Source: Leptonemataceae bacterium
GTDB lineage: Bacteria; Spirochaetota; Leptospiria; Leptospirales; Leptonemataceae
DNA length: 64,000 nt
Reading direction: 5' to 3'
NCBI GenBank assembly: GCA_965227295.1
Contig: OZ245742.1
Location: forward strand, 3,296,001-3,360,000
Program-made: the position numbers and the translations under genes
Part shown: piece after piece, positions 1 through 64,000 of the stretch
Numbering within the stretch: the first letter of the stretch is position 1
How the letters are laid out: the number at the start of each line of letters is the position of its first letter
Notes under the pieces: model-generated
The model's input: only the letters and a program-made list of their open reading frames with translations
Databases searched by the model: none
Told to the model about the DNA's origin: nothing

Positions 1-1293
1 GTTCCAGCCGTCCAGCTCCAGCTCCGGATCGGCGCCGGCCTTGAGGAGGGCCTCCACCACGTCCGCGTGACCGAACCAGGCGGCATACATCAGCGCGGTC
101 CAGCGGCCGTTGTTGCGAGCGTTCGGATCGGCGCCGCGAGCGAGCAGGTCCTGCGCTCTTTTTCCGTCGCCGTCATAGGCGCTGCGCAGAAGCGGCACGT
201 TCAACGAAGGATCGATGGTGACGTTCGTGTCGTCGTCCGCATCGTCGGCATCATCATTCGAATCTTCGTCGCTCACCGCCGCGTCCGGATCGATGAACGT
301 GACGGTGTATTCGAAACTCTCGGCCTTGCCGGCGACCATTACGTTGCCGATCTTAACATCAATTGAGATATCTTTAGTGGGACGGTTGTAATCGTTCTGA
401 TGCGTGGCCCGGGGCAGGCCCGTCGGATACCAGACCAGGATGTGTCCGTTCGTTTCTTTGCGCACGGATACGTTGCGGCCGTTCATGGTCAGGCGAACCG
501 TGGCGCGTTTGTGATCGGCGTTCTCGCCGAAGTGCTGGAAGGACCAGGGATGGCCGGAGTCGTAGCCGTGGCGGTAGGGCATGTAACCCGCGGCCGGCCA
601 GGCCACGGATTCGATGCCGGCCACTTCTTCTTCGGAGCGCCAGTCGCCGAACACGTAGAGGGCGTGCGCGCGTTTGCTCGAACCGCTGCCGAGGACCTTC
701 TGCCGCGGATGCAACGCCCACACGCGATGGCCGACGGCACCCACGCCCGCGTCCTGAATGTAGGCGTCGATGGCGCTCGGGCCGACGCAGCCCAGGCACA
801 GATTCGAAGAGCCGGCGCCTTTTTTACCGGCCGCGCTGTAGCACGGCCAGTTCGGCCCCGGGCCGTGGCTCAGGTCGTTCTTCGCTTCCATCATCAACGC
901 CGCGGCGCGGGCGGGGGCGTTGTATTTTTCGTCGAAGCTGACATCGGCCGGCACGCCGGCCATGGCGCGATAGTAGCGCAGGTTCTGGAGCGTCGCCGCA
1001 TCGTAGGCCGCGCTGTTGTTGCCGACTTTACACGAACTCGTGCTGCCGGTCCAGGCGTTGGGCACGCCATCATGGGGAACGTAATTCTTCTTATAAAAAG
1101 CCGCCACGGCACTGCGATTGCTGACGTCGACGCTGAGCGCACGGCCGGTGCTGCGTGCGCGAACACGTTGCACTCCGTCCGGCGCGCGGAAGTCCGGGGC
1201 TTCGCCGGTTTTCGTGGAATCAGCGGGTTGGGCGATGAGCGCGGCGGTGGTGAGGGTGAGGATGACGGTGGTGCGAACGACGGGAAAGCGCAT
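1..1293 (-). CDS. Secreted CAP/SCP-like domain protein with C-terminal ankyrin repeats (3' end runs off the window; absent from the ORF track)
   Basis: Manual translation from ATG at 1293: MRFPVVRTTVILTLTTAALIAQ (signal-like), NLRYYRAMAG, LSHGPGPNWPC, GHRVWALHP (CAP-like), an acidic linker, then LLARGADPNARNNGRWTALMYAAWFGHADVVEALLKAGADP (ankyrin). Confidence 0.8.
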   Translation of the reverse strand, partial: MRFPVVRTTVILTLTTAALIAQPADSTKTGEAPDFRAPDGVQRVRARSTGRALSVDVSNRSAVAAFYKKNYVPHDGVPNAWTGSTSSCKVGNNSAAYDAATLQNLRYYRAMAGVPADVSFDEKYNAPARAAALMMEAKNDLSHGPGPNWPCYSAAGKKGAGSSNLCLGCVGPSAIDAYIQDAGVGAVGHRVWALHPRQKVLGSGSSKRAHALYVFGDWRSEEEVAGIESVAWPAAGYMPYRHGYDSGHPWSFQHFGENADHKRATVRLTMNGRNVSVRKETNGHILVWYPTGLPRATHQNDYNRPTKDISIDVKIGNVMVAGKAESFEYTVTFIDPDAAVSDEDSNDDADDADDDTNVTIDPSLNVPLLRSAYDGDGKRAQDLLARGADPNARNNGRWTALMYAAWFGHADVVEALLKAGADPELELDGWN

Positions 1294-1515
1294 GATGGGA
1301 TGTTGGACGAATCGGCGCACGGCCGCGAGCGATTTTTTCTGGGGAGAGGTGGCTCCGACGACGACAATAATTCCGGTGCCTCCTCCAGGATGCATCGCAA
1401 GAGCCTATGGGGGCGACGACTTGAGGAAAGTCTCGCGAGGCGGCTCTCTGCCACAACCGCTTTAAATTTGAGTGACCGGGGCAACTTGCCAGGTATGATT
1501 TCCGTTCGCATCTTT

Positions 1516-1632
1516 GCGTTAGCGATGTGCAGGGTCGCGCGTAGCGCGAGTCCGAAGGACCGAAGCCGAAGGCGGAGCCCGGAGCAGCGCGACGGCCCGC
1601 CGCTTTCGCGGCGCGGCGGGCCGGAACGCCCC
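1516..1632 (+). repeat. Structured intergenic repeat, family A, copy 1
   Basis: GCGTTAGCGAT...GGGTCGCGCGTAGCGCGAGTCCGAAGGACCGAAGCCGAAGGCGGAGCCCGGAGCAGCGCG...ACGCCC; homologous to the reverse complement of 63231-63336. Confidence 0.8.
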
Positions 1633-1773
1633 AAAAAACAATGCGAGGAAGCCCCTGTGTTTCGTCCTCTATCCGTAGGACTTGAATCATGTAGAAGCCT
1701 GCTCAAGAACGTGTAAGATCAAAACAACTGATTTACAGTCTCCACCGTCTGATCCATGTCATGTCGAACTGAT

Positions 1774-1983
1774 ATGGATCTTGACGATGAATTCTACAGG
1801 AAAGTTCGCGATCTCACCGCCGCCGACTTCGACGGTCACACCGAGTTTCACCGGCTCACTCCGGCCCAGCGCCTCGCGTGGCTCTCCGCGGCCGTGAAGT
1901 TTTATTACGAGAACACGAAAGAATTGCCGCCGCGCCTCCGGCCGCCCGGCCAGGCAGAGATCGATTTCTGGACGCGGGAGTGA
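1774..1983 (+). CDS. Small hypothetical protein
   Basis: ORF MDLDDEFYRKVRDLTAADFDGHTEFHRLTPAQRLAWLS with protein-like composition; no family recognised. Confidence 0.55.
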   Translation: MDLDDEFYRKVRDLTAADFDGHTEFHRLTPAQRLAWLSAAVKFYYENTKELPPRLRPPGQAEIDFWTRE

Positions 1984-2008
1984 GCAATAAGGGAAGAGTC
2001 TTTCACAA

Positions 2009-2167
2009 CGAGGACCGAGGTACCGAGGAGAAGAGGTGGCGGTTTTTCGGTGAAAGGACATCGGGTTGCTATTTCTTTCGTCTTGTTTTTTATCATTCCG
2101 CGATCCTTGCCGCACGATGTCCCTTCATGACCACCTCCGTTTCTTTCCCTCGGTACCTCGGTCCTCG
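2009..2167. repeat. REPIN-like inverted repeat pair, family C
   Basis: CGAGGACCGAGGTACCGAGG at 2009-2028 and its exact reverse complement at 2148-2167. Confidence 0.85.
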
Positions 2168-2241
2168 GAGTATGAATATTTCATTAAATCCCGCGCAAAC
2201 CCCGCCGATATTAAGAAACGGCCCCTCGTGTCCGAACGCCA

Positions 2242-4260
2242 ATGAAGCAGATGATCCGCCACAGCCACGCCGTTCTATTCGCCGCGCTGCTTGCAGGCTT
2301 TGCCGGGGCCGTGCATGCGCAGAGCGATCCGGCGGAAGCCGTCTCCGGCGCGCACATCCTGGAAAACCTCGGACTCCCGAACTGGCAGGGCCACGACTAC
2401 GCGCCGCAGATTTCGCCGAACGGGGAGTTCTTGATCTTCCAGTCCGATCGCCCCGGCCGCTACGAAGGACACAATCTCTGGTATACGCGCAACGCGAACT
2501 ATAGCGATCGTTTCGGCAAGCCGGACTGGGCCGTGCCGATTCCGTTGTCCTTGCCCCCGGGCAAGCCGGCGACGCCGACGATGAAGATCGTGCGACCGGT
2601 GGGAACCCTGGAGGATCCGGACGGCGGCTTCACTGTAAACAGCGACGGCTTCGAGGGCATGGCCTCGGTAGTTTACCGGAACGGACAGCCGGTGGAGCTC
2701 TACTTCACTTCGCCGCGTCGTAATGATGCCGGCGGTTATGCCGGCTTGAACATCTACTACACGCGCTTTCGCGATCAACGCTGGTCCGCGCCCATCCATC
2801 TCAACGAAATCAACACGAACTTCGACGATCGCATGCCCGTGGTCTCCCACGACGGCAAACACATGTACTTCGTTTCGAACCGTCCGGGCGGCTTCGGCGG
2901 CAACGACATCTGGTACAGTTATCGCGAGTTGCATACGAAGAACGCGAAGGATCCGGACTTCGGTTCGTGGACGAAACCGGTCAACGCGGGCGAGGCCTGG
3001 AACACGCGCTTTCACGAAAACGCGCCGTCGCTTTCGCCGGACGGTGAGATCTTTTTCTTTTCCTCGGATCGGCCCGGCGGTTTCGGTCACTACGATCTCT
3101 ACTTCAGTCGACGCAACGGAAACATCTGGGAACAACCGAAGAACCTGGGCGCCGACTTCAACAGCAGCCGCGACGACGAATTCTTCTCCATGACTCACGA
3201 CGGCCTGTGGGCTTACTTCGCTTCGGATCGTCGACAGGATGATGCGCGGGGTGAGTTTGATCTGTATCGTCGTAGTCTGCCCGAGTGGCTGCGCATGAAC
3301 GTTAAGGTCCTGTTCACCGGCCAGGTTCTCGACGGTTCCACGCGCCGGCCCCTGGGTGTGTCCGCGACGATCAAAATCTACTACGAACGTGAAACGATGG
3401 TCCTGCGTTCGTCGGTGTTTCGCAAAGATCCCGCGTTGAACGAAAGCGAGTACGAAAACAATTTTCACACGACGCTGGATGCCGGCCGGCGCTATCGCGT
3501 TGTAATCTCCGCGCCCGGTTTTTATCCCGAAGAACTGAGCCTCGATTACACCGGCGCAAATCCGCCGAAGAAACTCGACCGGCGCGTGATCGTCCTGCAA
3601 CCCATTAAGATCGAACCGGTGGAGCCCGAGAAACGCCTGCGCTCCGAGGAGGGCGTCGTGGTGGATGCGGAGAGCGGTCTGCGCATTCCCGGCCCGGCGG
3701 CGCGTCTCAACCTCAGCGTGGAAGGCGAGGATCCGGTACCGGTGGAAGTGGATGAGAACGGCCGCTTCCGGATTTTCGTTCCCGAAGATACCGTCTTCAA
3801 CCTGCGGGCCGAAGCCCAACAGTACGAAAGCAAGACCGAAACGTTAAGCTATGATCCCGATCGCGAGCAAATTGTGATGGCGCTCAAACCGCTCAAGGAT
3901 GTGCCGCCGTGTCCGGACAATCAAAAGGTCGAATGCATTTACTCGCTGCGCATCTTCTTCGAATTTCGTGAGTCGGAACTTCGTAATACCGAGGCGGAGA
4001 AGATTAACGCCGTCGCCCGCATTATGAAAGCGAATCCCACCGTGAGCATTCGTCTGATCGGCCACACCGATCGCATCGGCGGTGATCAGTACAACCTGCG
4101 GTTGTCCGAGTCCCGCGCAAGAAGCGTACGGGACGCCTTAATCGCACGGGGTATCGCAGCCGATAGATTAAAGATAGAAGGGCGGGGAAAACTCGAACCT
4201 TACGATCCGAACGATCGTGCCCTGAACAGGCGCGTGGAGTTTCGTGAGGTCAAAGAGTGA
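2242..4260 (+). CDS. OmpA-family protein with PD40 (WD40-like) repeats
   Basis: Signal peptide; repeated F.S.RPGGFG.D motifs; C-terminal GHTDRIG..YNLRLSESRA..LNRRVEF OmpA domain. Confidence 0.9.
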   Translation: MKQMIRHSHAVLFAALLAGFAGAVHAQSDPAEAVSGAHILENLGLPNWQGHDYAPQISPNGEFLIFQSDRPGRYEGHNLWYTRNANYSDRFGKPDWAVPIPLSLPPGKPATPTMKIVRPVGTLEDPDGGFTVNSDGFEGMASVVYRNGQPVELYFTSPRRNDAGGYAGLNIYYTRFRDQRWSAPIHLNEINTNFDDRMPVVSHDGKHMYFVSNRPGGFGGNDIWYSYRELHTKNAKDPDFGSWTKPVNAGEAWNTRFHENAPSLSPDGEIFFFSSDRPGGFGHYDLYFSRRNGNIWEQPKNLGADFNSSRDDEFFSMTHDGLWAYFASDRRQDDARGEFDLYRRSLPEWLRMNVKVLFTGQVLDGSTRRPLGVSATIKIYYERETMVLRSSVFRKDPALNESEYENNFHTTLDAGRRYRVVISAPGFYPEELSLDYTGANPPKKLDRRVIVLQPIKIEPVEPEKRLRSEEGVVVDAESGLRIPGPAARLNLSVEGEDPVPVEVDENGRFRIFVPEDTVFNLRAEAQQYESKTETLSYDPDREQIVMALKPLKDVPPCPDNQKVECIYSLRIFFEFRESELRNTEAEKINAVARIMKANPTVSIRLIGHTDRIGGDQYNLRLSESRARSVRDALIARGIAADRLKIEGRGKLEPYDPNDRALNRRVEFREVKE

Positions 4261-4443
4261 ACGCTTGTTCCGGTTATTGGAAGCTAACAGTTCTTTAACA
4301 ATCAAGAAACAGGTCTGTTTCAGTTTATAAAAAGATTCGTTAAATTTTTGCTTTTGTTTCGTCCAACGGAACAGTAATCTGCTCTGACGATTAAATTTTC
4401 TAAAAGAAACCGGGCTCAGGCCGGGGTTAAGCTGTTACACGTT

Positions 4444-5694
4444 ATGTCACAACAATCTATGGCTATGCAATCAGCCGGGCGGAGCGCTTCCGCGGGCACC
4501 GTGGACAAACCAGGAGCAGGCCGGGGACGCACCGTGGAACCGACAACGATTACCAGACAGGGACGGGATTGGGATTTCATTCGCGAACGCGAAAAACTCG
4601 ACTACCTGATCCTCGAAAAGCTTAAGACTGTACGATTTTATCTTAAGAACACCGATCCGCCCGCGGAGTTTTACGTCGGCGAACAAAAAGAAGGAAACAT
4701 CCTCTTTCACTGCCCGCCGGACGCGGTTCTGCAGGACGAGGGCAAACTCACGCTCTATTCCACGCTCAAACGCCAGGTCGAACTGGACTTCGAAATCAAG
4801 GGCCGCCCCGATCCTGGCGCCGTCTTTCTGACGCCGGTGGAAGGTCGCATCTCCAGGGCCGATCGCGAGTTCCCGCGCATCAACAACGATCGCCACGCCA
4901 TTCATGCGGCGAATTTCCAGGTGTCGACTTCGGAGATCGCCGTGGACAATACGCGCGCCCACGTTGCAAACAAAGTCATCTACACCGAATTCGAAAAACG
5001 CCTGGCCCAGGAATTCCCGGGCATGAAGATTTACGACTACGCCACGCGCGAGCGTCCCCAGGCCACGAAGTACCTGAACAAACGCAACGAGGCGATTCTG
5101 GTCGAGAACGTCGCCGACTTCTCCACGTACGGTTCCAGCGGTCCCGGCATCGCGGACTACTACGAGATCCTCGTGGACGAAGACGAGATGCTGCCGGAGA
5201 AGGTCCGCCGCGCGTACCTCGAACGTCAGTTGCAATCGTTGCTCGTGCAGCCGATCCTCTACGAAATGACGAACGGTTCGAAGTTGCCCATCGCGTTCTT
5301 CTACGCGGAGATTCCTCACGGACATGAGCCCCTGGATCTCTCGGCGGTGGAGCGTCTTAAGGACATCGGCGAGGAAATCATCCATCGCATCGAGGACGCG
5401 TCGCTCGTGACCGTGAAGGAAAAGCAGAACGTGGTCAACGTTTCCGAGGGCGGGGTGGCACTTGAGTTGACCCACCCGGACCTTGTGAAATACGTGCCCT
5501 TACGCAGGCAGGTTACGTTCGACCTCGTCTTTCGCATGCAGGCTCCGCTGCGTTTCCGCGGCCGGGTGCAGCACGTGCAGAAGAACGGAACCGGCGGAGT
5601 CGTCGTGGGCGTAAGCCTCGAGGGCACGGGTCACAGCGATCACCGTACCGGAGCGCGCGAACGTCTGCGTAGCCTGATCAACTCGGTCAAGTAG
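4444..5694 (+). CDS. DUF1577-like / PilZ-domain protein
   Basis: REFPR motif and C-terminal NVSEGG PilZ-like motif; architecture matches leptospiral DUF1577 proteins as recalled. Confidence 0.65.
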   Translation: MSQQSMAMQSAGRSASAGTVDKPGAGRGRTVEPTTITRQGRDWDFIREREKLDYLILEKLKTVRFYLKNTDPPAEFYVGEQKEGNILFHCPPDAVLQDEGKLTLYSTLKRQVELDFEIKGRPDPGAVFLTPVEGRISRADREFPRINNDRHAIHAANFQVSTSEIAVDNTRAHVANKVIYTEFEKRLAQEFPGMKIYDYATRERPQATKYLNKRNEAILVENVADFSTYGSSGPGIADYYEILVDEDEMLPEKVRRAYLERQLQSLLVQPILYEMTNGSKLPIAFFYAEIPHGHEPLDLSAVERLKDIGEEIIHRIEDASLVTVKEKQNVVNVSEGGVALELTHPDLVKYVPLRRQVTFDLVFRMQAPLRFRGRVQHVQKNGTGGVVVGVSLEGTGHSDHRTGARERLRSLINSVK

Positions 5695-5727
5695 TACCGG
5701 TCATGAGACCGGTACCGGCCTGCGCAT

Positions 5728-7071
5728 TTGCTCGTGGCAGTCTCCGTTAAACCGTACATTGGATCCCGGGACTTTTATCCCGACAGCATAACGTTCCGCA
5801 ACTGGATGTTCGGAGTGCAGGCCGAGGTCTGCCGTCGTTACGGTTACGAGGAGTACGCCGCTCCGTTGCTTGAGCCGCTCGACCTGTACCGCGCGAAGTC
5901 TTCCGAAGAAATCGTTTCCGATCAGCTCTATCGTTTCACCGATCGCGGTGAGCGCGAGGTGGCCATTCGCCCCGAGCTCACGCCGACCCTGGCGCGCATG
6001 GTGGCGGCGCGTTTGCAAGAGCTGCCGCGCCCCATCCGCTGGTTCAACATCGGCAACTTCATGCGTTACGAGCGCCCCGGTCGCGGGCGCCTGCGCGAGT
6101 TCTTTCAGTTGAACGTGGACATGCTGGGCCCGGACAACGCGGCCGCGGACGCCGAAATCTTAATGCTCGCTCTGGATATCTTAAGCGGATACCGCGCCGA
6201 TGCCTCCATGTTCGAGGTGCGCTACAGCGACCGACGTTTGCTGGAGGCCTTCTTCGAAGGTTACGATTCCGAAAAGGTCCGCGCGATTTCGCGCATCATC
6301 GACAAACGGGACAAAATCAAGGCCGAAGAGTTCCAGGGACTCCTCGCCAACGAGTTTCAGGGCACGCCGGACGATGCGTCCGCCGGCATTGCAAAAGTAG
6401 AGGAACTGCTCGCGCTTACGAACGACGAACTCGCGCAGCGGGCCGGGGACTCCGGCGGATTCGGCGAAGTCGCCGCTCGTCTCGCGGACTTCCGTGCTTT
6501 CATGGACGGCCAGGGCTACGGCGATGCGCTGCGTTTCGATCCTTCGATCGTGCGCGGCTTTGACTATTATACCGGCTTCATTTTTGAAATCTACGATCGT
6601 GATCCGGAGAACAACCGCGCGTTGTTCGGCGGCGGTCGTTACAACAAACTCGTGGGCCTCTTCGGGAAAAACGAAATCCCCGCCGTGGGTTTCGGCATGG
6701 GCGACGTCACCCTTGAGAACTTCATCCGCTCGCACGATCTTACGCCGGCTGCGCTGGGTGAGCCCGCCGGCGTTTTCGTCGCCCTCATGGCGGACGAACT
6801 GCTTCCGGAAACCGCGAAGCTCGCCGGGGAATTGCGGAAGGCCGGCGTGGACGTCGAGCTCAGCCTGGAGGTCACGAAGAAGTTCGGCAAGCAATTCGAG
6901 CTGGCTGAAAAAAAGAGCCGCCGCTTCGTGTTAATCCTCGGTGAGAGTGAGTTAGCGAACGGGTTGGTGCGTGTGAAGGATCTGAAGAGCGGCGAGCAGG
7001 ATGATGTGCCGCGCGCCGATGTCGCCGCGAAGTTGTTGGGATCGATTCCGAAAAAATTCGAGGCCGATTAA
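5728..7071 (+). CDS. hisS: Histidine--tRNA ligase
   Basis: GSRDFYP, RPELTPTLAR, RYERPGRGRLREFFQ, VRGFDYYTG, GGGRY motifs; start codon uncertain. Confidence 0.97.
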   Translation: MLVAVSVKPYIGSRDFYPDSITFRNWMFGVQAEVCRRYGYEEYAAPLLEPLDLYRAKSSEEIVSDQLYRFTDRGEREVAIRPELTPTLARMVAARLQELPRPIRWFNIGNFMRYERPGRGRLREFFQLNVDMLGPDNAAADAEILMLALDILSGYRADASMFEVRYSDRRLLEAFFEGYDSEKVRAISRIIDKRDKIKAEEFQGLLANEFQGTPDDASAGIAKVEELLALTNDELAQRAGDSGGFGEVAARLADFRAFMDGQGYGDALRFDPSIVRGFDYYTGFIFEIYDRDPENNRALFGGGRYNKLVGLFGKNEIPAVGFGMGDVTLENFIRSHDLTPAALGEPAGVFVALMADELLPETAKLAGELRKAGVDVELSLEVTKKFGKQFELAEKKSRRFVLILGESELANGLVRVKDLKSGEQDDVPRADVAAKLLGSIPKKFEAD

Positions 7072-7125
7072 AAAAATCCCGCGGAGCATCCGGAATCTGT
7101 CACACCCCGATGCTATCATGGCGGG

Positions 7126-7615
7126 ATGCCGTACGACGCCGCCTCAAAATACTTGATGCAACTCTCCGGCCGGCTCATTCTCCGGCGATTTCTGAAGTTG
7201 GATGTCACCCGCCTTGAGGCCGTCCAGGTCGAAGATGCGGCGGGAGGCCGAACAGAAGATCTGGAAAGCCGGGAATCTTTCGGATTACGAAAAAACGAGT
7301 TTACTGACGCTTTTTAGCATTTATACTGGATTGCACTATCCGAACCAGGCTGCGGAGTTCTTCCGGCGCAGGAGGCGATTTATGATTGAATCACCGATCT
7401 ATGAATTGATCAAGCGCGAGGGACTGCAAGAGGGCAAGCGCAAAGGATTGCAAGAGGGCAAGCGCAAAGGATTGCAAGAGGGCAAGCGCAAAGGATTGCA
7501 AGAGGGCAAACTGGAGACAGCGCGCCGCATGCTCGCGCGAGGCCTGGATCTCCCCACGGTCCTTGAGTGCACGGGCCTTACCGAAGATGACCTTCGGGCG
7601 CACGAAATCGTCTGA
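7126..7615 (+). pseudogene. Rpn-family (recombination-promoting nuclease / PD-(D/E)XK transposase-like) remnant, internally deleted or frameshifted
   Basis: N-terminus MPYDAASKYL in one frame (7126-7317); typical C-terminus [40 protein letters not shown] in another frame; nuclease core missing. Confidence 0.65.
7421..7510 (+). repeat. 24-bp tandem repeat, about 3.7 copies (GLQEGKRK)
   Basis: GGATTGCAAGAGGGCAAGCGCAAA repeated head to tail; the first copy has one mismatch. Confidence 0.95.
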
Positions 7616-7630
7616 CTATCCTGATCGATC

Positions 7631-7834
7631 ATGAAGCGCCTCGTGGTTCCTGTGTTGCTCTGTTGTACGCTGGGCCTGGCCCCGTTATTACCGGAGCCGC
7701 ATCTCTGGAAACAGTTTCTGAATCTGAGTCAGGGCCGCCCGATGGCCGTGTTGGACTGGGTTGATGTCGTAATGCACGGCGCGCCGTTTGTTTGGTTGGT
7801 GGTGGAGATTGTGCGGTGGCGTTCCCCTGCGTGA
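7631..7834 (+). CDS. Small membrane protein
   Basis: 67 aa with two hydrophobic segments; LGLAP..PEPHLW..DW.DVVMHGAP. Confidence 0.7.
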   Translation: MKRLVVPVLLCCTLGLAPLLPEPHLWKQFLNLSQGRPMAVLDWVDVVMHGAPFVWLVVEIVRWRSPA

Positions 7835-7870
7835 AGTGCCTGTGTGCGGCCTATCATTGTTCGCCCGCCG

Positions 7871-8491
7871 CTACCACGGGGATCTGCTCGTCTGGGCCTT
7901 TATTTTATGGGCAAGATGGGCATCAAACTTAACTCCAAAAGTTGCCCATGTCTCGTAGAATCCCTGCAACTGAGACTTATGAACGGTTGTGCTTTTCCCA
8001 TGCACGATTTCATTTCTGAGTTTCGTAAAATCATTAAGTTTGGCGCGTAAATTCTTATTGTTTAGCTTCTGCCAGGACAATCCATCGAGAATATCTGTGA
8101 AGCCCAATGATTTAAATAATGTGATGATGTTCTGGGCATTCGGATTCGCTCGCGTACGAGCTATATCTAGAATTGCCTGAATGTCTTCAATTTGACCAGA
8201 AAAGATCGATGCCGCAGATTCCGCATAAACATCCGTGATGTAACCCTGTAGGTGGGCCGATAGTAGAGCTATGCCGGCAGCGTTCAGTGCTTGAACTTCT
8301 TTTGGGCGACCTCTGCCTGTTTCTTGTACAAGAACTTTTACAGCCTCTGCCACTGTGTTCAGATCTTTATTGCCGCCAGCAATTAGGCTTTCTGCCTTTT
8401 TGAGGCGTGTCAGCGCAGAATGAGCATCAAGCAATTGCTGGATTTCAGTCAGGCGATTCTCGAAATTGCTGAGTGCTTGCGATTTTCCCAT
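7871..8491 (-). CDS. HEPN-domain protein (putative RNase toxin or defence effector)
   Basis: LRNEIVHG (RxxxxH) and upstream helix ALLSAHLQGYI; DNA visibly AT-richer than its flanks; start ATG 8491 or 8503. Confidence 0.75.
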   Translation of the reverse strand: MGKSQALSNFENRLTEIQQLLDAHSALTRLKKAESLIAGGNKDLNTVAEAVKVLVQETGRGRPKEVQALNAAGIALLSAHLQGYITDVYAESAASIFSGQIEDIQAILDIARTRANPNAQNIITLFKSLGFTDILDGLSWQKLNNKNLRAKLNDFTKLRNEIVHGKSTTVHKSQLQGFYETWATFGVKFDAHLAHKIKAQTSRSPW

Positions 8492-8562
8492 ACGTGCAGT
8501 CATATTCTGAGTGAGTCGCCAATTCACACAAGGAATAAATCCGTATGATATATAAATCTTGC

Positions 8563-9273
8563 CTATTTCCGCTCGGTTAAAATCTCCATCCGCCGCTGCA
8601 CCGTCTCCAGGAACTCCGCCGGTTTCCGCCCTGCGATCTTCCATACCCGCTCCGGCACCTCACGCAAGACCTGCGCAAACAGCCGCTCGTCTAATATCTT
8701 CTCAACAAACGTTAACAACTTCCATCGATCGTTCTTGCACAGGAAGTGATTCGAGTACAATTGAGCCCGAAGCACGGCCATGGGCACCTGGAATAACGCG
8801 AGGCTGCCGTGGTCGAGGATCACGTAGTTGCCATCCTGGTCCTGCGCAATGTTCCGCGAAATCGTCCCGCGATCCGTGTTCAGAAAAAACAGGTCCAGCG
8901 TGAAGATGGCGTGCAGCACGTCTTGCGGGATCTTCACGTATTCCGCCGCGTCCAGTGTCCGCAGCTCCGGAACATATTCGAGGCCCAGGTTCATTCCAAA
9001 AGATTTCGTGAGGATGTCGTCGAACTCGTCGGTGCCGAAATTCCAGGGGAAACCGTCTTCGATTTCGATCCAGGCACAATCGGGCACGGGCCAACCAAAG
9101 AACTGCGCGATGCGATTCGCGACGAACTCCGAGATCAACGACAGCATGCCGTTGCCGGTCCCGTGCATTTTTACGACGAACTCGCGGTCGTCTTCGGTGC
9201 GCGCGAGCGTGGGAGAGGAACTGCCGGGAAACTGGTGAACGAATTCAGCGAGGCGCGGGTATGACTCTGGCAT
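8563..9273 (-). CDS. HipA-like (PI3/4-kinase-fold) kinase
   Basis: GSSSPTL, FVVKMHGTGNG, ISEFVA, DLFFLNTDR, RNI, ILDHGS. Confidence 0.8.
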   Translation of the reverse strand: MPESYPRLAEFVHQFPGSSSPTLARTEDDREFVVKMHGTGNGMLSLISEFVANRIAQFFGWPVPDCAWIEIEDGFPWNFGTDEFDDILTKSFGMNLGLEYVPELRTLDAAEYVKIPQDVLHAIFTLDLFFLNTDRGTISRNIAQDQDGNYVILDHGSLALFQVPMAVLRAQLYSNHFLCKNDRWKLLTFVEKILDERLFAQVLREVPERVWKIAGRKPAEFLETVQRRMEILTERK

Positions 9274-9292
9274 TGCTATGAATTGAGTGACT

Positions 9293-9673
9293 TCAATCTC
9301 GCGTATACCACCAGGCCCACAGGATCAACGGCAGTTGCAGAATCATGCGCACGATCAACGCCGTTGTGGAAATCTCCATGCCCGCGCCGCCGCTGGTGTA
9401 ATGATAGAGGTTCGCCGGAAACACCGCGATCAAGAGGGCCACGACGCCCCAGGCGGCGAGCTTGCGCGTCGCCGTCGGAATCAGGAGCACTCCGAGCGCA
9501 ATCTCAATCGCGCCGCTCAAATAGACCAACTCCAGGTGCCACGGCAGATACGGCGGCATAATCTTCATGTAAAAGTCGGGATTTACGAAGTGATTTACGC
9601 CGGCCGCCACGTAGAGCAGGGCCATGAGATACAGGAGCACGGTTTTGATCATGACGGCAGAAGACCCGGCCAC
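9293..9673 (-). CDS. DoxX/MauE-like membrane protein
   Basis: AGVNHF.NPDFY.KIMPPYLP, LVYLSGAIEI, AVFPANLY. Confidence 0.85.
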   Translation of the reverse strand: MAGSSAVMIKTVLLYLMALLYVAAGVNHFVNPDFYMKIMPPYLPWHLELVYLSGAIEIALGVLLIPTATRKLAAWGVVALLIAVFPANLYHYTSGGAGMEISTTALIVRMILQLPLILWAWWYTRD

Positions 9674-9790
9674 GATAACTTCGTCAAGTCGCCTGACTTT
9701 TTTGTAGTTTATGGTGCGCTGCTGTTGTGCGACGCAGGAGACATGTAGAGTCCTGTTCTTGCACGATTCTTACAAATCGTACGCATTTGA

Positions 9791-12700
9791 TTGACATTAA
9801 GGATCAGGCGGGCCGAATACCTTTCTATGAGTCTGAGCGGCTTCGAGTATCTCCAGCATCCGTATCTGAACTTCTTTTCTCTGGGAGCCCTGATCCCGGC
9901 CGTCTTTGTGGGGCTGCTTTCGCTCTTCCTGTTCACCATTCACAAAAAATCCAGCGCCACCTTCTGGCTGGCCCTGTCTTTTCTGTGGATGTTCATCTTC
10001 TACTTCCCGTATTTTCCGGCCGCCACGTTCTTCGATCCGTTCATGGCCTACCACCGCTGGTTCACGGTGCCGTTCGTGCTCATGGCCGGCCTGTCGTTTT
10101 CCCAGTTCTTCCTGCACTTTCCCGAGCGCTCGCACCCGCGCTTCGCCACGACGCTGCTCATCGTGGAACTCATCATCAGCGTAATCATTACGGCGTTCTT
10201 CTATATGAAGACGCTCACCGTGGATCGCATCTTTAAGTTCGACGGTCACTACTGGGACTTCGCCGCCGACGATATCTCCCGTACCACGGGCATCGTCATT
10301 CTGCTTTTGGTAGTACTTACCATCGGCCTGGGCGTGTGGCGCGGCATTACGCGCAAAGATGTGCGCTGGTCCGCGCTCGGTATGGCCCTGGCATTCACCG
10401 TGACCACCATCGTGCCGACGTTTACAAACATCCTCAGTCGGGACGGGGCGGTGGCCCGCGGCACGCACCAGGCCGTCATCAACTATTGCGTCATCCTGGG
10501 GTTCTTCGCTCTTGCGATCATCTATATCAACTCCACCCGGGATCGCACCACGTTCATGGCGAAGATCGTGGGGATCTCCCTGGCCGTCTTCCTGCTGGTC
10601 CTGCAGTCCGTGGGCTACCTCGTGCTGAACGATCGGGACTATGCCTACGACGAGGTGCAGCACCGCGAGGCGGAGCTGGTCGTTACGAAACCAAACTATC
10701 ATCCGGAGCATTTGCGCTACGTCGTCGCCTATGATTCCGAAAGCGCCGTCGAGGCCCGTAAACTGGACGCGGTCGGCAAACAGAGCGAGCAGGTCGGCGC
10801 GGGCACCGGGTTCCGCATGGTCTATGCGCGCGAGGGCGAAACGTTCTCCAACAAAGACTTCGAACACCTGCGCACGGAGTTCCGCAACGCGGCTATGCGC
10901 GGCAGAATCGCTAATATCCAGGCGACAGATCTTAATGAATTTCGCGGGAAGCTCGAAACCGTCCTGGCCACGGCACATCCGCAGTTTGCCGGTTACGCGG
11001 CCCTGCTGCGTTCCCTGGCCGAGGTCGAAGCCACGGAGGACACCGGGCTGAGTCCGGCTCGCGACGTCCTCGCCCGCGCCGACGCTCTGCACCGCCGGGT
11101 GCTGTGGACTTCGAACAAGATCCGCGGCATCGACGCCGGTCCGGAATTTGCGGACGCCGCGCGTGAGCGTCTGGCCGGCCTGTCCGGAGAGATGCAACCC
11201 TTCGCCGCGGCCCTGGATGCCGCCCTCACGAATCTCGTCGCCCGCGGCGCGGACGATGCGAGCATCAAGGCGAACCTTCTGGAGTATCTGCGGCCGTTCA
11301 AGCCCCTGGGCTCCCGGCACTTTCGCGGGATGGGGGCCGAGCGCGTTGCCGTCGGTGCCGCGGATGCATCGGGGGAGCGGGATTTCTTCGTCGGTTTTCA
11401 GATCGTCCGCGCCGGCACGGTCTACGAGATCGGCTTCTCGTACCTGGACTATCGGACCTTCGCCCATGAGGCCTCGGTGCGCATCTTCTGGCTGTTGCTC
11501 GGCGTGATTGTGATTGTACTGATCGGCTTTCGCATCTTCTTTCACGGCGCGTTGCTGTCCCCGCTGGACAACCTGCTCAAGGGCGTGCGTCGCGTAAACA
11601 GCGGCGACCTGGACGTGGAGCTGCCCATTAAGGTCGAGGACGAGATCGGTTTCATCTCGCACTCGTTTAACAGCATGGTCTCCTCCATTCGCGCGGCCAA
11701 GGCGCGACTCCAGGACTATGCCGATCACCTCGAAGAAAAAGTAAAGGAACGCACGGCGGAACTTAAGAATACCCTGGAAGAAGTACAACTCCTCAAGAAA
11801 CAACAGGACGGGGACTACTTTCTCACGTCGCTGCTCATCAAACCGCTGAACGCGAATCGTTCGGTCTCCCGGGCCGTGGCCACGGACTTTCTCGTGGAAC
11901 AAAAAAAGAAGTTCGAGTTTCGCGAACGCAAGTCGGAGATCGGCGGCGACATCTGCATGGTCGATCAGATCTCCCTCAAAGATAAAGAGTTCACCGTCTT
12001 CATGAACGCCGACGCCATGGGCAAATCCATGCAGGGTGCCGGCGGAGCGCTGGTTCTGGGTTCGGTCTTCGAATCCATTGTTACGCGGACGCAGTTGTCG
12101 CCGGACGCGCGCAGCATCTATCCGGAGCGCTGGTTGAAGAACGCCTTCGTGGAACTGCACAAAATCTTCGAGTCCTTTGACGGCAGCATGCTCATCTCGC
12201 TGGTCATGGGCCTGGTGGACGAACACACGGGTTTCCTGTACTACATCAACGCCGAGCATCCGTTCACCGTCGTCTATCGAGACGGCCAGGCGGAGTTCAT
12301 CGAACGCGAGCTGTTGTTCCGTAAGCTCGGTACCTGCGGCATGGAGGGCATGGTCCACATCCCCACGTTCCGCCTGAATCCCGGCGACCTGCTCATTGCC
12401 GGCTCCGACGGTCGGGACGACATCGTCCTCGGCGTGGACGAGGTAAGCGGCGAACGCATCATCAACGAAGACGAAGAGAAGTTCCTGACGATCGTGCAGG
12501 AGGCCAACGGCGGACTGGAACGCATGCGAGAACTCTTGTTGTCCGAGGGCCAACTGAGCGACGACCTGTCGCTGTTGTCCGTGCGTTTCCTGGGTTCCAG
12601 GGATCCGGTGCCGGAGGACGACGAGGACACACTTCGCCTGGTGGAAACCGCGCGCGAGGCCTCGCAGATTCCCGCCTGGAAGGACGCGGTGATGTACCTG

Positions 12701-13102
12701 CGTCAGGCCCGCCTGCGCAATCCGCGTTCGCCCCTGGTGCTGCGCGAACTGGTCCAGGCCTCGTATCACCTGCACGATTTCAAGAGCGCCGGGGACCTGG
12801 GCCGCGAGTACCTGGAGCTGGCCCCCTGGGATGTGGAGGCCCTGTTCCTGGCGTCCCTGGCCTACAAACAAAACCGCGACTTCATCAACTCCGCCGATCT
12901 TTCCGAACGCCTGCGTTTGCGCGAACCCTGGAACGTGAAGAACCTGCTGCACCTGGCCGAGGTCTACATGCACGCCGGGAACCTCGATCGGGCCGGGTAC
13001 ATTCTCGGTCAGGCGCTTGAGCGCGAACCCTCCAACGAAACCGCGGCCAAGCTGCGGGAGCGCCTGGAAGCCCGCGGCAAGAAGTTAGCGGAAGTCGGTT
13101 AG
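9791..13102 (+). CDS. Multi-TM HAMP + SpoIIE/PP2C phosphatase + TPR protein
   Basis: About 7 N-terminal TM segments; HAMP (DEIGFISHSFNSM); QQDGDYFLTSLL, GGD, DAMGKS, GSDG, DDLSLL; C-terminal TPR-like helices; start uncertain. Confidence 0.9.
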   Translation: MTLRIRRAEYLSMSLSGFEYLQHPYLNFFSLGALIPAVFVGLLSLFLFTIHKKSSATFWLALSFLWMFIFYFPYFPAATFFDPFMAYHRWFTVPFVLMAGLSFSQFFLHFPERSHPRFATTLLIVELIISVIITAFFYMKTLTVDRIFKFDGHYWDFAADDISRTTGIVILLLVVLTIGLGVWRGITRKDVRWSALGMALAFTVTTIVPTFTNILSRDGAVARGTHQAVINYCVILGFFALAIIYINSTRDRTTFMAKIVGISLAVFLLVLQSVGYLVLNDRDYAYDEVQHREAELVVTKPNYHPEHLRYVVAYDSESAVEARKLDAVGKQSEQVGAGTGFRMVYAREGETFSNKDFEHLRTEFRNAAMRGRIANIQATDLNEFRGKLETVLATAHPQFAGYAALLRSLAEVEATEDTGLSPARDVLARADALHRRVLWTSNKIRGIDAGPEFADAARERLAGLSGEMQPFAAALDAALTNLVARGADDASIKANLLEYLRPFKPLGSRHFRGMGAERVAVGAADASGERDFFVGFQIVRAGTVYEIGFSYLDYRTFAHEASVRIFWLLLGVIVIVLIGFRIFFHGALLSPLDNLLKGVRRVNSGDLDVELPIKVEDEIGFISHSFNSMVSSIRAAKARLQDYADHLEEKVKERTAELKNTLEEVQLLKKQQDGDYFLTSLLIKPLNANRSVSRAVATDFLVEQKKKFEFRERKSEIGGDICMVDQISLKDKEFTVFMNADAMGKSMQGAGGALVLGSVFESIVTRTQLSPDARSIYPERWLKNAFVELHKIFESFDGSMLISLVMGLVDEHTGFLYYINAEHPFTVVYRDGQAEFIERELLFRKLGTCGMEGMVHIPTFRLNPGDLLIAGSDGRDDIVLGVDEVSGERIINEDEEKFLTIVQEANGGLERMRELLLSEGQLSDDLSLLSVRFLGSRDPVPEDDEDTLRLVETAREASQIPAWKDAVMYLRQARLRNPRSPLVLRELVQASYHLHDFKSAGDLGREYLELAPWDVEALFLASLAYKQNRDFINSADLSERLRLREPWNVKNLLHLAEVYMHAGNLDRAGYILGQALEREPSNETAAKLRERLEARGKKLAEVG

Positions 13103-13222
13103 TGTGATGCGGCGCGGTTGGATCTGCGCTTGCATGAGCCGACGTCTCGACGCTTTCTTCTGTGCCGTCCCTCGTTGATTTCGATTCCTAAATCAGCGGG
13201 CACGGAAGGTGCGTCGACGTAC

Positions 13223-13969
13223 TCATTCCGGGAACAGCAAGTCGCCCTGGGCCTGGATTTCGAAGTCCTCGCCCTCGCGAATCGTCCACGTGTCCTCCGC
13301 GTTTAAGATACGTTTATTGACAGCTAAGCCGTCGGCGGGCAGTCCATGAAAGCGTTTCGCGTACTTCACCGCCGCGTCCAGGGCCGTGCCGCTCCGGCGG
13401 GGCACCACCCGATTCAGAAAGCCCCACTCGTAGAGTTGCGCCGCGGTGAACCATTCGCCGGTCAGCATCATTTCTTTCGTGCGCGTAAGGCCGATCAAGC
13501 GCGTGATGCGCTTCGAACCCATGATCACGCCGATGGAAGCCTTCACCTCCGGCAGGCTGAACAGGGCCTTTTCGCCGGCGAAGCGCAGGTCGCAGCACGC
13601 CGTCATCACCATGCCGCCGCCGATGCAAAAGCCGCCGTCCACCGCGGCGATGATCGGTTTCTCGACGGCCTCCAGTTCGTCGAGGCACTCCTGCATACCG
13701 CGCAGTTCGTTTTCGTAGGTGGCTCGGTCGATGCTGCCGTCTTTCATGGATTCGATGATTCGCAGATCCATGCCGATGGAAAAGTGTTTGCCCGCGGCCC
13801 CGAGGACCACGGCGCGCACGTTTGTTTCGCCGGCCAGTTCGCGGCTCAGGTGACGCAGTTCATGGAGGACCTCGCGGTTCAGCATGTTTTGTGTATCGGG
13901 ACGGTTGAGTTGAACGAGGGCGGTGTGCTCGTCGCGCATTTCCAGGGACCAGTTGGTGGCGTAGGGCAT
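13223..13969 (-). CDS. Enoyl-CoA hydratase/isomerase family protein
   Basis: [35 protein letters not shown]. Confidence 0.9.
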
Positions 13970-14104
13970 GATGAAACGAACCGCATGCGACAGTGCGGGC
14001 AAGGAGAAAACGCCGGGGTATGCAGCGCTTTCGAGACGCCCGCAAGGAAAGGAAAGGCCCGGATAATTCCTTTTCACCCGCACGGTTTTTGGTACGCTGG
14101 CCTC

Positions 14105-14896
14105 GTGCTCGCGACTCGCATCATTCCGTGCCTCGACATCAAAGACGGGCGTGTGGTCAAAGGCGTAAACTTCGTCGACCTGCGCGACGCCGGGGACCCG
14201 GTGGACAACGCGCGTTTTTACGCCGAAGGCGGCGCCGATGAACTGTGCTTCCTGGACATAACGGCGAGTTCGGACAAACGTGAAATCGTGGCGAAGCTCG
14301 TCGAGCGCGTGGCGGACGAGATCTTCATTCCCTTCACCGTGGGCGGGGGCATTCGTACTGTGGACGACGTCAGTCGCATCTTACACGCCGGGGCCGATAA
14401 GGTGTCCATCAACACGGCAGCCTTCGAGAATCCGGAAGTGCTCTCGGACTCGGCGCGGCTCTTCGGTTCGCAGTGCATCGTTTGCGCCATCGACGCGCGG
14501 CGGGTGAAGCCGGGGGAAACCGGGCCGGACGGCAAAGCCCTGGACTTCGAGTTCGAGGTGTATCTCCACGGCGGGCGGACGCCCACCGGCCGCGATGCCG
14601 TGGCCTGGGCCCGGGAGGCGACGGAGCGCGGCGCCGGGGAGATTCTATTGACCAGTATGGACCGGGACGGTACGAACGCGGGCTACGATCTGGAGTTGAC
14701 GCGGGCGGTGCGTGGTGCCGTAACTGTGCCGGTGATTGCCAGCGGCGGGGCCGGGGGGCCGGAGCATTTGATCGAGGCCATCGAGAAATCCGGGGCGGAT
14801 GCCGTGCTCGCCGCATCGATCTTTCACTTTCGGGAATTCTCGATCGCCGGCGTGAAAGAGGCCCTGCGCGAGCGGGGCGTGCCGGTGCGGCTGTAA
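14105..14896 (+). CDS. hisF: Imidazole glycerol phosphate synthase cyclase subunit
   Basis: [45 protein letters not shown] start. Confidence 0.97.
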
Positions 14897-14907
14897 TTGT
14901 AAACGTT

Positions 14908-15186
14908 ATGAACTTCTTAACTCAACTCGAACGACTGTTAAACGATCGCCGGGATCGCCTCCCGGAACAAAGCTATACCGCGAACCTCTTTCGCGACGGC
15001 GTCGACCGCATCCTGAAAAAGATCGGTGAGGAGGCCGGCGAGGTCATCATCGCCGCGAAGAACCGGGATCGGGCGGAGCTGGTCCACGAAGCGGCGGATC
15101 TGTTGTTTCACTTACAGGTCTTGCTGGTGAACGAGGATCTTTCGATCGATGACGTCGTCAAAGAATTGGAACAGCGTCATCGTTGA
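14908..15186 (+). CDS. hisE: Phosphoribosyl-ATP diphosphatase
   Basis: [31 protein letters not shown]. Confidence 0.95.
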
Positions 15187-15223
15187 TTCGTACTCAAGTT
15201 CCTGTGAACCAAAAGGATTATAT

Positions 15224-16168
15224 ATGAAAACTAAGGTCGTAATCATTTCACTTGTGGCAGCCCTCGCGCACTGCGTCAGCGCTTCGAAGTACGAGGAGCT
15301 GGAGAAACAATACCAGGCATCCCAGGAGACCGTCGCCGAGAAAGATCAAGAGATCACCTCGTTGAACGAGTCGCTCGTCACCACGCAAAAAGAACGGGAC
15401 ACGCTCAGCGAAGAAAAGGCCGCGCTGGAGAAACGGCTCCAGGAACTGGAAGCGCAGCTCAAGAAAACCGAGGGCGAACTGGCCGGCGTAAAACAGGAGC
15501 GCTCGAAACTCTCGTCGGAAAATCAATCGTTGTCGACGAAGCTTTCGGACCGGGAAAAACAACTCAAGTCGGAGCTGGACTCGCTTAAGAAAGAAATCGC
15601 CGCGCTGCAATCGAAGCAGGCCGTAAGCCGCGATGCCGGCACGAACCAGAAGGAAGTCGCAGCGGCCGAGGAATCCTACAAAGCCCTGGTCGATTCCCTG
15701 GCAAAAGAATTGAAACAGGGCGACATCAGCATCGCCCGCGTGGAGAATCAGATCCACGTTACCGTGGACGAGCGCGTCTTTTTTGATTCGGGCAGTGCGC
15801 TGTTGCGTGTCGACGCCCGGGACGTCCTGCGGCGCATTGCCGGGGTCCTCGGCAAGCTCGAGAACAAAGTCGTCTTCGTCGAAGGACACACCGACGATCG
15901 GGAGATCGGCCGGAACCTGCGTTCGCGCTATCCGACCAACTGGGAACTGGGCTCGGCCCGCGCCGTGACCGTGGTGCGTTTCCTGGTGGAAGAGGGCAGC
16001 ATGGATCCGTCGCGCCTGGCGGCGGTTTCGCTGTCGCGCTGGCACCCCGTGGCCTCCAACGAAACCGCCGAGGGACGGCAGAAGAACCGGCGCATTGAAA
16101 TTATGATCGTCGAAAAACGCGACGAAGCCGAGGCCGGCCCGTCAGGCGAACCGGCGGCGGGCCAGTAG
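15224..16168 (+). CDS. MotB/OmpA-like lipoprotein with coiled coil
   Basis: Lipobox-like LAHC; long coiled coil; FFDSGSA, VEGHTDD, NWELGSARA, KNRRIEI. Confidence 0.88.
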   Translation: MKTKVVIISLVAALAHCVSASKYEELEKQYQASQETVAEKDQEITSLNESLVTTQKERDTLSEEKAALEKRLQELEAQLKKTEGELAGVKQERSKLSSENQSLSTKLSDREKQLKSELDSLKKEIAALQSKQAVSRDAGTNQKEVAAAEESYKALVDSLAKELKQGDISIARVENQIHVTVDERVFFDSGSALLRVDARDVLRRIAGVLGKLENKVVFVEGHTDDREIGRNLRSRYPTNWELGSARAVTVVRFLVEEGSMDPSRLAAVSLSRWHPVASNETAEGRQKNRRIEIMIVEKRDEAEAGPSGEPAAGQ

Positions 16169-16169
16169 A

Positions 16170-16544
16170 ATGTGTAAGTTGCAAAAAAAGTATGTTAGCG
16201 TGTTTGTGCTCGGCTGCCTTTTGAGCAGCAGCGCTGTCTTCAGTGCCTCGGCGGTGGCCTGGAGCGAGGAGGCCTACGGCTTCGCGTTCAATCTGAAGAC
16301 CGTCGAAGAAGCCGAGGCCCTGGCGAAAGAACGCGCGAAAAAGAACGGCGGTGAGAACATCGAGATCCTTGCGTCCTCGGACATCGTCGGCTACGGTGCC
16401 ATCGCCGTGGACGGCAACATCATCGGCGTGACGTTGGGTTATCCGGATCTGCGCACGGCCATGACCCGCGCGAAACAGGAATGCGTGAAAAAAGGCGGCC
16501 GCTTCCCGCGCGTCGTCGCCACCTGGCACGATCGGGGTTACTGA
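16170..16544 (+). CDS. Secreted DUF4189-like protein
   Basis: Signal peptide followed by duplicated YG/AIA..A...C modules. Confidence 0.55.
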   Translation: MCKLQKKYVSVFVLGCLLSSSAVFSASAVAWSEEAYGFAFNLKTVEEAEALAKERAKKNGGENIEILASSDIVGYGAIAVDGNIIGVTLGYPDLRTAMTRAKQECVKKGGRFPRVVATWHDRGY

Positions 16545-16553
16545 GGGGTGTCT

Positions 16554-16727
16554 ACTCCGAGGACCGAGGTGCCGAGGGAAGAGGTGGAGGGTTGGGGTTG
16601 GGGTTTGGGTTCGTTGGTTTGCTCCGGTTTGGTTTTTCTTAAAGTCAAATAAACCCAACACGCATAACAAACAACCAGTCATCCGATGTCCCCTCCCAGA
16701 ATAACTCGGTCCCTCGATCCTCGGAGT
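16554..16727. repeat. REPIN-like inverted repeat pair, family C, copy 2
   Basis: ACTCCGAGGACCGAGGTGCCGAG at about 16554-16576 pairs imperfectly with CTCGGTCCCTCGATCCTCGGAGT at 16705-16727; lies between convergent genes. Confidence 0.75.
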
Positions 16728-16736
16728 CAAACCTCT

Positions 16737-18917
16737 TCAGGGCAGCAAATAATCCGTCCGCCTGCGTTCGCCGGGGTTCGGCTTTTCGTATACTTTCCGC
16801 GCATCGTCCGCGCCGGCTTTTTTCACGGCCGTTTCCAGGTCCTTGCGTTTTTCCGCCGGTAGACATCGAAGCGGTGCCTCCAGCTCTTCCAGATCGTCGC
16901 AGTCGAAGACGAACGGCGCGCCGCCGCCGGTGAACGTGGAGCCGAAGGCCATGGGCCCCGCCGGATCGATCCAGGGACCGGTGCGATCCCCCGCCGCCAC
17001 GGCCAGCCCGCCGGCTTTGCCGTAGTCCAGGTCCATGAGCGTGCGGGCGAAGGACAGGGCGTAACCCTGATCGATGTCGTCGCCCTCCTGGTAGTTTTCG
17101 AAGTCGCGATACGTTTCTTCGACTTTGTCGTTCAGATCGAGTTTGTAGATTTCCCCGTCGACGCTGTTGTAGATCCACTTCGTCTCGCCGGTGATGTAGC
17201 CGCGAAAGTCGTCCAGGCGCCAGACCCACAAAGGTGTGTTCAGTTGATATTTGGGGTCGAACAACGAACGCCCGTGCAGCGGAGAGCGGTAGCGGTAGCC
17301 GAGCATGTCGAAGACCGTGGGAAAGATGTCCAGCACCGTGCCGTACTTTAAGAACGCCGGATCGTTTTCCTGCTCTCGCCGCAGCCGGGAAAACGACGGA
17401 TGTCGGAAGACGATGGGTACTTTGACTTCTTCGTTGTAGATGCTGAACGAGTGCCGGAAAAAACCGCGCTCGCCGAAGCTCTCGCCGTGATCGGACATGA
17501 GAACAAACAGCGTGTTCCGGTCCAGGGCGCGCTTGCGGAACTCGTCCACCACGCGATCGGCGACGTGCAGGCCGTAGTCCACGCCGTTGCGATGCCGGCC
17601 CACGGCGAAACGATTTTCGTGGCGGTTGAATTTCTCGGGATGGGGATTGAAGTACGGATAGTGCGAGTTGGTCATCACCACCGTCAGCGAAAAGGGTTGT
17701 TTGCCGTCGCGGTGGCGATCGGCAATCTCCGCGGCCTCGTGGGCGAGGGCGATGTCGTCCAGGCCGAAATGAAACGACGCGTAGGGTTTGCCGGTGTCGG
17801 GGTTCTCTCGCGACGCGAAGTCCTTTTTTTCGGTGACGAACATGTTCAGCCGGTCGAGCAGGATGTTCTCGTCCTCGAACTCGGTGTGATCGGTATAAAT
17901 GAAGTAGTTCACGTAACCGCGTTTTTCCAGAAGTTTGGGCAGCGTCGGTTCCGCGTCCATGTTCTTGTACTTTTCTTCGAAGTCACGCTTGCTGTGCAGG
18001 CCGGTGAACAGGGAGAAGTGTGAGTTCGAAGAGTGCGGTACCGGAACGAAGGCGTGTTCGACGACCAGGGTTTCCGGTGCCTCCTCCGGGAAGTACTCGC
18101 TGATCTCCAGGTCGACGAAGGCCGAGCGCGCGCTTTCGAGGATGATGAACACCACGTTGGTATTTTCCGGGAGCGTAAAACCGAAGCGCCGCTCGAAGTA
18201 CGCGGCGGGTTCGTGCAACCGCGGCTGGAGTTCGTCGGCCGGCGGAAACGGTCCCGGTCCGTCCGGTAATTCTATGACCGCTGTTTCGTGGGCCCGCGGG
18301 TTGATGCGGCCGGCTTCGCCGGGCAACGCGGCGGCGATGACGGGGCCGGCGAGGGCGGCACAGGCCACTCCGCCAAGGATAACGGGTTTGCCGGCGATAG
18401 CCGCCGCCTCGTCCAGACCGAGAAAACGTTTCACCAGCCAGGAGGACGCGGCGGCGAAAACGAAGAGCACTGCGAAAAAGGTCGTGATCCACCAGGGAAT
18501 CGCCGCCACGGTTACGCCGAATTCACCGGCGAGCATGTGCGGTAGTTCGGCGACGGCGTAGAGGGCCATGGCGGGATCGATGTCGATGCGCATGTAATGG
18601 AACATGGCCGTGCGCGCGAAGTGCCAGAAGACCAGGACGCTCGTGAGGACGGCGGCGGTGTTCCGGAAGATGCGGGCTTGCCCGGCCAGCAGGGCCGCGG
18701 CGCCACCGGCGTAGAGCAGGCCGGCGTATCCGGCCAGGGCCAGGAGCGGGCGCAGACCGTAAATTGCTTCCCCGCCCAGGCGCCGGGAAAGGCGGTTCCA
18801 GAAGGCGTCGGCGTCGCTTAGGTTGAACGCGGCAATCATTAAGACGTCGCCCAGGTAGGCGACGAAAACCAGGATGGTCCAGAAGAGTACGGCGCGGATC
18901 AGCGGATGCTTAACCAT
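16737..18917 (-). CDS. Membrane-anchored sulfatase / LTA-synthase-like protein
   Basis: N-terminal TM segments; NVVFIILES, SHYPY, LMSDHGESF, HSFSIYNEEVKVP. Confidence 0.85.
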   Translation of the reverse strand: MVKHPLIRAVLFWTILVFVAYLGDVLMIAAFNLSDADAFWNRLSRRLGGEAIYGLRPLLALAGYAGLLYAGGAAALLAGQARIFRNTAAVLTSVLVFWHFARTAMFHYMRIDIDPAMALYAVAELPHMLAGEFGVTVAAIPWWITTFFAVLFVFAAASSWLVKRFLGLDEAAAIAGKPVILGGVACAALAGPVIAAALPGEAGRINPRAHETAVIELPDGPGPFPPADELQPRLHEPAAYFERRFGFTLPENTNVVFIILESARSAFVDLEISEYFPEEAPETLVVEHAFVPVPHSSNSHFSLFTGLHSKRDFEEKYKNMDAEPTLPKLLEKRGYVNYFIYTDHTEFEDENILLDRLNMFVTEKKDFASRENPDTGKPYASFHFGLDDIALAHEAAEIADRHRDGKQPFSLTVVMTNSHYPYFNPHPEKFNRHENRFAVGRHRNGVDYGLHVADRVVDEFRKRALDRNTLFVLMSDHGESFGERGFFRHSFSIYNEEVKVPIVFRHPSFSRLRREQENDPAFLKYGTVLDIFPTVFDMLGYRYRSPLHGRSLFDPKYQLNTPLWVWRLDDFRGYITGETKWIYNSVDGEIYKLDLNDKVEETYRDFENYQEGDDIDQGYALSFARTLMDLDYGKAGGLAVAAGDRTGPWIDPAGPMAFGSTFTGGGAPFVFDCDDLEELEAPLRCLPAEKRKDLETAVKKAGADDARKVYEKPNPGERRRTDYLLP

Positions 18918-18963
18918 GGGAAACGATGGCGGGCACGCGGGGCCGTGTCGAGTATTAAAACTC

Positions 18964-19100
18964 TTGAGGGGGTAGCGGAGGACCGAAAGTGACCCGGCAG
19001 CGCTGCCCGGAGGGTGGCGCGGTCGCCGCAGGCGAGCCGGGGCACGGTTTCGCGCGTAGCGCGAAATTCGGGCCGGAGCGAGGGGGAGCGCAGCTCCCCC
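18964..19100 (+). repeat. Structured intergenic repeat, family B, copy 1
   Basis: TTGAGGGGGTAGCGGAGGACCGAAAG...GGGGGAGCGCAGCTCCCCC; collinear homologue at 46737-46870. Confidence 0.9.
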
Positions 19101-19180
19101 ATCCAAATGAATTTTTTGTCCGCCTGTTCCTTCCTCTGTTTCGCTTTACAGCTTTTTGGATGCGGAAAATCTTTTGTTTC

Positions 19181-21604
19181 ATGACCGCGCCCGCTTTGAT
19201 CATCACCCAGTGTTTGCAGAACGACTTCGTTGCCCCGCTCAATCGCTACGAGGCGTTGCCGAATCAACTGCACGTCGGCTACGACGAGGCACGGCGTTTG
19301 ATCGGCGAAGATCCCCTGGACGGGCCGGTGCATCGCGTCATGGAATGGGCCTACAACACGTCGGCGGAGCAACTGGGCATCGTGCACATCCGCGACTGGC
19401 ACAACGCCGCCGACGAAAAACAATCGGCGCATTTGAATCAGTTCGGTCATCATTGCATCAAGGATACGCCCGGGGCGGACTTCGTCTTTCGCCAGGTGAT
19501 GCAGGGCGATCGAGAGCATCACGTCGTGGACGCGTCGGGACTCAACGACTTCGTGGATACGAACCTGGCGGCGGTCCTCGAACCCTATCGCGGCAAACGG
19601 GTGCGCGTGGGTTTGCTCGGCGTGTGGACCGAGGCGAAGATAACGTTCCTGGCCTACGATCTGATCACGCGTTACCCGGAGTTCGACGTGGTGGTGTGCA
19701 GCGCGCTTACGGCGAGTTCGTCGCGCCAGGCGCACTTTACGGCCTTAGAACAACTTCAGAATATCTTAGGCGTCCGCTCGTTTCCCTCGGTGGCGGCGTT
19801 TACCGAATACCTCACCGGCGAACAGCCCGCCGGGGCCATCGCGGACCGCATTCGTAATTCCCGCATCGACGCCTCGCACTTGAAGTTCGACCCCCCCGAC
19901 TATTCCTTAGAAGACGTTGATATGCAGTTACTGTTGTATCTGTTCCGCGACGCGAAGTCCGCGAACTTTCGCGTGCTGGACGGCGGTTTCTCCGGCAACG
20001 TCGTGCTCGGCGCACAGTCCCTGGATCGCTACGGACATTCCCAGGTGCCCCACGTTGTGAAGATCGGACCGCGGGACAGCATCGCCCGGGAGCGCATTTC
20101 GTTCGAGCGGGTGCAGGAGGTCCTGGGCAACAGCGCCCCGAACGTCGTGGATTTTGCGGAGGTCGGCGAGCGCGGCGCCATCAAGTACCGGTACGCCGGT
20201 ATGCTCGGCGGCGACGTGAAGACGTTTCAGAAATTGTATCAGTCGAACGACAGCGTTGAGGGCCTGCAGCCGCTCTTTCGCATTCTGGACGTCGTCTTCG
20301 TGAAACAGCTCGGCCGGTTCTACGAGGCCGCGGGGCGGGAACGCCTGAATCTGCTCGAATACTACGACTTCCAGGCGAAGTACGCGCCCGGTGTCCGTAA
20401 ACGCGTGGAAGCGCTGCTCGGCGGTCCGGTCCCGTCCCTGGAGGACCTGGACCCCGCGCAGCCCGAGCAGATCGAAAGCATGGAGCTGGTGCCGGGCGTA
20501 TCGATCCCGAACGTCTGCCTGTTTTACGAGCGGGACCTGCCCGACCTGGTTGAGGCCTACGCCGTGCCCCACTACCTGGCTTACGTGCACGGCGACCTGA
20601 ACGGCGCAAACATCCTGGTGGACGCCTCCGGCAACGTGTGGTTGATCGACTTCTTTCATACGCATCGCGGGCACGTGCTGAAAGATCTGATCAAGCTCGA
20701 AAACGATCTGTTGTTCATTTTTACGAAGATCGAAAACGAAGCGGAACTACGCGAGGCCCTGCGGCTCACGGACGTGCTGCTGGAAGGCGAGGACCTCGGT
20801 CAACCGCCGGTCCCGGCACGCGTCGGCGAATTCAAGAGCACTAAGATTCAGCGGGCGTATCTTACGGCGTGCCGCCTGCGTTCGTACTACCCGGAACTCA
20901 TCGAGCTCGACCGCGATCCGTATCAGCTCTACGCCGGTATCGTGCGTTACGCCATGCATACACTTTCGTTCGAAGAATCCAACGAATGGCAGCGGCGCTG
21001 GGCCCTCTATGCCGGTGCCGTTTGCGCCGATCGGATTCGCTCCGCGCTGCGTTTCACCGCGAAGCTGCGGGTGGATGTGGTCGCAACGCCGTCGCGGGAA
21101 GGTCGAGCGGGCCGGGCGGGTGAACTGGGGCTCACGATTCTTCCGGGTCGCAAGGATCGTTCGCGCAAACTGGACGCGGACCTGGCCGTGCTCGACGAAG
21201 AAGGCTTTCGCACGGTGCTGTGTTTGTTGACCGAGGATGAGTTCGAACGTTACGGCATTCCGGAACTGCGGAAGGCGTATGCCGATCGCGGCTTCAGTGC
21301 TCGCTACTTCGCAATTCCCGACCAGAACCCGCCGTCCTCCCTGGCGGAGGCCGATGAGGTCGTCGAGTGGATGGACGGCGTCTTAGGTTCCGGTGAGAAT
21401 CTCTTAGTCCATTGCGTGGGCGGCCTCGGTCGCTCGGGCACCATGGCGGCGTGTTATCTCTTAAAATTCGGCGGCTTCACGGATCCCGCCGCGGCCATCC
21501 AGGCCGTGCGGGAGGCCCGCTCGCCGCGAGCCATCGAAACGCGGCGGCAGGAAGAGTTCATCGAAGAATATGCGCGGTTTGTCTCCGTAGCGGCAACGCA
21601 GTGA
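19181..21604 (+). CDS. Fusion of isochorismatase/nicotinamidase-like domain, APH/protein-kinase-like domain and CDKN3-like dual-specificity phosphatase
   Basis: LQNDF, RDWH, FGHHC; GGFSG, VVKIG, HGDLNGANIL, WLIDF; HCVGGLGRSG (Cx5R). Confidence 0.85.
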   Translation: MTAPALIITQCLQNDFVAPLNRYEALPNQLHVGYDEARRLIGEDPLDGPVHRVMEWAYNTSAEQLGIVHIRDWHNAADEKQSAHLNQFGHHCIKDTPGADFVFRQVMQGDREHHVVDASGLNDFVDTNLAAVLEPYRGKRVRVGLLGVWTEAKITFLAYDLITRYPEFDVVVCSALTASSSRQAHFTALEQLQNILGVRSFPSVAAFTEYLTGEQPAGAIADRIRNSRIDASHLKFDPPDYSLEDVDMQLLLYLFRDAKSANFRVLDGGFSGNVVLGAQSLDRYGHSQVPHVVKIGPRDSIARERISFERVQEVLGNSAPNVVDFAEVGERGAIKYRYAGMLGGDVKTFQKLYQSNDSVEGLQPLFRILDVVFVKQLGRFYEAAGRERLNLLEYYDFQAKYAPGVRKRVEALLGGPVPSLEDLDPAQPEQIESMELVPGVSIPNVCLFYERDLPDLVEAYAVPHYLAYVHGDLNGANILVDASGNVWLIDFFHTHRGHVLKDLIKLENDLLFIFTKIENEAELREALRLTDVLLEGEDLGQPPVPARVGEFKSTKIQRAYLTACRLRSYYPELIELDRDPYQLYAGIVRYAMHTLSFEESNEWQRRWALYAGAVCADRIRSALRFTAKLRVDVVATPSREGRAGRAGELGLTILPGRKDRSRKLDADLAVLDEEGFRTVLCLLTEDEFERYGIPELRKAYADRGFSARYFAIPDQNPPSSLAEADEVVEWMDGVLGSGENLLVHCVGGLGRSGTMAACYLLKFGGFTDPAAAIQAVREARSPRAIETRRQEEFIEEYARFVSVAATQ

Positions 21605-21662
21605 CGACGATGAGTGACGGGACGCCGGGAATCGTTTGTGGTCCCGACGCGCCCGGACCGCT

Positions 21663-22172
21663 CTAATCATCATCGTAACGTTCGGATTCACCCCGCTCTT
21701 TGGCGTCGTGATCCGCCGGAGAACCGGTTGTGGAATCCGTCCGCAGGACACCATGGCGAATCTGGCCTCCTGCGTTTGCGGTGAAGACAACCGCGGGCAG
21801 CGCCATGACGTTGATCGCAATCAGTACGGCGGCCCAGGTACGCGAGACGTCGCGCATTCTGGTGTATGCCAGGGCGACCAGGGCTGCGGCACCGGCGATG
21901 CCGAGGCCGACCAGGGCCCACACGGCCGCTTCTTCGTGCGCTTCCAATAAAGCTTCGCTGGTGCCGATGATGTGTTCGGCGGTTTCTTCGGCCGCTTCGC
22001 CCGCGAGGTACGTCGCGCCTCCGGCGACGGCCACCAGGATCGAAGCAAGCAGGCCCGCGATCCAGAGGTCTCGGGAACGTCGCCAGGCGGCCGCGACAAG
22101 CAACGCGAGGACGACGAACGGTCCCACGGCGGGAATGTGGACAAGGATCAAGTGTGCGTGAATCGCATTCAT
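21663..22172 (-). CDS. DUF2231-like membrane protein
   Basis: HLILVHIP, AGEAAEE, HEEAA, GGQIRH; four TM segments. Confidence 0.7.
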   Translation of the reverse strand: MNAIHAHLILVHIPAVGPFVVLALLVAAAWRRSRDLWIAGLLASILVAVAGGATYLAGEAAEETAEHIIGTSEALLEAHEEAAVWALVGLGIAGAAALVALAYTRMRDVSRTWAAVLIAINVMALPAVVFTANAGGQIRHGVLRTDSTTGSPADHDAKERGESERYDDD

Positions 22173-22300
22173 AAGTCAGATCTCCTTTTTTGCACCGAAC
22201 GTGTCGGGCAGCAGTTTGATCTGATTATGCGCTGCGCGAGATGGATTTACAATAGGACGGATGTACGTGCGGTGGGGACATTTGTCCCGGGCCGGAAAAC

Positions 22301-22552
22301 TTAATCTTCCAGCTTACTTTTCGAAGACTCTCCCGGATACCACAGGAGTTCGATTTCGATTTCACCCGCGGCGGCGCCGTCGCTGCTTTCGCACTGGAGC
22401 TTGAGTCGCATTTCCTCGGGCGCGTCCACCAGGTGGCCGCCGATGCGGAACTTACCGGCTTCCACGGCGTCCGCCAGGCGCCGCAGGCGTTTTGCGGCGC
22501 GACTCCGATCGGTGACGTACTTCGCCTGAAATAACGTGAGTTCTTTTTTCAT
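22301..22552 (-). CDS. Amphi-Trp domain protein
   Basis: RSRAAKRLRRLADAVEAG amphipathic helix and EIEIELLW end motif; ATGA overlap with the upstream paralogue. Confidence 0.8.
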   Translation of the reverse strand: MKKELTLFQAKYVTDRSRAAKRLRRLADAVEAGKFRIGGHLVDAPEEMRLKLQCESSDGAAAGEIEIELLWYPGESSKSKLED

Positions 22553-22815
22553 GCCGCTCCGTCCTCCTGCCACTCGATCGGCCAGCTGAGTTCCACTTCG
22601 ATTTCAAAATGTTGCGGCGCCCCGAATTCCGCGGGCGGGTCCTCGTGTTTCTCTTCCAGTTCGATCTTCATGTGAAACGTTTCCGGAATGGCCAGGCCGT
22701 CTTCGCCGGGTTGGAACGTGCCGCCTTCGATTTGAGCGGCCAGTTCGCGCAGGCGTGCTGCGATCGCCGACCGGGAGGATTTTTGAAACGAACGGAATTC
22801 CAGATCGCCGACCAT
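22549..22815 (-). CDS. Amphi-Trp domain protein
   Basis: RSAIAARLRELAAQIEGG and EIEVELSW; AGGAG RBS upstream. Confidence 0.8.
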   Translation of the reverse strand: MVGDLEFRSFQKSSRSAIAARLRELAAQIEGGTFQPGEDGLAIPETFHMKIELEEKHEDPPAEFGAPQHFEIEVELSWPIEWQEDGAA

Positions 22816-22868
22816 GCGAGTTAGATCTCCTGAGTGCCTTACCGTGTCAACGTACTCAACAGGTTAAC

Positions 22869-25800
22869 TTAAGAAAGTTTCGCCGTTGTTGCAGGCTTAA
22901 GGTATTCTCGCGCGGCCTTGCTGAAGGCGAGCATCATCTTTCGTAAATCGCCGCCGTAGCGCGCGGGATCGGGGCCGCGATTCTGGGTCCGTGCCCGCTG
23001 CAATTCGTCCCGGCGTTCGTCTTCTTTGAACGGATTCCAGAGACCGAAGCCGATGTTGTTTTCGATGAGTACCGGTTTCCAGTCGGTAATGTCCTCGGGG
23101 CCGGCCCGGCTCGTCGCGCCGTTGTCGGCGAGGACCGTCATGGATGTGAGCCGGTCCGCGATGCTGCCGACGCCGTCCCGCGCATATTCGTAACCCACGA
23201 TTTCCGGCGTCTCGATGAGTTCGTCGTCTCCGCCGATGCGCAGCACCGGCGTGTCCAGAAAATCGTGCATCATGTAGCGCGGCCGGCTGTACGGATGCCC
23301 CGTTCGATCGTGTCGCTCACGCAGACGACGCCCCAGTAATTGCTGATGATCTTCAATTACGCCGGGATCGTCCGGAGATGTCAGGCGCGACCACAGTGCG
23401 TCCGAGCGTAACTCGATGGCGTGCATGCTGGCCAGGGCCGCTTCCCGGCGCCGGCTGGAGATCGTCTCCGCGGTGGCGGCGTCTCGCGCAAAGGCCGGCC
23501 GCCACTTGAACAACACACCGCCCCGACCGACGTTGGAGACCGCGGCCCGGGACGCCACCGTGAGTTCCAGCACGTACTCCGGTGCTTCGTCCACGTAAAC
23601 GACGATCACGCGTGAGTAAGCGAAGAACTCCGCGTCGGCCGGCGCGGCGATGCCGTGTTTGCGAATGAGTTCCTGGCGCAACCGGCGCAGGTACTCCGGC
23701 GACGCCCACGCCGCGGGATTCGCCGGGATGAGTCGTTGCAGTACCTGGTCGTCGATCCAGCCGACGCGCGCCATGTTCCGCGCCTGGGTGAGCACGTTTT
23801 CCTCCAGCACGTTGCCGGCCCCGTCCCGCAGTTGGGCCGGGAAGGCCAGGCGCCCGCCGGACTGTCGCGCTGCTTTCGAAATGCATTTCCAGTGAAAGTG
23901 AGTGAGGCCGCCGGGAAAACGAGCGCTGCCCCGGCTGAGTTCGGCGACGATTTCGTCTTCGTCCCGGGGCGTGCCGTCCGCGTGAAACTGGTATGATTTT
24001 TTCCAGTGCAACTCCTCGGGTACGCTGACGCCGCGGCCGGGGGCGTGGATGCGCGCGTGTTCGAGTTTGTCGTACATTAAAATGTTGTGAATCCAGGCTT
24101 GTACCGACGGCAGCCCGATGCGTTCGTCGAGGCCCTGCAGGTAATAGGGCGCGCCGTGGAACGGAAAGGACAGGCAGTTTCGTAGCGGTCGTTCGAAGCG
24201 TACGCCGATCATCACGCCGCGCGGTTCGTCTCCGGCGTTTGCATGAAGTCCCGGCGGCAGCGTTAAGTGCTTTTGATGTTCACTCAGTCGGCGAAAGACT
24301 TCGGCATCCACGTACATGAATCCGTGGGGGATGCGCAGGCTTTCGTCATTCTCGTCGAAAAGCAGGGCGCGGCCGAGCACCCAGTTGCACGCGTCTCCGG
24401 GATGTTCGCGGTTGTAGAGCGGGTTTTCTTCGAAGAACGTTAAGAGATGCGGTCGACCCGGCGGGCAGACGATGGCCACGGCCGGACGGTTGCCGTCGTC
24501 GAAGAGTTCGGCGGCCTTGCCCGCGCTGACGTCAAAGATCCCCCGGGCCCGGTGGCCCTGCTGATCGACGTGAGCCAGATCACGCTTGTGCGTGTACCAG
24601 AACCATTCGCGCTCGTGTAAGGGATCACTCGCGGCGGGCCCGCCCACCGGCGGTGTCTCCGGAGTGCCGAGCAGGGCATCGACGTAAGCCGGCGGTGCCT
24701 GGCGCAGATACGTGCGCGAACGAAAGAGGCGATCGAAGTAGCGACCGAGCCAGCGATGTTCCTCGACCTGAATTGCGAAGATCTCTTCGCGGGTGAAGGG
24801 CGTCCCCTCGCCGAGCCACGATCCCATGATGTAATCGTAGTCGCTGAAGCCGCTGCCCGCCATCGGCGAGAAGATGCGCCAGGGGTAATCGAAGACGTGG
24901 TCGTAGATCGTCTCCGCGAAGAATTCGGCCACCGCCAGATGCAGGCGGCGAGAGATAGTTTCCTGCTCCGTATTAAGTTCGTCTGAGGTTAAATTAAAAA
25001 GATCCGCGGTCTTGATCAGGGCGAAAAGCACGTCGAAGAGACCGGCTACGCGCGCGACAGGTCGCAGCATATCCTTTTGACCGGCGCAGCGGTAGGCGAG
25101 GCGGCCGAAGTCTCCCGGATCGTCACCGCGGCCGGCGAGTTCCAACCAGGCCTCGGCCTCGGGATTGCGGCCGGCGTCGAAGAGCAACCGACCGCGCGTG
25201 AGCATCGCTCGTTTTTCCGGCGTGTCCTCGCCCTGGTAACATTCTTCGACGATCGCGTGAAAGGCCCGTTCAGTAATCGCCAGAAATTCGCCGCAGCTTT
25301 CCCGGGCGATGCCCTGCGTCTCCGGACCGAGGTCCACGCTGTTCAGTATTTCCGCGGCGCGATCACACAGGGCTTCCACGGTATTCGGCGTTGCGTCGGC
25401 CAGGCCTTTGCGATAGCCGCTCACCTGGCGACGAATGGATCGCGCGCGCCTCTGCAAAAGATGGCGTTCGAGAGCGCTGCCCGCGGATTCGTCGACGGCT
25501 TCTTCGCGTTTCTTAATGGAAGTGCGCTCACCGTAGACTTCCCGCATGGCACCCACCGGCGCCGTGTACTCCGGGCGCACGAAGCATGCTTCGACGCGTT
25601 GAACCGCATCGGGTCCAAAGCCCGCGTGCTCATCTTCTTTGCCGTTCAGCCGCCGCGTCGCCTCTTCGAAGCGTCGCTTTTCCAGGGCGACCTCCGCTGC
25701 CGGGCGGCCGTTGACCAGGAAGAGCCCGCCGGCGACGAGCCACAAACCGTAATCCAGCGTACCTTTGCCGGTGAGCAGATGAAACCAGCCTTCGCGCATT

Positions 25801-28800
25801 AAGGCATGGCGTTCGGACCAGTTGTAGAACCCGCCGCCGCGCCACCATTCCGCGGAGTGGATGGCCAGCTCTTCTTCGTCCCGGGCCTTGCGGTAACGAT
25901 CCCGGGCCAGTTCGCGGATGACGGTCAGGCATTCTGTTAACTTCTCTTTATCGCCGGCTAAGAGGGTGTCCCGGTAGGCGGCCGCGGCCTCGCATTCTTC
26001 GCGGACGTCGCGCTCGTAGTACTGTAGTTCGTCGAAGCCCACTGCCGGTGACAGATAATAACCGCCCAGGGACAGCCAGGTCTTGATCGCGGTGCGGTCG
26101 AGGGCGGTCTTGCGGCCCTGCACCGGGGCGTCGAAGAGAATGAGAGCGCTTTCGGGCCGTCCGTCTCGCATGTCCGCTGCCGCCCGCGGCAGGTCGTCCA
26201 GGATGGTACGCGCGCTATTTCGCCGGGGATGGCGTTCGATCTCCACCCCCTCGTCTTCGCTGCCGGTGAGTTCGTCGTAGTGCACGATGACCGGCAACAC
26301 GTCGGAACCGCGGAAGGCCTCGCGCAGATCGGTGCCCGGCCCGGCACGATACTCGGGATTCTTGAGGCGGACGTCGAAGACGAGGGCGTGCACCAGACCG
26401 CCCAGGGGTCGTGCGAGTTCCGCGTAACTTTCGTCCGGTAGATCTTTGAGGGTGGTCCAGGAGCGGAGGCGAGCGCCGTAGGTCAGGCAGTTCGCGTCGA
26501 TCTCCTCGTCGCTCATGGACCAGGCAGGGTTCGCGCCGCGCCGGCTGTAACGTGCCAGGCAGGCGTGAATGAGCCGCCGCACCCGATCGGCCCAGGTGGA
26601 AAGCGTGCTCCCGGAAACGTAGTTGTAGACGGACTGCGTGGACATGTTGAACGGCGTGAACAGGCGGATGTCCGCCGGGGCCGAGGTCCGCGGGTATTGC
26701 TGCGCCAGATCCCGCAGGTCGTCGTCGCTCAACTCCCGGCCGTCGTCGTAGAGGCGCTCGGCCAGTAGCTTACGCTGAGTTGTATCTTGTGCATCGAAGC
26801 CGTTCAACAGTAATTGCGCCGTCGCTTCACCCTCGCGATCCAGGCTGGAGTAGATGTGTTCGAGCAGGTGCCGGCCGTCGTGCACGCCGGCGGCGGCCAT
26901 CAGCTCAAACATGCGCAGGCCCATGCTGAGTCGCGCATCGGAGACGGGTTTGTATTCGACGGGCAGCGGGATCACGGCGTCGGAGTAGGCGGGGCTTTCC
27001 GGGCGACGCTCGCGAACGATGTCGAAGGCCTGGCGCAAAAGAAAGATGAGGCTGACCGGCACGAAGCGCATGCGCGACTCGAGCACCTGTAAGATCTTAC
27101 CCTGATACACGCCGTGCACGGAACGCAGGAAACCGCGCGGGTCCACGCGCGGGTCGCGCACGCCGATGCGGTCCGCCGCGGTGAAGAAAGCCGCGGAAGG
27201 CAGCATGCCCCGCGGATGAAAGAGCGAGGGTTCACCGCCGGCCTCGAAGTGCTCGGCCGGTTCGAAGCCCGGTCGACGTTCCGCCGCTTCCACGGCGGTG
27301 AACACACTCTCGCAGCGTTGCGCAAAATCGCGGACGGCGGTTTCGTTCATGACGCCGGAGAGACGATCGGTTAACCTGCGGCGCAGAGATGTTAGCGAGG
27401 ACCAGCGATCCACCGGCAGGCCGGCGTAACGATAGACCTCGTCCCGGGTAATGACGTTCACGAAGTACCAGTAATAGATGTCCTTGGGTTGACAGAAACC
27501 CGTGGAACCCGCACCGCCGGGACGGACTTTGATTTCCGGGCGTTCGGTGCTGTCCGCGGCCAGGCGCTGGAAGTGGCCGACACCGATGGACAACTGCAAC
27601 GCCTGGAAGATGTGCGTGAGGGCGAGCTGGGCTTCCATGATGCCGTTCTCAAACGGTTTCGATTCTTCGGCGTGGCGTACGTCTTCGAAAGAACGCACGT
27701 CGTAATTGTAAAGATCGTAAAAGTTCTCCATGGCGATGCGGGCCGCCCGGTCCGCGGGGCCGATCCACTGCGGCCACTCCTGCACGCTGATGCGTTCCCA
27801 GAATCCCAGGTCCACCCGCGACGGGCCGTAGCCGCGATGGTACTTCTTGTTGCCGCCGCGCGCCTCGTACGAAAAGAGCGGATCGTTCTTGAGCACGAAG
27901 AGCGGCAGCGGCTCGTCCTCGATCGTGCCGGGAGTTTCGCGGTACTCGTCCTCGCGGATCAGCGTGCCGTTCGTGCGCAGACGATAGCGCAGCAGCACCT
28001 CGTCGCGATGAGTGCTCATGCCGAGATCCAGCTTCATGCGGATGATGCGCGGCAGGCTGTCCTCGCTCTGGCCGGCCGTGTACCATTCCATGGTGGGTCC
28101 GAGTGCGTGTTCCTGGATTGCACGCTGCCGGGCCAGGATGCGCAGCTCGTTCTGAAATTCCAGCCCGTACACGGGGTGATTCTGAACGTCATTTTCCGAC
28201 AGAACGCCGTCTTCGATGTCCCAGCCCAGTTCCGGGTTGCGCCGGATGATTTGTTCGAGCGCCGTGCCCCGGAGTTCTTCGCCGTGATTTGCCAGCGCCG
28301 CCTGCGCCGCCGGCGGTTCTTCCGCGTAGCGTCGTTCGCGATGCGGCAGGCTCTGCCAGAGAACGAAACGTTTGGCCGTCTCCCGGCTCACGTCCCGGTT
28401 GCGCAGGATGAGCTGCAGCACCGCGCGTTCCACGGCGGCCTCGGAATCGTCGGCACCGCTCTCGCCGATGATCTCGTCGATGCGATAGTCCAGGCGAAAC
28501 TCCTCGATGACCGAGCGGCCGATCTCCGCAAAGTGCCGGCGAGTTTCTCCCAGGTGTTCGCGGGCTTCTTCTTCTAAGGTACGACCGCCGTAAGTGAAGG
28601 CCGTGGTGAGATTCGTGCAGGTCATCTCGTCGTCGAACCAGAAGCCGGCGCAGAGATCCGTAAGGCCGGCGGCCTGAGTCGTCAGCACAATCCAGAGCGG
28701 TACCGAACGACGGCGGCGGAGCGCCAGGTCTTCGCGGAGAACCGCGTCGCGAATGTCCCTTGCACGAAAGGTGTACGCAGTCGAACTTAAGGCCGTATCG

Positions 28801-30791
28801 ATGCCTTCCAGGCGCACGTCCAGTTCTTCGAGCCGGAGGCCGGCGAGGCTCCGATCTTGGTCCAGGTCCGCGAACAAGGCCTCAACGCGCGGCAGCGAGT
28901 CCGCTTCCATGCGTTGGGCGATTTCCCGCCGACGTTCACGCCAGCGCTGATGGACGAGGGCGCTCAGGCCGGCGACGAGTTCCCGCACCCGGGACTGCTC
29001 TTTGGATTCCCGCAGGGCCTGAAGCACGTCTTCTTCGCGTGCCCCGGGATTCGCTGAGTTCATTTCATCGTCGATTAAGCCGAGCAAACGCGCCGCGTAG
29101 TCCCGGGCCACGGCGACATGCTCGCTCAGGATCACGTCGGCGATATTTTTGCGAAAGGACTGGCCGATCAATCGAATGGCCTTCTCGAAGTTTTCCTGTT
29201 CGATGACGATGGGCGCGCCGCCGGCCTCTGCGTCGGTTTCGTGAATGTAAAGGCCGATGGCCTCGAGGATCACGTCCGCCGCTTCGAACCAGGCGTTGTC
29301 GGATTCGCCCAGGACGTTGTGTCCGCCGGCCCGCAGGGATTCTTCAATCAAACCTTCGGTGGTGTCGAAGGGGTCCACACCGAGGGCCGTCGTGGCCAGG
29401 TTCCAGACCCCCGTCGCCGACGCGCGCTGAATGGAAACGCTGAGCGCGGCGTCGCGCCCGCCGCTTCGGTCCAGGCGTTTGTAAACGGCGTCGACGGCCT
29501 CTCGTACGTCCGCGGCAAAACGGTCCGCAAATTCACGGAGGCGTTCCACGCCGTGCTGCTTCGGCTGCGCGGGGGCCCGGCCGCGGCGCTTTTGGTAGTA
29601 AGATCGGACGGCGGCGTGGATACGGCCGTGGTAGTCGTCGATGCGCTGTTCGAAGCGACGCAGATTTCCCAGCAGCCGCGCCTTCGAAACGGAAGGGGCG
29701 CTGAGCACGGCTTCCAGATCGCGAAGACCGGCGCTTAACTTCGAACGCAAAGCAGTTAGATGTTCGCGCAGTTCTTCCGGGCCTGCGTCGTCGCGGCGGG
29801 AATGCAGCAGGCGTTCCATCTTACGGACCTTCTTGCGCAGTTTCTCCACGTCATGGAGGATCTGCGCTTCCGCCGTGAGCAGAGTGATGAAGTACGACGC
29901 GCGGCTGAAGCGGCTGACAAACAGCGTGCGCCCGTCTTCCAGGCAGCGTTCGCGCAGGCGACGGACGTTGGCCCGGCTGAGTTCCGCATCGAAGTCCGCG
30001 GAGGCATAGACCTCGGTAAGCAGGCGGTGGTTGCGTTCGTCGGGATTCTTTTCGAAGAAGACGACGTCGCGCAGGGCTTCGAGGGAGACGGGCCAGTCGA
30101 TGGTGCTCGCGGCGCGCAGCCAGGCGATGCGCTGTTCGCGCCAGGCCGCGCCGCCGGAGTTCAGGCGTTCGTCGAAACAGTCGGCGATGGTGAGGGCGAA
30201 GACGTTGTCGCTGTCGAGCCAGGGGCCCCGTAATACGTGATCGAGAGAAGTTAGCAGCCCCGGTTCCTTTTTTCGGACCGTGTCGAGAAACTCGAAGCAG
30301 CCGAGCAGGGCCGGGACGAACCCCCGGCGCTCTTTCTTTTTGGCCGGCAGCACTCCCGCCGCGAATAACCGGACCACGGCGGCGAGTACGGCGAGTCCGC
30401 GCTCATCGTCGCCGCGCGGTACGTAGCTCTCGCCGTGGAGGCGAACAGTCGTCCCCTGTGAGACGGCGTCCTGCATGCGGGCCAGAACGCCGGCGTCGAT
30501 GACGATGCGGGGATCATCCTGTGTGACTGTGACGAGGTGTTCTGCGCCGTGGACATAGCGCAGAGGAATCTTGCGCAAACGTTTGCGAACTTCTTTCGCG
30601 AGCTTCGAAGAGAGTTCCTCCAGCAACGTTTCGCCGGAAGCGATGAATCGTTTTGCCGCGACGGCGTCTCTGGAGTCGGCGGGTCCCGGGGACGCCGCAC
30701 GCCGGGCCTGCCAGCGATCGGCAGGTTGTCGGGGCGCTTGATCAACGATGGTTAAGAATGCGGTTTCAGTCGATGTTCGATCGGAGGGCAT
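22869..30791 (-). CDS. Giant 2640-aa protein: expanded UDP-glucose/GDP-mannose dehydrogenase-like region plus C-terminal ATP-grasp domain
   Basis: Dehydrogenase motifs in canonical order: ADVILEAI, NFEKAIRLIG, LTTQAAG, PSRVDLG, AEESKPFEN, RPGGAGSTGFCQPKD, YKPVSDARLS. ATP-grasp motifs: YDKL, ISKAARQSGG, VLQRLI, SRVIV, SNVGRGG, LIENN. Confidence 0.75.
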   Translation of the reverse strand: MPSDRTSTETAFLTIVDQAPRQPADRWQARRAASPGPADSRDAVAAKRFIASGETLLEELSSKLAKEVRKRLRKIPLRYVHGAEHLVTVTQDDPRIVIDAGVLARMQDAVSQGTTVRLHGESYVPRGDDERGLAVLAAVVRLFAAGVLPAKKKERRGFVPALLGCFEFLDTVRKKEPGLLTSLDHVLRGPWLDSDNVFALTIADCFDERLNSGGAAWREQRIAWLRAASTIDWPVSLEALRDVVFFEKNPDERNHRLLTEVYASADFDAELSRANVRRLRERCLEDGRTLFVSRFSRASYFITLLTAEAQILHDVEKLRKKVRKMERLLHSRRDDAGPEELREHLTALRSKLSAGLRDLEAVLSAPSVSKARLLGNLRRFEQRIDDYHGRIHAAVRSYYQKRRGRAPAQPKQHGVERLREFADRFAADVREAVDAVYKRLDRSGGRDAALSVSIQRASATGVWNLATTALGVDPFDTTEGLIEESLRAGGHNVLGESDNAWFEAADVILEAIGLYIHETDAEAGGAPIVIEQENFEKAIRLIGQSFRKNIADVILSEHVAVARDYAARLLGLIDDEMNSANPGAREEDVLQALRESKEQSRVRELVAGLSALVHQRWRERRREIAQRMEADSLPRVEALFADLDQDRSLAGLRLEELDVRLEGIDTALSSTAYTFRARDIRDAVLREDLALRRRRSVPLWIVLTTQAAGLTDLCAGFWFDDEMTCTNLTTAFTYGGRTLEEEAREHLGETRRHFAEIGRSVIEEFRLDYRIDEIIGESGADDSEAAVERAVLQLILRNRDVSRETAKRFVLWQSLPHRERRYAEEPPAAQAALANHGEELRGTALEQIIRRNPELGWDIEDGVLSENDVQNHPVYGLEFQNELRILARQRAIQEHALGPTMEWYTAGQSEDSLPRIIRMKLDLGMSTHRDEVLLRYRLRTNGTLIREDEYRETPGTIEDEPLPLFVLKNDPLFSYEARGGNKKYHRGYGPSRVDLGFWERISVQEWPQWIGPADRAARIAMENFYDLYNYDVRSFEDVRHAEESKPFENGIMEAQLALTHIFQALQLSIGVGHFQRLAADSTERPEIKVRPGGAGSTGFCQPKDIYYWYFVNVITRDEVYRYAGLPVDRWSSLTSLRRRLTDRLSGVMNETAVRDFAQRCESVFTAVEAAERRPGFEPAEHFEAGGEPSLFHPRGMLPSAAFFTAADRIGVRDPRVDPRGFLRSVHGVYQGKILQVLESRMRFVPVSLIFLLRQAFDIVRERRPESPAYSDAVIPLPVEYKPVSDARLSMGLRMFELMAAAGVHDGRHLLEHIYSSLDREGEATAQLLLNGFDAQDTTQRKLLAERLYDDGRELSDDDLRDLAQQYPRTSAPADIRLFTPFNMSTQSVYNYVSGSTLSTWADRVRRLIHACLARYSRRGANPAWSMSDEEIDANCLTYGARLRSWTTLKDLPDESYAELARPLGGLVHALVFDVRLKNPEYRAGPGTDLREAFRGSDVLPVIVHYDELTGSEDEGVEIERHPRRNSARTILDDLPRAAADMRDGRPESALILFDAPVQGRKTALDRTAIKTWLSLGGYYLSPAVGFDELQYYERDVREECEAAAAYRDTLLAGDKEKLTECLTVIRELARDRYRKARDEEELAIHSAEWWRGGGFYNWSERHALMREGWFHLLTGKGTLDYGLWLVAGGLFLVNGRPAAEVALEKRRFEEATRRLNGKEDEHAGFGPDAVQRVEACFVRPEYTAPVGAMREVYGERTSIKKREEAVDESAGSALERHLLQRRARSIRRQVSGYRKGLADATPNTVEALCDRAAEILNSVDLGPETQGIARESCGEFLAITERAFHAIVEECYQGEDTPEKRAMLTRGRLLFDAGRNPEAEAWLELAGRGDDPGDFGRLAYRCAGQKDMLRPVARVAGLFDVLFALIKTADLFNLTSDELNTEQETISRRLHLAVAEFFAETIYDHVFDYPWRIFSPMAGSGFSDYDYIMGSWLGEGTPFTREEIFAIQVEEHRWLGRYFDRLFRSRTYLRQAPPAYVDALLGTPETPPVGGPAASDPLHEREWFWYTHKRDLAHVDQQGHRARGIFDVSAGKAAELFDDGNRPAVAIVCPPGRPHLLTFFEENPLYNREHPGDACNWVLGRALLFDENDESLRIPHGFMYVDAEVFRRLSEHQKHLTLPPGLHANAGDEPRGVMIGVRFERPLRNCLSFPFHGAPYYLQGLDERIGLPSVQAWIHNILMYDKLEHARIHAPGRGVSVPEELHWKKSYQFHADGTPRDEDEIVAELSRGSARFPGGLTHFHWKCISKAARQSGGRLAFPAQLRDGAGNVLEENVLTQARNMARVGWIDDQVLQRLIPANPAAWASPEYLRRLRQELIRKHGIAAPADAEFFAYSRVIVVYVDEAPEYVLELTVASRAAVSNVGRGGVLFKWRPAFARDAATAETISSRRREAALASMHAIELRSDALWSRLTSPDDPGVIEDHQQLLGRRLRERHDRTGHPYSRPRYMMHDFLDTPVLRIGGDDELIETPEIVGYEYARDGVGSIADRLTSMTVLADNGATSRAGPEDITDWKPVLIENNIGFGLWNPFKEDERRDELQRARTQNRGPDPARYGGDLRKMMLAFSKAAREYLKPATTAKLS

Positions 30792-33700
30792 ACCAGAGTA
30801 TCTTCAGTTGCAGCGAAAGCGGCACCTTGGGTCCTTTCTTTTCGCTCGAAGGCGGCTGATATGTAAAGACGTATTCCCGGGAGAAGTCGCTTTCCGCGGT
30901 TTTCGCCCCGTTTTTTGTGCCGAGGGATTTCACGGCGGCGTGGTAGGTCTTGCCCGCTTCGAAAGGTTCGCCCGCCGCGATCTCATTCAGAAACAAAGTG
31001 GTATCCGTAGCCTCGTACTCATGATGATATTCGCCCTGCGCCGGCCCCAGGGAAACGCGATAGGCCGTCGGTTCGCCGGCGGCTTGTTCCCAGTGAAAGT
31101 AGACGCCGCTTGCATCGTTGGCGGCGAGGAAACCGCCGGGGGCCGCGAGTTCCTGCGCAAAAGAGACTGTGATGGGAGTCGCCGTGCCGCGGGTGGAGGT
31201 CGCTGTTAAGGGTGGGCGAGCGAAAGTTACAAGATCGTTGCGAACATCTTGCGGGAGGATGACGCGCTCCTGGTTTGCGCCGGGATTCGGTTTGCCGCGG
31301 CCGGGCTCGAAAAAGGCGATCATGAGGGAGAAGGGATGCTGGAATCCGTTCCAGGTCGGCGCCGAACTCGCGTACTGATTTCCGGAGATGAAGGCCGCCT
31401 GAAAGCCCTGACGATTGCCCCAGGTGGGCTGGTAGTACTGATCGCCGAAGTGGGCACCGAAAGGATTGATGCGGATCTTGAGTCGGTCGTCGAAGACCGA
31501 GGGTTTGACCTGTTGCATGGGGGCGAAGGCGAAGTTCGCCTGGACCGTGGTATCCATGGCCACGGCCACTCCGAGTGTTTCGGCGCTGACGGCGGCGTAC
31601 TCGGCCGTGATGTGGTTGTTAATGTTTGCCAGATTTAAGTTAGCGTCCGAATGTTTGAAGTAATCGACCGTGTACGAGGACTCGGTGCCGAGGTAGTTCC
31701 GCTTCAGTACGCGAAAGGGTTTGTCCGTGGAGGCCGGGACCGCGAAGCGCAGCGGCGCCGGCATGACCTCGTCCCACTTGCGATCCAGCTTACGGGTGAG
31801 GGACGCCTGTTCGAGCTTTACGTAATCCTCGCGTACCGTCTCCGGATAGAGGATGCCGCCTTCGACGAAGACGTAGGGCACGTCTTCGACGAGGCTGATG
31901 CGATAGTCGATGCGCCCCGCTTTGCTGCCGTCGATCCCCGGCAGGGGAAACTCGCCGGTGAGTCGCACCGTGGCCACCCCGCGCGTCCCATCCTGCTCCA
32001 CGCTGACCTTCAGGTTCTCCGGAGCGAAGCGCCGGCGATCGTAGGTGATGGCCGGGATCAGGCTGCCGGCTTCCAGGCGCGGAAGATAGGGCAGGCCCTC
32101 GTCCATCCGGGCGTTCACGGCCTGCACGTGTCCGTGTTCGTTCAGGAGGATTTCGACGAATTCGTTTCTTAAGTGATCTTTTGCGGCGGTTACGGCAACA
32201 CTGCTCTCCCGCGGCGCGAGATAGAGCGAGTAACGTCCGTCGCGCAGTACGTTGTCGTCGCTGGCGGGGGCGATGTACAGTTTCGCCCGGTCGTCCGTCG
32301 TGAGCAGGGTGTACGTGCGCAGGGCGTTCCCCTGTTCGTCGGTGACCAGGTAGTCCCGTTCGTCGTCGGGAAATTTCGTGACCGATAGGGTGATCACCGC
32401 GCCGCCGGTTTGCCCGGAGAAGCCGTTGTCCGGATTGTCACGGTTGAATCGCGGCTCGGCCCGGGTAAACGAAAAGCTGTCGATGCGCTCGGCGTCCCCG
32501 GGCAGGTCGCGTCCCGGGACGGCCCCGGCGCTGCGCCCCCGGGCCGCGGTTTCCAGTTGCGCCCTGGCCCGGGCGGTGAGGGCGTCCATGTTGTCGACGA
32601 GTTTGCGGACGACCTGTTCCCGGGCCCGGGCCAGATACGGGGTGGCCATGCCGAAGTTCGTAGTGGAAAGCAAACGCAAACGTACTTCGAATAACTGTTT
32701 GAGGGTTTGTGCTAAGCCGCCGGGCACGTTGCCGCCGTATAGGTTCTCGGCCAGTTCCTCCACGCGCCGGGAGGCGGTGAGGCGGGTCCAGTAGTCCTGG
32801 GTGGTGGCCTTCTCCGCCCAGGAGGAGTAGCCGTTAAAGGAACCGTCCGCCGGGTCCTGTCCGAACGTGATCTCACCGGCCGGATCATGTTGGTTCAGGT
32901 ACTCCGTGACCGTCGTGAACTCCACGTAATCGAGGCCCGCGAGTTCCTGCAGCAGTTGTTCCAGGCCGCCGGTATTCGGCAGCCACTTGAGATGCGAGGG
33001 TAGTTTATAACCGTACCAGTACTCGTCGTCGGCGTCGAAGTTCAGCGTAATCAACACATCGCGATCGATCTCGCCGGACAACTGCGCGCGACGCAGCGTG
33101 CGGACCCAACGTTTGAGGCTTACGTTTTCGATGAGGTCGCCGACGTTATAGGCCGGCATCACGATGATCTCTTCGCCGGTGTCCGGATGTTTGTAGAGCA
33201 GCGGGTTGTGCGCTTCTTCCAGGGTGAGTTCCCGTTCGAAGACACGAAACGTATCGAAGGTGATGGCGCTATAGTAGAAGATGAGCGCGTTCACGCCCAG
33301 TTGTTTGTAGAGATCGTACGTGCCCGGTGTGGCCATCATCTCCTGGGGCCGGGCGATGGGCGACCACTCACCGAAGACGTCCTGGTTCCCGCTCCGTGCC
33401 GGATTCGTAATGGCGCGTTCCATGGCGGCACGAAACTCCTCCTCGTTCATGGCGGACATGAGGCCGTTGTTGTACGACATGAGCACGATGTCGTCGCCGT
33501 TCTCTTTGACCCGCCGCCGGATGTCTTCGATGATGTCCGGCGCGTACTCCGGCAACGTCTCCTGTAACGAAAACAGATTCTCAATGTCCCAGTGCGCTTT
33601 GACCGGGGTGCCCTTTTCGTTGTGTTCGTCGAGCACCTCGATGATGCGCCGGATGATGCGAATGTCTTTGCCGAAGCCGGCCTCGTCGTTCGTATCGATG

Positions 33701-33867
33701 CGGTAGGAGTGATAGAGGTTCGTATGAAAACCGAAGGTAACGTAGACTTTGTGCGGGCTTTCCCCGCCGAGAGTTTTGATGCGCGGCACGAGTATGACCA
33801 GCAGCCAGTAGGCGATGAAGATGACGAACAGCGCTACGATCAACGCGCGCCAGAGCAGTGCTTTCAT
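30766..33867 (-). CDS. Membrane-anchored glycoside hydrolase / polysaccharide-deacetylase-fold (GH38/GH57-like) protein with C-terminal FN3-like domain
   Basis: N-terminal TM segment; GFHTNLYHSY metal-binding-like motif; ARPQEMM, NFDADDE; beta-rich C-terminal half; APGGF..YFHW..YRV..TYHAAVKS FN3 pattern. Confidence 0.55.
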   Translation of the reverse strand: MKALLWRALIVALFVIFIAYWLLVILVPRIKTLGGESPHKVYVTFGFHTNLYHSYRIDTNDEAGFGKDIRIIRRIIEVLDEHNEKGTPVKAHWDIENLFSLQETLPEYAPDIIEDIRRRVKENGDDIVLMSYNNGLMSAMNEEEFRAAMERAITNPARSGNQDVFGEWSPIARPQEMMATPGTYDLYKQLGVNALIFYYSAITFDTFRVFERELTLEEAHNPLLYKHPDTGEEIIVMPAYNVGDLIENVSLKRWVRTLRRAQLSGEIDRDVLITLNFDADDEYWYGYKLPSHLKWLPNTGGLEQLLQELAGLDYVEFTTVTEYLNQHDPAGEITFGQDPADGSFNGYSSWAEKATTQDYWTRLTASRRVEELAENLYGGNVPGGLAQTLKQLFEVRLRLLSTTNFGMATPYLARAREQVVRKLVDNMDALTARARAQLETAARGRSAGAVPGRDLPGDAERIDSFSFTRAEPRFNRDNPDNGFSGQTGGAVITLSVTKFPDDERDYLVTDEQGNALRTYTLLTTDDRAKLYIAPASDDNVLRDGRYSLYLAPRESSVAVTAAKDHLRNEFVEILLNEHGHVQAVNARMDEGLPYLPRLEAGSLIPAITYDRRRFAPENLKVSVEQDGTRGVATVRLTGEFPLPGIDGSKAGRIDYRISLVEDVPYVFVEGGILYPETVREDYVKLEQASLTRKLDRKWDEVMPAPLRFAVPASTDKPFRVLKRNYLGTESSYTVDYFKHSDANLNLANINNHITAEYAAVSAETLGVAVAMDTTVQANFAFAPMQQVKPSVFDDRLKIRINPFGAHFGDQYYQPTWGNRQGFQAAFISGNQYASSAPTWNGFQHPFSLMIAFFEPGRGKPNPGANQERVILPQDVRNDLVTFARPPLTATSTRGTATPITVSFAQELAAPGGFLAANDASGVYFHWEQAAGEPTAYRVSLGPAQGEYHHEYEATDTTLFLNEIAAGEPFEAGKTYHAAVKSLGTKNGAKTAESDFSREYVFTYQPPSSEKKGPKVPLSLQLKILWYALRSNID

Positions 33868-34008
33868 AAGTCCCCCTGAAAACGAAGGCAGAAATGGAAT
33901 GACGTGACTTTCTTTGCAAGAAGAAGATGAAGAACGAAGAAGTATTTATCCTCCTTGTCCGTCCCGAGTATTTCGTGACGTACGCCGTAATCCCTGCAAA
34001 ATGACCGC

Positions 34009-34425
34009 ATGCCCCACATCACGAAACTCGAAGTCAAACAGGCCTTCGCCGAATTTCCGGCCGAACTGCGCGAACGTCTTCTGGCCGTCCGTGATCTCAT
34101 CTACGAAATCGCCGCCGGGGACGAGGAGATCGGCAACGTCGAAGAAAGCCTCAAGTGGGGTCAGCCCAGTTATTCCGTAAAAACCGGTACCCCCGTGCGC
34201 CTGGGCGTGCACTCCGCCGAGCGCGGCGAATGCGCCCTGTATGTGCATTGCCAGACGAATCTCATTGCCGGCTTTCGCCGCAAATACGCATCGCGCAGCG
34301 GCGGTCGCACGCCCGTGGACTTCGACGGCAATCGGGCTGTAGTACTCCGTGGTAAGAAGTTACCCGTGCGAATCTTGCGAGAGTGCATCCGCGCGGCGCT
34401 GACCTACCGGCTTCAGTCCAGGTAA
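34009..34425 (+). CDS. DUF1801 (YdhG-like) protein
   Basis: EESLKWGQPSY, LYVHCQTNL, FDGNRA, CIRAALTY. Confidence 0.8.
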   Translation: MPHITKLEVKQAFAEFPAELRERLLAVRDLIYEIAAGDEEIGNVEESLKWGQPSYSVKTGTPVRLGVHSAERGECALYVHCQTNLIAGFRRKYASRSGGRTPVDFDGNRAVVLRGKKLPVRILRECIRAALTYRLQSR

Positions 34426-35726
34426 CCGAACCAGCGCGGAAGCAGCAGCGAAAGTTCCGGCACCAGCGCCGTAATGCCCAGGACCACGAGCATGGCGGCG
34501 AAGAGCGGCAACATGGGCCGCACCACACGTTCCAGCGGCACCCCGGCCGTGCTGCAACCGACGAAGAGGACGCTGCCCACCGGCGGCGTGCAGATGCCGA
34601 TCGATAGATTCAAAATCATCATAATCCCGAAGTGCACCGGGTCCACGCCCAGCTCCCGGACCACCGGTAAAAAGACCGGCGTAAAAATCAGCACGGCCGG
34701 CGTAATGTCCAAAAAAGCGCCGACGATGAGCAGGATCAGGTTCATCATCAGCAGGATGATGATCGGGTTGTCGCTCCAGGCCAGCAGGGCCGTGCTTAAG
34801 TTCTCGGGCAGGCGTTCGTAGGCCAGGGTCCACGCCAGCGCCGAGGAACAGGCGATTAACAACAACACAACAGAAGTTACGGCGGCGCTTTCGCGCAGCA
34901 ACTCCGGCAGTTCGCGCCAGGAAATTTCGCGATAGATCAGCACCGACAACACGAATGTATACACGACGGCGGCGGCGCTGGCCTCGGTGGCGGTGAACCA
35001 ACCGGCCACGATACCGCCGATGACCACCACGATCAAAAACATCGACGGGGCCGCGTTGGCGAAGGCGCGGAGGGCCTCACGCAGTTCCAGGTTTGCCGCG
35101 CGGCCGTAGCCCCGGCGTTTGGCCATCACGGCGGCGGTAAGAATCAAGGCCAGGGCGATGAGCAGACCCGGCAGGTAGCCGGCCAGAAACAGCGCCGCAA
35201 TGGAAACGCCGCCGCTGGCCAGGGAGTAGATGATCAGAATGTTCGAAGGCGGCACGATCAGTCCGGTGGTGCTTGAGGTAATGTTCACCGCGGCGGCGAA
35301 GGCCGGGTCGTAGCCCTCGCGTTTCATCATGGGCGTAAGCGCGCCGCCGATGGCGGCGGCCGCGGCAACGGCGGAGCCGGAGACCGCGCCAAAGAGCAGA
35401 CATGCCGTCACGTTCACCGCGGCGAGGCCGCCGGGCAGGCCGCCCACTAACACGCGGGCAAACGCGATTAAGCGCCGGGCAATGCCGCCGCGGTTCATCA
35501 ACTGGCCGGCCAGAATAAAAAACGGAATCGCGAGTAAAGCGAACGAGTCCAGGCCGGCGGCCATGCGCTGGGCCGTGCTCGTGAAGGCGATGTCCGCGGG
35601 CAAACTGAGCAGGAGCGCAGCCGTTGCGGCAATGCCGATGCTGTACGAGATCGGCGTACCGAGGATGAGCGGAACCCCGAAACACGCGAGAAAGACGAGC
35701 ATATGCAGTACGTTAAGTTCGATCAT
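34413..35726 (-). CDS. dctM: TRAP transporter large permease
   Basis: LLAIPFFILAGQLM, GAVSGSA, IVPPS, FTATEA, GICTPPVG. Confidence 0.93.
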   Translation of the reverse strand: MIELNVLHMLVFLACFGVPLILGTPISYSIGIAATAALLLSLPADIAFTSTAQRMAAGLDSFALLAIPFFILAGQLMNRGGIARRLIAFARVLVGGLPGGLAAVNVTACLLFGAVSGSAVAAAAAIGGALTPMMKREGYDPAFAAAVNITSSTTGLIVPPSNILIIYSLASGGVSIAALFLAGYLPGLLIALALILTAAVMAKRRGYGRAANLELREALRAFANAAPSMFLIVVVIGGIVAGWFTATEASAAAVVYTFVLSVLIYREISWRELPELLRESAAVTSVVLLLIACSSALAWTLAYERLPENLSTALLAWSDNPIIILLMMNLILLIVGAFLDITPAVLIFTPVFLPVVRELGVDPVHFGIMMILNLSIGICTPPVGSVLFVGCSTAGVPLERVVRPMLPLFAAMLVVLGITALVPELSLLLPRWFGYLD

Positions 35727-36189
35727 GGCTCTCGAAAAACAGGAAATACACGGCGTACACGAATACAAAACAACCGCTCACCGGCACCGCCAGGTAAACG
35801 TATCCCAACGGTAAGTTTAACGCGGCAGAGGTTTGCCGGAGTTCGAAGGCCGTGTAGCTTAAATAGCCGCCCCCGCCGATCAGCACGGACAGCGCGAAGG
35901 CGGCCGTCAGGACTTCCACGATCACTCGCAGTACGGCCCGGCCACGGGGGCCGAGACGATTCGGCAGCAGTCCCACCGCCAGATGGCGCCGGCGACCGCC
36001 GGCATAAGCGCCGCCGAGAAAACCGAGCCAGACGAGCAGATAACGCGCGAGTTCCTCGGTAAAAGACGAGGGGTCGCCGAGCACGAAGCGCGTAAAGACC
36101 TGCCACACAACATTCAGCACGCTCACCGCCATCAACAGGGCCGTGGCGCCGCCGAGAAAACCGTCGATGATGTTAAACAATCGCTGCAT
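35713..36189 (-). CDS. dctQ: TRAP transporter small permease
   Basis: QVFTRFVL..SSFTEELARYLLVWLGFLG; four TM segments. Confidence 0.9.
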   Translation of the reverse strand: MQRLFNIIDGFLGGATALLMAVSVLNVVWQVFTRFVLGDPSSFTEELARYLLVWLGFLGGAYAGGRRRHLAVGLLPNRLGPRGRAVLRVIVEVLTAAFALSVLIGGGGYLSYTAFELRQTSAALNLPLGYVYLAVPVSGCFVFVYAVYFLFFESHDRT

Positions 36190-36194
36190 GAAAG

Positions 36195-37175
36195 TTAGTG
36201 GGACTGCTGAATGCGCCGAAACCACGGCCCCAGCTCCGGATCCCGGGCGAACTCTTCGTGCATGGCGGACGTGCGTTTGCGAAAGGGAGCCGGGTCCGGC
36301 TCGTAGATGCGCACGCCGGCCCGGCGGACTTCCCGCAGGGCGTGTTGCGTCGCTTCCCGCCACAGTCGCTTTTGCAACTGCGCGGATTCGTCGGCGGCCT
36401 GCTGAAGCCAGACGCGTTCTTGTTCGTTCAAACGATGCCAGGTCGGCGTGCCGATCAGCAAAACGTCGGGTACCGCGCTGTGACGATTGAGGGCGTAGTG
36501 TTTGCAGACCTCGTAGTGCCCGGAAAGATAAAAGCTCGGCGGATTGTTTTCCGCCCCGTCCACGATGCCCTGCTGCAGCGCCGTATACAACTCGCCCCAG
36601 GCGATGGGAGTGGCCGATCCGCCCAGGCTGCGCACCAGTTGTAAAGCCACGGGGCTTTCCTGGACGCGAATCTTCAGGCCGCGCAGATCATCGGGGTGCA
36701 GGATCGGCGGCTTAGCTTTTTTTGTGTAAAAGCTACGCCAGCCGGAGTCGTAATAGCACAGACCGCGCAGACGATAACGTTCGCCGCGTCGCAGCAGTTC
36801 CCGGCCGATTTCGCCTTCCAATACGCCGAAACGATGGGCGTCATCGCGAAAGAGATACGGGAGCCCGAGGACCCGGTACTCCGGCACGAAACCCTCGAGG
36901 GCCGAGGAGGAGACCTTGGTCATGGCCAGGCTGCCCAACTGCAACAGCTCGAGGCTCTCACGTTGTGTGCCCAGTTGATTGCCCGGGTGCACGTCCACGC
37001 GCACGGTGCCGCCGGACAACTCAGCCAGGCGTTCCCCGAGATGCAACATGGCCCGGTGCACCGGGTGCGAAACATCCAGGCCGTGGCCGAGCTTGAGGAC
37101 TTTAACCTCGCGGACCTCTCCGCACGCGGTGAGCCAGAGAAGCGTGAGCAACACGAGGGCGCCGGCTTTCCGCAT
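36195..37175 (-). CDS. dctP: TRAP substrate-binding lipoprotein
   Basis: LTAC lipobox; GLKIRVQ (carboxylate-binding Arg); ELYTALQQGIVDGAEN. Confidence 0.93.
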   Translation of the reverse strand: MRKAGALVLLTLLWLTACGEVREVKVLKLGHGLDVSHPVHRAMLHLGERLAELSGGTVRVDVHPGNQLGTQRESLELLQLGSLAMTKVSSSALEGFVPEYRVLGLPYLFRDDAHRFGVLEGEIGRELLRRGERYRLRGLCYYDSGWRSFYTKKAKPPILHPDDLRGLKIRVQESPVALQLVRSLGGSATPIAWGELYTALQQGIVDGAENNPPSFYLSGHYEVCKHYALNRHSAVPDVLLIGTPTWHRLNEQERVWLQQAADESAQLQKRLWREATQHALREVRRAGVRIYEPDPAPFRKRTSAMHEEFARDPELGPWFRRIQQSH

Positions 37176-37178
37176 GAT

Positions 37179-38948
37179 CTATGCTAACTCCATGCCGGCG
37201 TCGGTTAAGACGACTTCAATCATGCCGCCGCCGCCCGCGCCGGCGTAACAACCGCCGTAAATCAATCCGGCCTCTTCGAGTTCTTGAAAGAGTAGTTCGA
37301 CCTTCGGATTCGTCGTGCCCGGATCGATGCGTGTGCGCAGCCAGCGGTACTCGCTCAGGAGCGTTCCCAGTTGTTTCCAGTTACGCTCTTGCAGGGCCGT
37401 GACGATGTCGTCGTGCATGCGAATCGATGCGAGCATGGCCGCGCAGGGTTTCGCCTCGCCCAGGAAGAAGGCCGCGGCACGAACGTTCAGTCGGCTGAAC
37501 GCCCCGGTATCTTTCGGACGCGGCATGGTGTAAACATAAGCGAGGCGACGGCTCAGCTCAAGGGCGTCGACGCCGGTGAGCGCGCCGAGATCGCGGATAC
37601 GCAGTTCCGGGAGTTGCCGTCGGTTCGGCGGCAGGAGGCGGACCTCGTTCAGTCCACCCTTGAGCCCGAAGGCGTCCTGAAATCCGGAGCGACGGCCGAC
37701 CCAGTTTTCGAACAGACAGGCGATCCAGAATATATCCGGCTGATGTAAAAATTGATTCTGTCCGGAAATTGCATACAGGCAGTGCAGGCCGAGCAGGGCG
37801 ACGGCGCTGCTGGAAGAAAAACCGGCGCCCGTGGGGCCGGTGTTGAATGATTCAAAGGCCAGGCCCCGGAAGCCGCGGCTTCCCGCGAAGTCTCGCAGGT
37901 CCTGGAGCACGGGATGGTCTCCGTGTTGCGGCGGCCGCAGGCAGGTGTCGTCCGCCCGGTACGGATCACAGCGCACGATGCCGCTGAAACAGAGCAGGGC
38001 TTTGAGAAAATAGACCGGGTCCTCGTTGCCCTCCGTATCACGGTACTGCGGCGCAAAGACCTGGGCGGCGGTGATGTCTTTCCCGGGCACACAAAAGAAC
38101 GTGCGAACGAAGTCCGGGCCGGCGCTGCCCGGGTCCAGAGGAATCTCCCGTCGGTGTTCCCGGCCGTCAAAGACGGCGTGCATACGCAGCAGGGGTTCGT
38201 CGATGCCGCGGATGCGCAGGCGCACGTTGGGCGGGAACTGCTGCGTGTTAACATCATTGGATGTGGAGTTAAGATCGTAAAAATAATCCGGCGGTTCGTC
38301 CGGGCCGCCGCTCACGCCGCCGTCGTTGGGTCGGACCTCGTAGATGGTGAGGCGATCCAGGCCGATGCGCGCTTTCAGTTCGTTCAGGAGAAATTGATCG
38401 AATCTTCGCACTTGCGATGGTTGTTCGGACAGACTGCGTACGTTTGCGTTGAAATTCACGGCCACCCCGCCCGGTGCCTCCGCATCGCGGTTGATTGTCG
38501 CCGCCGCAAGGTTGTCCGAGGCGTTGCCGCTGTGCAGCGGGGCCCGCAACCCGGCCACCGCATAGAAGGAGTCGGCCTGCATGGCGGGCCGTGTTTGCCT
38601 GGAAGGCCGCATGATTTCGCGCATGACCTCGAAGAAGTACGCCGTCTCCCATTGCGCGGCCTGTTCTTCCAGTTCCCGTGAACGTTCCGGTGCATCTTCC
38701 GCACGATGCAGGGCCGCGAGAAGATAACACAGGCGTTCGCGCCACAGCGGCAGGAATTCGCGGCCGATCCGGGAAAGGAGCGGCTCTAACTCTGAATCAG
38801 TGCGTGTTAGTAGCTGTTCCAGTTCCCCAATGCATACCTGGCGATCAACCCTGGAATCATGTTCCAGGAACGGGGCGAGACTCCGCGAAAAACACTGCTC
38901 TCCGAGGAGCAACGCCGTGAGTTCCGCCGTCTCAGAACGATCGGGCAT
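37179..38948 (-). CDS. GHMP-family sugar kinase (HddA/fucokinase/uronokinase-like) with N-terminal extension
   Basis: PTGAGFSSSSA, SGFQD..GGLN, GAGGGG; motif-I-like RAPL..SDN. Confidence 0.8.
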   Translation of the reverse strand: MPDRSETAELTALLLGEQCFSRSLAPFLEHDSRVDRQVCIGELEQLLTRTDSELEPLLSRIGREFLPLWRERLCYLLAALHRAEDAPERSRELEEQAAQWETAYFFEVMREIMRPSRQTRPAMQADSFYAVAGLRAPLHSGNASDNLAAATINRDAEAPGGVAVNFNANVRSLSEQPSQVRRFDQFLLNELKARIGLDRLTIYEVRPNDGGVSGGPDEPPDYFYDLNSTSNDVNTQQFPPNVRLRIRGIDEPLLRMHAVFDGREHRREIPLDPGSAGPDFVRTFFCVPGKDITAAQVFAPQYRDTEGNEDPVYFLKALLCFSGIVRCDPYRADDTCLRPPQHGDHPVLQDLRDFAGSRGFRGLAFESFNTGPTGAGFSSSSAVALLGLHCLYAISGQNQFLHQPDIFWIACLFENWVGRRSGFQDAFGLKGGLNEVRLLPPNRRQLPELRIRDLGALTGVDALELSRRLAYVYTMPRPKDTGAFSRLNVRAAAFFLGEAKPCAAMLASIRMHDDIVTALQERNWKQLGTLLSEYRWLRTRIDPGTTNPKVELLFQELEEAGLIYGGCYAGAGGGGMIEVVLTDAGMELA

Positions 38949-40251
38949 GTCTCCATCCCGTGGGGCGAGGGTTGACTTCCAGAATCACGAAGTCGATCCC
39001 GTGGTTGCCCTGGACCGGCTCGAGGTCTACGCCGGCCACCGCCAACTGTCCGGCCTGGCTTTCCGGGGCCGTGTTGATCGCCTGAAGCGCGGCCCTGGCG
39101 AGGTCCCGGCCGCGTTGCCTGGCGTCGTCGTTGAGCAGATGGCGAACGTCGTCTGCGTCCAGCCGGCGGATGCTCCCGCCGTTGGACGTAATCGAGCCCG
39201 GTGTGCCGATCATCCAGAAGCCGCTGCACTGGCCGTGCGGATCCACGTTCAACCGCAGCGTCAGGCGCCGACCGTCCGGGCGGATGCCGTCGCCGATCTC
39301 AGGGCGCACGATCCAGTCGCCGGCGGGGAGGCTCACTTCGCTTAAGTTATCTTTTTCGAGATCTAAGAGTCGGTGGTTCCGACCCTCCGTGCCGTACCGC
39401 GGTTGCAGCCGGAAAAGAGAGGACTCTCCGGCTTGCCGTAGTTGCTGTGGGGACGCGGGCCAGAGCCATGCCGGAGGCGCCGGGAGGCCGGCCCGGGCTA
39501 AGGTTTCGCCGGTACGTAGTTTGTCCTCGGCCAGGGCGGCGGCGGAGGCGGGCGCGCCGCTACGAAGTTCATACCCGTTCTCCTGACGAACGCCGGCCGC
39601 ACGCAGGACGGCGCTCCAGCGTGCGTGTTCTCTCGACTCGTTGCGACTCAGTGCCAGGAAACGTGCGCTCTGCGGCAGGAGCGGCGTTTGCAGGGGGATT
39701 TCGATCAGTTCTTCGAAGGACGGTCCGTAGAAGATGCCGCGTTCCAGGCGACCGTCGGCGCGGATCCATGATGTGAGCGCGGCTACGATACCGCAGTTCG
39801 AACGGCGGCGATGTTCAAGCTGCATGATCGGAAAGATTTCGTCGAGGAGGCCGGCGGTGTCGTCGGCGATGAGGACTAATATTTGGGACGTAGAACTCAG
39901 TCCGTCGATGCGGGCCGGCGGATCGGCCGGGGCCGGGACGATTTGCAGTTCCGGCGTGCCGGGCTCCGGTGCGGACCAGAGTTCGGACAGGGTCGTCTCC
40001 ACAATGCGCCGGCGGTACAGCGGATCGGCGTTTTCGCATTGCCGTTGCAGGGCGTCCGTGAGAAATGCTTCGGCGTATCCGAGATCGTCGCGGATGTCCT
40101 GCAACGGCAATGCGGCCGCCAGGTCCATGAGCTGAAGTTTGAGAACGACCGCCTGGTGTTCCTCGCGAAGATCCTCCACGGACGTGAGGCCCAGACGTTC
40201 GGCGGCCGCATCCGCGAAACTGAGGGCGTCCTGGGACGGAGGCGAGTTCAC
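38932..40251 (-). CDS. ATP-grasp fold protein
   Basis: EDKLRTGETLARAGLPAP, QPRYGTEGRN, LRLNV, AGVDL, ILEVNPRP. Confidence 0.8.
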   Translation of the reverse strand: MNSPPSQDALSFADAAAERLGLTSVEDLREEHQAVVLKLQLMDLAAALPLQDIRDDLGYAEAFLTDALQRQCENADPLYRRRIVETTLSELWSAPEPGTPELQIVPAPADPPARIDGLSSTSQILVLIADDTAGLLDEIFPIMQLEHRRRSNCGIVAALTSWIRADGRLERGIFYGPSFEELIEIPLQTPLLPQSARFLALSRNESREHARWSAVLRAAGVRQENGYELRSGAPASAAALAEDKLRTGETLARAGLPAPPAWLWPASPQQLRQAGESSLFRLQPRYGTEGRNHRLLDLEKDNLSEVSLPAGDWIVRPEIGDGIRPDGRRLTLRLNVDPHGQCSGFWMIGTPGSITSNGGSIRRLDADDVRHLLNDDARQRGRDLARAALQAINTAPESQAGQLAVAGVDLEPVQGNHGIDFVILEVNPRPTGWRHARSF

Positions 40252-40257
40252 GAGGCG

Positions 40258-40286
40258 AAGCTGCTTTCGGGGAGCGCCGGTGTCAA
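40258..40286 (-). promoter_or_regulatory. Candidate sigma70 promoter of the ATP-grasp/kinase/TRAP operon
   Basis: Minus strand TTGACA-N17-CAGCTT, ending 6 nt before the GTG at 40251; -10 box is weak. Confidence 0.35.
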
Positions 40287-40362
40287 GCAGGTGCGCCGGG
40301 GCGCAAAACTTTCTTGCGCGCTCTCACCGAACTGATACTTAGTTTTTCGTGAGGAATACTTA

Positions 40363-41520
40363 ATGAGCAATGTGACGAAAAAGTTTCTGGAATCGATGCA
40401 GTATGAGACCGATCCGCCCGCGGACGAAGCCGTCCGCGCGATCATGGCCGGCGGTGAAGGCGAAAAAATTCGCATCAACGAACTCTTCGATAAGCTCATT
40501 ACGACCCGCGATCCCCTGCCGGCCGGCCTGCCGCCCGCCGCGGAAAAGTTCTTCGAGGAATCCGTGCAGTTGCCGGATTGGGCCGATCCCGCGCTCATCA
40601 AACGCGGCGAAGAACTCTTCGGAACTTACGGACCACCCATTGTGCTCATGCTCTTCTGCCGTGCGCTGCCCTTCGGCTACGCCGCGCCGCGGGCCGCGGA
40701 GGTCATGGTAACGACCGGTCGCCTGGTAGAACACCAGCGCGGTAAGAATCGCCTGGATGCGCTGAACCGGCGCATCCTGGAAACGGCGCAATTCATTCTG
40801 AACGTTATGGCCCGGGGCGGTCTCGGCCCGGACGGCAGCGGCATTCGCACCACGCAAAAGGTGCGGCTCATCCACGCGTCCATTCGCTATTACATCAAAC
40901 AAAAGGGCGACTGGGACACCGAAGAGTACGGCGAGCCGGTAAATCAATTGCTGCTCGCGGCGACGTCGTTGTGTTTCTCCATCGTGAGCATCGACGGCCT
41001 GGCGAAGGTCGGTATCAAATTGGACGAGGACGAACAGCGGGCTTACCTGCACTGCTGGAACGTCGTCGGTCATGTCCTGGGAATCCGCGACGAGCTCGTG
41101 GCCCACGAACCCGCCGAAGCCCGGGAGCTTTTTGATCGCATCTTCGCCATTCAGCGCGGCGCTTCTCCGGCGGGGCGTGAACTTACGTCCTCGCTGGTGG
41201 ATTACATGAACTCGAAGTTCCCTTTCGATTTTATGAACACAATCCCGCCGTTTTTCATCAATAAACTGTGCGGCCACGACGTGGCGGAACTGCTCGGCGT
41301 GAAGTATCCCGACGACTGGGCCCTGAAACTGGTGCTCGCGGCCATGCGGGCGATCGATCCGGTGATCGATACCCTGGATCAGAACTCGGCTTTCTTTCGG
41401 AACCTTACGAACTTCATCAGCTTCCGCCTGTTGCAGGGTTTGATTCATTACTATAACGAGGAGAAGGAGATCGAGTTTGACATCCCGCCGTCTCTCAGGA
41501 AAGATTGGAACCTCGCGTGA
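40363..41520 (+). CDS. Oxygenase MpaB/DUF2236 (latex-clearing-protein-like) family protein
   Basis: LPDWAD, RRILETAQF, KVRLIHASIR, GEPVNQ, YLHCWNVVGHVLGI. Confidence 0.85.
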   Translation: MSNVTKKFLESMQYETDPPADEAVRAIMAGGEGEKIRINELFDKLITTRDPLPAGLPPAAEKFFEESVQLPDWADPALIKRGEELFGTYGPPIVLMLFCRALPFGYAAPRAAEVMVTTGRLVEHQRGKNRLDALNRRILETAQFILNVMARGGLGPDGSGIRTTQKVRLIHASIRYYIKQKGDWDTEEYGEPVNQLLLAATSLCFSIVSIDGLAKVGIKLDEDEQRAYLHCWNVVGHVLGIRDELVAHEPAEARELFDRIFAIQRGASPAGRELTSSLVDYMNSKFPFDFMNTIPPFFINKLCGHDVAELLGVKYPDDWALKLVLAAMRAIDPVIDTLDQNSAFFRNLTNFISFRLLQGLIHYYNEEKEIEFDIPPSLRKDWNLA

Positions 41521-42680
41521 ACAGAGCGAATCATAAAAATCATTTAGCTTTCACCTGGCGTCGGCACGGGAGCCTGCTCGTTTTCCCGGCGCTGCTTGCG
41601 TTCGCCCCCGTTTGCCTGAGTGCCCAATCGGACGGCCTGGTGGAACTGCGGGAGCCGGACGTCGAGTTTTCCGATGAACGCGAGGAACGCATTCGCACGG
41701 GCCTCGCCGAAATCGAAGCTTACATCGAACGACGTCTGGCGGCCGGGGTGGCTCCCGGCGCCGGGGTTTCCATCGTCTACGGCGACGAGGTGATCTACAA
41801 AAAAGCCTTCGCGCAGCCGATCCAGCGCGAGTACTCGGTGCTCTCGTTTACGAAGACGTTCACGGCCCTGGGCATCCTGCAGCTCTACGAAGAAGGCCGC
41901 ATCAATCTCGACGAACCCGTCTCGACGTACCTGGGCGTCAACCTGGAGGACGGGCCGTTTCGCGAACGTCCCATTACCGTGCGGCACCTGCTCACGCATA
42001 CCTCCGGGATTCCCGACTCCGGCTCCCCGACGGCGGTGGCCCTGGCCTCGGGCACGCTCTACGTGCCGAAGCAAAAGTACGCGGCGGGCGAAAAGTTTCA
42101 GTACAGCAATCCCGGCTATCGGCTGCTCGGCGAGGTGCTCACCCGGGTGGCCGGTGAGTCGCTGCAGGCGTACTTGAATCGCGAAGTGCTCGCTCCGTTG
42201 GACATGCAGGCCACGCACTGGTCGGCGAAGGCCAACGGCGCGAGCGGCATGATCTCTTCCGTTGACGATCTTACCAACTACGTGCAGTTCCTGCTCGCCC
42301 GGGGCCGCTACAACGATCGGCGCCTGATCCGCGACGAAACCTATCGTTTGTTGTTCACCACGCCCACGGCCACGGCGCAGTGTCGTTACTCGGAGTATCG
42401 CGGCATTGCCTGGCGCATCCAAACATACGATCAGCGCATCTTACTGATGAACCACGCCGCCCTCGGCTGGGGCGTCGGCGGATTCATCCAGGCCTTTCCG
42501 GAGCACGGGATCGGCTTTGTGTTCCTGAGCAATCCGCGGACCTATAACACGGACGCGTTCATGGGCTTTTACAAGGACCTGCGCAATCGACTGAACGCCT
42601 TCGCCGCCGACGTCACGGACATGCCCATCGCGCCGGGCAGCGGGGAACTGCCGTGCGCCCTGGACACCGTTCCCTGGTGA
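41505..42680 (+). CDS. Serine hydrolase, beta-lactamase-related
   Basis: SFTK (SxxK), LLTHTSG, YSN; start uncertain. Confidence 0.88.
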   Translation: MEPRVNRANHKNHLAFTWRRHGSLLVFPALLAFAPVCLSAQSDGLVELREPDVEFSDEREERIRTGLAEIEAYIERRLAAGVAPGAGVSIVYGDEVIYKKAFAQPIQREYSVLSFTKTFTALGILQLYEEGRINLDEPVSTYLGVNLEDGPFRERPITVRHLLTHTSGIPDSGSPTAVALASGTLYVPKQKYAAGEKFQYSNPGYRLLGEVLTRVAGESLQAYLNREVLAPLDMQATHWSAKANGASGMISSVDDLTNYVQFLLARGRYNDRRLIRDETYRLLFTTPTATAQCRYSEYRGIAWRIQTYDQRILLMNHAALGWGVGGFIQAFPEHGIGFVFLSNPRTYNTDAFMGFYKDLRNRLNAFAADVTDMPIAPGSGELPCALDTVPW

Positions 42681-42716
42681 GAGGTTTGCGAATCCAACAC
42701 AGTACGGCTTGCGGGC

Positions 42717-43370
42717 TTACGAAAACCCGCCTGTGAACATGAACAGCACACCGCAGCACGCGGCGAACGTAATGAACGGCGGGGTCAGCCAGGTCATTAC
42801 CGCGCGGCCGCCGTTTTGTGAAAGGGTTGCGCGAAAGGCGGCGATGCACACGAAGCCCTCCCAGGCAAAGGCCAGCAGCACGATGAATCCCTGGATACCG
42901 GCGCGCACGGAAAGCACGGCGCTCATCTGTCCCTGCACGATCGCGGAGGGATCCATGGGTATGGCCGCGTTGATGGCGCCGAAAAGCGCCGAGACGAACA
43001 TCAACGGCAGCGCGGCCAGGGTGCCGATCCACAGCAACAGTGCGAAGGAACTCGCGTCACCGAGCAGTACGGTGAAGATGTAGCGCAGGGCGGCGCCCAC
43101 GAGCAACAGAATGATCCAGACGAACGGCAGATACAGCGCGGAGTAGGGCGATACCGGGACACTGCCGCCGGTGGCCAGCAGGGCGTTCACGGCATCGAAG
43201 TGAGCCTGGTTGATGAGCCCAAAGATCAACTGAAGTATAGTTAGCGGCAGCACCAGCAACGCTGCGGCGAGCGCGGCCTGTTTCAGGTCGACCGGCCGGT
43301 CCGGGCCGAAGTAGGTTGCCGGTTGCGTGAGGGCCTGTTTGGCGGATGTGATGGTTTCAGATAGGTTCAT
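42717..43370 (-). CDS. Yip1-like membrane protein
   Basis: LTQPATYF N-terminus and about five TM segments. Confidence 0.6.
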   Translation of the reverse strand: MNLSETITSAKQALTQPATYFGPDRPVDLKQAALAAALLVLPLTILQLIFGLINQAHFDAVNALLATGGSVPVSPYSALYLPFVWIILLLVGAALRYIFTVLLGDASSFALLLWIGTLAALPLMFVSALFGAINAAIPMDPSAIVQGQMSAVLSVRAGIQGFIVLLAFAWEGFVCIAAFRATLSQNGGRAVMTWLTPPFITFAACCGVLFMFTGGFS

Positions 43371-44085
43371 AGTATACAGTGCTTCCGTAAGATGTTTCGA
43401 TCATGAGGCGGCGGCGAGGATTGCCGTCGCCGTTCGAATGAAGGTCGATGAACGTCAGCGTCGCCCAGGAGCCGTCGCTCCGGGAGACGACGATGCGATT
43501 CTGAGTCCGGGCCGCGCGGGCGACGACATCCCGGCCCAGGCGGTGGACGCGGACGACCTCGATGACCGCGGGCCATTCCCGGGCCGGCATGCGTACCTCC
43601 ATGGAGCCCGCGACGATGAGCGTGTCGGATTTCAACACGGCCCGCGTTAAGCGCGGAGTTTCCGCGGTCGGGGCGATCTCCAGGACACGATCGGTTCCCT
43701 GGCTTTCGCGACGCAGGCGCAGTACGCCGGTGTCGGTTTTTGTTCCAGTTGCGAGCAGCGCCGGAATGTCGAAGGCGACGTTGCCGTTCGCGTCGAGGAA
43801 CAACCCGTTACCGATGTGCACCCCGGCTGCGGCGTACGGTAGGGGCACCGCGCGCGGATAACGAAAGCTGCGGCCGCTGGTGTCCACGTGGACGCTTTCT
43901 TCCTGCCGCACGTTGCGCAGCACTTCCACGCGCAACGTGCCGGCGTGAACCGGACGAGACAGCGACAGCGACAGCGGCTGCCACGCCTCGCGCTCGGCCG
44001 GCGCGGGTAGTTCCATGGGGGCCGTTCCGGCGCAGGCCGCGACGAGCAGGTGAAGGAGTAGGATGTTCCAGCGTCCGCGCATCAT
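43357..44085 (-). CDS. Hypothetical lipoprotein
   Basis: MMRGRWNILLLHLLVAAC lipobox-like start; the upstream part of the called ORF is antisense to lon. Confidence 0.6.
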   Translation of the reverse strand: MMRGRWNILLLHLLVAACAGTAPMELPAPAEREAWQPLSLSLSRPVHAGTLRVEVLRNVRQEESVHVDTSGRSFRYPRAVPLPYAAAGVHIGNGLFLDANGNVAFDIPALLATGTKTDTGVLRLRRESQGTDRVLEIAPTAETPRLTRAVLKSDTLIVAGSMEVRMPAREWPAVIEVVRVHRLGRDVVARAARTQNRIVVSRSDGSWATLTFIDLHSNGDGNPRRRLMIETSYGSTVYYEPI

Positions 44086-44172
44086 GCTTGCGGAGTCAGA
44101 TGTACACGGAAAGGCGGCGGCCGTCAACCTTAGTACTTGCGTTATTGCCGCGGAATTGTTTGCATTGAAATC

Positions 44173-46710
44173 ATGCAAGATGGTGATGTAAACGAAACCC
44201 AGGGCGACGAGTCGCTGCACGCCGAGTTCGTGGGCGGAGGACCCGGCGGTCTCGTTCTTTCTGACGATGTTCTGCCCGAGCGCATTCCCATCATTCCGCT
44301 CCAGCAGCGGCCGGTGTTTCCCGGAACCACCATGCCCCTGGAAATCTCCGACGTGCGCTTGCAGTCGGCCGTGGAGTTCTTGAAGAAGAGCGCTTCGAAG
44401 TACGTGGGCGTGGTCCTGGCGAAAGAGTACAACCAGGAGGCTCCCCTGGAATCCGAACTGCACGACATGGGTACGGTGCTGCGGATTTTGAAAATGGGCG
44501 GCGGTTCGGCGGAGGGCCAGGAGGACGGGCCGGTGCACTTGCTCTTTCATGGTGTGCGCCGCTTCCGGCTCCAGGAAAAGGTCCCCCACGATTCCGCGCT
44601 CATCTGGAAAGTTGAGTACTTTTACGATCCCGAGGGCCCGGAGATCAAGAAAGACGAGGAGCTGCAGGCCTACGTCATGGCCGTCATTAACTCCGTGAAG
44701 GAACTGCTCACGCTCAACCCGCTGTTCATGGAGCAACTCAAAATGCTCGTGGCCAATCTCTCCCACGACAAACCCGGGCTCATCTTCGATCTCATTGCTT
44801 CGATGACCACCTCCTCCGGCGAAAAACTCCAGGAGGTCCTCGCCACGATTCCCCTGCAACCGCGGGCGGAGCGGCTGTTAAGCATACTGCAAGAAGAGTT
44901 AAGCATCTTTCAGTTGCAACAGAAGATCAAGAAGTCCATCGAAGAGCGCATCTCCAAACAGCAGCACGAGTACTTTCTGCGCGAGCAGTTGAAGGAGATC
45001 AAAAAGGAACTCGGTCTGGAAAAGGACGAGAAGAGCCAGGAGATCGAGCGTTTCAAGGAACGCATTGAGAACGAGGAACTCACCGTACCGGAGGAAGCGC
45101 GCAAGCGCATCGAAGAAGAACTGAACAAACTCTCGGTGCTGGAACCGGCCTCGCCGGAGTACGGGGTCACCCGCAACTACCTGGACTGGCTGACGGTACT
45201 GCCCTGGGGGAAATTCACGAAAGATCATTACGACATCGCCGCGGCGCGTGAGGTTCTGGACCGGGACCACTTCGGCCTGGACGACGTGAAGGATCGCATT
45301 CTGGAATTCATCTCCGTGGGCAAAAAGACCGGCTCGCTGTCGGGTTCCATTCTATTGTTGGTGGGTCCGCCCGGCGTCGGCAAGACGTCCATCGGTCGTT
45401 CGGTGGCGGAGGCGTTGGGCCGGAAGTTCTATCGCTTTTCGTTGGGCGGCATGCGCGACGAGGCCGAGATCAAGGGCCACCGCCGGACGTACATCGGCGC
45501 CATGCCGGGCAAGTTCGTGCAGGCATTGAAGACCGTGGAATCGGCGAACCCGGTGATCATGCTGGACGAGGTCGACAAGATCGGTGCCTCGTTCCGCGGC
45601 GATCCGGCGTCGGCGTTGCTGGAGGTCCTGGACCCCGAGCAGAACAACAGCTTTCTCGATCATTACCTGGACGTGCCCTTCGATCTTTCGCGGGTCATGT
45701 TCATTGCCACCGCGAACCAGCTCGACACGATCCCCGGTCCGCTGCTCGACCGCATGGAGCTCTTAAAGTTGAGCGGGTACATCTTAAGAGAGAAGCGCGA
45801 GATTGCGAAGCGGTATCTGATCCCGCGGGCCCTGGAAGAACACGGCTTGAGCGAGAATGACGTAACAATTTCCGACGAAACATTAAACGCCGTCGTCGAA
45901 AATTACGCGCGCGAGGCCGGCGTGCGTAACCTGGAAAATAAGATCAAGAAAATCATGCGCAAACTCACGCTCCAGCACGCCGAGGGCGAAAGTGCTCCGC
46001 GGACGATCACGCCGGAGAACCTCGACGATTACCTGGGGCAACCGCCCATCAAAAACGAGGTCCGCTACGACCGCGACGTGCCCGGCGTCGTGAGCGGTCT
46101 CGCCTGGACGTCCATGGGCGGGGCGACGTTGTACATCGAGGCCCAGGGCGTGAAGACCGGCAAGGGCGGTTTCAAACAAACCGGTCAACTCGGCGACGTC
46201 ATGAAGGAATCCTCCGAGATCGCCTTCAGTTACGCGCGATCATTCCTGCGCAAACAGGGCGGCCACGGCGATTACTTCGACGATCACTTCGTGCACCTGC
46301 ACGTCCCGGCCGGTGCCACGCCGAAGGACGGACCGTCCGCCGGCATCACCATGGCGCTCGCGCTCTACAGCCTGGCCACGAACCGCCCGGTTCCGCGCAA
46401 CCTGGCCATGACCGGAGAGATCTCGTTGATCGGCAAGGTCATGCCCATCGGCGGCGTAAAAGAAAAGATCATCGCCGCGCGACGGGTGGGGATCGATCGC
46501 GTCATTTTGCCGGAGGACAATCGCAACGACTACGAGGACCTGCCGGATCATCTGCGCGAGGGCATGCACGTGGAGTATGCTTCGTACTTCGACGACGTCC
46601 TTAAGATTGCGTACAGTGAAGTTAAGAACGAAGCGGAGCCGCCGGCGGTCGAACGCGCCGGAGTGGCCCAGCCTTTACGAGATCAGGAGCGTAAGCGGGA
46701 TGATTGGTGA
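44173..46710 (+). CDS. lon: ATP-dependent protease La
   Basis: GPPGVGKTS, LDEVDK, HLHVPAGATPKDGPSAG, AMTGEISL, IGGVKEK. Confidence 0.98.
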   Translation: MQDGDVNETQGDESLHAEFVGGGPGGLVLSDDVLPERIPIIPLQQRPVFPGTTMPLEISDVRLQSAVEFLKKSASKYVGVVLAKEYNQEAPLESELHDMGTVLRILKMGGGSAEGQEDGPVHLLFHGVRRFRLQEKVPHDSALIWKVEYFYDPEGPEIKKDEELQAYVMAVINSVKELLTLNPLFMEQLKMLVANLSHDKPGLIFDLIASMTTSSGEKLQEVLATIPLQPRAERLLSILQEELSIFQLQQKIKKSIEERISKQQHEYFLREQLKEIKKELGLEKDEKSQEIERFKERIENEELTVPEEARKRIEEELNKLSVLEPASPEYGVTRNYLDWLTVLPWGKFTKDHYDIAAAREVLDRDHFGLDDVKDRILEFISVGKKTGSLSGSILLLVGPPGVGKTSIGRSVAEALGRKFYRFSLGGMRDEAEIKGHRRTYIGAMPGKFVQALKTVESANPVIMLDEVDKIGASFRGDPASALLEVLDPEQNNSFLDHYLDVPFDLSRVMFIATANQLDTIPGPLLDRMELLKLSGYILREKREIAKRYLIPRALEEHGLSENDVTISDETLNAVVENYAREAGVRNLENKIKKIMRKLTLQHAEGESAPRTITPENLDDYLGQPPIKNEVRYDRDVPGVVSGLAWTSMGGATLYIEAQGVKTGKGGFKQTGQLGDVMKESSEIAFSYARSFLRKQGGHGDYFDDHFVHLHVPAGATPKDGPSAGITMALALYSLATNRPVPRNLAMTGEISLIGKVMPIGGVKEKIIAARRVGIDRVILPEDNRNDYEDLPDHLREGMHVEYASYFDDVLKIAYSEVKNEAEPPAVERAGVAQPLRDQERKRDDW

Positions 46711-46736
46711 GATCCGGCGCGTTGTCCTGATGGACG

Positions 46737-46870
46737 TTGAGGGGGTAGCGGAGGACCGAAAGCCCACCGGCAGGGCTGCCCGGAGGGTGGCCCGGTCGCC
46801 GCAGGCGAGCCGGTGGGCGGTCGCGCGTAGCGCGATTCGGGCCGGAGCGAGGGGGAGCGAAGCTCCCCCC
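46737..46870 (+). repeat. Structured intergenic repeat, family B, copy 2
   Basis: Homologue of 18964-19100, with compensatory changes in the stems. Confidence 0.9.
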
Positions 46871-46885
46871 TTAACATATTCTTTC

Positions 46886-48277
46886 GTGATTTTAGTTCTT
46901 CTCTTTGGTTTGCTTTCTTCACCGGCCTTCGCCGATACACTGCTCCTGAAATCCGGCGAACGCATCAACGGTACCATCACGAACCAGAGCCGGGAGAGCG
47001 TGATCATCCGCCGCGCGGACGGCAGTACGCGCACCATTCTCAAGGCCGACATCGAGCGTACGTTCTTCGGTGATGCCGAAGAACAGCGCTACCGCAAAGA
47101 ACAAGAAGCCATCCGCGAGCGCCAGGCGGCCGAGCGCCGTAAACGTGAGGAAGCCGCCCGCCGGAAACGCGAAGAGGACGCGCGCCGGAAACGCGAAAAG
47201 GCGGAGCGCCGGCGTGCCCTGGAAGAACGCGAAGAACAACTCGATCGGCGGGAGGCCGATCTAAAGCAACGCGAAACAAGGGTTACGGAGCGGGAGCACC
47301 GGCTGGAGCAAGAAGGTGATCGCGAACCAGCCGGGCCGGCCCCCGACTACACGTTGCGTTTGCGGGCCGGCATTGCCGGGGGCTCGTTTATCAGCGATCT
47401 CGAAGAACGACTCGGGCAGGACCTGGAGTACGCCGCGCTGACATTCGGCGGCATCGGCGGTGCGACACCCTGGGAAAGTGACGGCTATGCCGGTTTTCCC
47501 CTCGCGGTCGGTCTGGACTACGAGTCATGGTCCTTCGATATCGCGTACGAACGCACGGAGGGCGAAGGCGTGTTTCAGGGCCTGATCTATCTGCCGTCCA
47601 TTGCGTTCGGGGGGCTCAGCGCAAGCGCCTCTCAACTGAGTCTGTATACGGCGCGACTCATTCGCCACCGCGTCGATGTGCAGGCCGCGTATCGTTTGTA
47701 CGGTGGAGAACAGGCCGGCCCCAAACTTCATTTGACCGGAGGTTTACGCCGTCAGGAGGGCGATGGGCGCCTGAGCACTACTTCCATCGTGAGCATCGAC
47801 ATCTCCGGAGTTTCGTTTGCGCAACTGAGTCAATCGTTACGCAGCGACTATGTGTACGAGGACACCGGCCCCCTGTTCGGGCTGGGTTTTCGCTACGATT
47901 TCGCGGGCGGCTGGGACGTGCACACGACACTACGCATCTTTCGTTTGCGCGGCGGCGAACAGCTCAGCGAGTTCAGCGTCGCCCTGAACAGCGATCTGAG
48001 CGCGGAAACCGAAGCGATCAGCGAGACCGGCGATCATCTCATCCGCGGCTACGAATGGACTCTCGGTTTCGGTTACAGCATCGGGCGGGCGCGCTTGTTT
48101 TTCGATTTTACCGGCGAGCGAAGCCGCGTGCGGGACTGGAATGTGCAGCGCTTTACGGCGTCGTCGAGCGCGTTCACGCAGTCCGGCGCCCTGGCGGCGT
48201 ATTTGCTTTCCCGGGACGGTTCCGAGCATGCGGATCTTCGCCGGGGCATTCATTTCGGGGTGGAGTTTTCGCTGTAG
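46886..48277 (+). CDS. LA_0442/LA_0875-type N-terminal domain, coiled coil and probable outer-membrane beta-barrel
   Basis: Signal ending AFA; DTLLLKSGERINGTITNQ; charged coiled coil; terminal GIHFGVEFSL; start uncertain. Confidence 0.65.
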   Translation: MILVLLFGLLSSPAFADTLLLKSGERINGTITNQSRESVIIRRADGSTRTILKADIERTFFGDAEEQRYRKEQEAIRERQAAERRKREEAARRKREEDARRKREKAERRRALEEREEQLDRREADLKQRETRVTEREHRLEQEGDREPAGPAPDYTLRLRAGIAGGSFISDLEERLGQDLEYAALTFGGIGGATPWESDGYAGFPLAVGLDYESWSFDIAYERTEGEGVFQGLIYLPSIAFGGLSASASQLSLYTARLIRHRVDVQAAYRLYGGEQAGPKLHLTGGLRRQEGDGRLSTTSIVSIDISGVSFAQLSQSLRSDYVYEDTGPLFGLGFRYDFAGGWDVHTTLRIFRLRGGEQLSEFSVALNSDLSAETEAISETGDHLIRGYEWTLGFGYSIGRARLFFDFTGERSRVRDWNVQRFTASSSAFTQSGALAAYLLSRDGSEHADLRRGIHFGVEFSL

Positions 48278-48360
48278 AAAAATTTTGCGCTCAAGTGAAC
48301 TCGCCGCAGGCAAATCGCACTCGAACGCAATAGTTTCTCTTAGAGTTAGAATAGAAGAAG

Positions 48361-48942
48361 TTAGTGCAGTTCCCAGGAGCGCACGATGTTGCGATGCAGG
48401 GCGCCGCGCGAGCGGATGATCAGATCGACGTCCAGGGGTTTCGCTTCGCCGGCCAGGGCCGCCGCCGCGCGCAGGCCGTCGCAGGACTGCTTCGCCATGG
48501 TGCCGTCGAAACGATACCAGCCGGCATACTCCCACTCGTCGTCCTTCGTGTAACGGTACAGTTCCACGCGAAAGAGGGCGGCGTAGGCTTCGACTTCGTC
48601 GTCCTCGGCCGGATCGAAGACGGTGATCGCATCGTTCACGCCGCAGGTAACTTTGAGCATGACCATGCCGGTTTTGTAGCCCGGGTTGGTGCCCCAGAGC
48701 ACGCCCGGTACCGGCACTTTTTTCGGATACAGCATCGTCTCCGAGCCGTTCAGAATCCGCGGGTCCGTGAAGCGGTAGGTGCTTTCGACGTCGTCCGCGG
48801 CGAAGAGCCGGGGCGTCTGCGAGACGGCCGCGAAAATCATCAGGGCCACGATCATGCGGCGTTTATGCCGCCGCCGCTTTTGCCGATCCCCGCCGCCGAT
48901 GCGCGGGCGGTCGAAATAGGACTGCACGTTTCCGTCGATCAT
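48361..48942 (-). CDS. Hypothetical exported protein
   Basis: Hydrophobic segment followed by a globular region; no family recognised; start uncertain. Confidence 0.6.
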   Translation of the reverse strand: MIDGNVQSYFDRPRIGGGDRQKRRRHKRRMIVALMIFAAVSQTPRLFAADDVESTYRFTDPRILNGSETMLYPKKVPVPGVLWGTNPGYKTGMVMLKVTCGVNDAITVFDPAEDDEVEAYAALFRVELYRYTKDDEWEYAGWYRFDGTMAKQSCDGLRAAAALAGEAKPLDVDLIIRSRGALHRNIVRSWELH

Positions 48943-49014
48943 GTTGAAATAGACTACCGGAATCCGGGCGCGGTTCGCGGAAAAATTGTAAAAAATGTCG
49001 CGAATCCGCACCGA

Positions 49015-49367
49015 TGCTGGTTCTTTACGGCGAAGACGCCGTTCCGGTGCGCCGTACCACATTGCCCGGCATAACCTCCGTTCATCTGCTGGAACCAGCC
49101 GTGACCATAAAAGTGTAAATCCAGACTGGCCGCGACGTACACCACGATTCGGGGCGTGCTCGAATGCATGAAAAATTTCCGGTAGATCAAGAGCCTTGTT
49201 TCGTGGCGTTTGCCGTGAGACACATGAAGTAAGTTGCGGAATTGAGAAGTGGTTTTTTATGCTACGGCTCGCAGGAGTTGTGGAATTTCGTTTTGTTAAG
49301 AGGGTCCGCCTCGACCCGGACGTCGGTTTGCGACTCAGCTACCGTAGCGATTCTTACGGCGAAGACG
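49015..49367. repeat. Modular non-coding repeat, family D, block 1
   Basis: Unit of about 330 bp from GAAGACGCC at 49032 to GAAGACG at 49361; collinear with 50550-50882. Confidence 0.9.
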
Positions 49368-49407
49368 GGCGAACGTGAGTTCGTGCTCGAACTCATCGGA
49401 CGCATCG

Positions 49408-50340
49408 TCAAAGTAACGGTGTGCTTTCGGTTTCACCCGGCGGGCGTGTGTGCCAGCGTCGGTGCAGCCAGAAGTAATCCTGCGGGTGCTGCTTAACTTT
49501 TTCTTCGAGCATGTTAACCCAGGTCTTTGTAAAGACCGCGTCCCAGGCCTCCGGATCGGGGCGATGATCGAAGTCCGGGCGGGGAAACTCCTGGATCTCG
49601 TAGACCAGGCGGTCCTGCTCGTCGTGGTAGGACCAGAGAAAGTACAGCGGGGCGTCGGACAAACGCGCGAAGGCGGCCGGTCCCTGGAACGTGGACGCCG
49701 GGCGGCCGAAGAAGTCGATGAACTTGCCGTTCTTACCGGCGTCCTGATCGGCGATGAATCCGATGACGGCCTTTTGTTTAAGAAGTTTTAAGATTCGCCG
49801 CGGGCTTTCGTCCGTGTAGATGAGCCGGATGTCCTGGGAGCCGCGCATGCGTTCGATCCAGGCGTTGGACCAGGGGTTCGATTGACGTTTCGCAAGCACG
49901 AATAAATCGCCGCCGTTGCGCGTGATGGCCACACCCTTCCACTCCCAGTTCCCCAGGTGACCGAGAATCAAAATGCCGCCGTCGGCATAGATGCGCCGGT
50001 GAGTCTCCGCGTCCGGTTTGAGGACGAACCACTTTTCGAGAAAGTCGTCGTCGACGAACGGGTTCTGCAAGAACTCGGCGCCCATGCGCCCCAGAATGCG
50101 AAAGTGTTTGGTTGCGATGTCTCGCCGCCAGGCCTCGCTCTCGTTCGGGAAGGCCAGTTGCAAATGATTGCCCACGCGCTGCCGCGCTTCTCCGGCCAGG
50201 CGGCCGAAGATCAGTGACAGGTTCTGGAGCAAACGTGCCCGCCAGGGGAACGGCAAACGCATGAGCAAGAACGTGAGCGTCCGGGATACCGAGTACTCCA
50301 GGAATTTTATGAATGTCTTTTGGTATCGCTTCCGCGCCAT
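49408..50340 (-). CDS. Lipid A lauroyl/late acyltransferase family (LpxL/HtrB-like)
   Basis: GHLGNWE, FIADQD, FFGRPA, PQDYFWLHRRW. Confidence 0.9.
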   Translation of the reverse strand: MARKRYQKTFIKFLEYSVSRTLTFLLMRLPFPWRARLLQNLSLIFGRLAGEARQRVGNHLQLAFPNESEAWRRDIATKHFRILGRMGAEFLQNPFVDDDFLEKWFVLKPDAETHRRIYADGGILILGHLGNWEWKGVAITRNGGDLFVLAKRQSNPWSNAWIERMRGSQDIRLIYTDESPRRILKLLKQKAVIGFIADQDAGKNGKFIDFFGRPASTFQGPAAFARLSDAPLYFLWSYHDEQDRLVYEIQEFPRPDFDHRPDPEAWDAVFTKTWVNMLEEKVKQHPQDYFWLHRRWHTRPPGETESTPLL

Positions 50341-50389
50341 GATCGCGAGCGAATGTATATTCCGCGGGAGACACGTCAAGCAATCTGTT

Positions 50390-51052
50390 GGCTGGATCTT
50401 TACGAAGAAGACGCCGTTCCGGTGCGCCGTACCACAAGCCCCGGCACGACCTCCGTGGGTGGGGAACAACTGCCGCGGCCCCAACAAGTGGGGCCTTGCC
50501 GACACCGGACGTCGGTTTGCGACTCAACTACCGTAGCGTTTCTTCCGACGAAGACGCCGTTCCGGTGCGCGCCCCACATTTCCCCGGCATGACCTCCGTG
50601 GTCGCCTGGAACCAGCTGTACCCATACAAGGCTTAATGTACACTGGCCGCTACTTACATCACGATTCGGGGTGTGCTCGAACGAATGAAACGTTTCCGGT
50701 AGTTCAAGAGCTGCGGTTTGGTGCGTTTGCCGTGATAAACAGAAAGTAAGTCGGCAAACGTTAAAGGAAATCTTTTTATGCTACGGCGAAGCGGGAGTTG
50801 TGGATTTTCGTTTTGTTAAGAATGCTGCGTTCGACCCGGACGCTGATTGTGCGACTCAGCTACCGAGGCGATTCTTGCGACGAAGACGCCGTTCCGGTGC
50901 GCCTTACCATGCTCCCCGGCATGACCTCCGTGGGTGGGGAACAACTGCCGCGGCCACGACAAGCGTGGCCTTGCCCCTGGAACCAGCCGTACCCATAAAA
51001 GCCTTAATCCAAACTGGCCTCAACTTACACCACGATTCGGGGCGTGCGCGAA
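50390..51052. repeat. Modular non-coding repeat, family D, block 2
   Basis: GAAGACGCCGTTCCGGTGCGC at 50407, 50550 and 50882, interleaved with shared sub-modules. Confidence 0.9.
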
Positions 51053-51065
51053 CCACAGCCAGGCC

Positions 51066-53105
51066 TCACGAGACGCCCACGGTCTGCCCGGTCACGGCGT
51101 CGGCGGTCCAGCCGAGTTCGCGGGCTTTCTCGCGAGCCTGCTTCGGAATGTCCGCGGCAATCAGGTTGCGGTGCAGAATCTGAACGCCCAGCAGGTGATT
51201 GATGACCGCGTCCAGTTGCACCAGGGTCGCCGCGGGGGTGTCCGGAGAATCGTGGAGCGCAAAGAGCGAACGCACGCCGTCCAGGTCCAGGATGCCGGCG
51301 TCTTTGATCGCAGCGTCGCTAAGGTAATCTTGTGCTAAGTTACGCATGGCCTGCATCTTCGTTTCGTCCGTGTGGGCCGGCGGGGCCATGAAGGCGAACT
51401 TCTCGCGTTCGTAGAGCACGCGCGGCAGCACGCCCTTCATGGCTTCGCGCAGGACGTACTTTTCAATGCGGTTTTTGATGCGATACTCCGGCGGGATCGT
51501 CGCGGCGGCCTCGGCCAGGTGATGATCCAGAAACGCCGGCCGGGCTTCCATGGAGTTCGCCATGTCCACACGGTCGCCGCCCCAGGTCAGGATCTGACCC
51601 TCGAGCATGGTCTTGATCCAGACGTACTGCGCCGCGTCCAGCGGATGGCGATTGCGTAACTGTTCTCCGTCCAGGGCCGCGGCGATGGCCTCGCCGGGTT
51701 TGTAGCCGTTCAGTTCGCCGCGCATGTCGCCGTGCATGAGGGCCGGCACGCGGGAGGACGCGGCGAGCCAGGGTTGCAGACACGACGGCGTGAATCCCAC
51801 GAGAGAACTGAGGGCGGGATCGTCGATCTCGTCTTCGGCGAGCATGGCGCCGCTGAAGAGTTTGTTGGATTCGTCGAGCATGCGTTGCCATTCCGCGCGA
51901 TCGCCCTCGGGCAGTTCGTGCAGGCCGTGCATGAACATGTCCCGGCGAAAGCTAGGATAACCGGCGAAGAGTTCGTCGGAACCCTCACCGGTGACCACGA
52001 CCTTGTAGCCGGTGTTGTGGACGTGACGCGACATGAGCAGTTTTGCCACGCCCAGGGTGTTGTAGATCGTACGTTCGGTGTGCCAGTGGGTTTCCACGAA
52101 GTTGTCGTAGAGATGGTCGGCGTCGAGCATCATGATGTCGTGGTCCGCATCCACCGCGGCGGCCATCTGCTTCGCAATGCCGCTTTCATCGTAGGCGTCG
52201 TTATCGAAGCCGATGGTGAAAGCCTTCACCGGATCCTGGCGGTGCGCCGCGGCCAGGCCCAGAATCGAGCAGGAGTCGATGCCGCCGGACAGATAACAAC
52301 CCACCGGGACGTCGGCCACTAATCGTAACTGAATGGCTTCTAAGAGCTTCTCGCGAACGAGGTCGACGTAGTATTCCTCGGATTTCATTTCCCGGCCGCC
52401 GCGCTCCGGGAAGGGCATGTCCCAGTAGGGGCGTTCGCTGATTTCGAATTGGCCGTTGCGGCGTTTGACGGTGACCAGGGTGGCCGGTTTCACCTGCTCC
52501 ACCCCGGCGTAGGGGGTCGAGCCCGGTACGATGGTCTGCATGAGCTGGTGGTACACGCCCCGGGCGTGGAAACGCCGCGGCGCCTCGGGATGAGCGAAGA
52601 TGGACTTGATTTCGGAGCCGAAGATTAAGGTCTTTTTGTCGTCACTTAAGGCGTAGTACATCGGCTTAATGCCGAAGCGGTCCCGGACCATGTAGAGGGT
52701 GTCGTTCTCGCGATCGAAGAGGGAGAACGAGAACTCGCCGCGCAGGTACGGCAGCATGCCGTCGATGCCGTAGCGCGGATACAGGTGCAGCAGAATCTCG
52801 GAGTCGCTCTTGGTGCGAAAGCGTGCGCCGCGAGCGGTGAGATCGGCGCGGATGCGCTGGAAGTCGTAGAACTCACCGTTGTGGGCGATCAGCAGCTTGT
52901 TGTCCTCCGAGACGAAGGGCTGCTGGGCCGTGTGCGCGAGGTCGATGATCGAGAGGCGCGCGTGAGAGAAACCCACGCCGTCCATGATCTGATAACCGTA
53001 GCCGTCCGGTCCGCGGTGCCACTGGATGGCGGCCTGAGCGACCAGGGTCTCCGGATCGACCGGTTTGTTTTTATCGGCGTGAATGAAACCTGAAATTCCG
53101 CACAT
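51066..53105 (-). CDS. asnB: Asparagine synthase (glutamine-hydrolysing) family amidotransferase
   Basis: MCGI, HRGPD, RLSIID, HNGEFY, RDRFGIKP, LSGGIDS, GEGSDE; substrate need not be aspartate. Confidence 0.9.
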   Translation of the reverse strand: MCGISGFIHADKNKPVDPETLVAQAAIQWHRGPDGYGYQIMDGVGFSHARLSIIDLAHTAQQPFVSEDNKLLIAHNGEFYDFQRIRADLTARGARFRTKSDSEILLHLYPRYGIDGMLPYLRGEFSFSLFDRENDTLYMVRDRFGIKPMYYALSDDKKTLIFGSEIKSIFAHPEAPRRFHARGVYHQLMQTIVPGSTPYAGVEQVKPATLVTVKRRNGQFEISERPYWDMPFPERGGREMKSEEYYVDLVREKLLEAIQLRLVADVPVGCYLSGGIDSCSILGLAAAHRQDPVKAFTIGFDNDAYDESGIAKQMAAAVDADHDIMMLDADHLYDNFVETHWHTERTIYNTLGVAKLLMSRHVHNTGYKVVVTGEGSDELFAGYPSFRRDMFMHGLHELPEGDRAEWQRMLDESNKLFSGAMLAEDEIDDPALSSLVGFTPSCLQPWLAASSRVPALMHGDMRGELNGYKPGEAIAAALDGEQLRNRHPLDAAQYVWIKTMLEGQILTWGGDRVDMANSMEARPAFLDHHLAEAAATIPPEYRIKNRIEKYVLREAMKGVLPRVLYEREKFAFMAPPAHTDETKMQAMRNLAQDYLSDAAIKDAGILDLDGVRSLFALHDSPDTPAATLVQLDAVINHLLGVQILHRNLIAADIPKQAREKARELGWTADAVTGQTVGVS

Positions 53106-53188
53106 AGTATTGAGTATCCTTTCGTTGATTCTTTGCTTGCTGCGCTTTTCGTTAAACTACTTACGAAAACACGCCGCGACCAGTGCGC

Positions 53189-53962
53189 TCAATTTGCGCC
53201 CTGGTGTTGCATGCGCGGCGGCATGCCCTTCGGCGGGCCGAGCTGGGACTCCACTTCCCGGATGCCCTCGGCCGTGCTGAGAATGCGCGCGTACCGATCC
53301 CGCAGGCCGGCGATGGTAAACTCCTGCAATTGTGAAGTTACCGTGGTGCACGCATCGTCGATGACCGTCACGAGATAACCTATGTCACAGGCGTCCCGAA
53401 CGGTGGTGGAGACGCATTCGTTGGTGTAGACGCCGGTGACGAAGAGGGCGTCGATCTCCATGTTTTTTAAGATGTAGTTCAGATTCGTCGAAGAAAAAAC
53501 ACCGCTGGCGGTCTTGTTGATGATGAGTTCATCGCCTTCCGGTTCGACCGCTTCCAGGAATTCCGCTTCTTTGCTGCCCGGGGCCGCGTGCAGACCCAGG
53601 CGTTTGTGGCCGGCGCTGCGATCCCGACCGTCCATGGTCAGCGACTGAATGCGCGTGTGGATCACTTCCAGGCCGTGGGTGCGGAAACAATCCTGGAGGC
53701 GCCGTACGTTCGGCAGTACCGTGTGTTTCAACGAGTCGAAGTAGTAGCGTTGTGCTTCCGGCGGTACGCCCGAGGCCGCCGCGTCCTTAAAGACGCCGTA
53801 GCCCTCGGCGGCGTCCAGGTACTGCAGGTCGATGCACAGCAGCGCCGTATGATAGCGACGAATGGCGGCACGACGCTCCGGAACGTTCGCGATGGTTTCG
53901 CGATAGCTCTTCTTGAGCGGATCGAGGTTTTCGTTTTCGGGGTTATCGACGACTGTGCTCAT
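53189..53962 (-). CDS. Isochorismatase-family cysteine hydrolase
   Basis: CIDLQ, INKTASGVF, GVYTNECV (intact D-K-C triad). Confidence 0.9.
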   Translation of the reverse strand: MSTVVDNPENENLDPLKKSYRETIANVPERRAAIRRYHTALLCIDLQYLDAAEGYGVFKDAAASGVPPEAQRYYFDSLKHTVLPNVRRLQDCFRTHGLEVIHTRIQSLTMDGRDRSAGHKRLGLHAAPGSKEAEFLEAVEPEGDELIINKTASGVFSSTNLNYILKNMEIDALFVTGVYTNECVSTTVRDACDIGYLVTVIDDACTTVTSQLQEFTIAGLRDRYARILSTAEGIREVESQLGPPKGMPPRMQHQGAN

Positions 53963-53976
53963 ATCCCTATCCTTTT

Positions 53977-54086
53977 GCCACAGAGGCACAGAGAACACAG
54001 AGAAGAAAGTTTTGGGGAGCAGGCGGCGTATGATCGGAGGGCCCACCATCCCTTAAAAAACTCTGTGTCCTCTGTGCCTCTGTGGC
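53977..54086. repeat. REPIN-like inverted repeat pair (CACAGAG type)
   Basis: GCCACAGAGGCACAGAGAACACAGAG at 53977-54002 versus 54061-54086; one mismatch in 26 bp. Confidence 0.9.
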
Positions 54087-54093
54087 CAATGGT

Positions 54094-55350
54094 TTACCCG
54101 GCCTCCGCCAGTTTCAAGAGTGTGTTCAACGCCACGTTCGCTCCCGCTTCGATGTCCTCCCAGTGCGTCCACTCGCGCGAGCTGTGCGAGCGCCCGTCTT
54201 TACTGGGCACGAAGATCATACCCATGGGCGTGATGCGCGCCATGATCTGGGCGTCGTGCACGGCGCCGCTCGGCATGTTGTGTGTTTTTAAATTCAGTTC
54301 GCCGGCGGTTTGCTGGATGGCCTGGACGATGGACGGTTCGCAGGGCACGGGCTTGACCTCGCTCAGTACGTCGAATTCGAACATGAGGTCCCGGCGCCGG
54401 GCGATGGCCGAGAGCGCGCGGCGGTACGCGTCGGATAAATCACGGAGGACATCTTCGCTGGTATCCCGAACATCCAGGGAAAACTCCACGTTGCCGGGGA
54501 CGGTGTTCGCCGTGCCCGGGAAGAGATGCACCCGGCCGATCGTCGAGACCGAGTTCTCCGCGCCGTGCTCTTCTAAAATGCGCGGGATCTCCGTAGAAAA
54601 TTCCGCGAGACCACCCAGGGCGTCGCGGCGCATGCGCATGGGCGTGGTGCCGGCATGATCCGCCGCCCCGATCAATCGTACGTTCCACTTAAAGAGACCG
54701 GTGATGTTCTCAACGACGCCGATGGGGATGCTCGTACTGTCCAGGACCGGCCCCTGTTCGATGTGCAGTTCCAGGTAACAACGTAACGTATCCGGATGTC
54801 GCCGGGCGCGCAGGGCGTCCATAACGTCCAGGCCCTGTTGTTTCATGGCTTCTTCCAGGCGCAGGCCGTCGAGATCGGCGGCGGTCTTCAGCCGTTTCGG
54901 GTTTACGTCGCCGACCAGGGACTGCGAACCGAGCAGACCGCCGAAGCGACCTTCTTCGTCGCTGAAGGCCACCATCTCCAGGCCGTACTTCGTTTGAATG
55001 TTTTGCTCGCGGATGCACCGCAGGCATTCCAGCGCGGTGAGTACGCCGAGGGCGCCGTCCAGGTGACCGGCCGCGGGGACCGTATCGATGTGCGAGCCCA
55101 TGAGAACCGAGGGCCGGCCTTCGGCGCAGTTGACCTTGCCGAAGAGATTCGCCGCTCCGTCCTGTTCGAAGTCCAGGCCGCCGTCTTCGATGCGGGCCTT
55201 GAGCCAGGCGCGGGCTTCCATGTCCCCGGGCGTAAAGGCCATGCGATAGATGCCGTGGTCGTCCTCGGACGCTCCGATCTTCGCGAGCTCGTTGATGTCG
55301 CGTTTGAGGCGATCGAAGTTGATTTTCAGTTGGCTGAGGGTCGCGGTCAT
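54094..55350 (-). CDS. M20 Zn-dependent N-carbamoyl-amino-acid / allantoate amidohydrolase family protein
   Basis: GSHIDTV, DGALGV, DEEGRF, ELHIEQGP, HAGTTPM, SGAVHDA. Confidence 0.92.
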   Translation of the reverse strand: MTATLSQLKINFDRLKRDINELAKIGASEDDHGIYRMAFTPGDMEARAWLKARIEDGGLDFEQDGAANLFGKVNCAEGRPSVLMGSHIDTVPAAGHLDGALGVLTALECLRCIREQNIQTKYGLEMVAFSDEEGRFGGLLGSQSLVGDVNPKRLKTAADLDGLRLEEAMKQQGLDVMDALRARRHPDTLRCYLELHIEQGPVLDSTSIPIGVVENITGLFKWNVRLIGAADHAGTTPMRMRRDALGGLAEFSTEIPRILEEHGAENSVSTIGRVHLFPGTANTVPGNVEFSLDVRDTSEDVLRDLSDAYRRALSAIARRRDLMFEFDVLSEVKPVPCEPSIVQAIQQTAGELNLKTHNMPSGAVHDAQIMARITPMGMIFVPSKDGRSHSSREWTHWEDIEAGANVALNTLLKLAEAG

Positions 55351-55391
55351 GGCTGGCTCCGGTGGTGTTATTAAGATATGTGCATCTGATG

Positions 55392-56498
55392 TTAGTTGCC
55401 GTTCTCTTCCGTATGCGGCTGCGGTGCCACGTCGATTACCTGGTTGATGCGCTGAGTAAGGCAGGTGAGCAGCGCCATGCGGGCGAAGACGGCTCCCCGG
55501 GCCTGGGCGAAGTACCAGTTGTGTTCCGTGTCGTCCAGGCTGACGTCCAGTTCCTCGCCCCGGGCCAGGGGGTGCAGAACTACGGCGCCGTCTTTCAACG
55601 GCGAACTCCCGGAGAGTTTGATGTCGCCGGTCAGAGTCTCGTAGGTTTCCCCGACCCAGGCGATGGAGTTGATGTAAACCACGTCCAGTTCCGGCAGGAC
55701 CTCTTTCAGGCGCTTTTCCACGCGCACGTTCAGCCCCTCGGCCTCGAGTTCCTCTTTCTGACCCTCGTCGAAGATGTTTTCCCGCGGGTTGATGACCACC
55801 ACCTCGTGGACGGCGTCCTTGATGAGCGTGAACATCAGCAACAGGCTGCGCACCGTACGCATGCGGCCGGGAGTGCCGATCACGCCGATGCGAATCTTTC
55901 GATCTTCCGGGAGCTTGCCGTCGCAGAGGTCCGGCCGCCACTTGAAGAGCGTGTACATATCCGCCAGGGCCTGGGTGGGATGTTCGTCGATGCCGTTCCC
56001 CGCGTTGATGATGGGAATGCGCAGCGCGGACAGCATGGTGTACACGGAGTCGTCGCGGTTGTCGCGCAGGACCATGACGTCGCCGTAGTTGCTGAACATT
56101 TCGGCGACGTCGTGCAGGGATTCGCCCTTGGCCATGCCGGTGGTGGCCGGGTCCGTGATGGACATGATGTCCCCGCCCAGTCGATGCCAGGCGCTTTCGA
56201 AGGAGATGCGCGTGCGCGTGCTGGGTTCGTAGAATGCGCTGATCATCAGTTTGCCGGCGAGGGGTTTGTACATCAGCCGGGGCCGGCATTCGTAGCTCGC
56301 GGCCAGGCGACAGATTTGCACCAGGGCGGACAGATCGAACTGGCGCGCCGAGACGATGTGATGGTTCGCCAGTTTCTGCAAATGCTCCGGCTTTTCGCTG
56401 ACGTGTTCGACGAGCGCCGCCGGACGTTCGATGCCGTTGACGCCGTCGCGGACTTCCACGGGTTGCGTTAGAAGGGGGTGTAGTTTATCTCGCAGCAT
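55392..56498 (-). CDS. Aspartate/ornithine carbamoyltransferase-family protein of non-canonical specificity
   Basis: FYEPSTRTR, KGESL.D, NAGNG.EHPTQ, LHPLAR; lacks the PyrB TRxQxER motif. Confidence 0.85.
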   Translation of the reverse strand: MLRDKLHPLLTQPVEVRDGVNGIERPAALVEHVSEKPEHLQKLANHHIVSARQFDLSALVQICRLAASYECRPRLMYKPLAGKLMISAFYEPSTRTRISFESAWHRLGGDIMSITDPATTGMAKGESLHDVAEMFSNYGDVMVLRDNRDDSVYTMLSALRIPIINAGNGIDEHPTQALADMYTLFKWRPDLCDGKLPEDRKIRIGVIGTPGRMRTVRSLLLMFTLIKDAVHEVVVINPRENIFDEGQKEELEAEGLNVRVEKRLKEVLPELDVVYINSIAWVGETYETLTGDIKLSGSSPLKDGAVVLHPLARGEELDVSLDDTEHNWYFAQARGAVFARMALLTCLTQRINQVIDVAPQPHTEENGN

Positions 56499-56517
56499 AG
56501 AGTTTGTTAGATTACGT

Positions 56518-56640
56518 TTACCAGATCTTACCGGAGCGCCAGTCCCGAATGAAGATCACCAGCAGCGAAATCGGTGCCGTCGCGGCGACCAGCAGGGCCG
56601 CGGTTACCAGTATGGAAAGAAACGTTACGGATACGATCAT
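56518..56640 (-). CDS. 40-aa single-TM peptide
   Basis: MIVSVTFLSILVTAALLVAATAPISLLVIFIRDWRSGKIW; ATGA overlap with the symporter stop codon. Confidence 0.6.
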   Translation of the reverse strand: MIVSVTFLSILVTAALLVAATAPISLLVIFIRDWRSGKIW

Positions 56641-58094
56641 AACGTGGTACCTCCGGCCTGGACCTCGGCGTCGTGGCTTTCCTGTAAGTCTTTCCAGTCG
56701 AACTCCCGCGGCGCGATGAGCGTAAAACCGACGGTGCACACCATGGAAACAACGGCACCGACGAGGGCCGCGGTGTACCAGCCGATCATGTCGTACGAAA
56801 CCAGGCCCAGCACACTGCCCAGCACCATGCCGAGCAAGGCGCCGGTGGGATTCGTCTTGCGCCAGTAGAGTCCCGCCGCCACCGGCCAGATGGTGGAGGC
56901 CACGAAAGAGCCGGTGAAGTGCAGGATCTTTCCGAGGGTGTCGATGTTCGGCAACGAAACGAGCCAGGTGAGCAGACCCAGGCCGACGATGACGAACGAA
57001 CCCGCGCGGCGCAGGTGTTGTTGCGAAGCGCCGGGGTTGAGATGTTTGCGATAGATGTCTTCGAGGATGAGATCCGACGTCGCGGCGAGCAGCGAGTCCA
57101 GCGACGAGGCCAGGGCCGAGAAGACGATGATGAACACGATGACCGCGCCGGCGGTGCCGAGAAGATTCGCCGCGATCATGGGGCCGACCATGTCCGAGCG
57201 CGGTACGTTCAGCCCGATGACCGGCGCGGCCAGCGCCACGAAACCCGCGGCGATGGGGATCGGCGTCCAGAAGATGCCGGCTAACAGATACGCCTTGAAG
57301 CCGACGCCTTCACCGAAAGCGAAGGCCCGGGACCACCAGACGTTCGAATGAAAGATTTCCCCCATACCGAAGAGCAGGTTGTTGAACAGAAACATCATCG
57401 CCGCCGGCATGAGCAGGTTCAGCAGTTCGGGCCGCTCCGAGGAGAGTTGCATGTGCATGTCTTCGAAGCCGACACGACTGATCGTCAAAAAGCCGAGGAT
57501 CACAATGCCCGTGATGATGATGACCGTTTGAATGAAGTCCGTGCCGATGACCGCGCGCAAACCGCCGAGCAGGGTATACACGACGCAGATACCCAGGATC
57601 ACCGACATGCCGAGGTGGTAGGGTAATCCGGAGAGGGCGTGGATGAGAACACCGCCGGCCATGGCCAGGCTCACGAGCCAGCCCATGCTGTAGACGAGAC
57701 TAATTAGAAGAAAAACGCGCCAGGCCCAGACCCCGTAGCGCAGGCGAATGAAATCGCCGCTGGTGTAGCCGGCCGGCATGAGCCGACGGATGCGTGCGGC
57801 CATGGGGGCGAAGAGGATCAAGCCCACACTGCCCAGGCTGTAGCCGATCATGCCCCAGATGCCGAGCTCGTACGCGAACTGCGGGGCGACCATGGTCGTG
57901 GATGCGGTGACCCAGGTGGCCATGGCCGTGGCCGTGCCGAGGGCCAGGCCCACCCGGCGACCGGCGAGCATGAAATCGTCGAGGGCGTCCTGGCCGCGCC
58001 CCCACCACCAGCCCAGGAAAATCCAGAGCACGCTGAAGGCGGCGAGCAAAGCGCCGGCCACATAAGGATCTAAGATAGCATCGTTAACATTCAT
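56637..58094 (-). CDS. Sodium:solute symporter (DUR3/urea-transporter-like)
   Basis: FMLAGR, ATWVT, YTLLGGLRAVIGTDFIQ, SALASSLDSLL; about 13 TM segments. Confidence 0.9.
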   Translation of the reverse strand: MNVNDAILDPYVAGALLAAFSVLWIFLGWWWGRGQDALDDFMLAGRRVGLALGTATAMATWVTASTTMVAPQFAYELGIWGMIGYSLGSVGLILFAPMAARIRRLMPAGYTSGDFIRLRYGVWAWRVFLLISLVYSMGWLVSLAMAGGVLIHALSGLPYHLGMSVILGICVVYTLLGGLRAVIGTDFIQTVIIITGIVILGFLTISRVGFEDMHMQLSSERPELLNLLMPAAMMFLFNNLLFGMGEIFHSNVWWSRAFAFGEGVGFKAYLLAGIFWTPIPIAAGFVALAAPVIGLNVPRSDMVGPMIAANLLGTAGAVIVFIIVFSALASSLDSLLAATSDLILEDIYRKHLNPGASQQHLRRAGSFVIVGLGLLTWLVSLPNIDTLGKILHFTGSFVASTIWPVAAGLYWRKTNPTGALLGMVLGSVLGLVSYDMIGWYTAALVGAVVSMVCTVGFTLIAPREFDWKDLQESHDAEVQAGGTTL

Positions 58095-58112
58095 GAAAAT
58101 AAAACTTGCGGA

Positions 58113-58580
58113 TTAACTTTTGCGTCGCTCGCGCATCCAGCCGCTGAGAATCATGGCGGCGGTGGCCAGAAAGACCAGGGCCCCGGTGATGAGAAACGAG
58201 AAGGCGCGCTCGAGGGAATGGTGTTCCACGGTGACGCTCAGAGTTTCGCTCCAGGGCGTTCGGGTTCCGTCGCCGCGCTCCACGTGCACGCGATAATAGT
58301 ACGTGCCGTCGGCTTTGCCGCTGATGGTCGTGCCGCTGTCTTTGCCGTCGTAGACCTGACGGCGTTCGCCCTGGACGAAGTCCGGGGTGGGGGCTTCTTC
58401 GACGTAGAAAGATGCGAAGTCGCCGGAAGGCGCGGCCCAGTTCAGTGAATAGTAACCGCCGGTGGATTTCTGTTCCAGATCGCCGTCCCAGACCGGGGCC
58501 GATCCGTCCTGCGCGCCCAAGGGCAGCGTGAAGAGCAGGGCCGCGGCCGTGACTGCGAAACAGCGGATGCTTGCTAACAT
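58113..58580 (-). CDS. Exported FN3-like protein with C-terminal membrane anchor
   Basis: Signal peptide; YSLNW..VYDG..GTYYYRV..WS; C-terminal TM segment plus basic tail. Confidence 0.7.
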   Translation of the reverse strand: MLASIRCFAVTAAALLFTLPLGAQDGSAPVWDGDLEQKSTGGYYSLNWAAPSGDFASFYVEEAPTPDFVQGERRQVYDGKDSGTTISGKADGTYYYRVHVERGDGTRTPWSETLSVTVEHHSLERAFSFLITGALVFLATAAMILSGWMRERRKS

Positions 58581-58605
58581 TGTGTGAGTATAAGTTACGA
58601 TGCCG

Positions 58606-58938
58606 CTACTCCGTTTTTTTTACAGGCTCCCTGCCGATTTCGATCATCTGCTCGACCGGGATGACCAGGATTTTGCCGTCGGCTTCGTTGTCCGTGCGGG
58701 CGATGTCCTGGATGAGCCGGGTGATGTTTTCCACCTGGTCGTCGTTGATCATCATCATGACCATGGTGCGCGCGTCGGAGTCCACGGCGTACTCGGTGCC
58801 GCGATAGAATTCCTGAAAGTTCGAACCGGCGGACTCGTGAATGGGTACGAAGCGAAGGTCGGAAACGCCGGCTTCGAGCAGGGCGTCTTTGAGTGCGTCG
58901 AGTTTGAACGGCTTAACGTAGGCTTCGATTTTTTTCAT
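58606..58938 (-). CDS. P-II family nitrogen regulator (divergent)
   Basis: MKKIEAYVKPFKLD, YRGTEY, ARTDNEADGKI. Confidence 0.88.
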   Translation of the reverse strand: MKKIEAYVKPFKLDALKDALLEAGVSDLRFVPIHESAGSNFQEFYRGTEYAVDSDARTMVMMMINDDQVENITRLIQDIARTDNEADGKILVIPVEQMIEIGREPVKKTE

Positions 58939-59035
58939 GAGGTTGGCGCCGCCAGCATACACGCCGTTTGAAACAGGCGCAGATTGCCGCGAATATAGGC
59001 ATATTCAGGCTGCCCGGCAAGAGGAAGCGCATGAC

Positions 59036-59063
59036 AGAATGTCGCACGCGCCAATACTGTCAA
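59036..59063 (-). promoter_or_regulatory. Candidate sigma70 promoter of the P-II operon
   Basis: Minus strand TTGACA-N16-CATTCT, about 100 nt upstream of the P-II start. Confidence 0.35.
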
Positions 59064-59072
59064 GGAGTGTTC

Positions 59073-62000
59073 TCAGCCGATTAACTTGCGCAATTTCTCA
59101 AGATCGCGATCCTCGGGATCAATCTTTGCTGCGGCCTCGGCGGTGGAGCGCGCGAGATCGGTGTCGCCCTGTAGTCGATGCAAATCGGCGAGATTGATCA
59201 GGTTCTTTACGTTCTCGGGTTCCATGGAACGCAGGCGTTCGGCGGCGCGCAGGGCCTCGGAATAGTTGCCGCGTTTTTTTTCGGCGAGGGATAGATAGAT
59301 CCAGAACTCGGAGAGGCGCGGGTCTTCGGTGAGATACTTGCTCAGCAGCTCCACGGCCTTTTCGTAGTCCTGTCCCTTGAAGCTTAACAGTCCCAATAGT
59401 TTGTTCAATCGCGAATGGGCCTGATCAATTTGATAGGCCTCGTTCAGAACGTTGATGGCCTGGCGCAGGTTGCCTTCCAGGTAGAGTTGTTTGCCGCGTT
59501 CCAGGAGTTCGTCGAAGGCCAGGTCGCCGCGGTGCCGACTGCTATCGTAGTCGCCGGCGTTTTCGTCCAGATCAACGTCATCGCCGTTCAAACGCGGGCG
59601 AACGCTGGCCGCCAGGTTTTCTTCGAAGCGTTCTTCGAGGGCCGACGCTTCCACGCCGCTTTCCTGAAAGCCGATGCGCAACAACGAAAGGTCGTCGGTT
59701 AGTTCGCCGTGATCACGCAACGCGCGTTCGATGTGATGCAGTTCCGTACCGACTTCCTGAACGACGCGCAGGAACAGAAACTCATCTTCGTTGATGTCGC
59801 GCTTTTCGGCGTTCGGAGTAAGGTTGATGTCGTCGCGGCCGTCGGATCCCATGAGCACGACGTCGCCGGGCTGCAGTTGAAAGCGAAAGACCTGAAACTG
59901 GAACTCGGAGTCCAGGCCGAGCTTGCGCAAATTGAGACCTTCTTCAATGAAACTGGTCTGCCCGTTGCGCCACAACAGCGTTTGCGGATGTTCGGCGTTG
60001 AAGTACAACGATTCGCCGGTTTGATCGTTCACCAGCCACACCACGCACGAAATCACCATGGAACCGTCGAAGGTCTTAAACACGCCGTGGATTTCATCGT
60101 AGAGATCCTTGAGCCATTGCTCCGGGCTGACCTCCAGCACGCGTCCGCCGGAAGCCGAGCGGGCCATGATCGAATTCATGACGACGCCCATTACCAGCGA
60201 ACCGCCCGCGCCCTGCATGGACTTGCCCATGGCGTCGCCGTTCATGCCCATGGTCCAGCGCTCGAAGGGGCCGCGGGGATCGTTCGGCGCGGCGTCGTTG
60301 CGATTGCTGTCCGGGCCCGGGCGGAACTTCAGGTTGCCGGTCACGCAAATGTCGCCGCCCAGGTCGCCCTCGCGCTCGCGAAACTCGAAGCGTTTCTTCT
60401 GGCGGATGATAAAATCCGTTGAGATGAACTTAGACTTGTTGGCATTGAAGAAGAGCGGTTTCGCGAGCAGCGAGGTGAGGAAGTAGTCGCCGTCCTGCTG
60501 GACCTTAAGCCGCTGCACCTCTTCCATCTTTTCCCGGACTTCGCGAGTGCGTTCTTCGACTTTCTCTTCGAGGTTTTCGGCGTAGTCCTGGAGTTTGATC
60601 CGGGCGTCGCGAATGGAGCGGACCATGGAATTGAACGAGCCCGCCAGGTAACCGATCTCGTCCTGAACCTTGATGGGCACCTGTACGTCGAAGTCGCCGT
60701 TGTTTACTTCTTTTACGCCGCCGAGTAAATCGTTGAGCGGCTTGACCAGAGACGAACGGAAGAACAGCGGAAAGATGAACAGAATGGCGAACGAAGACAC
60801 GAGGATCGTGTATACGAGGCGTTTGCCGGTGGTGTGAATGTAGGCGCGATAATCTTTGTACGAAAAGCCGACCTCGTAGCGTCTGCCGCCCGCCTCGAAG
60901 TCGAAGTGCGTGTAGTACAGCGCCGCGTCGCGATAGAGGCGGGTGAGCAGGGGCTGCGTTTCGGTCTGGATGTTCACCGTGGCCCGGGCCGCGGCTTCCT
61001 CGGGACCGAGATCGACGAACTCCTTCTGAAGTTTCGCCGCCTCCACCGGTACGCGGCGGGCGAGCATGCGCTCTTCGCCGGCCTTCACGCGTTGCAGAGA
61101 GAACACGGCGTCGCGTTCGTAGTGCAACTCGTAGGCGGCGCCGACGGCAGGGGCCGCCGCCGAGCGGGAGATGACGTAGGCGACGGACTCCGGTAGATCA
61201 TTGAACTCACCGCGCAGGATGGAGCTGCGAGAGTTTTTGACTTCGGCCAGGCGTTCGCGGTCGTAAGACGCCTCGTTCAACGTAAGTGTGATGTTGCTTA
61301 CGATGCCGAGGACGAGCAGCAACGTTACCAGGGAAATGCCCACGAGCTTTACCATGAAGGTCGTCGGCTCCGGGGAGTTGTTCATGTAGGCCATGAACAT
61401 ACCGAAGAGCGCCAGGATCGAACCGATGGAGTAGAGGTACGCGTAGACCTCGTTCGAAACGAGGCCGGCCTTGTTCAGCGCGTTCGCGATGCCCACGCCG
61501 ATCAGCAACAGAATCGCCACCGCGAAGCTGCGGGTGGCCACGGCGTCGCGTCCCTTCGGAAACAAAAGGATCACCGGACCCACGAGCAGGCGCGCCCCGA
61601 TAAACGAAAACAAGCGCGGCGAGAACAAAGACGGCGGACGTTTCACCGCATCACTCAGAAAACCTTCGTAGTGCGAGTGGCGAATGGTCTTGCGCAGAAA
61701 GATGAAGAGCGACCAGGTGAACAACGAGAGGATCGTGACGGCGACGATTTGACCGGGAACGGCGGCGTCCAGGTTGTAGTAGTGCGCGGGAAAGACGTAG
61801 AACGTGTCGCCGCCGAAGGTGGCCTGCACGAAGTATGCGTAGACGGAGACGGCGGCCACGGCACCGAGGCTGACCATGACCACGCTCTCTTTCGGATGAT
61901 CGTTGCGCGGGTAATTGTACGCGAACAGCATCAACGAAACCTGGCTGAAGAGCACGCTCACCGTGAGATAGCGATGGTAGGCGGCGAACTCGTCGAAGAC

Positions 62001-62183
62001 CGTATACGAGATGAGATAGCCGTAGAACATGGTGCTGTTGAAAAGGAACGCACCGAAGAGGGCCCAGGTGGGCAGAGACTTCCGCGGTTTCAATAGAAGA
62101 TAGAGCGTGATGATGGTGCAGGTGAGGGCCGGCGTAAAGACGTCGGTGGAATGATACGAAAGCAGGAAGTTCTCTTGCCACAT
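59073..62183 (-). CDS. Multi-TM HAMP + SpoIIE/PP2C phosphatase + TPR protein (paralogue of 9791-13102)
   Basis: AYHRY, QDEIGYLAGSFNSM, QQDGDYFLTSLL, DAMGKSMQGAGG, GSDGRDD, TPR tail. Confidence 0.9.
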   Translation of the reverse strand: MWQENFLLSYHSTDVFTPALTCTIITLYLLLKPRKSLPTWALFGAFLFNSTMFYGYLISYTVFDEFAAYHRYLTVSVLFSQVSLMLFAYNYPRNDHPKESVVMVSLGAVAAVSVYAYFVQATFGGDTFYVFPAHYYNLDAAVPGQIVAVTILSLFTWSLFIFLRKTIRHSHYEGFLSDAVKRPPSLFSPRLFSFIGARLLVGPVILLFPKGRDAVATRSFAVAILLLIGVGIANALNKAGLVSNEVYAYLYSIGSILALFGMFMAYMNNSPEPTTFMVKLVGISLVTLLLVLGIVSNITLTLNEASYDRERLAEVKNSRSSILRGEFNDLPESVAYVISRSAAAPAVGAAYELHYERDAVFSLQRVKAGEERMLARRVPVEAAKLQKEFVDLGPEEAAARATVNIQTETQPLLTRLYRDAALYYTHFDFEAGGRRYEVGFSYKDYRAYIHTTGKRLVYTILVSSFAILFIFPLFFRSSLVKPLNDLLGGVKEVNNGDFDVQVPIKVQDEIGYLAGSFNSMVRSIRDARIKLQDYAENLEEKVEERTREVREKMEEVQRLKVQQDGDYFLTSLLAKPLFFNANKSKFISTDFIIRQKKRFEFREREGDLGGDICVTGNLKFRPGPDSNRNDAAPNDPRGPFERWTMGMNGDAMGKSMQGAGGSLVMGVVMNSIMARSASGGRVLEVSPEQWLKDLYDEIHGVFKTFDGSMVISCVVWLVNDQTGESLYFNAEHPQTLLWRNGQTSFIEEGLNLRKLGLDSEFQFQVFRFQLQPGDVVLMGSDGRDDINLTPNAEKRDINEDEFLFLRVVQEVGTELHHIERALRDHGELTDDLSLLRIGFQESGVEASALEERFEENLAASVRPRLNGDDVDLDENAGDYDSSRHRGDLAFDELLERGKQLYLEGNLRQAINVLNEAYQIDQAHSRLNKLLGLLSFKGQDYEKAVELLSKYLTEDPRLSEFWIYLSLAEKKRGNYSEALRAAERLRSMEPENVKNLINLADLHRLQGDTDLARSTAEAAAKIDPEDRDLEKLRKLIG

Positions 62184-62264
62184 AAGTGATGAATCATCAT
62201 CCGGCAGGGCCGCAGAGCAACCACAAAACACTTGAGGTGCTCCGCACAATCATCAGTATGCCGC

Positions 62265-63164
62265 GTGGACTTCGGACGCGTACTGCCGGATGAACTCGAC
62301 CGCATAGATTTTGCGCTGCCTCGTGAACCGGAGCGCAACGCACAAATCCTGCAAACGCCGCCGCGCGCGGAGGCGCCATCGGTGTATGTGGCCTGTCCGG
62401 TGTGGAATCACCCCGGCTTCGTGGGATTGATCTATCCCGAAAACGCGAAGCCCGCCGACGCGCTCCGTCATTACGCCCGCTCGTTCCCGGCCATCGAGCT
62501 GAACACGACGTACTATGGTGTGAACGTGGAGAATCTGCGACGCTGGCGGGAGGCGGTGCCGGCGGGATTCAAGTTCGCGCCCAAGCTTACGAAAGAGATC
62601 AGCCACGAGCGCTGTCTGGTGAACTGCGAGGAACTCACGCTGCAATTCTGCAACGCCGTCCAGGAGTTGGGCGATCATCTGGGCCCGCTGTTTCTGCTGC
62701 TCGGCCCGAACTTCGGTCCCGATCGTTTCGGCGTGCTCGCGCACTATCTCGAACGATTTCCGCGCGGCGTTGCGTTGTCGATCGAGTTGCGCCATCCGGC
62801 CTGGTTTCAGCGCGGTGGCCCGGACGTTTTCGATTTGTTCGCGGAGCATAACGTCATCGCGGTGATTACGGATGTGGCCGGCCGTCGCGACGTGGCGCAC
62901 ATGCGGTTGACTGCGAAGACCGCGGTCGTGCGCTTCGTCGGCAATCGTTTGCATGCCACGGATTTCGCGCGCGTCGACGCCTGGGTCGAACGCCTGGCGT
63001 CGTGGATCGATGCGGGTCTCGAGTGCGTGTATTTTTTTCTGCACCAGCCCTCGGAAGATTTGAACGTGCCGGTGGCGGAGCATTTGATTCGCGCGCTCAA
63101 CGATCGGTTGGGACTCGACCTGGCACTGCCGCGACGCGTGGCGAAGCAACAGGAACTTTTTTGA
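62265..63164 (+). CDS. DUF72 family protein
   Basis: W..LIYP, IELNTTYY, FKFAPK, IELRHPAWF, YFFLHQ. Confidence 0.88.
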   Translation: MDFGRVLPDELDRIDFALPREPERNAQILQTPPRAEAPSVYVACPVWNHPGFVGLIYPENAKPADALRHYARSFPAIELNTTYYGVNVENLRRWREAVPAGFKFAPKLTKEISHERCLVNCEELTLQFCNAVQELGDHLGPLFLLLGPNFGPDRFGVLAHYLERFPRGVALSIELRHPAWFQRGGPDVFDLFAEHNVIAVITDVAGRRDVAHMRLTAKTAVVRFVGNRLHATDFARVDAWVERLASWIDAGLECVYFFLHQPSEDLNVPVAEHLIRALNDRLGLDLALPRRVAKQQELF

Positions 63165-63230
63165 TTATTACAGGAAGATGTGAGGGAGGCAGGAAGGAAC
63201 AGCTGGATTGATCTGAGAGTCACATTTTTT

Positions 63231-63336
63231 GGGCGTCTCCCTCGCTGCGCGAGGGACCGCGCTACTCCGGGCTCCGCTATCGCTTCGGTCTTTGCTTCGC
63301 AAAGACTCGCTTCGCGACCCTCCGTATCGCTGACGC
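63231..63336 (-). repeat. Structured intergenic repeat, family A, copy 2
   Basis: Reverse complement reads GCGTCAGCGAT...GGGTCGCGAAGCGAGTCTTTGCGAAGCAAAGACCGAAGCGATAGCGGAGCCCGGAGTAGCGCG...ACGCCC. Confidence 0.8.
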
Positions 63337-63353
63337 GAAGAGTCGAATACCTC

Positions 63354-63707
63354 TCAACCTCCCTGTGGATTCTTCCCATTCCACCCGTACGTGCGCAGAT
63401 CAATCCGCCCGCCGTCGCTAAACATCACGCCTTCTTGCTTTAACAAGCGCATCTGCCGATCCCCGCCGCTCTCCTTCGGCAACGAGATCTTCGCAAGGCC
63501 CTTGCCGGCGCTACCGACGACCCGCTGCCAGGGTAACTTCAGTTTCTTTGATGACGAATGCAACACGTACGAAACCGTGCGTGCCGCGCGTGGATGGCCG
63601 GCGAGTTTCGCGACGGTGCCGTAGGTCGCTACACGGCCGGGGGGGATCGCCAGGATTACGGCGACGATGCGATCATACAGAGACAGGGACGAATCTTTCT
63701 GCGCCAT
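63354..63707 (-). CDS. Alkyltransferase-like (ATL, MGMT-family) DNA-binding protein
   Basis: IPPGRVATYG, AARTV, LPWQRVV (Trp in place of the catalytic Cys of PCHRV). Confidence 0.88.
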   Translation of the reverse strand: MAQKDSSLSLYDRIVAVILAIPPGRVATYGTVAKLAGHPRAARTVSYVLHSSSKKLKLPWQRVVGSAGKGLAKISLPKESGGDRQMRLLKQEGVMFSDGGRIDLRTYGWNGKNPQGG

Positions 63708-63837
63708 TCGGAAACATACTGAAAAGAGCGGCGCAATCGGCGCAAGTGATTCAATAAACCGCACAAAAGCCGGTGTCCACGTTAGCGCTCTGTTAAACCC
63801 TGTTGTAGGCATTGCGTGGCCGGTGCACACTCAGTGC

Positions 63838-64000
63838 ATGGCTGAAGAAACGCTGACCCCGATTGAATTCGATACGACCGGCATCGACCCGGCCCGCAAC
63901 GGCGATGAACTCGGCCGATCCATTGCGGTATCCGGTGACGTGCTGGCGATCGGTGTACCGAACGATAACACCGTCGAGTCGGACGACGGCACCGTGGTGA
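63838..64000 (+). CDS. FG-GAP repeat protein (partial, runs off the window)
   Basis: GDELGRSIAVSGDVLAIGVPND..DGTV; start uncertain. Confidence 0.65.
   Translation, partial: MAEETLTPIEFDTTGIDPARNGDELGRSIAVSGDVLAIGVPNDNTVESDDGTVV

Follow-up and report, generated by a model that had tools for sequence, protein, structure and literature searches.

The GAK gene set is represented in NCBIfam by four families: the amphi-Trp protein (TIGR04354), HprK-related kinase B (TIGR04355), the GAK ATP-grasp enzyme (TIGR04356), and the GAK CofD-like protein (TIGR04357). Canonical GAK clusters in the phylum of the bacterium studied here have a tandem amphi-Trp pair at their end, together with an ATP-grasp enzyme, kinases, and a CofD/YvcK-type protein. 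A second described group, the NDP-sugar 6-dehydrogenases (UDPG_MGDP_dh family), includes P. horikoshii UDP-ManNAc dehydrogenase (4r16), M. mazei 3g79, S. aureus Cap5O (3ojl), CalS8 (4xr9), and GDP-mannose dehydrogenase (1mfz). Single reactions of sugar acids have precedents as well. The plant glucuronokinase and galacturonokinase, both of the GHMP family, phosphorylate hexuronates, the ATP-grasp glucuronate amidoligase domain of Campylobacter jejuni Cj1438 amidates the glucuronate carboxyl, and GH88 and CE15-type enzymes act on glucuronyl substrates.

Part of the window (the whole 64,000-nucleotide stretch of DNA that was analyzed) had originally been predicted to encode a candidate GAK-like sugar-acid ligation system. 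Its features are as follows:

38932..40251, minus strand: putative second ATP-grasp-like ligase (small ligase), 439 aa, P0002; part of the trio core
37179..38948, minus strand: GHMP-family kinase, 589 aa, extended by 310 aa at the N-terminus, P0003; part of the trio core
36195..37175, minus strand: dctP, TRAP solute-binding protein (PF03480, E 3.9e-74)
35713..36189, minus strand: dctQ, TRAP small membrane subunit (PF04290, E 7.1e-32), probable start ATG 36189
34413..35726, minus strand: dctM, TRAP large membrane subunit (PF06808, E 1.1e-121), probable start ATG 35726
34009..34425, plus strand: DUF1801 gene (PF08818, E 4.2e-7, 30.7 bits, cut-off 27.2)
30766..33867, minus strand: GH57-like membrane-anchored protein, 1033 aa, P0004
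22869..30791, minus strand: giant protein, 2640 aa, P0001; part of the trio core
26607..29939, minus strand: predicted nucleotide-sugar-dehydrogenase-like core, about aa 285-1395 of the giant, interrupted by long helical inserts
22899..24491, minus strand: predicted C-terminal ATP-grasp domain of the giant, RimK/LysX-like, about aa 2101-2631
22549..22815, minus strand: amphi-Trp protein A, 88 aa (PF20068, E 2.4e-8)
22301..22552, minus strand: amphi-Trp protein B, 83 aa from ATG 22552 or 90 aa from GTG 22573 (PF20068, E 5e-9)
21663..22172, minus strand: small putative membrane protein, 169 aa, with four hydrophobic stretches read as membrane helices

ORF calling, Pfam searches, and a start-codon check placed all ten genes between 22301 and 40251 where the original prediction had put them, in the same order and, on the minus strand, as tightly packed. 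The kinase gene overlaps the upstream small ligase gene by 17 nt and is separated from dctP by 3 nt, and dctP from dctQ by 5 nt if dctQ begins at its probable ATG; the longest ORF of dctM starts at 35768. The GH57-like gene and the giant gene overlap by 26 nt, amphi-Trp A comes 53 nt behind the giant gene, and the two amphi-Trp genes share an ATGA if B starts at ATG 22552. AGGAG lies upstream of A and AGGAGGA upstream of this ATG. The gene of the 169-aa protein, which is preceded by AAGGAG and follows amphi-Trp B after 128 nt, is possibly the last gene of this operon; no Pfam family match was found for its product. The ligase/kinase/TRAP run and the GH57-like/giant/amphi-Trp run are separate transcription units 6 kb apart. 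The DUF1801 gene is convergent with dctM, which it overlaps by 13 nt; at its other end, 141 nt separate its start from that of the next minus-strand gene. It parts the two operons and, having no counterpart at the other giant-bearing loci (L005-L008), probably stands outside the system.

This layout, with an opposite-strand gene parting two transcription units and the giant not directly beside the kinase or the small ligase, could also mean that the genes of the transporter, the kinase, and the small ligase are simply a sugar-acid utilization operon of the usual kind, which lies near the giant by coincidence, the two halves being unrelated. However, giant homologues carry fused segments to which the small ligase and the kinase show specific homology. 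BLASTP places segments homologous to the small ligase behind the giant part of 7 family proteins (1e-19 to 7e-5), and the small-ligase profile matches immediately after the giant part in 17 of the 77 members of the family. Kinase-like segments are fused behind giant relatives in at least 10 of the 77. The kinase itself is homologous to C-terminal segments of the giant fusions P0061 (4e-15) and P0007 (3e-9), and its profile spans about 570 aa in the fusions P0032 (5.5e-59) and P0049 (1.8e-52). GHMP_kinases_N was detected in 8 of the 12 long giant representatives scanned, which were drawn from the 15 exceeding 3,000 aa plus P0007, leaving out P0008, P0023, and P0026 (all above 5,000 aa) and P0006; a separate scan found it in P0006 too. 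In other lineages, the parts lie next to one another or are combined in single proteins of 3,000-8,000 residues. According to tblastn, a small-ligase counterpart adjoins the giant at L005, L006, and L008, that is, at 3/3 of the loci with flanking DNA (three of the four; MAGs of Sumerlaeota, Planctomycetota, and Aerophobetes), and a GHMP kinase does so at 2/3. Among 5.8 billion clusters, the small ligase has only one stand-alone relative. None of 400 other genomes sampled across the phylum was found to contain the giant, and a chance co-occurrence within 6 kb is therefore very unlikely. Because counterparts of the small ligase and of the kinase form single proteins with giant homologues elsewhere, the two halves are, judged by homology, one system: a trio of giant, small ligase, and GHMP kinase, split here over two operons. 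The fusions largely refute the coincidence of unrelated halves, which we consider highly improbable, and bear out the original proposal that the ATP-grasp/kinase half belongs with the giant half. The trio was absent from the literature searched.

The genes next to the trio elsewhere encode a GH88 protein (1.2e-81), a D-glucuronyl C5-epimerase-like match (6.9e-7), a glucuronoyl-esterase-like match (3.6e-7), LacI and ROK regulators, phosphoglucomutase, and GFO/IDH/MocA oxidoreductases. These sugar and uronate genes are suggestive of a sugar-acid substrate. In the window, the best solved relatives of DctP are 4n8y (7.4e-66) and 4x8r (3.2e-64), both aligned end to end; PMC11668362 gives galacturonate as the ligand of 4N8Y and glucuronate as that of 4X8R. 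By homology to these receptors, DctP is closest to the hexuronate type, in agreement with the predicted import of a carboxylate. A TRAP importer beside the rare trio offers a first clue to the trio's substrate. However, the transporter could also be a passenger, because TRAP genes occur at none of the three other flanked trio loci. GH57-like and amphi-Trp genes were not found at these three loci either; among the genomes examined, only this one adds an amphi-Trp pair, a GH57-like protein, and a TRAP transporter to the trio. Of the original prediction, the one linked system is supported, whereas the GAK-like framing is not.

The GH57-like protein had been counted as a system part as well. Its Glyco_hydro_57 match (E 0.0031, 17.3 bits) stays below the 21.2-bit cut-off, and it has no sequence relatives in the PDB. 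Its relatives form 129 clusters at E<=1e-3, itself included, and precomputed PF03065 assignments occur in 5 of the 120 clusters listed. The family occurs alone in 25 of the 400 other genomes of the phylum; at the 7 loci examined no conservation of neighbors was found, the neighbors being unrelated. The protein is a local addition to the trio.

The giant belongs to a rare family. A word-indexed search of 5.8 billion clusters retrieved 2 relatives, and an exhaustive HMMER search over 1.84 billion proteins yielded 76 other representatives. No Pfam or NCBIfam family matched the giant above cut-off; the labels "dehydrogenase" and "ATP-grasp", already contained in the original prediction, come from profile and fold evidence and not from single-sequence Pfam matches. 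The family profile A3 matched 4r16 (8.1e-15), 3g79 (4.2e-12), 4a7p (2.2e-7), and Cap5O (2.8e-7) in the PDB, and the window's own segment matched 4r16 at E 0.0017, with AEESKPFEN and GFCQPKD aligned. With VIA-align, the core model (pLDDT 77.8) resembled CalS8 (Z 19.4), 4r16 (Z 18.1), 3g79 (Z 17.9), and 1mfz (Z 17.7, rmsd 2.3 over 215 residues, model 49-815 onto chain 1-220). All three dehydrogenase domains are recognizable in the model, and the catalytic Lys, Asn, and Cys-x-Pro-Lys-Asp motifs are kept across the giant family. These features, together with the phosphoglucomutase that adjoins the trio in L006, would fit a working NDP-sugar 6-dehydrogenase whose own ATP-grasp domain amidates the resulting uronic acid, the kinase feeding sugar-1-phosphate into nucleotide-sugar formation. 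However, a GxGxx[GA] motif was not found in aa 1-1090. The strand-1 loop reads TLFVSRFSRAS, with a conserved R-x-S-R-A where the glycine-rich NAD loop is expected; that NAD binding is lost is judged from this strand-1 sequence in the predicted model. Furthermore, the conserved set includes no nucleotidyltransferase. The originally proposed NDP-sugar oxidation is doubtful, because the NAD loop is replaced and a uronate brought in by the hexuronate-type importer would need no oxidation; we regard a working dehydrogenase as quite improbable. The giant is thus best described, from sequence and predicted structure, as a nucleotide-sugar-dehydrogenase-like core without the glycine-rich NAD loop, followed by about 600 helical residues and a C-terminal ATP-grasp domain. 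Since the core keeps the catalytic Cys, Lys, and Asn, it may have a redox or thioester role.

No sequence-profile match to ATP-grasp structures in the PDB was obtained for the C-terminal domain. Its predicted model (pLDDT 83.9) matched Ddl, LysX, and GshB in Foldseek (E about 2e-4, probability 1.00), and its motifs K2306..SGGR, NVGRGG, and IENNxGxGLW are kept in the family. VIA-align gave Z 21.1 for LysX 3vpd (rmsd 3.1, 272/281 aligned), 20.7 for LysX/ArgX-LysW 5k2m, 20.4 for ArgX 3vpb, 20.1 for RimK 5zct, and about 17.5 for Ddl. The small ligase is called a second, very divergent ATP-grasp ligase from weak sequence matches and language-model features. In Pfam it matched ATP-grasp_3 alone (E 0.017, aa 403-432), profile A5 (the small ligase and 4 relatives) matched D-Ala-D-Ala ligase in the PDB at E 0.0037, and its language-model features are nearest the RimK/GSH-S/YheCD ATP-grasp clusters (scores 0.95-0.92). 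The kinase exceeded the Pfam cut-offs for GHMP_kinases_N (E 1.5e-5) and GHMP_kinases_C (E 2.5e-4) and also matched the fucokinase part of NF009948 (E 2.6e-9). No close characterized relative was found, the best PDB sequence match being fucokinase at E 0.12.

Both amphi-Trp proteins exceed the PF20068 cut-off of 27 bits (A 34.4, B 36.5), as originally predicted for 22301-22815, and A (36.0 bits) passes the TIGR04354 cut-off of 31 with B (30.6) just under. The pair directly behind the giant gene comprises the only amphi-Trp matches in the 5.94-Mb genome. The giant's ATP-grasp domain is structurally nearer to the protein-tail ligases LysX, ArgX, and RimK than to Ddl, and the same-phylum GAK clusters likewise end with such a pair; they combine ATP-grasp enzymes and kinases with CofD/YvcK-type proteins, of which NCBIfam calls a related subfamily (TIGR01826) UDP-GlcNAc-binding YvcK. 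The amphi-Trp proteins might accordingly be integral to a GAK-like small-protein system, as substrates or carriers whose tails the RimK/LysX-type domain extends or loads, as LysX loads LysW or RimK extends ribosomal protein S6, with the kinase and the sugar-binding core acting on the protein-bound group. However, amphi-Trp matches occur in none of the four other giant-bearing genomes, which are incomplete MAGs. As the original prediction had noted for the latter two, the GAK ATP-grasp enzyme, the HprK-related kinase, and the CofD-like protein are absent from the locus. GAK ATP-grasp profiles gave hhalign probabilities of 0.13% for the giant and 0.75% for the small ligase, so that similarity is undetectable. 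The window's pair scores 31-36 bits with TIGR04354 as opposed to 56-72 bits for GAK-cluster copies, whose C-terminal extension it lacks. A small-protein system is therefore an unlikely reading, and identity with the GAK system was rejected because the GAK enzymes are absent from the locus and the four other giant-bearing genomes show no amphi-Trp gene.

The reading we prefer, with roughly even confidence, combines a split copy of a rare conserved three-part enzyme system with the import of a hexuronate, followed by its phosphorylation and ATP-grasp ligation. The TRAP importer would bring in a hexuronate or a similar sugar acid, which the GHMP kinase would phosphorylate. The dehydrogenase-like core may hold the sugar acid, as a uronate-binding module and not as an oxidizing enzyme, and the two ATP-grasp domains may activate carboxyls as acyl phosphates and join them to amines or amino acids.

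Compared with the described systems, the locus resembles GAK in having a tandem amphi-Trp pair 3' in an operon with an ATP-grasp enzyme, and in a set that includes a kinase and a sugar-nucleotide-type binding protein. Unlike in GAK, where the kinase is of HprK or APH type and the sugar-binding part resembles CofD, the kinase here is of GHMP type, the sugar-binding part resembles dehydrogenases, and the ligases lack detectable similarity to grasp_GAK; the canonical clusters elsewhere in the phylum look quite different. The giant's core has the three-domain fold of the NDP-sugar 6-dehydrogenases and, like them, Lys and Asn in the central domain, a cysteine motif G-x-C-x-P-K-D, and Y-K...D-x-R-x-S in the third domain. 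In contrast to these enzymes, it is stretched over about 1,100 residues by helical inserts, has R-x-S-R-A replacing the glycine-rich loop, and is fused to roughly 1,250 more residues including the ATP-grasp domain. The best structural matches of the latter, the amino-group carrier protein ligases LysX/ArgX and the S6 glutamate ligase RimK, align over nearly full chains (Z 19.2-21.1, rmsd about 3.1) at 11-17% identity. Finally, compared with the trio at the other four loci, the window's copy is divided between two operons, and only here is it seen with a TRAP transporter of the hexuronate type, a GH57-like membrane protein, and a pair of amphi-Trp genes.

The original prediction placed ten genes in this locus, and all ten were recovered at their positions in the list of open reading frames (ORFs) and by Pfam. 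They form two minus-strand runs on either side of a DUF1801 gene and, together with one further ORF, are arranged as follows:

38932-40251, minus: small ligase, 439 aa, first gene of run 1
37179-38948, minus: GHMP kinase, overlapping the small ligase gene by 17 nt, both GHMP domains above the Pfam cut-offs
minus: dctP, 3-nt gap after the kinase gene
minus: dctQ, 5-nt gap after dctP, likely start ATG 36189
minus: dctM, last gene of run 1
34009-34425, plus: DUF1801 gene, convergent with dctM
minus: membrane-anchored GH57-like protein, 1033 aa, opening run 2 at 141 nt from the DUF1801 start
22869-30791, minus: giant protein, 2640 aa, 26-nt overlap with the GH57-like gene
minus: amphi-Trp gene pair, 53 nt past the giant gene, with a mutual ATGA overlap if ATG 22552 is the start
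21663-22172, minus: 169-aa ORF with four hydrophobic stretches read as membrane helices, set 128 nt behind amphi-Trp B and with AAGGAG as its ribosome-binding site

The 169-aa ORF, to which no protein family was assigned, may close the operon of the giant. Operons were called solely from gene spacing, because neither promoter-like sites (5 in the locus vs 3.5±1.9 in shuffles) nor terminator-like sites (21 vs 19.7±4.7) gave a signal above shuffled sequence. The giant gene lies 6.4 kb from the genes of the GHMP kinase and the small ligase, with dctPQM, the DUF1801 gene, and the GH57-like gene in between, and the trio composed of giant, small ligase, and kinase is here neither contiguous nor fused, being split over two transcription units. 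Marks of a genomic island were not found: the window contains no tRNA gene, no notable flanking direct repeats, and no shift in its even GC content. The genome comprises 5.94 Mb in one contig and is 93.55% complete.

Convergent with the giant/amphi-Trp operon is a gene (18989-21604, plus strand) for an 871-aa protein in which isochorismatase (aa 125-259), TCAD9 kinase-like (PF19974, E 9.4e-66), and dual-specificity phosphatase (aa 730-858) domains are combined. In its longest ORF form, this gene shares ~118 nt with the 3' end of a sulfatase ORF (16737-19106, minus strand). Elsewhere in the window, at 7871-9273 (minus strand), a RiboL-PSP HEPN protein (E 4.6e-13) is encoded next to a HipA_2-type kinase (E 8.7e-15), with a slight overlap of the two genes, which look like a toxin or defence pair. 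The window also encodes two large HAMP-SpoIIE (PP2C) phosphatases (9791-13102, plus strand; 59073-62249, minus strand) and a DUF1577 protein (4444-5694).

The firmest result is that the two halves of the locus belong together, and the original prediction was right to join them across the DUF1801 gene. This conclusion is drawn from fusions of kinase and small-ligase segments to relatives of the giant and from the adjacency of the genes elsewhere. In BLASTP the small ligase matched the stretch directly behind the giant part in seven representatives (1e-19 to 7e-5), and its profile, made with four relatives, matched 17 of the 77 family proteins. A GHMP domain is located near the C-terminus of P0006 (4332 aa), one of the first two giant relatives, and was present in 8 of 12 long representatives scanned, a set that left out P0008, P0023, and P0026 as too long. 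The window kinase itself matched P0061 (4e-15) and P0007 (3e-9), the latter being the closest relative of the giant (43% identity), and in fusions such as P0032 (5.5e-59) the kinase profile covered ~570 residues, N-terminal domain included. The giant was also found at four other loci, in Sumerlaeota, Planctomycetota, and Aerophobetes MAGs and in one uncultured bacterium, and three of these loci have flanks. The small ligase adjoins the giant in all three (tblastn matches among the giant's neighbours in L005, L006, and L008), and the GHMP kinase does so in two. Thus, the giant, the putative second ATP-grasp protein, and the GHMP kinase of the window are all of the type that is fused or adjoining elsewhere.

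The small ligase is a putative ATP-grasp protein. Pointing to this assignment are weak Pfam ATP-grasp matches (E 0.017; 0.0042, 0.006, and 1.9e-4 for relatives), a profile match to Ddl (E 0.0037), an L-E-x-N-P-R-P motif at the C-terminal end, and language-model (Atlas) features that all led to RimK/GSH-S/YheCD ATP-grasp clusters with scores of 0.95-0.92. One stand-alone relative was retrieved in a word-indexed search. A 439-aa ORF near a GH57-like homologue at another locus (L022) was considered as a relative and rejected, as it gave no tblastn match. The best PDB sequence match of the kinase was fucokinase (E 0.12), and its Atlas scores (≤0.85) serve as leads only.

Single-sequence family scans of the giant, as a whole and in five pieces, returned nothing useful. 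Two relatives were found in a word-indexed search of 5.8 billion clusters, and an exhaustive HMMER search with aa 1441-2640 retrieved 76 other representatives among 1.84 billion proteins, many of them 2,000-8,000 aa long. The closest (P0007-P0012) share 33-43% identity with the giant; P0005 aligns over the full length at 25% identity (E 1e-100). Some family members (P0008, 7944 aa; P0023, 6162 aa; P0026, 5085 aa; P0024, 4426 aa) are far beyond the length of a giant-ligase-kinase fusion, and P0024 contains a CsrA-like match at aa 1224-1247 (E 4.5e-8), where no individual stretch passes by itself.

Compared with PDB sequences, a profile of 27 family members matched 4r16 (8.1e-15), 3g79 (4.2e-12), the UDP-glucose dehydrogenase 4a7p (2.2e-7), and Cap5O (2.8e-7), and the window giant's own segment matched 4r16 with an E value of 0.0017. 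In the alignment to 4r16, AEESKPFEN of the giant corresponds to the central-domain Lys/Asn motif and GFCQPKD to the catalytic-cysteine motif (G-x-C-x-P-K-D). An AlphaFold model of aa 241-1440 (pLDDT 77.8) aligned with nucleotide-sugar dehydrogenases in VIA-align at Z 16-19 over 300-330 residues (chain residues ~1-380), with full-length superpositions at an rmsd of 6-8 Å that were broken by long inserts. For GDP-mannose dehydrogenase, the counterpart of the first Rossmann domain (chain 1-220) extended from residue 49 to residue 815 of the model (rmsd 2.3 Å, 215 residues). Because of these profile matches and model alignments, the predicted core of the giant is a whole three-domain enzyme (Rossmann, helical, Rossmann) pushed apart by long helical inserts. 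No GxGxx[GA] dinucleotide-loop motif occurs in aa 1-1090, and the loop after strand 1, a strand placed from the model and not by residue alignment, reads TLFVSRFSRAS (family consensus (G)GRxSRA). Judged from the model, the glycine-rich NAD loop is not there. Pfam gave no match to PF03721, PF00984, or PF03720 on the window giant, NF040825 scored 12.5 bits, under the NCBIfam cut-off, and PF00984 appeared under its cut-off in 3 of 12 giant relatives.

A model of the C-terminal part, aa 1441-2640 (pLDDT 83.9), shows a helical region and, behind it at aa 2101-2631, an ATP-grasp domain, for which the top Foldseek matches were Ddl, LysX, and GshB (E ~2e-4, probability 1.00). VIA-align ranked LysX first (Z 21.1, 272/281 residues), followed by LysX/ArgX with LysW (20.7), ArgX (20.4), RimK (20.1), and Ddl (~17.5). 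K2306, SGGR, E2577, and N2579 are invariant in a giant family alignment (A1), so that the fold, the lysine, the glycine-rich loop, and the E-x-N metal site of ATP-grasp enzymes are all found. A profile of full-length relatives aligned to aa 1441-2640 (A2) matched PDB sequences in the dehydrogenase part alone and returned no ATP-grasp protein. The original description of a giant dehydrogenase/ATP-grasp protein therefore stands for the folds, on the basis of profile and models; oxidation by the core is doubtful, the NAD loop being missing. A true dehydrogenase step is possible because the Cys/Lys/Asn set is intact, and a thioester role for the conserved cysteine is possible too. If NAD binding was truly lost while the cysteine was kept, the core would show instructively how an oxidoreductase fold can be turned to a new use.

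A clue to the substrate comes from the transporter. DctP, DctQ, and DctM all exceeded curated cut-offs (TIGR00787, 215.6 bits vs 175), and DctP aligned end-to-end with 4n8y (7.4e-66) and 4x8r (3.2e-64), which are listed as bound to galacturonate and glucuronate, respectively (PMC11668362). As the transporter genes start 3 nt after the kinase gene, the window genome couples import to the kinase and the second ligase, and a hexuronate-type importer in an operon with these two enzymes yields a short, testable list of substrates. None of the three flanked giant loci had a match to the TRAP transporter, the GH57-like protein, the DUF1801 protein, or the 169-aa ORF. The GH57-like protein showed a sub-threshold GH57 match (E 0.0031) and no match to PDB sequences. 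Its family is common (129 clusters) and occurs in 25 of 400 other genomes sampled from the phylum of the window; seven loci of this phylum revealed no conserved partners, since the neighbours differed in all seven, and contained neither a giant nor an amphi-Trp gene.

The trio has a very patchy distribution. The giant was found in none of 400 further genomes in a sample of the phylum of the window, and the copy in the Planctomycetota MAG (G002) had no counterpart in 380 other genomes sampled from its own phylum; the giant is thus scattered as singletons. A metagenome pattern scan with an alignment of close relatives (A4) matched 218 stretches, none of which encodes a giant relative. At the other loci the neighbours of the trio are sugar genes, several uronate-related by family name, and include genes for GH88, a D-glucuronyl C5-epimerase-like protein, a glucuronoyl-esterase-like hydrolase, LacI and ROK regulators, phosphoglucomutase, and GFO/IDH/MocA oxidoreductases. 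In the Aerophobetes MAG (L008:11517-14678, plus strand), genes for P-II, glutamate dehydrogenase, and a class-III aminotransferase come after those of the giant and the small ligase. These neighbours hint at an amine partner of the ligases from glutamate metabolism.

The best reading of the locus is a scheme of import, phosphorylation, holding, and ligation, each step of which we infer. A hexuronate-like acid would be imported and phosphorylated by the GHMP kinase, the dehydrogenase-like core without NAD loop would hold the phosphorylated acid, and the two ATP-grasp domains would extend it via amide bonds. All the enzymes come from established superfamilies, and there are precedents for the likely chemistry. 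A search of full-text literature covering few subscription journals returned nothing on the trio system, and a description in other literature, such as comparative-genomics work on ATP-grasp systems, is possible. For an amphi-Trp protein, one entry in a proteomics table was found (PMC13490349). The trio represents a conserved system of no described function. Some of the largest bacterial enzymes belong to it, as fusions among the representatives reach 7,944 residues. The amphi-Trp pair beside it is a link to another orphan family. Moreover, the locus resides in a one-contig genome and not in a fragmentary MAG, and the organism, if cultured, would be accessible to genetics and metabolomics.

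Amphi-Trp proteins mark the uncharacterised GAK system. Both small ORFs that had been proposed for a test against amphi-Trp models exceeded the cut-off of PF20068 (36.5 and 34.4 bits vs 27), and one of the two passed TIGR04354 (36.0 and 30.6 bits vs 31); they are the sole amphi-Trp matches in the 5.94-Mb genome. The companion test of the ligases against the GAK ATP-grasp model was negative: on the giant and the small ligase, TIGR04356 gave no NCBIfam match at E≤0.1, and hhalign with the GAK ATP-grasp profile (A7) yielded probabilities of 0.13% and 0.75%, respectively. The sole TIGR04356 match of the genome reached 81 bits (cut-off 300) and is ~2 Mb away. The HprK-related kinase and the CofD-like protein, which had been noticed as missing, are indeed not at the locus: the sole match of TIGR04355 scored 25 bits (cut-off 200) at ~0.5 Mb distance, and TIGR04357 had no match in this one-contig, 93.55% complete genome. 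Because TIGR04355, TIGR04356, and TIGR04357 found no counterpart at the locus and the hhalign probabilities were below 1%, the window locus is not a GAK system.

The phylum does contain true GAK clusters, and amphi-Trp proteins were found in 7 of 400 other genomes. In the two annotated clusters the order is a 380-aa unknown protein, one or two amphi-Trp, a PhoU/APH-like kinase fusion, grasp_GAK (417-439 bits), HprK_rel_B, CofD_rel_GAK, and two amphi-Trp. Clusters were located at L041 (G104:C29:27000-44000), L039 (G009:C13:40000-58000), and, by layout only, L040 (G051:C59). Among the genomes examined, the window genome alone has amphi-Trp genes beside the trio, and the four other giant-bearing genomes, all incomplete MAGs, showed no member of the family.

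LysX and ArgX act on LysW, and RimK on S6, in each case at the acidic C-terminal tail of a small protein; in lysine biosynthesis, LysW serves as the carrier of intermediates. Since these nearest structural relatives of the giant ligase act on small-protein tails, a role of amphi-Trp as carrier or substrate is worth testing. A complex prediction for the giant's ATP-grasp part (A2 residues 641-1200) with amphi-Trp A scored 0.00 and gave no verdict for or against. Amphi-Trp might be a portable carrier or tail substrate of RimK/LysX-type ligases, and the pair might have been recruited from GAK to the giant trio in the window genome, a possibility we regard as rather unlikely. Were it true, GAK and the trio would be analogous machines, each made of a ligase, a kinase, a sugar-nucleotide-type binding protein, and amphi-Trp; the task of either machine would be to make or process a phosphorylated sugar-acid group attached to a small protein, and the window locus would be the bridge by which each system explains the other.

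Compared with known systems, the giant core has the fold, the Lys/Asn residues, and the cysteine motif in common with NDP-sugar 6-dehydrogenases (UDPG_MGDP_dh), but it lacks their glycine-rich G-x-G-x-x-G loop and stays below the curated family cut-offs. The window amphi-Trp proteins differ from the GAK copies in being divergent and without the C-terminal extension. A kinase and a sugar-nucleotide-type binding protein occur in both sets, and beyond amphi-Trp itself the layout is the one trait common to the window locus and GAK: either operon holds an ATP-grasp ligase and ends in a tandem amphi-Trp pair.

Follow-up and report, generated by a model that had tools for sequence, protein, structure and literature searches.

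The 64,000-nucleotide stretch of DNA analysed here (the window) encodes a 2640-aa protein, P0001, which we tentatively interpret as a hexuronate-processing megaenzyme that would combine C6 acyl-phosphate and Cys-thioester chemistry, with the reductive direction favoured; we give this reading a probability of about 0.3. The gene product is a cytoplasmic multi-domain predicted enzyme whose family is widespread among bacteria and unannotated. It consists of an N-terminal region, a dehydrogenase-derived module split by inserts, a helical middle region and a C-terminal ATP-grasp module (Table 1). A preliminary description of this DNA had taken the gene to be a single intact reading frame, and this holds: the frame begins with ATG, has no internal stop codon and aligns end to end with its relatives, being collinear over its full length with proteins of 2245–2548 aa from other phyla.

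Table 1. Features of the giant protein and of its operon, with positions in the window
Feature	Residues	Positions	Strand	Remarks
Giant ORF P0001	1-2640	22869..30791	-	ATG start, 2640 aa, zero internal stops; stop codon 22869-22871
N-terminal region	1-284	29940..30791	-	Conserved in the family alignment; no recognisable fold
NDP-sugar-dehydrogenase-derived module	~285-1560	26112..29939	-	Profile, hhalign, AF2/Foldseek; N-terminal boundary is a lead
TLFVSRFSRASY	289-300	29892..29927	-	Pairwise BLAST aligns it with the GxGxxG segment of stand-alone P0112
AADVILEAIGLY	504-515	29247-29282	-	Dehydrogenase-like motif
KAIRLIGQSF	537-546		-	Dehydrogenase-like motif
LWIVLTTQAAG	699-709	28665..28697	-	T704 and T705 nearly invariant
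YGPSRVDLG	988-996	27804..27830	-	Counterpart of dehydrogenase 'PE[RF]V..G' in profile and hhalign alignments
AEESKPFEN	1041-1049	27645..27671	-	Putative catalytic Lys1045/Asn1049 helix; aligned to canonical AExxKxxEN
PGGAGSTGFCQPKD	1091-1104	27480..27521	-	Putative catalytic Cys1100 loop; Asp1104 at C+4
YKPVSDARLS	1280-1289	26925..26954	-	Putative start of C-terminal (NDP-binding-type) domain; aligned to canonical YKxxVxDxRxSP
Middle region	1561-2079	24555..26111	-	Conserved (alignment), largely helical; HxFDYP motif
ATP-grasp module	2080-2640	22872..24554	-	AF2 fold and conserved motifs
YDK	2240-2242		-	ATP-grasp motif
KAARQSGGR	2306-2314		-	ATP-grasp motif; K2306, SGGR 2311-2314
SNVGRGG	2419-2425		-	ATP-grasp motif; NVGRGG 2420-2425
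LIENNIGFGLW	2575-2585		-	ATP-grasp motif; E2577/N2579
1033-aa ORF, upstream of giant		30766..33867	-	Last 26 nt overlap the giant's start; GH38/GH57-like (lead)
TRAP transporter		34413..37175	-	DctP 36195-37175, DctQ 35713-36363, DctM 34413-35768
GHMP-kinase-family protein, 589 aa		37179..38948	-	GHMP_kinases_N 1.5e-5, GHMP_kinases_C 2.5e-4
Companion ATP-grasp-like protein, 439 aa		38932..40251	-	BLAST to companions in L002 (6e-10), L004 (1.5e-10) and L001 (8e-6)

A single search returned 117 clusters of relatives. Of these, 27 carry a source name, of which 26 read "hypothetical protein" and one names only its fused kinase. By source name, the members belong to Planctomycetota, Armatimonadota, Latescibacteria, Sumerlaeota and Poribacteria, and further to Omnitrophica, Zixibacteria, Aerophobetes and one Methylovulum. 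Overall identity among family members is only 20–30%. The family is frequent among environmental bacteria, and the giants rank among the largest proteins of their genomes. A literature search found no description of a sugar dehydrogenase/ATP-grasp fusion, with or without a GHMP kinase; as far as this literature and the names of the relatives show, the initial impression that no protein of such architecture had been described is supported.

Searches with P0001 alone yielded almost nothing, and family profiles were therefore required. The protein gave only sub-threshold matches to TPR_4 and DUF4630 in Pfam, a match at E 0.047 in NCBIfam (a score of 12.5 bits, where the cut-off for NDP-sugar dehydrogenase is 750) and a match at E 0.022 in a phmmer search of PDB sequences, while a word-index search returned two relatives. 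No Pfam or PDB-sequence match was obtained for the N-terminal region, no usable match in the ESM Atlas for the first 690 residues, and none in a PDB-sequence search for the middle region, of which residues 1892–2077 are all-helical in the C-terminal AF2 model. A promoter and terminator scan of positions 21400–41000 gave counts equal to the shuffled expectation and was hence uninformative.

The dehydrogenase fold, which had been proposed from motifs, was recovered by profile, by a scan of 1.8 billion proteins and by structure prediction, and the profile and Foldseek searches placed it where those motifs lie. A profile of the whole family, built from 36 sequences, matched the PDB sequences 4r16 (E 1e-18), 3g79 (3.6e-17) and Cap5O (1e-12), and the 10 best of its 14 matches were all NDP-sugar dehydrogenases. 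Comparison with 12 canonical dehydrogenases by hhalign gave a probability of 99.7 and an E-value of 2.2e-25 over residues 980–1320, and all nine short matches in the 1.8-billion-protein scan were canonical UDPG_MGDP_dh proteins. The AF2 model of residues 661–1600 (pLDDT 81.9) gave 75 Foldseek matches at E<=1e-3, and all among the matches listed were NDP-sugar dehydrogenases, with modest TM-scores of <=0.47 to the known structures. Helical inserts interrupt the module at about residues 740–935, 1130–1215 and 1300–1500. Towards the N-terminus, residues 251–521 are brought into the module by BLAST to P0112, a stand-alone relative; the hhalign matches of the N-domain to dehydrogenases were collinear and non-significant throughout. 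PF00984 is present in some relatives, and P0001 reaches no Pfam cut-off. The C-terminal NDP-sugar-binding domain was found by Pfam in the stand-alone relatives P0112 and P0122 but not in P0001, where the tail of this domain gave a weak, non-significant profile match at 'GaD..' (domain 2).

Each dehydrogenase motif named in the preliminary description was located at its proposed position. Their order also proved correct; the proposed spread of more than 1000 aa applies to the whole module (~285–1560), the motifs themselves spanning about 785 aa (504–1289). The residues P990, S991, R992, G996, K1045, E1048, N1049, G1098, C1100, K1103, Y1280, K1281, D1285 and R1287 are invariant in the 36-sequence alignment, and the motifs therefore exceed what chance would produce. 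The catalytic Cys and Lys that had been picked out, C1100 and K1045, are both in this set. Among family proteins of at least 1900 aa, the Cys motif G[FYHWLM]CxxK[DE] occurs in 140 of 141, the exception (P0068) being an N-terminally truncated fragment, and 138 of 141 carry K..[ED]N ahead of the Cys. By alignment, the module keeps the putative covalent-catalysis set Cys1100, Lys1045, Asn1049 and Asp1104. The LWIVLTTQAAG segment probably corresponds to the strand and loop that read 'ESTVxPGTT' in the dehydrogenases; this pairing appeared as a collinear alternative hhalign match, which alone is not significant (E 0.088).

Two features of the canonical enzymes are replaced. The absence of a GxGxxG motif, already remarked upon, was confirmed: among the six full-length members aligned, three or more never have G.G..[GAS] in the same column. 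Instead of the Gly-rich loop, the segment at residues 289–300 carries a conserved G/S-R-x-S/G-R-A motif, with R294, F295, R297 and A298 invariant in six full-length sequences, and may be equivalent to the Rossmann beta1 loop. GxGxxG is present in P0112 and P0122; in pairwise BLAST, P0018 was the only giant to which the P0122 segment aligned, and P0122 gave no match to P0001 across the 289–300 region. The other replacement concerns Ser991, which in the alignment occupies the position of the Glu in the canonical PE motif: PSR[VI] is found in 138 of 141 family proteins, compared with a P-E-R that all 12 of the canonical dehydrogenases share. We take Glu161 of human UGDH to be the Glu of the N-P-E-F motif. 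In human UGDH, Glu161 is reported to act as Bronsted base when the thioester is hydrolysed, the E161Q exchange as lowering kcat 610-fold and trapping covalent intermediates, Lys220 as stabilising the oxyanion, and an Asp280-bound water as deprotonating the Cys.

The proposal of a C-terminal ATP-grasp fold fared differently by method, being supported by structure and left without a match by sequence profile. The AF2 model of this module (pLDDT 86.7, pTM 0.87) gave 36 Foldseek matches at E<=1e-3. The matches listed include Ddl, DcsG, LysX/ArgX, RimK, GshB and biotin carboxylase, and all among them are ATP-grasp enzymes or multidomain carboxylases containing a biotin carboxylase domain; the target-normalised TM-scores are modest, reaching 0.57. 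Across 31 sequences the motif residues vary little or not at all, and by motif resemblance K2306, SGGR, NVGRGG, E2577 and N2579 are candidates for the functional ATP-grasp residues. In the sequence searches, P0001 did not match ATP-grasp in Pfam, a five-sequence C-terminal profile gave four PDB matches at E<=10 with none to ATP-grasp (best E 0.23), and the 36-sequence whole-family profile likewise left ATP-grasp unmatched in PDB. Relatives show only sub-threshold ATP-grasp matches, e.g. GSH-S_ATP at E 0.11 in P0002.

The giant gene lies in an operon with a TRAP transporter, a GHMP-family kinase and an ATP-grasp-like companion. The three transporter genes were well matched in Pfam (DctP 3.9e-74, DctM 1.1e-121, DctQ 7.1e-32). 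Among PDB sequences, DctP matched best to 4n8y (7.4e-66), 4x8r (3.2e-64), 4n91, 4mhf and 4n15, structures reported to contain galacturonate or glucuronate as ligand; by sequence comparison, the binding protein of the operon is thus closest to hexuronate binders. The 589-aa kinase gave a fucokinase-type match of 2.6e-9, far below the cut-off, and weak BLAST matches to the fused kinases of P0003 (4.7e-4) and P0048 (1.6e-8). The 439-aa companion matched ATP-grasp_3 at E 0.017, below the cut-off, and a companion profile matched Ddl in PDB only at E 0.03–0.4; its motifs DK, GTEG and LExNPRPxG are conserved. Paralogy between the companion and the ATP-grasp module of the giant was considered and not established (hhalign probability 8.5%, E 0.004). 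For the 1033-aa ORF directly upstream, Glyco_hydro_57 was matched at E 0.0031, below the Pfam cut-off, and GH38/GH57 clusters are among its feature neighbours in the Atlas (0.84–0.86). It was not found adjoining the giant in loci L001, L002 and L004, and P0003 shows no similarity to it. A convergent 871-aa Isochorismatase-TCAD9-phosphatase gene was rejected as a member of the unit because it is absent from L001, L002 and L004.

The giant forms a conserved unit with a GHMP sugar kinase and another ATP-grasp protein, and the unit keeps the same order when fused in larger relatives. The companion ATP-grasp adjoins the giant in all three of the fetched loci that extend far enough to include flanking genes; in the window it lies in the operon of the giant, with the kinase, TRAP and 1033-aa genes between them. 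As fusions, the second ATP-grasp and the kinase are carried by relatives of 3400–5700 aa: the companion is fused in P0003 and in seven of nine mega-relatives, and the kinase in eight of ten relatives of 3105–4734 aa and in five of the nine mega-relatives. The clearest kinases of the unit resemble galactokinase. Neighbouring genes include GH88, a glucuronyl-C5-epimerase-like protein and LacI at L001, a galactokinase-like kinase with a PGM/PMM-like protein next to it at L002, and ROK, glutamate dehydrogenase and a class-III aminotransferase at L004. The link to uronates comes from two of the four neighbourhoods, the window and L001; uronate-specific genes were not seen at L002 and L004. No glycosyltransferase, nucleotidyltransferase or export genes occur in the four neighbourhoods. 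With a TRAP binding protein of the hexuronate type, GH88, LacI and ROK regulators, an anomeric sugar kinase and a PGM-like mutase among their genes, the neighbourhoods point to hexuronate uptake and processing, not to polysaccharide biosynthesis.

In the scheme that we favour, an imported hexuronate of the glucuronate or galacturonate type would be the substrate of the system, and anomeric phosphorylation by the GHMP kinase would probably come first. The C6 carboxylate would then be activated as an acyl phosphate by the ATP-grasp module, and the same carbon would be held, without hydrolysis, as a thioester of Cys1100 on the dehydrogenase-derived module. Reduction is the favoured outcome, from acyl phosphate through thioester and aldehyde to the alcohol, i.e. 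a hexose 1-phosphate; the net effect would be a reversal of UGDH chemistry at the cost of ATP, with a logic like that of glutamate-5-kinase and gamma-glutamyl-phosphate reductase. The retention of the Cys/Lys/Asn set together with the replacement of the hydrolytic Glu by Ser991 speaks for this scheme, as do the domain assignments, the conserved unit with companion and kinase, and the hexuronate and importer context. Against it, NAD(P)(H) is required for reduction as much as for oxidation, yet there is no GxGxxG and the N-domain is not significant by sequence. By Foldseek, the ATP-grasp module matches carboxylate-amine ligases, which as a rule finish the ligation at the site where the acyl phosphate is made and do not pass it on. 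A second ATP-grasp would be left over in a simple reduction scheme, and two successive ligations fit it better. Moreover, the kinase in the window is only weakly related to the fused or adjacent kinases of the family (E 4.7e-4; 1.6e-8). The modest TM-scores of both modules and a uronate link seen in two of the four neighbourhoods also count against it. We consider it doubtful that the unit constitutes, in full, a new hexuronate assimilation route of C1 phosphorylation, C6 acyl-phosphate formation, capture by Cys1100 and reduction to hexose 1-phosphate that bypasses the isomerase pathway.

The preliminary description offered two functional readings, the synthesis and amidation of an NDP-uronate by a coupled enzyme and a sensor role. 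Making an NDP-uronate would need NAD+ and thioester hydrolysis, and the absence of the Gly-rich loop and Ser991 at the Glu position argue against it. On this first reading, which we regard as unlikely, the dehydrogenase module would oxidise C6 of an NDP-hexose or hexose 1-phosphate with NAD+, and the ATP-grasp modules would join the new carboxylate to an amine or amino acid, or to two of them, to give a uronamide-type product. The intact Cys/Lys/Asn/Asp set and an ATP-grasp fold closest to carboxylate-amine ligases are consistent with such a route; two ATP-grasp modules would suit two ligations, and the glutamate dehydrogenase and class-III aminotransferase at L004 could supply amines. A precedent is described for the C-terminal domain of Cj1438, which amidates the C6 carboxylate of glucuronate with ATP (PMC11800397). 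The lack of GxGxxG argues against oxidation, as does the Ser at the position of the acid-releasing Glu, which should make the release of free uronate slow. The missing glycosyltransferase, nucleotidyltransferase and export genes are likewise unfavourable, and uronate synthesis would be redundant in an operon that also encodes an importer of the hexuronate type.

Dispensing with redox chemistry altogether would account for the loss of the Gly-rich NAD loop alongside retention of Cys/Lys/Asn/Asp. Cys1100 could then form a C6 thioester from an acyl phosphate made by the ATP-grasp, or by attack on a uronamide or uronate ester, in an acyl-transferase or amidase-like reaction independent of NAD. The roles reported for Lys220 and the Asp280-bound water in human UGDH do not themselves need NAD, and yet we judge this quite improbable from the sequence features: to our knowledge an acyl-transferase of the UGDH fold is without precedent, loss of the Glu base disfavours efficient hydrolysis and hence an amidase, and the GxGxxG of P0112 and P0122 suggests that the ancestor of the clade was redox-active. 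Highly unlikely, finally, is a non-catalytic ligand-binding domain, a sensor or scaffold, that would control or position the ATP-grasp ligase. The lost NAD loop and hydrolytic Glu, the huge helical inserts and the very large protein would suit it. Conservation of the Cys motif in 140 of 141 proteins and of Lys/Asn in 138 of 141, despite 20–30% identity, argues the other way, since binding alone would not require a nucleophilic Cys; the sensor proposal fits poorly with so strictly invariant a Cys/Lys/Asn/Asp set.

On the reductive hexuronate reading, the giant may perform sugar-acid chemistry new to description. A dehydrogenase of about 450 aa has been stretched nearly threefold by inserts with its putative covalent-catalysis residues preserved, and has shed the textbook-defining NAD loop and hydrolytic base. 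Coupling to ATP-grasp, if true, would be a new reaction type in uronic-acid metabolism, would bear on the use of pectin, alginate-like and glycosaminoglycan-derived sugars by marine and soil bacteria, and would offer a new enzymatic means to reduce or derivatise sugar acids. If the reductive route is correct, ATP would drive backwards a UGDH reaction that is otherwise irreversible, and the route would act as an electron sink for phyla that are fermentative and for the most part uncultured.

Among known systems, the NDP-sugar 6-dehydrogenases (UDPG_MGDP_dh) are related to the central module, the closest being UDP-ManNAc and NDP-GalNAcA dehydrogenases (4r16, 3g79, Cap5O 3ojl), followed by UDP-glucose dehydrogenases. 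They share with it a homologous central domain and, by alignment, the start of the C-domain, the motif order and the Foldseek fold, as well as the Cys nucleophile, the Lys/Asn helix, an Asp or Glu at C+4 and YK..D.R.S. In contrast to these enzymes of ~420–480 aa, the module of the giant measures ~1280 aa with its helical inserts, lacks GxGxxG, has Ser for the Glu of the PE motif and is fused to other modules. With the ATP-grasp carboxylate-amine/thiol ligases (D-Ala:D-Ala ligase, DcsG, LysX/ArgX, RimK and glutathione synthetase), the C-terminal module shares the predicted fold and, by motif resemblance, the Lys strand and loop K....SGGR, the Gly-rich NVGxGG and an ExN near the C-terminus. It differs in having no significant Pfam or PDB sequence match and in its size of ~560 aa with extra beta-rich insertions, and unlike the ligases compared it sits within a 2640-aa chain.

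Acyl-phosphate reductase pairs are known in glutamate-5-kinase with gamma-glutamyl-phosphate reductase, which are fused in P5CS, and in aspartokinase with aspartate-semialdehyde dehydrogenase. The proposed scheme would follow the same logic as these kinase/Cys-dependent reductase pairs, in which an ATP-made acyl phosphate becomes a Cys thioester that is reduced by NAD(P)H; their folds are unrelated to those of the giant, and the likeness is one of mechanism alone. The C-terminal domain of Campylobacter jejuni Cj1438 has an ATP-grasp fold. It would be a functional analogue if the ATP-grasp module of the giant acts on a uronate carboxylate: it is an ATP-dependent amidoligase, encoded in a biosynthetic cluster, that acts on the C6 carboxylate of D-glucuronate already in the capsule chain (PMC11800397). 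The amidoligase of Cj1438 is fused to a GT2 glycosyltransferase, whereas the ATP-grasp of the giant is fused to a dehydrogenase-derived module.

The giant protein (P0001) is a genuine, intact gene: it is encoded by one ORF with an ATG start, 2640 codons and no internal stops, the G+C content of the region (approximately 0.62-0.64) equals that of its surroundings, and in alignments it is collinear over its full length with relatives of 2245-2548 aa. The preliminary description had read it as an NDP-sugar dehydrogenase fused to an ATP-grasp ligase, and every motif named there was located in P0001 at the position reported. Direct searches with P0001 were nearly blind to its kinship. Pfam gave nothing above cut-off, NCBIfam gave UDP-ManNAc dehydrogenase at E 0.047 (aa 1036-1107), the PDB sequences gave 4r16 at E 0.022, and a word-index search using full-length P0001 recovered as relatives only P0002 (2548 aa) and P0003 (4332 aa, with a GHMP-kinase domain). 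Scanning a single genome from each species identified four loci with giant relatives, whose MAGs carry the labels Sumerlaeota (L001), Planctomycetota (L002), uncultured bacterium (L003) and Aerophobetes (L004).

A search with the L002 protein, a typical member, returned 117 clusters of 1393-4435 aa. Source names on 27 of these comprised 26 of "hypothetical protein" and one taken from its fused kinase; some clusters carry precomputed PF00984 or PF00288. No description of the giant family was found in the literature searched, which, together with the uninformative cluster names, agrees with the earlier statement that no protein of this architecture is known to have been described. The folds are already known; the novelty lies in the architecture, in which residues are kept and which are lost, and in the conserved partnership.

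The proposed dehydrogenase fold was recovered by profiles, by hhalign, by a scan of 1.84 billion representatives and by AlphaFold2 with Foldseek. A profile of five sequences (aa 690-1600) gave seven PDB matches at E<=10, the best six being NDP-sugar dehydrogenases, with E values of 4.3e-6 for 4r16, 3.2e-5 for 3g79, 0.012 for BceC and 0.21 for CalS8. The family profile of 36 sequences matched 4r16 (1e-18), 3g79 (3.6e-17), Cap5O (1e-12) and UDP-glucose dehydrogenases (near 1e-6), and the best ten of its 14 matches all belonged to the NDP-sugar dehydrogenase family. The large scan yielded 226 matches at E<=1e-3, 87 of them at E<=1e-30; its weaker tail included proteins of approximately 380-460 aa, and all nine that were examined had the N, central and C domains of canonical UDPG_MGDP_dh proteins. 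Alignment to 12 canonical enzymes with hhalign (probability 99.7, E 2.2e-25) paired giant aa 980-1320 with canonical positions 156-371 of 456, with a gap of some 90 aa following the catalytic Cys.

Structure models were built for aa 661-1600 and 1890-2640. The first, from an input alignment free of canonical dehydrogenases, reached pLDDT 81.9 and pTM 0.79, and Foldseek returned 75 PDB matches at E<=1e-3, all of those listed being NDP-sugar dehydrogenases. The target-normalised TM-scores were modest (<=0.47), as large inserts in a multi-domain fold would lead one to expect. The model and hhalign placed helical inserts at about aa 740-935, 1130-1215 and 1300-1500.

Ten residues of this module are invariant in 36 sequences (K1045, E1048, N1049, G1098, C1100, K1103, Y1280, K1281, D1285 and R1287). 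Among the 141 family proteins of at least 1900 aa, the Cys motif is present in 140, the one exception being a truncated fragment, and K..[ED]N upstream of the Cys in 138. P-S-R stands in 138 of 141 giants where dehydrogenases have P-E-R/F, and P-E-R was found in all 12 canonical enzymes. The Glu of the N-P-E-F motif is, we assume, Glu161 of human UGDH. Accounts of the human enzyme describe Cys276 as the nucleophile, deprotonated by a water bound to Asp280, Lys220 as base and oxyanion stabiliser, and Glu161 as the Bronsted base of thioester hydrolysis; they report that E161Q lowers kcat 610-fold and traps covalent intermediates. With the catalytic residues kept and the Glu lost, the giants appear fully equipped to form or retain a C6 thio(hemi)acetal or thioester, but lack the residue that releases the acid.

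No GxGxx[GAS] common to at least three of six aligned members was found, consistent with the earlier failure to see a GxGxxG motif. Two stand-alone expanded dehydrogenases from the large scan, P0112 (844 aa) and P0122 (899 aa), bear on this loss. Pfam detects the central and C domains in both; they share with the giants the inserts and a "[VI]xTTQA.G" strand, and their PE motif lacks the Glu (TPSRV and TPANV). Both have a GxGxxG near aa 65-80, approximately 250 aa upstream of this strand. Judged from these sequences, the two proteins look like evolutionary intermediates that bridge canonical enzymes and giants. BLAST pairs P0001 aa 251-521 with P0112 aa 26-279 (E 5e-5) and lays the Gly-rich segment of P0112 over "SRFSRA" (aa 293-298), suggesting as a lead a probable start of the dehydrogenase-derived module near aa 285. 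The "SRFSRA" site, which across the family reads G/S-R-[FML]-S/G-R-A, may likewise be equivalent to the Rossmann beta1 loop. For the N domain, hhalign gave only a collinear match of "VLTTlgpGeTE" to "ESTv-PGTT" that was not significant (E 0.088).

The ATP-grasp assignment was borne out by structure but not by sequence profiles, since Pfam and comparisons of C-terminal and whole-family profiles with the PDB gave no ATP-grasp matches. The model of aa 1890-2640 (pLDDT 86.7, pTM 0.87) gave 36 Foldseek matches at E<=1e-3 with TM-scores to target of <=0.57; among the matches listed were D-Ala:D-Ala ligases, DcsG, LysX/ArgX, RimK, glutathione synthetase and biotin carboxylases, with synapsin next at 1.3e-3. 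The model shows aa 1892-2077 as helices, with the ATP-grasp itself beginning near aa 2080. Comparison of 31 sequences showed no variation at K2306, S2311, G2312 and R2314, and next to none at G2313, N2420, G2422, G2424, E2577 and N2579.

The giant, a companion ATP-grasp protein and a GHMP kinase form a conserved three-part unit. The genomic context covers four loci (the window, L001, L002 and L004; L003 does not extend far enough to show any neighbours) and the fusions. An ATP-grasp-like companion of 400-530 aa adjoins the giant in L001, L002 and L004; these companions are interrelated at E 1e-56 to 1e-81 and are matched by the 439-aa protein of the window at 8e-6 to 1.5e-10. A GHMP kinase is adjacent to the giant in L001 and L002, the latter with galactokinase matches at 1e-41, below the equivalog cut-off; the window kinase is a weaker match, and no GHMP kinase lies nearby in L004. 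P0003 is a fusion in the order giant, companion, kinase. A C-terminal GHMP domain was found in eight of ten scanned relatives of 3105-4734 aa, and in mega-relatives of 4426-7944 aa the companion segment (seven of nine) and the kinase (five of nine) occur in constant order.

Several mega-relatives (P0016 with 7944 aa, P0025, P0043, P0055 and P0039) carry an extra 1400-3400 aa N-terminal to the family core, for which BLAST against a small local set gave no match. P0039, the one of these scanned with Pfam, has an odd, partial CsrA match (E 4.5e-8, profile positions 2-25 of 53).

Features of the window and their domain content
Position	Strand	Length (aa)	Feature
7871-9273	-		Adjoining, overlapping ORFs: HEPN_RiboL-PSP (E 4.6e-13) and HipA-like kinase (E 8.7e-15)
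9791-13102	+	1103	HAMP, SpoIIE/PP2C phosphatase and C-terminal TPR domains
13346-14896	+	516	HisF-type His_biosynth only in C-terminal half (aa 258-498, E 3e-81)
18989-21604	+	871	Isochorismatase, TCAD9 (ternary-complex-associated domain 9, E 9e-66) and dual-specificity phosphatase domains; convergent with giant
22869-30791	-	2640	Giant (P0001)
30766-33867	-	1033	Overlaps giant start by 26 nt
37179-38948	-		GHMP kinase
38932-40251	-	439	Companion ATP-grasp
53189-54049	-		Isochorismatase-domain protein
59073-62249	-	1058	HAMP, SpoIIE/PP2C phosphatase and C-terminal TPR domains

The minus-strand genes of the window are tightly packed from 40251 to 22869, in the order companion ATP-grasp, GHMP kinase, DctP, DctQ, DctM, 1033-aa protein and giant. 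Among solved structures, DctP is closest to 4n8y (7.4e-66), 4x8r (3.2e-64), 4ovr, 4n91, 4p1l, 4mhf and 4n15. Published accounts give 4N8Y as galacturonate-bound and 4X8R as glucuronate-bound, 4N91 as binding glucuronate, 4MHF as binding glucuronate/galacturonate, and 4N15 as the template for the glucuronate-binding STM3169. The 1033-aa protein matched no family above cut-off and is specific to the window among the loci compared; the sole leads (a weak Pfam GH57 match, E 0.003; GH38/57-like Atlas neighbours, 0.84-0.86) hint that it may be GH38/57-like. L001 contains genes for a LacI regulator, an MGH1-like hydrolase, GH88 and proteins resembling glucuronyl-C5-epimerase and acetyl-xylan esterase; L002 a PGM/PMM-like protein; and L004 ROK, glutamate dehydrogenase, a class-III aminotransferase and a GFO/IDH/MocA oxidoreductase. 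Uronate-specific genes occur in only two of the four loci, and no glycosyltransferase or export genes were seen in these neighbourhoods. Gene content points to uptake and processing of acidic sugars.

Elsewhere in the window, the 871-aa ORF, whose architecture is of conflict-system type, was not found beside the giant in other loci; it is one of two separate Isochorismatase-domain proteins in the 64 kb. The HEPN_RiboL-PSP and HipA-like ORFs may constitute a toxin-antitoxin or defence pair, the 1103-aa and 1058-aa proteins look paralogous, and the 516-aa ORF, whose N-terminal half drew no domain assignment in the scan, may start later than called or be a fused form.

In a hexuronate derivative, the ATP-grasp and the Cys site would both act on C6, and several schemes are conceivable. 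The preliminary description proposed oxidation followed by amidation, for which Cj1438C, described as carrying out ATP-dependent glucuronate amidation (PMC11800397), is a precedent. It also considered a non-catalytic sensor; a further alternative is an NAD-independent acyl-enzyme role. We favour the reductive direction, but only tentatively, at a probability of roughly 0.2-0.3. Four observations agree with it: the operon's uronate importer; the anomeric kinase, joined in L002 by a mutase-like gene; the fusion of a carboxylate-activating to a thioester-forming domain; and the lost hydrolytic base. Reduction at C6 does not explain why there is a second ATP-grasp and no NAD motif, nor does it account for the giant's size or its N-terminal and middle regions. 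A similar logic to the proposed reduction is found in glutamate-5-kinase and gamma-glutamyl-phosphate reductase.
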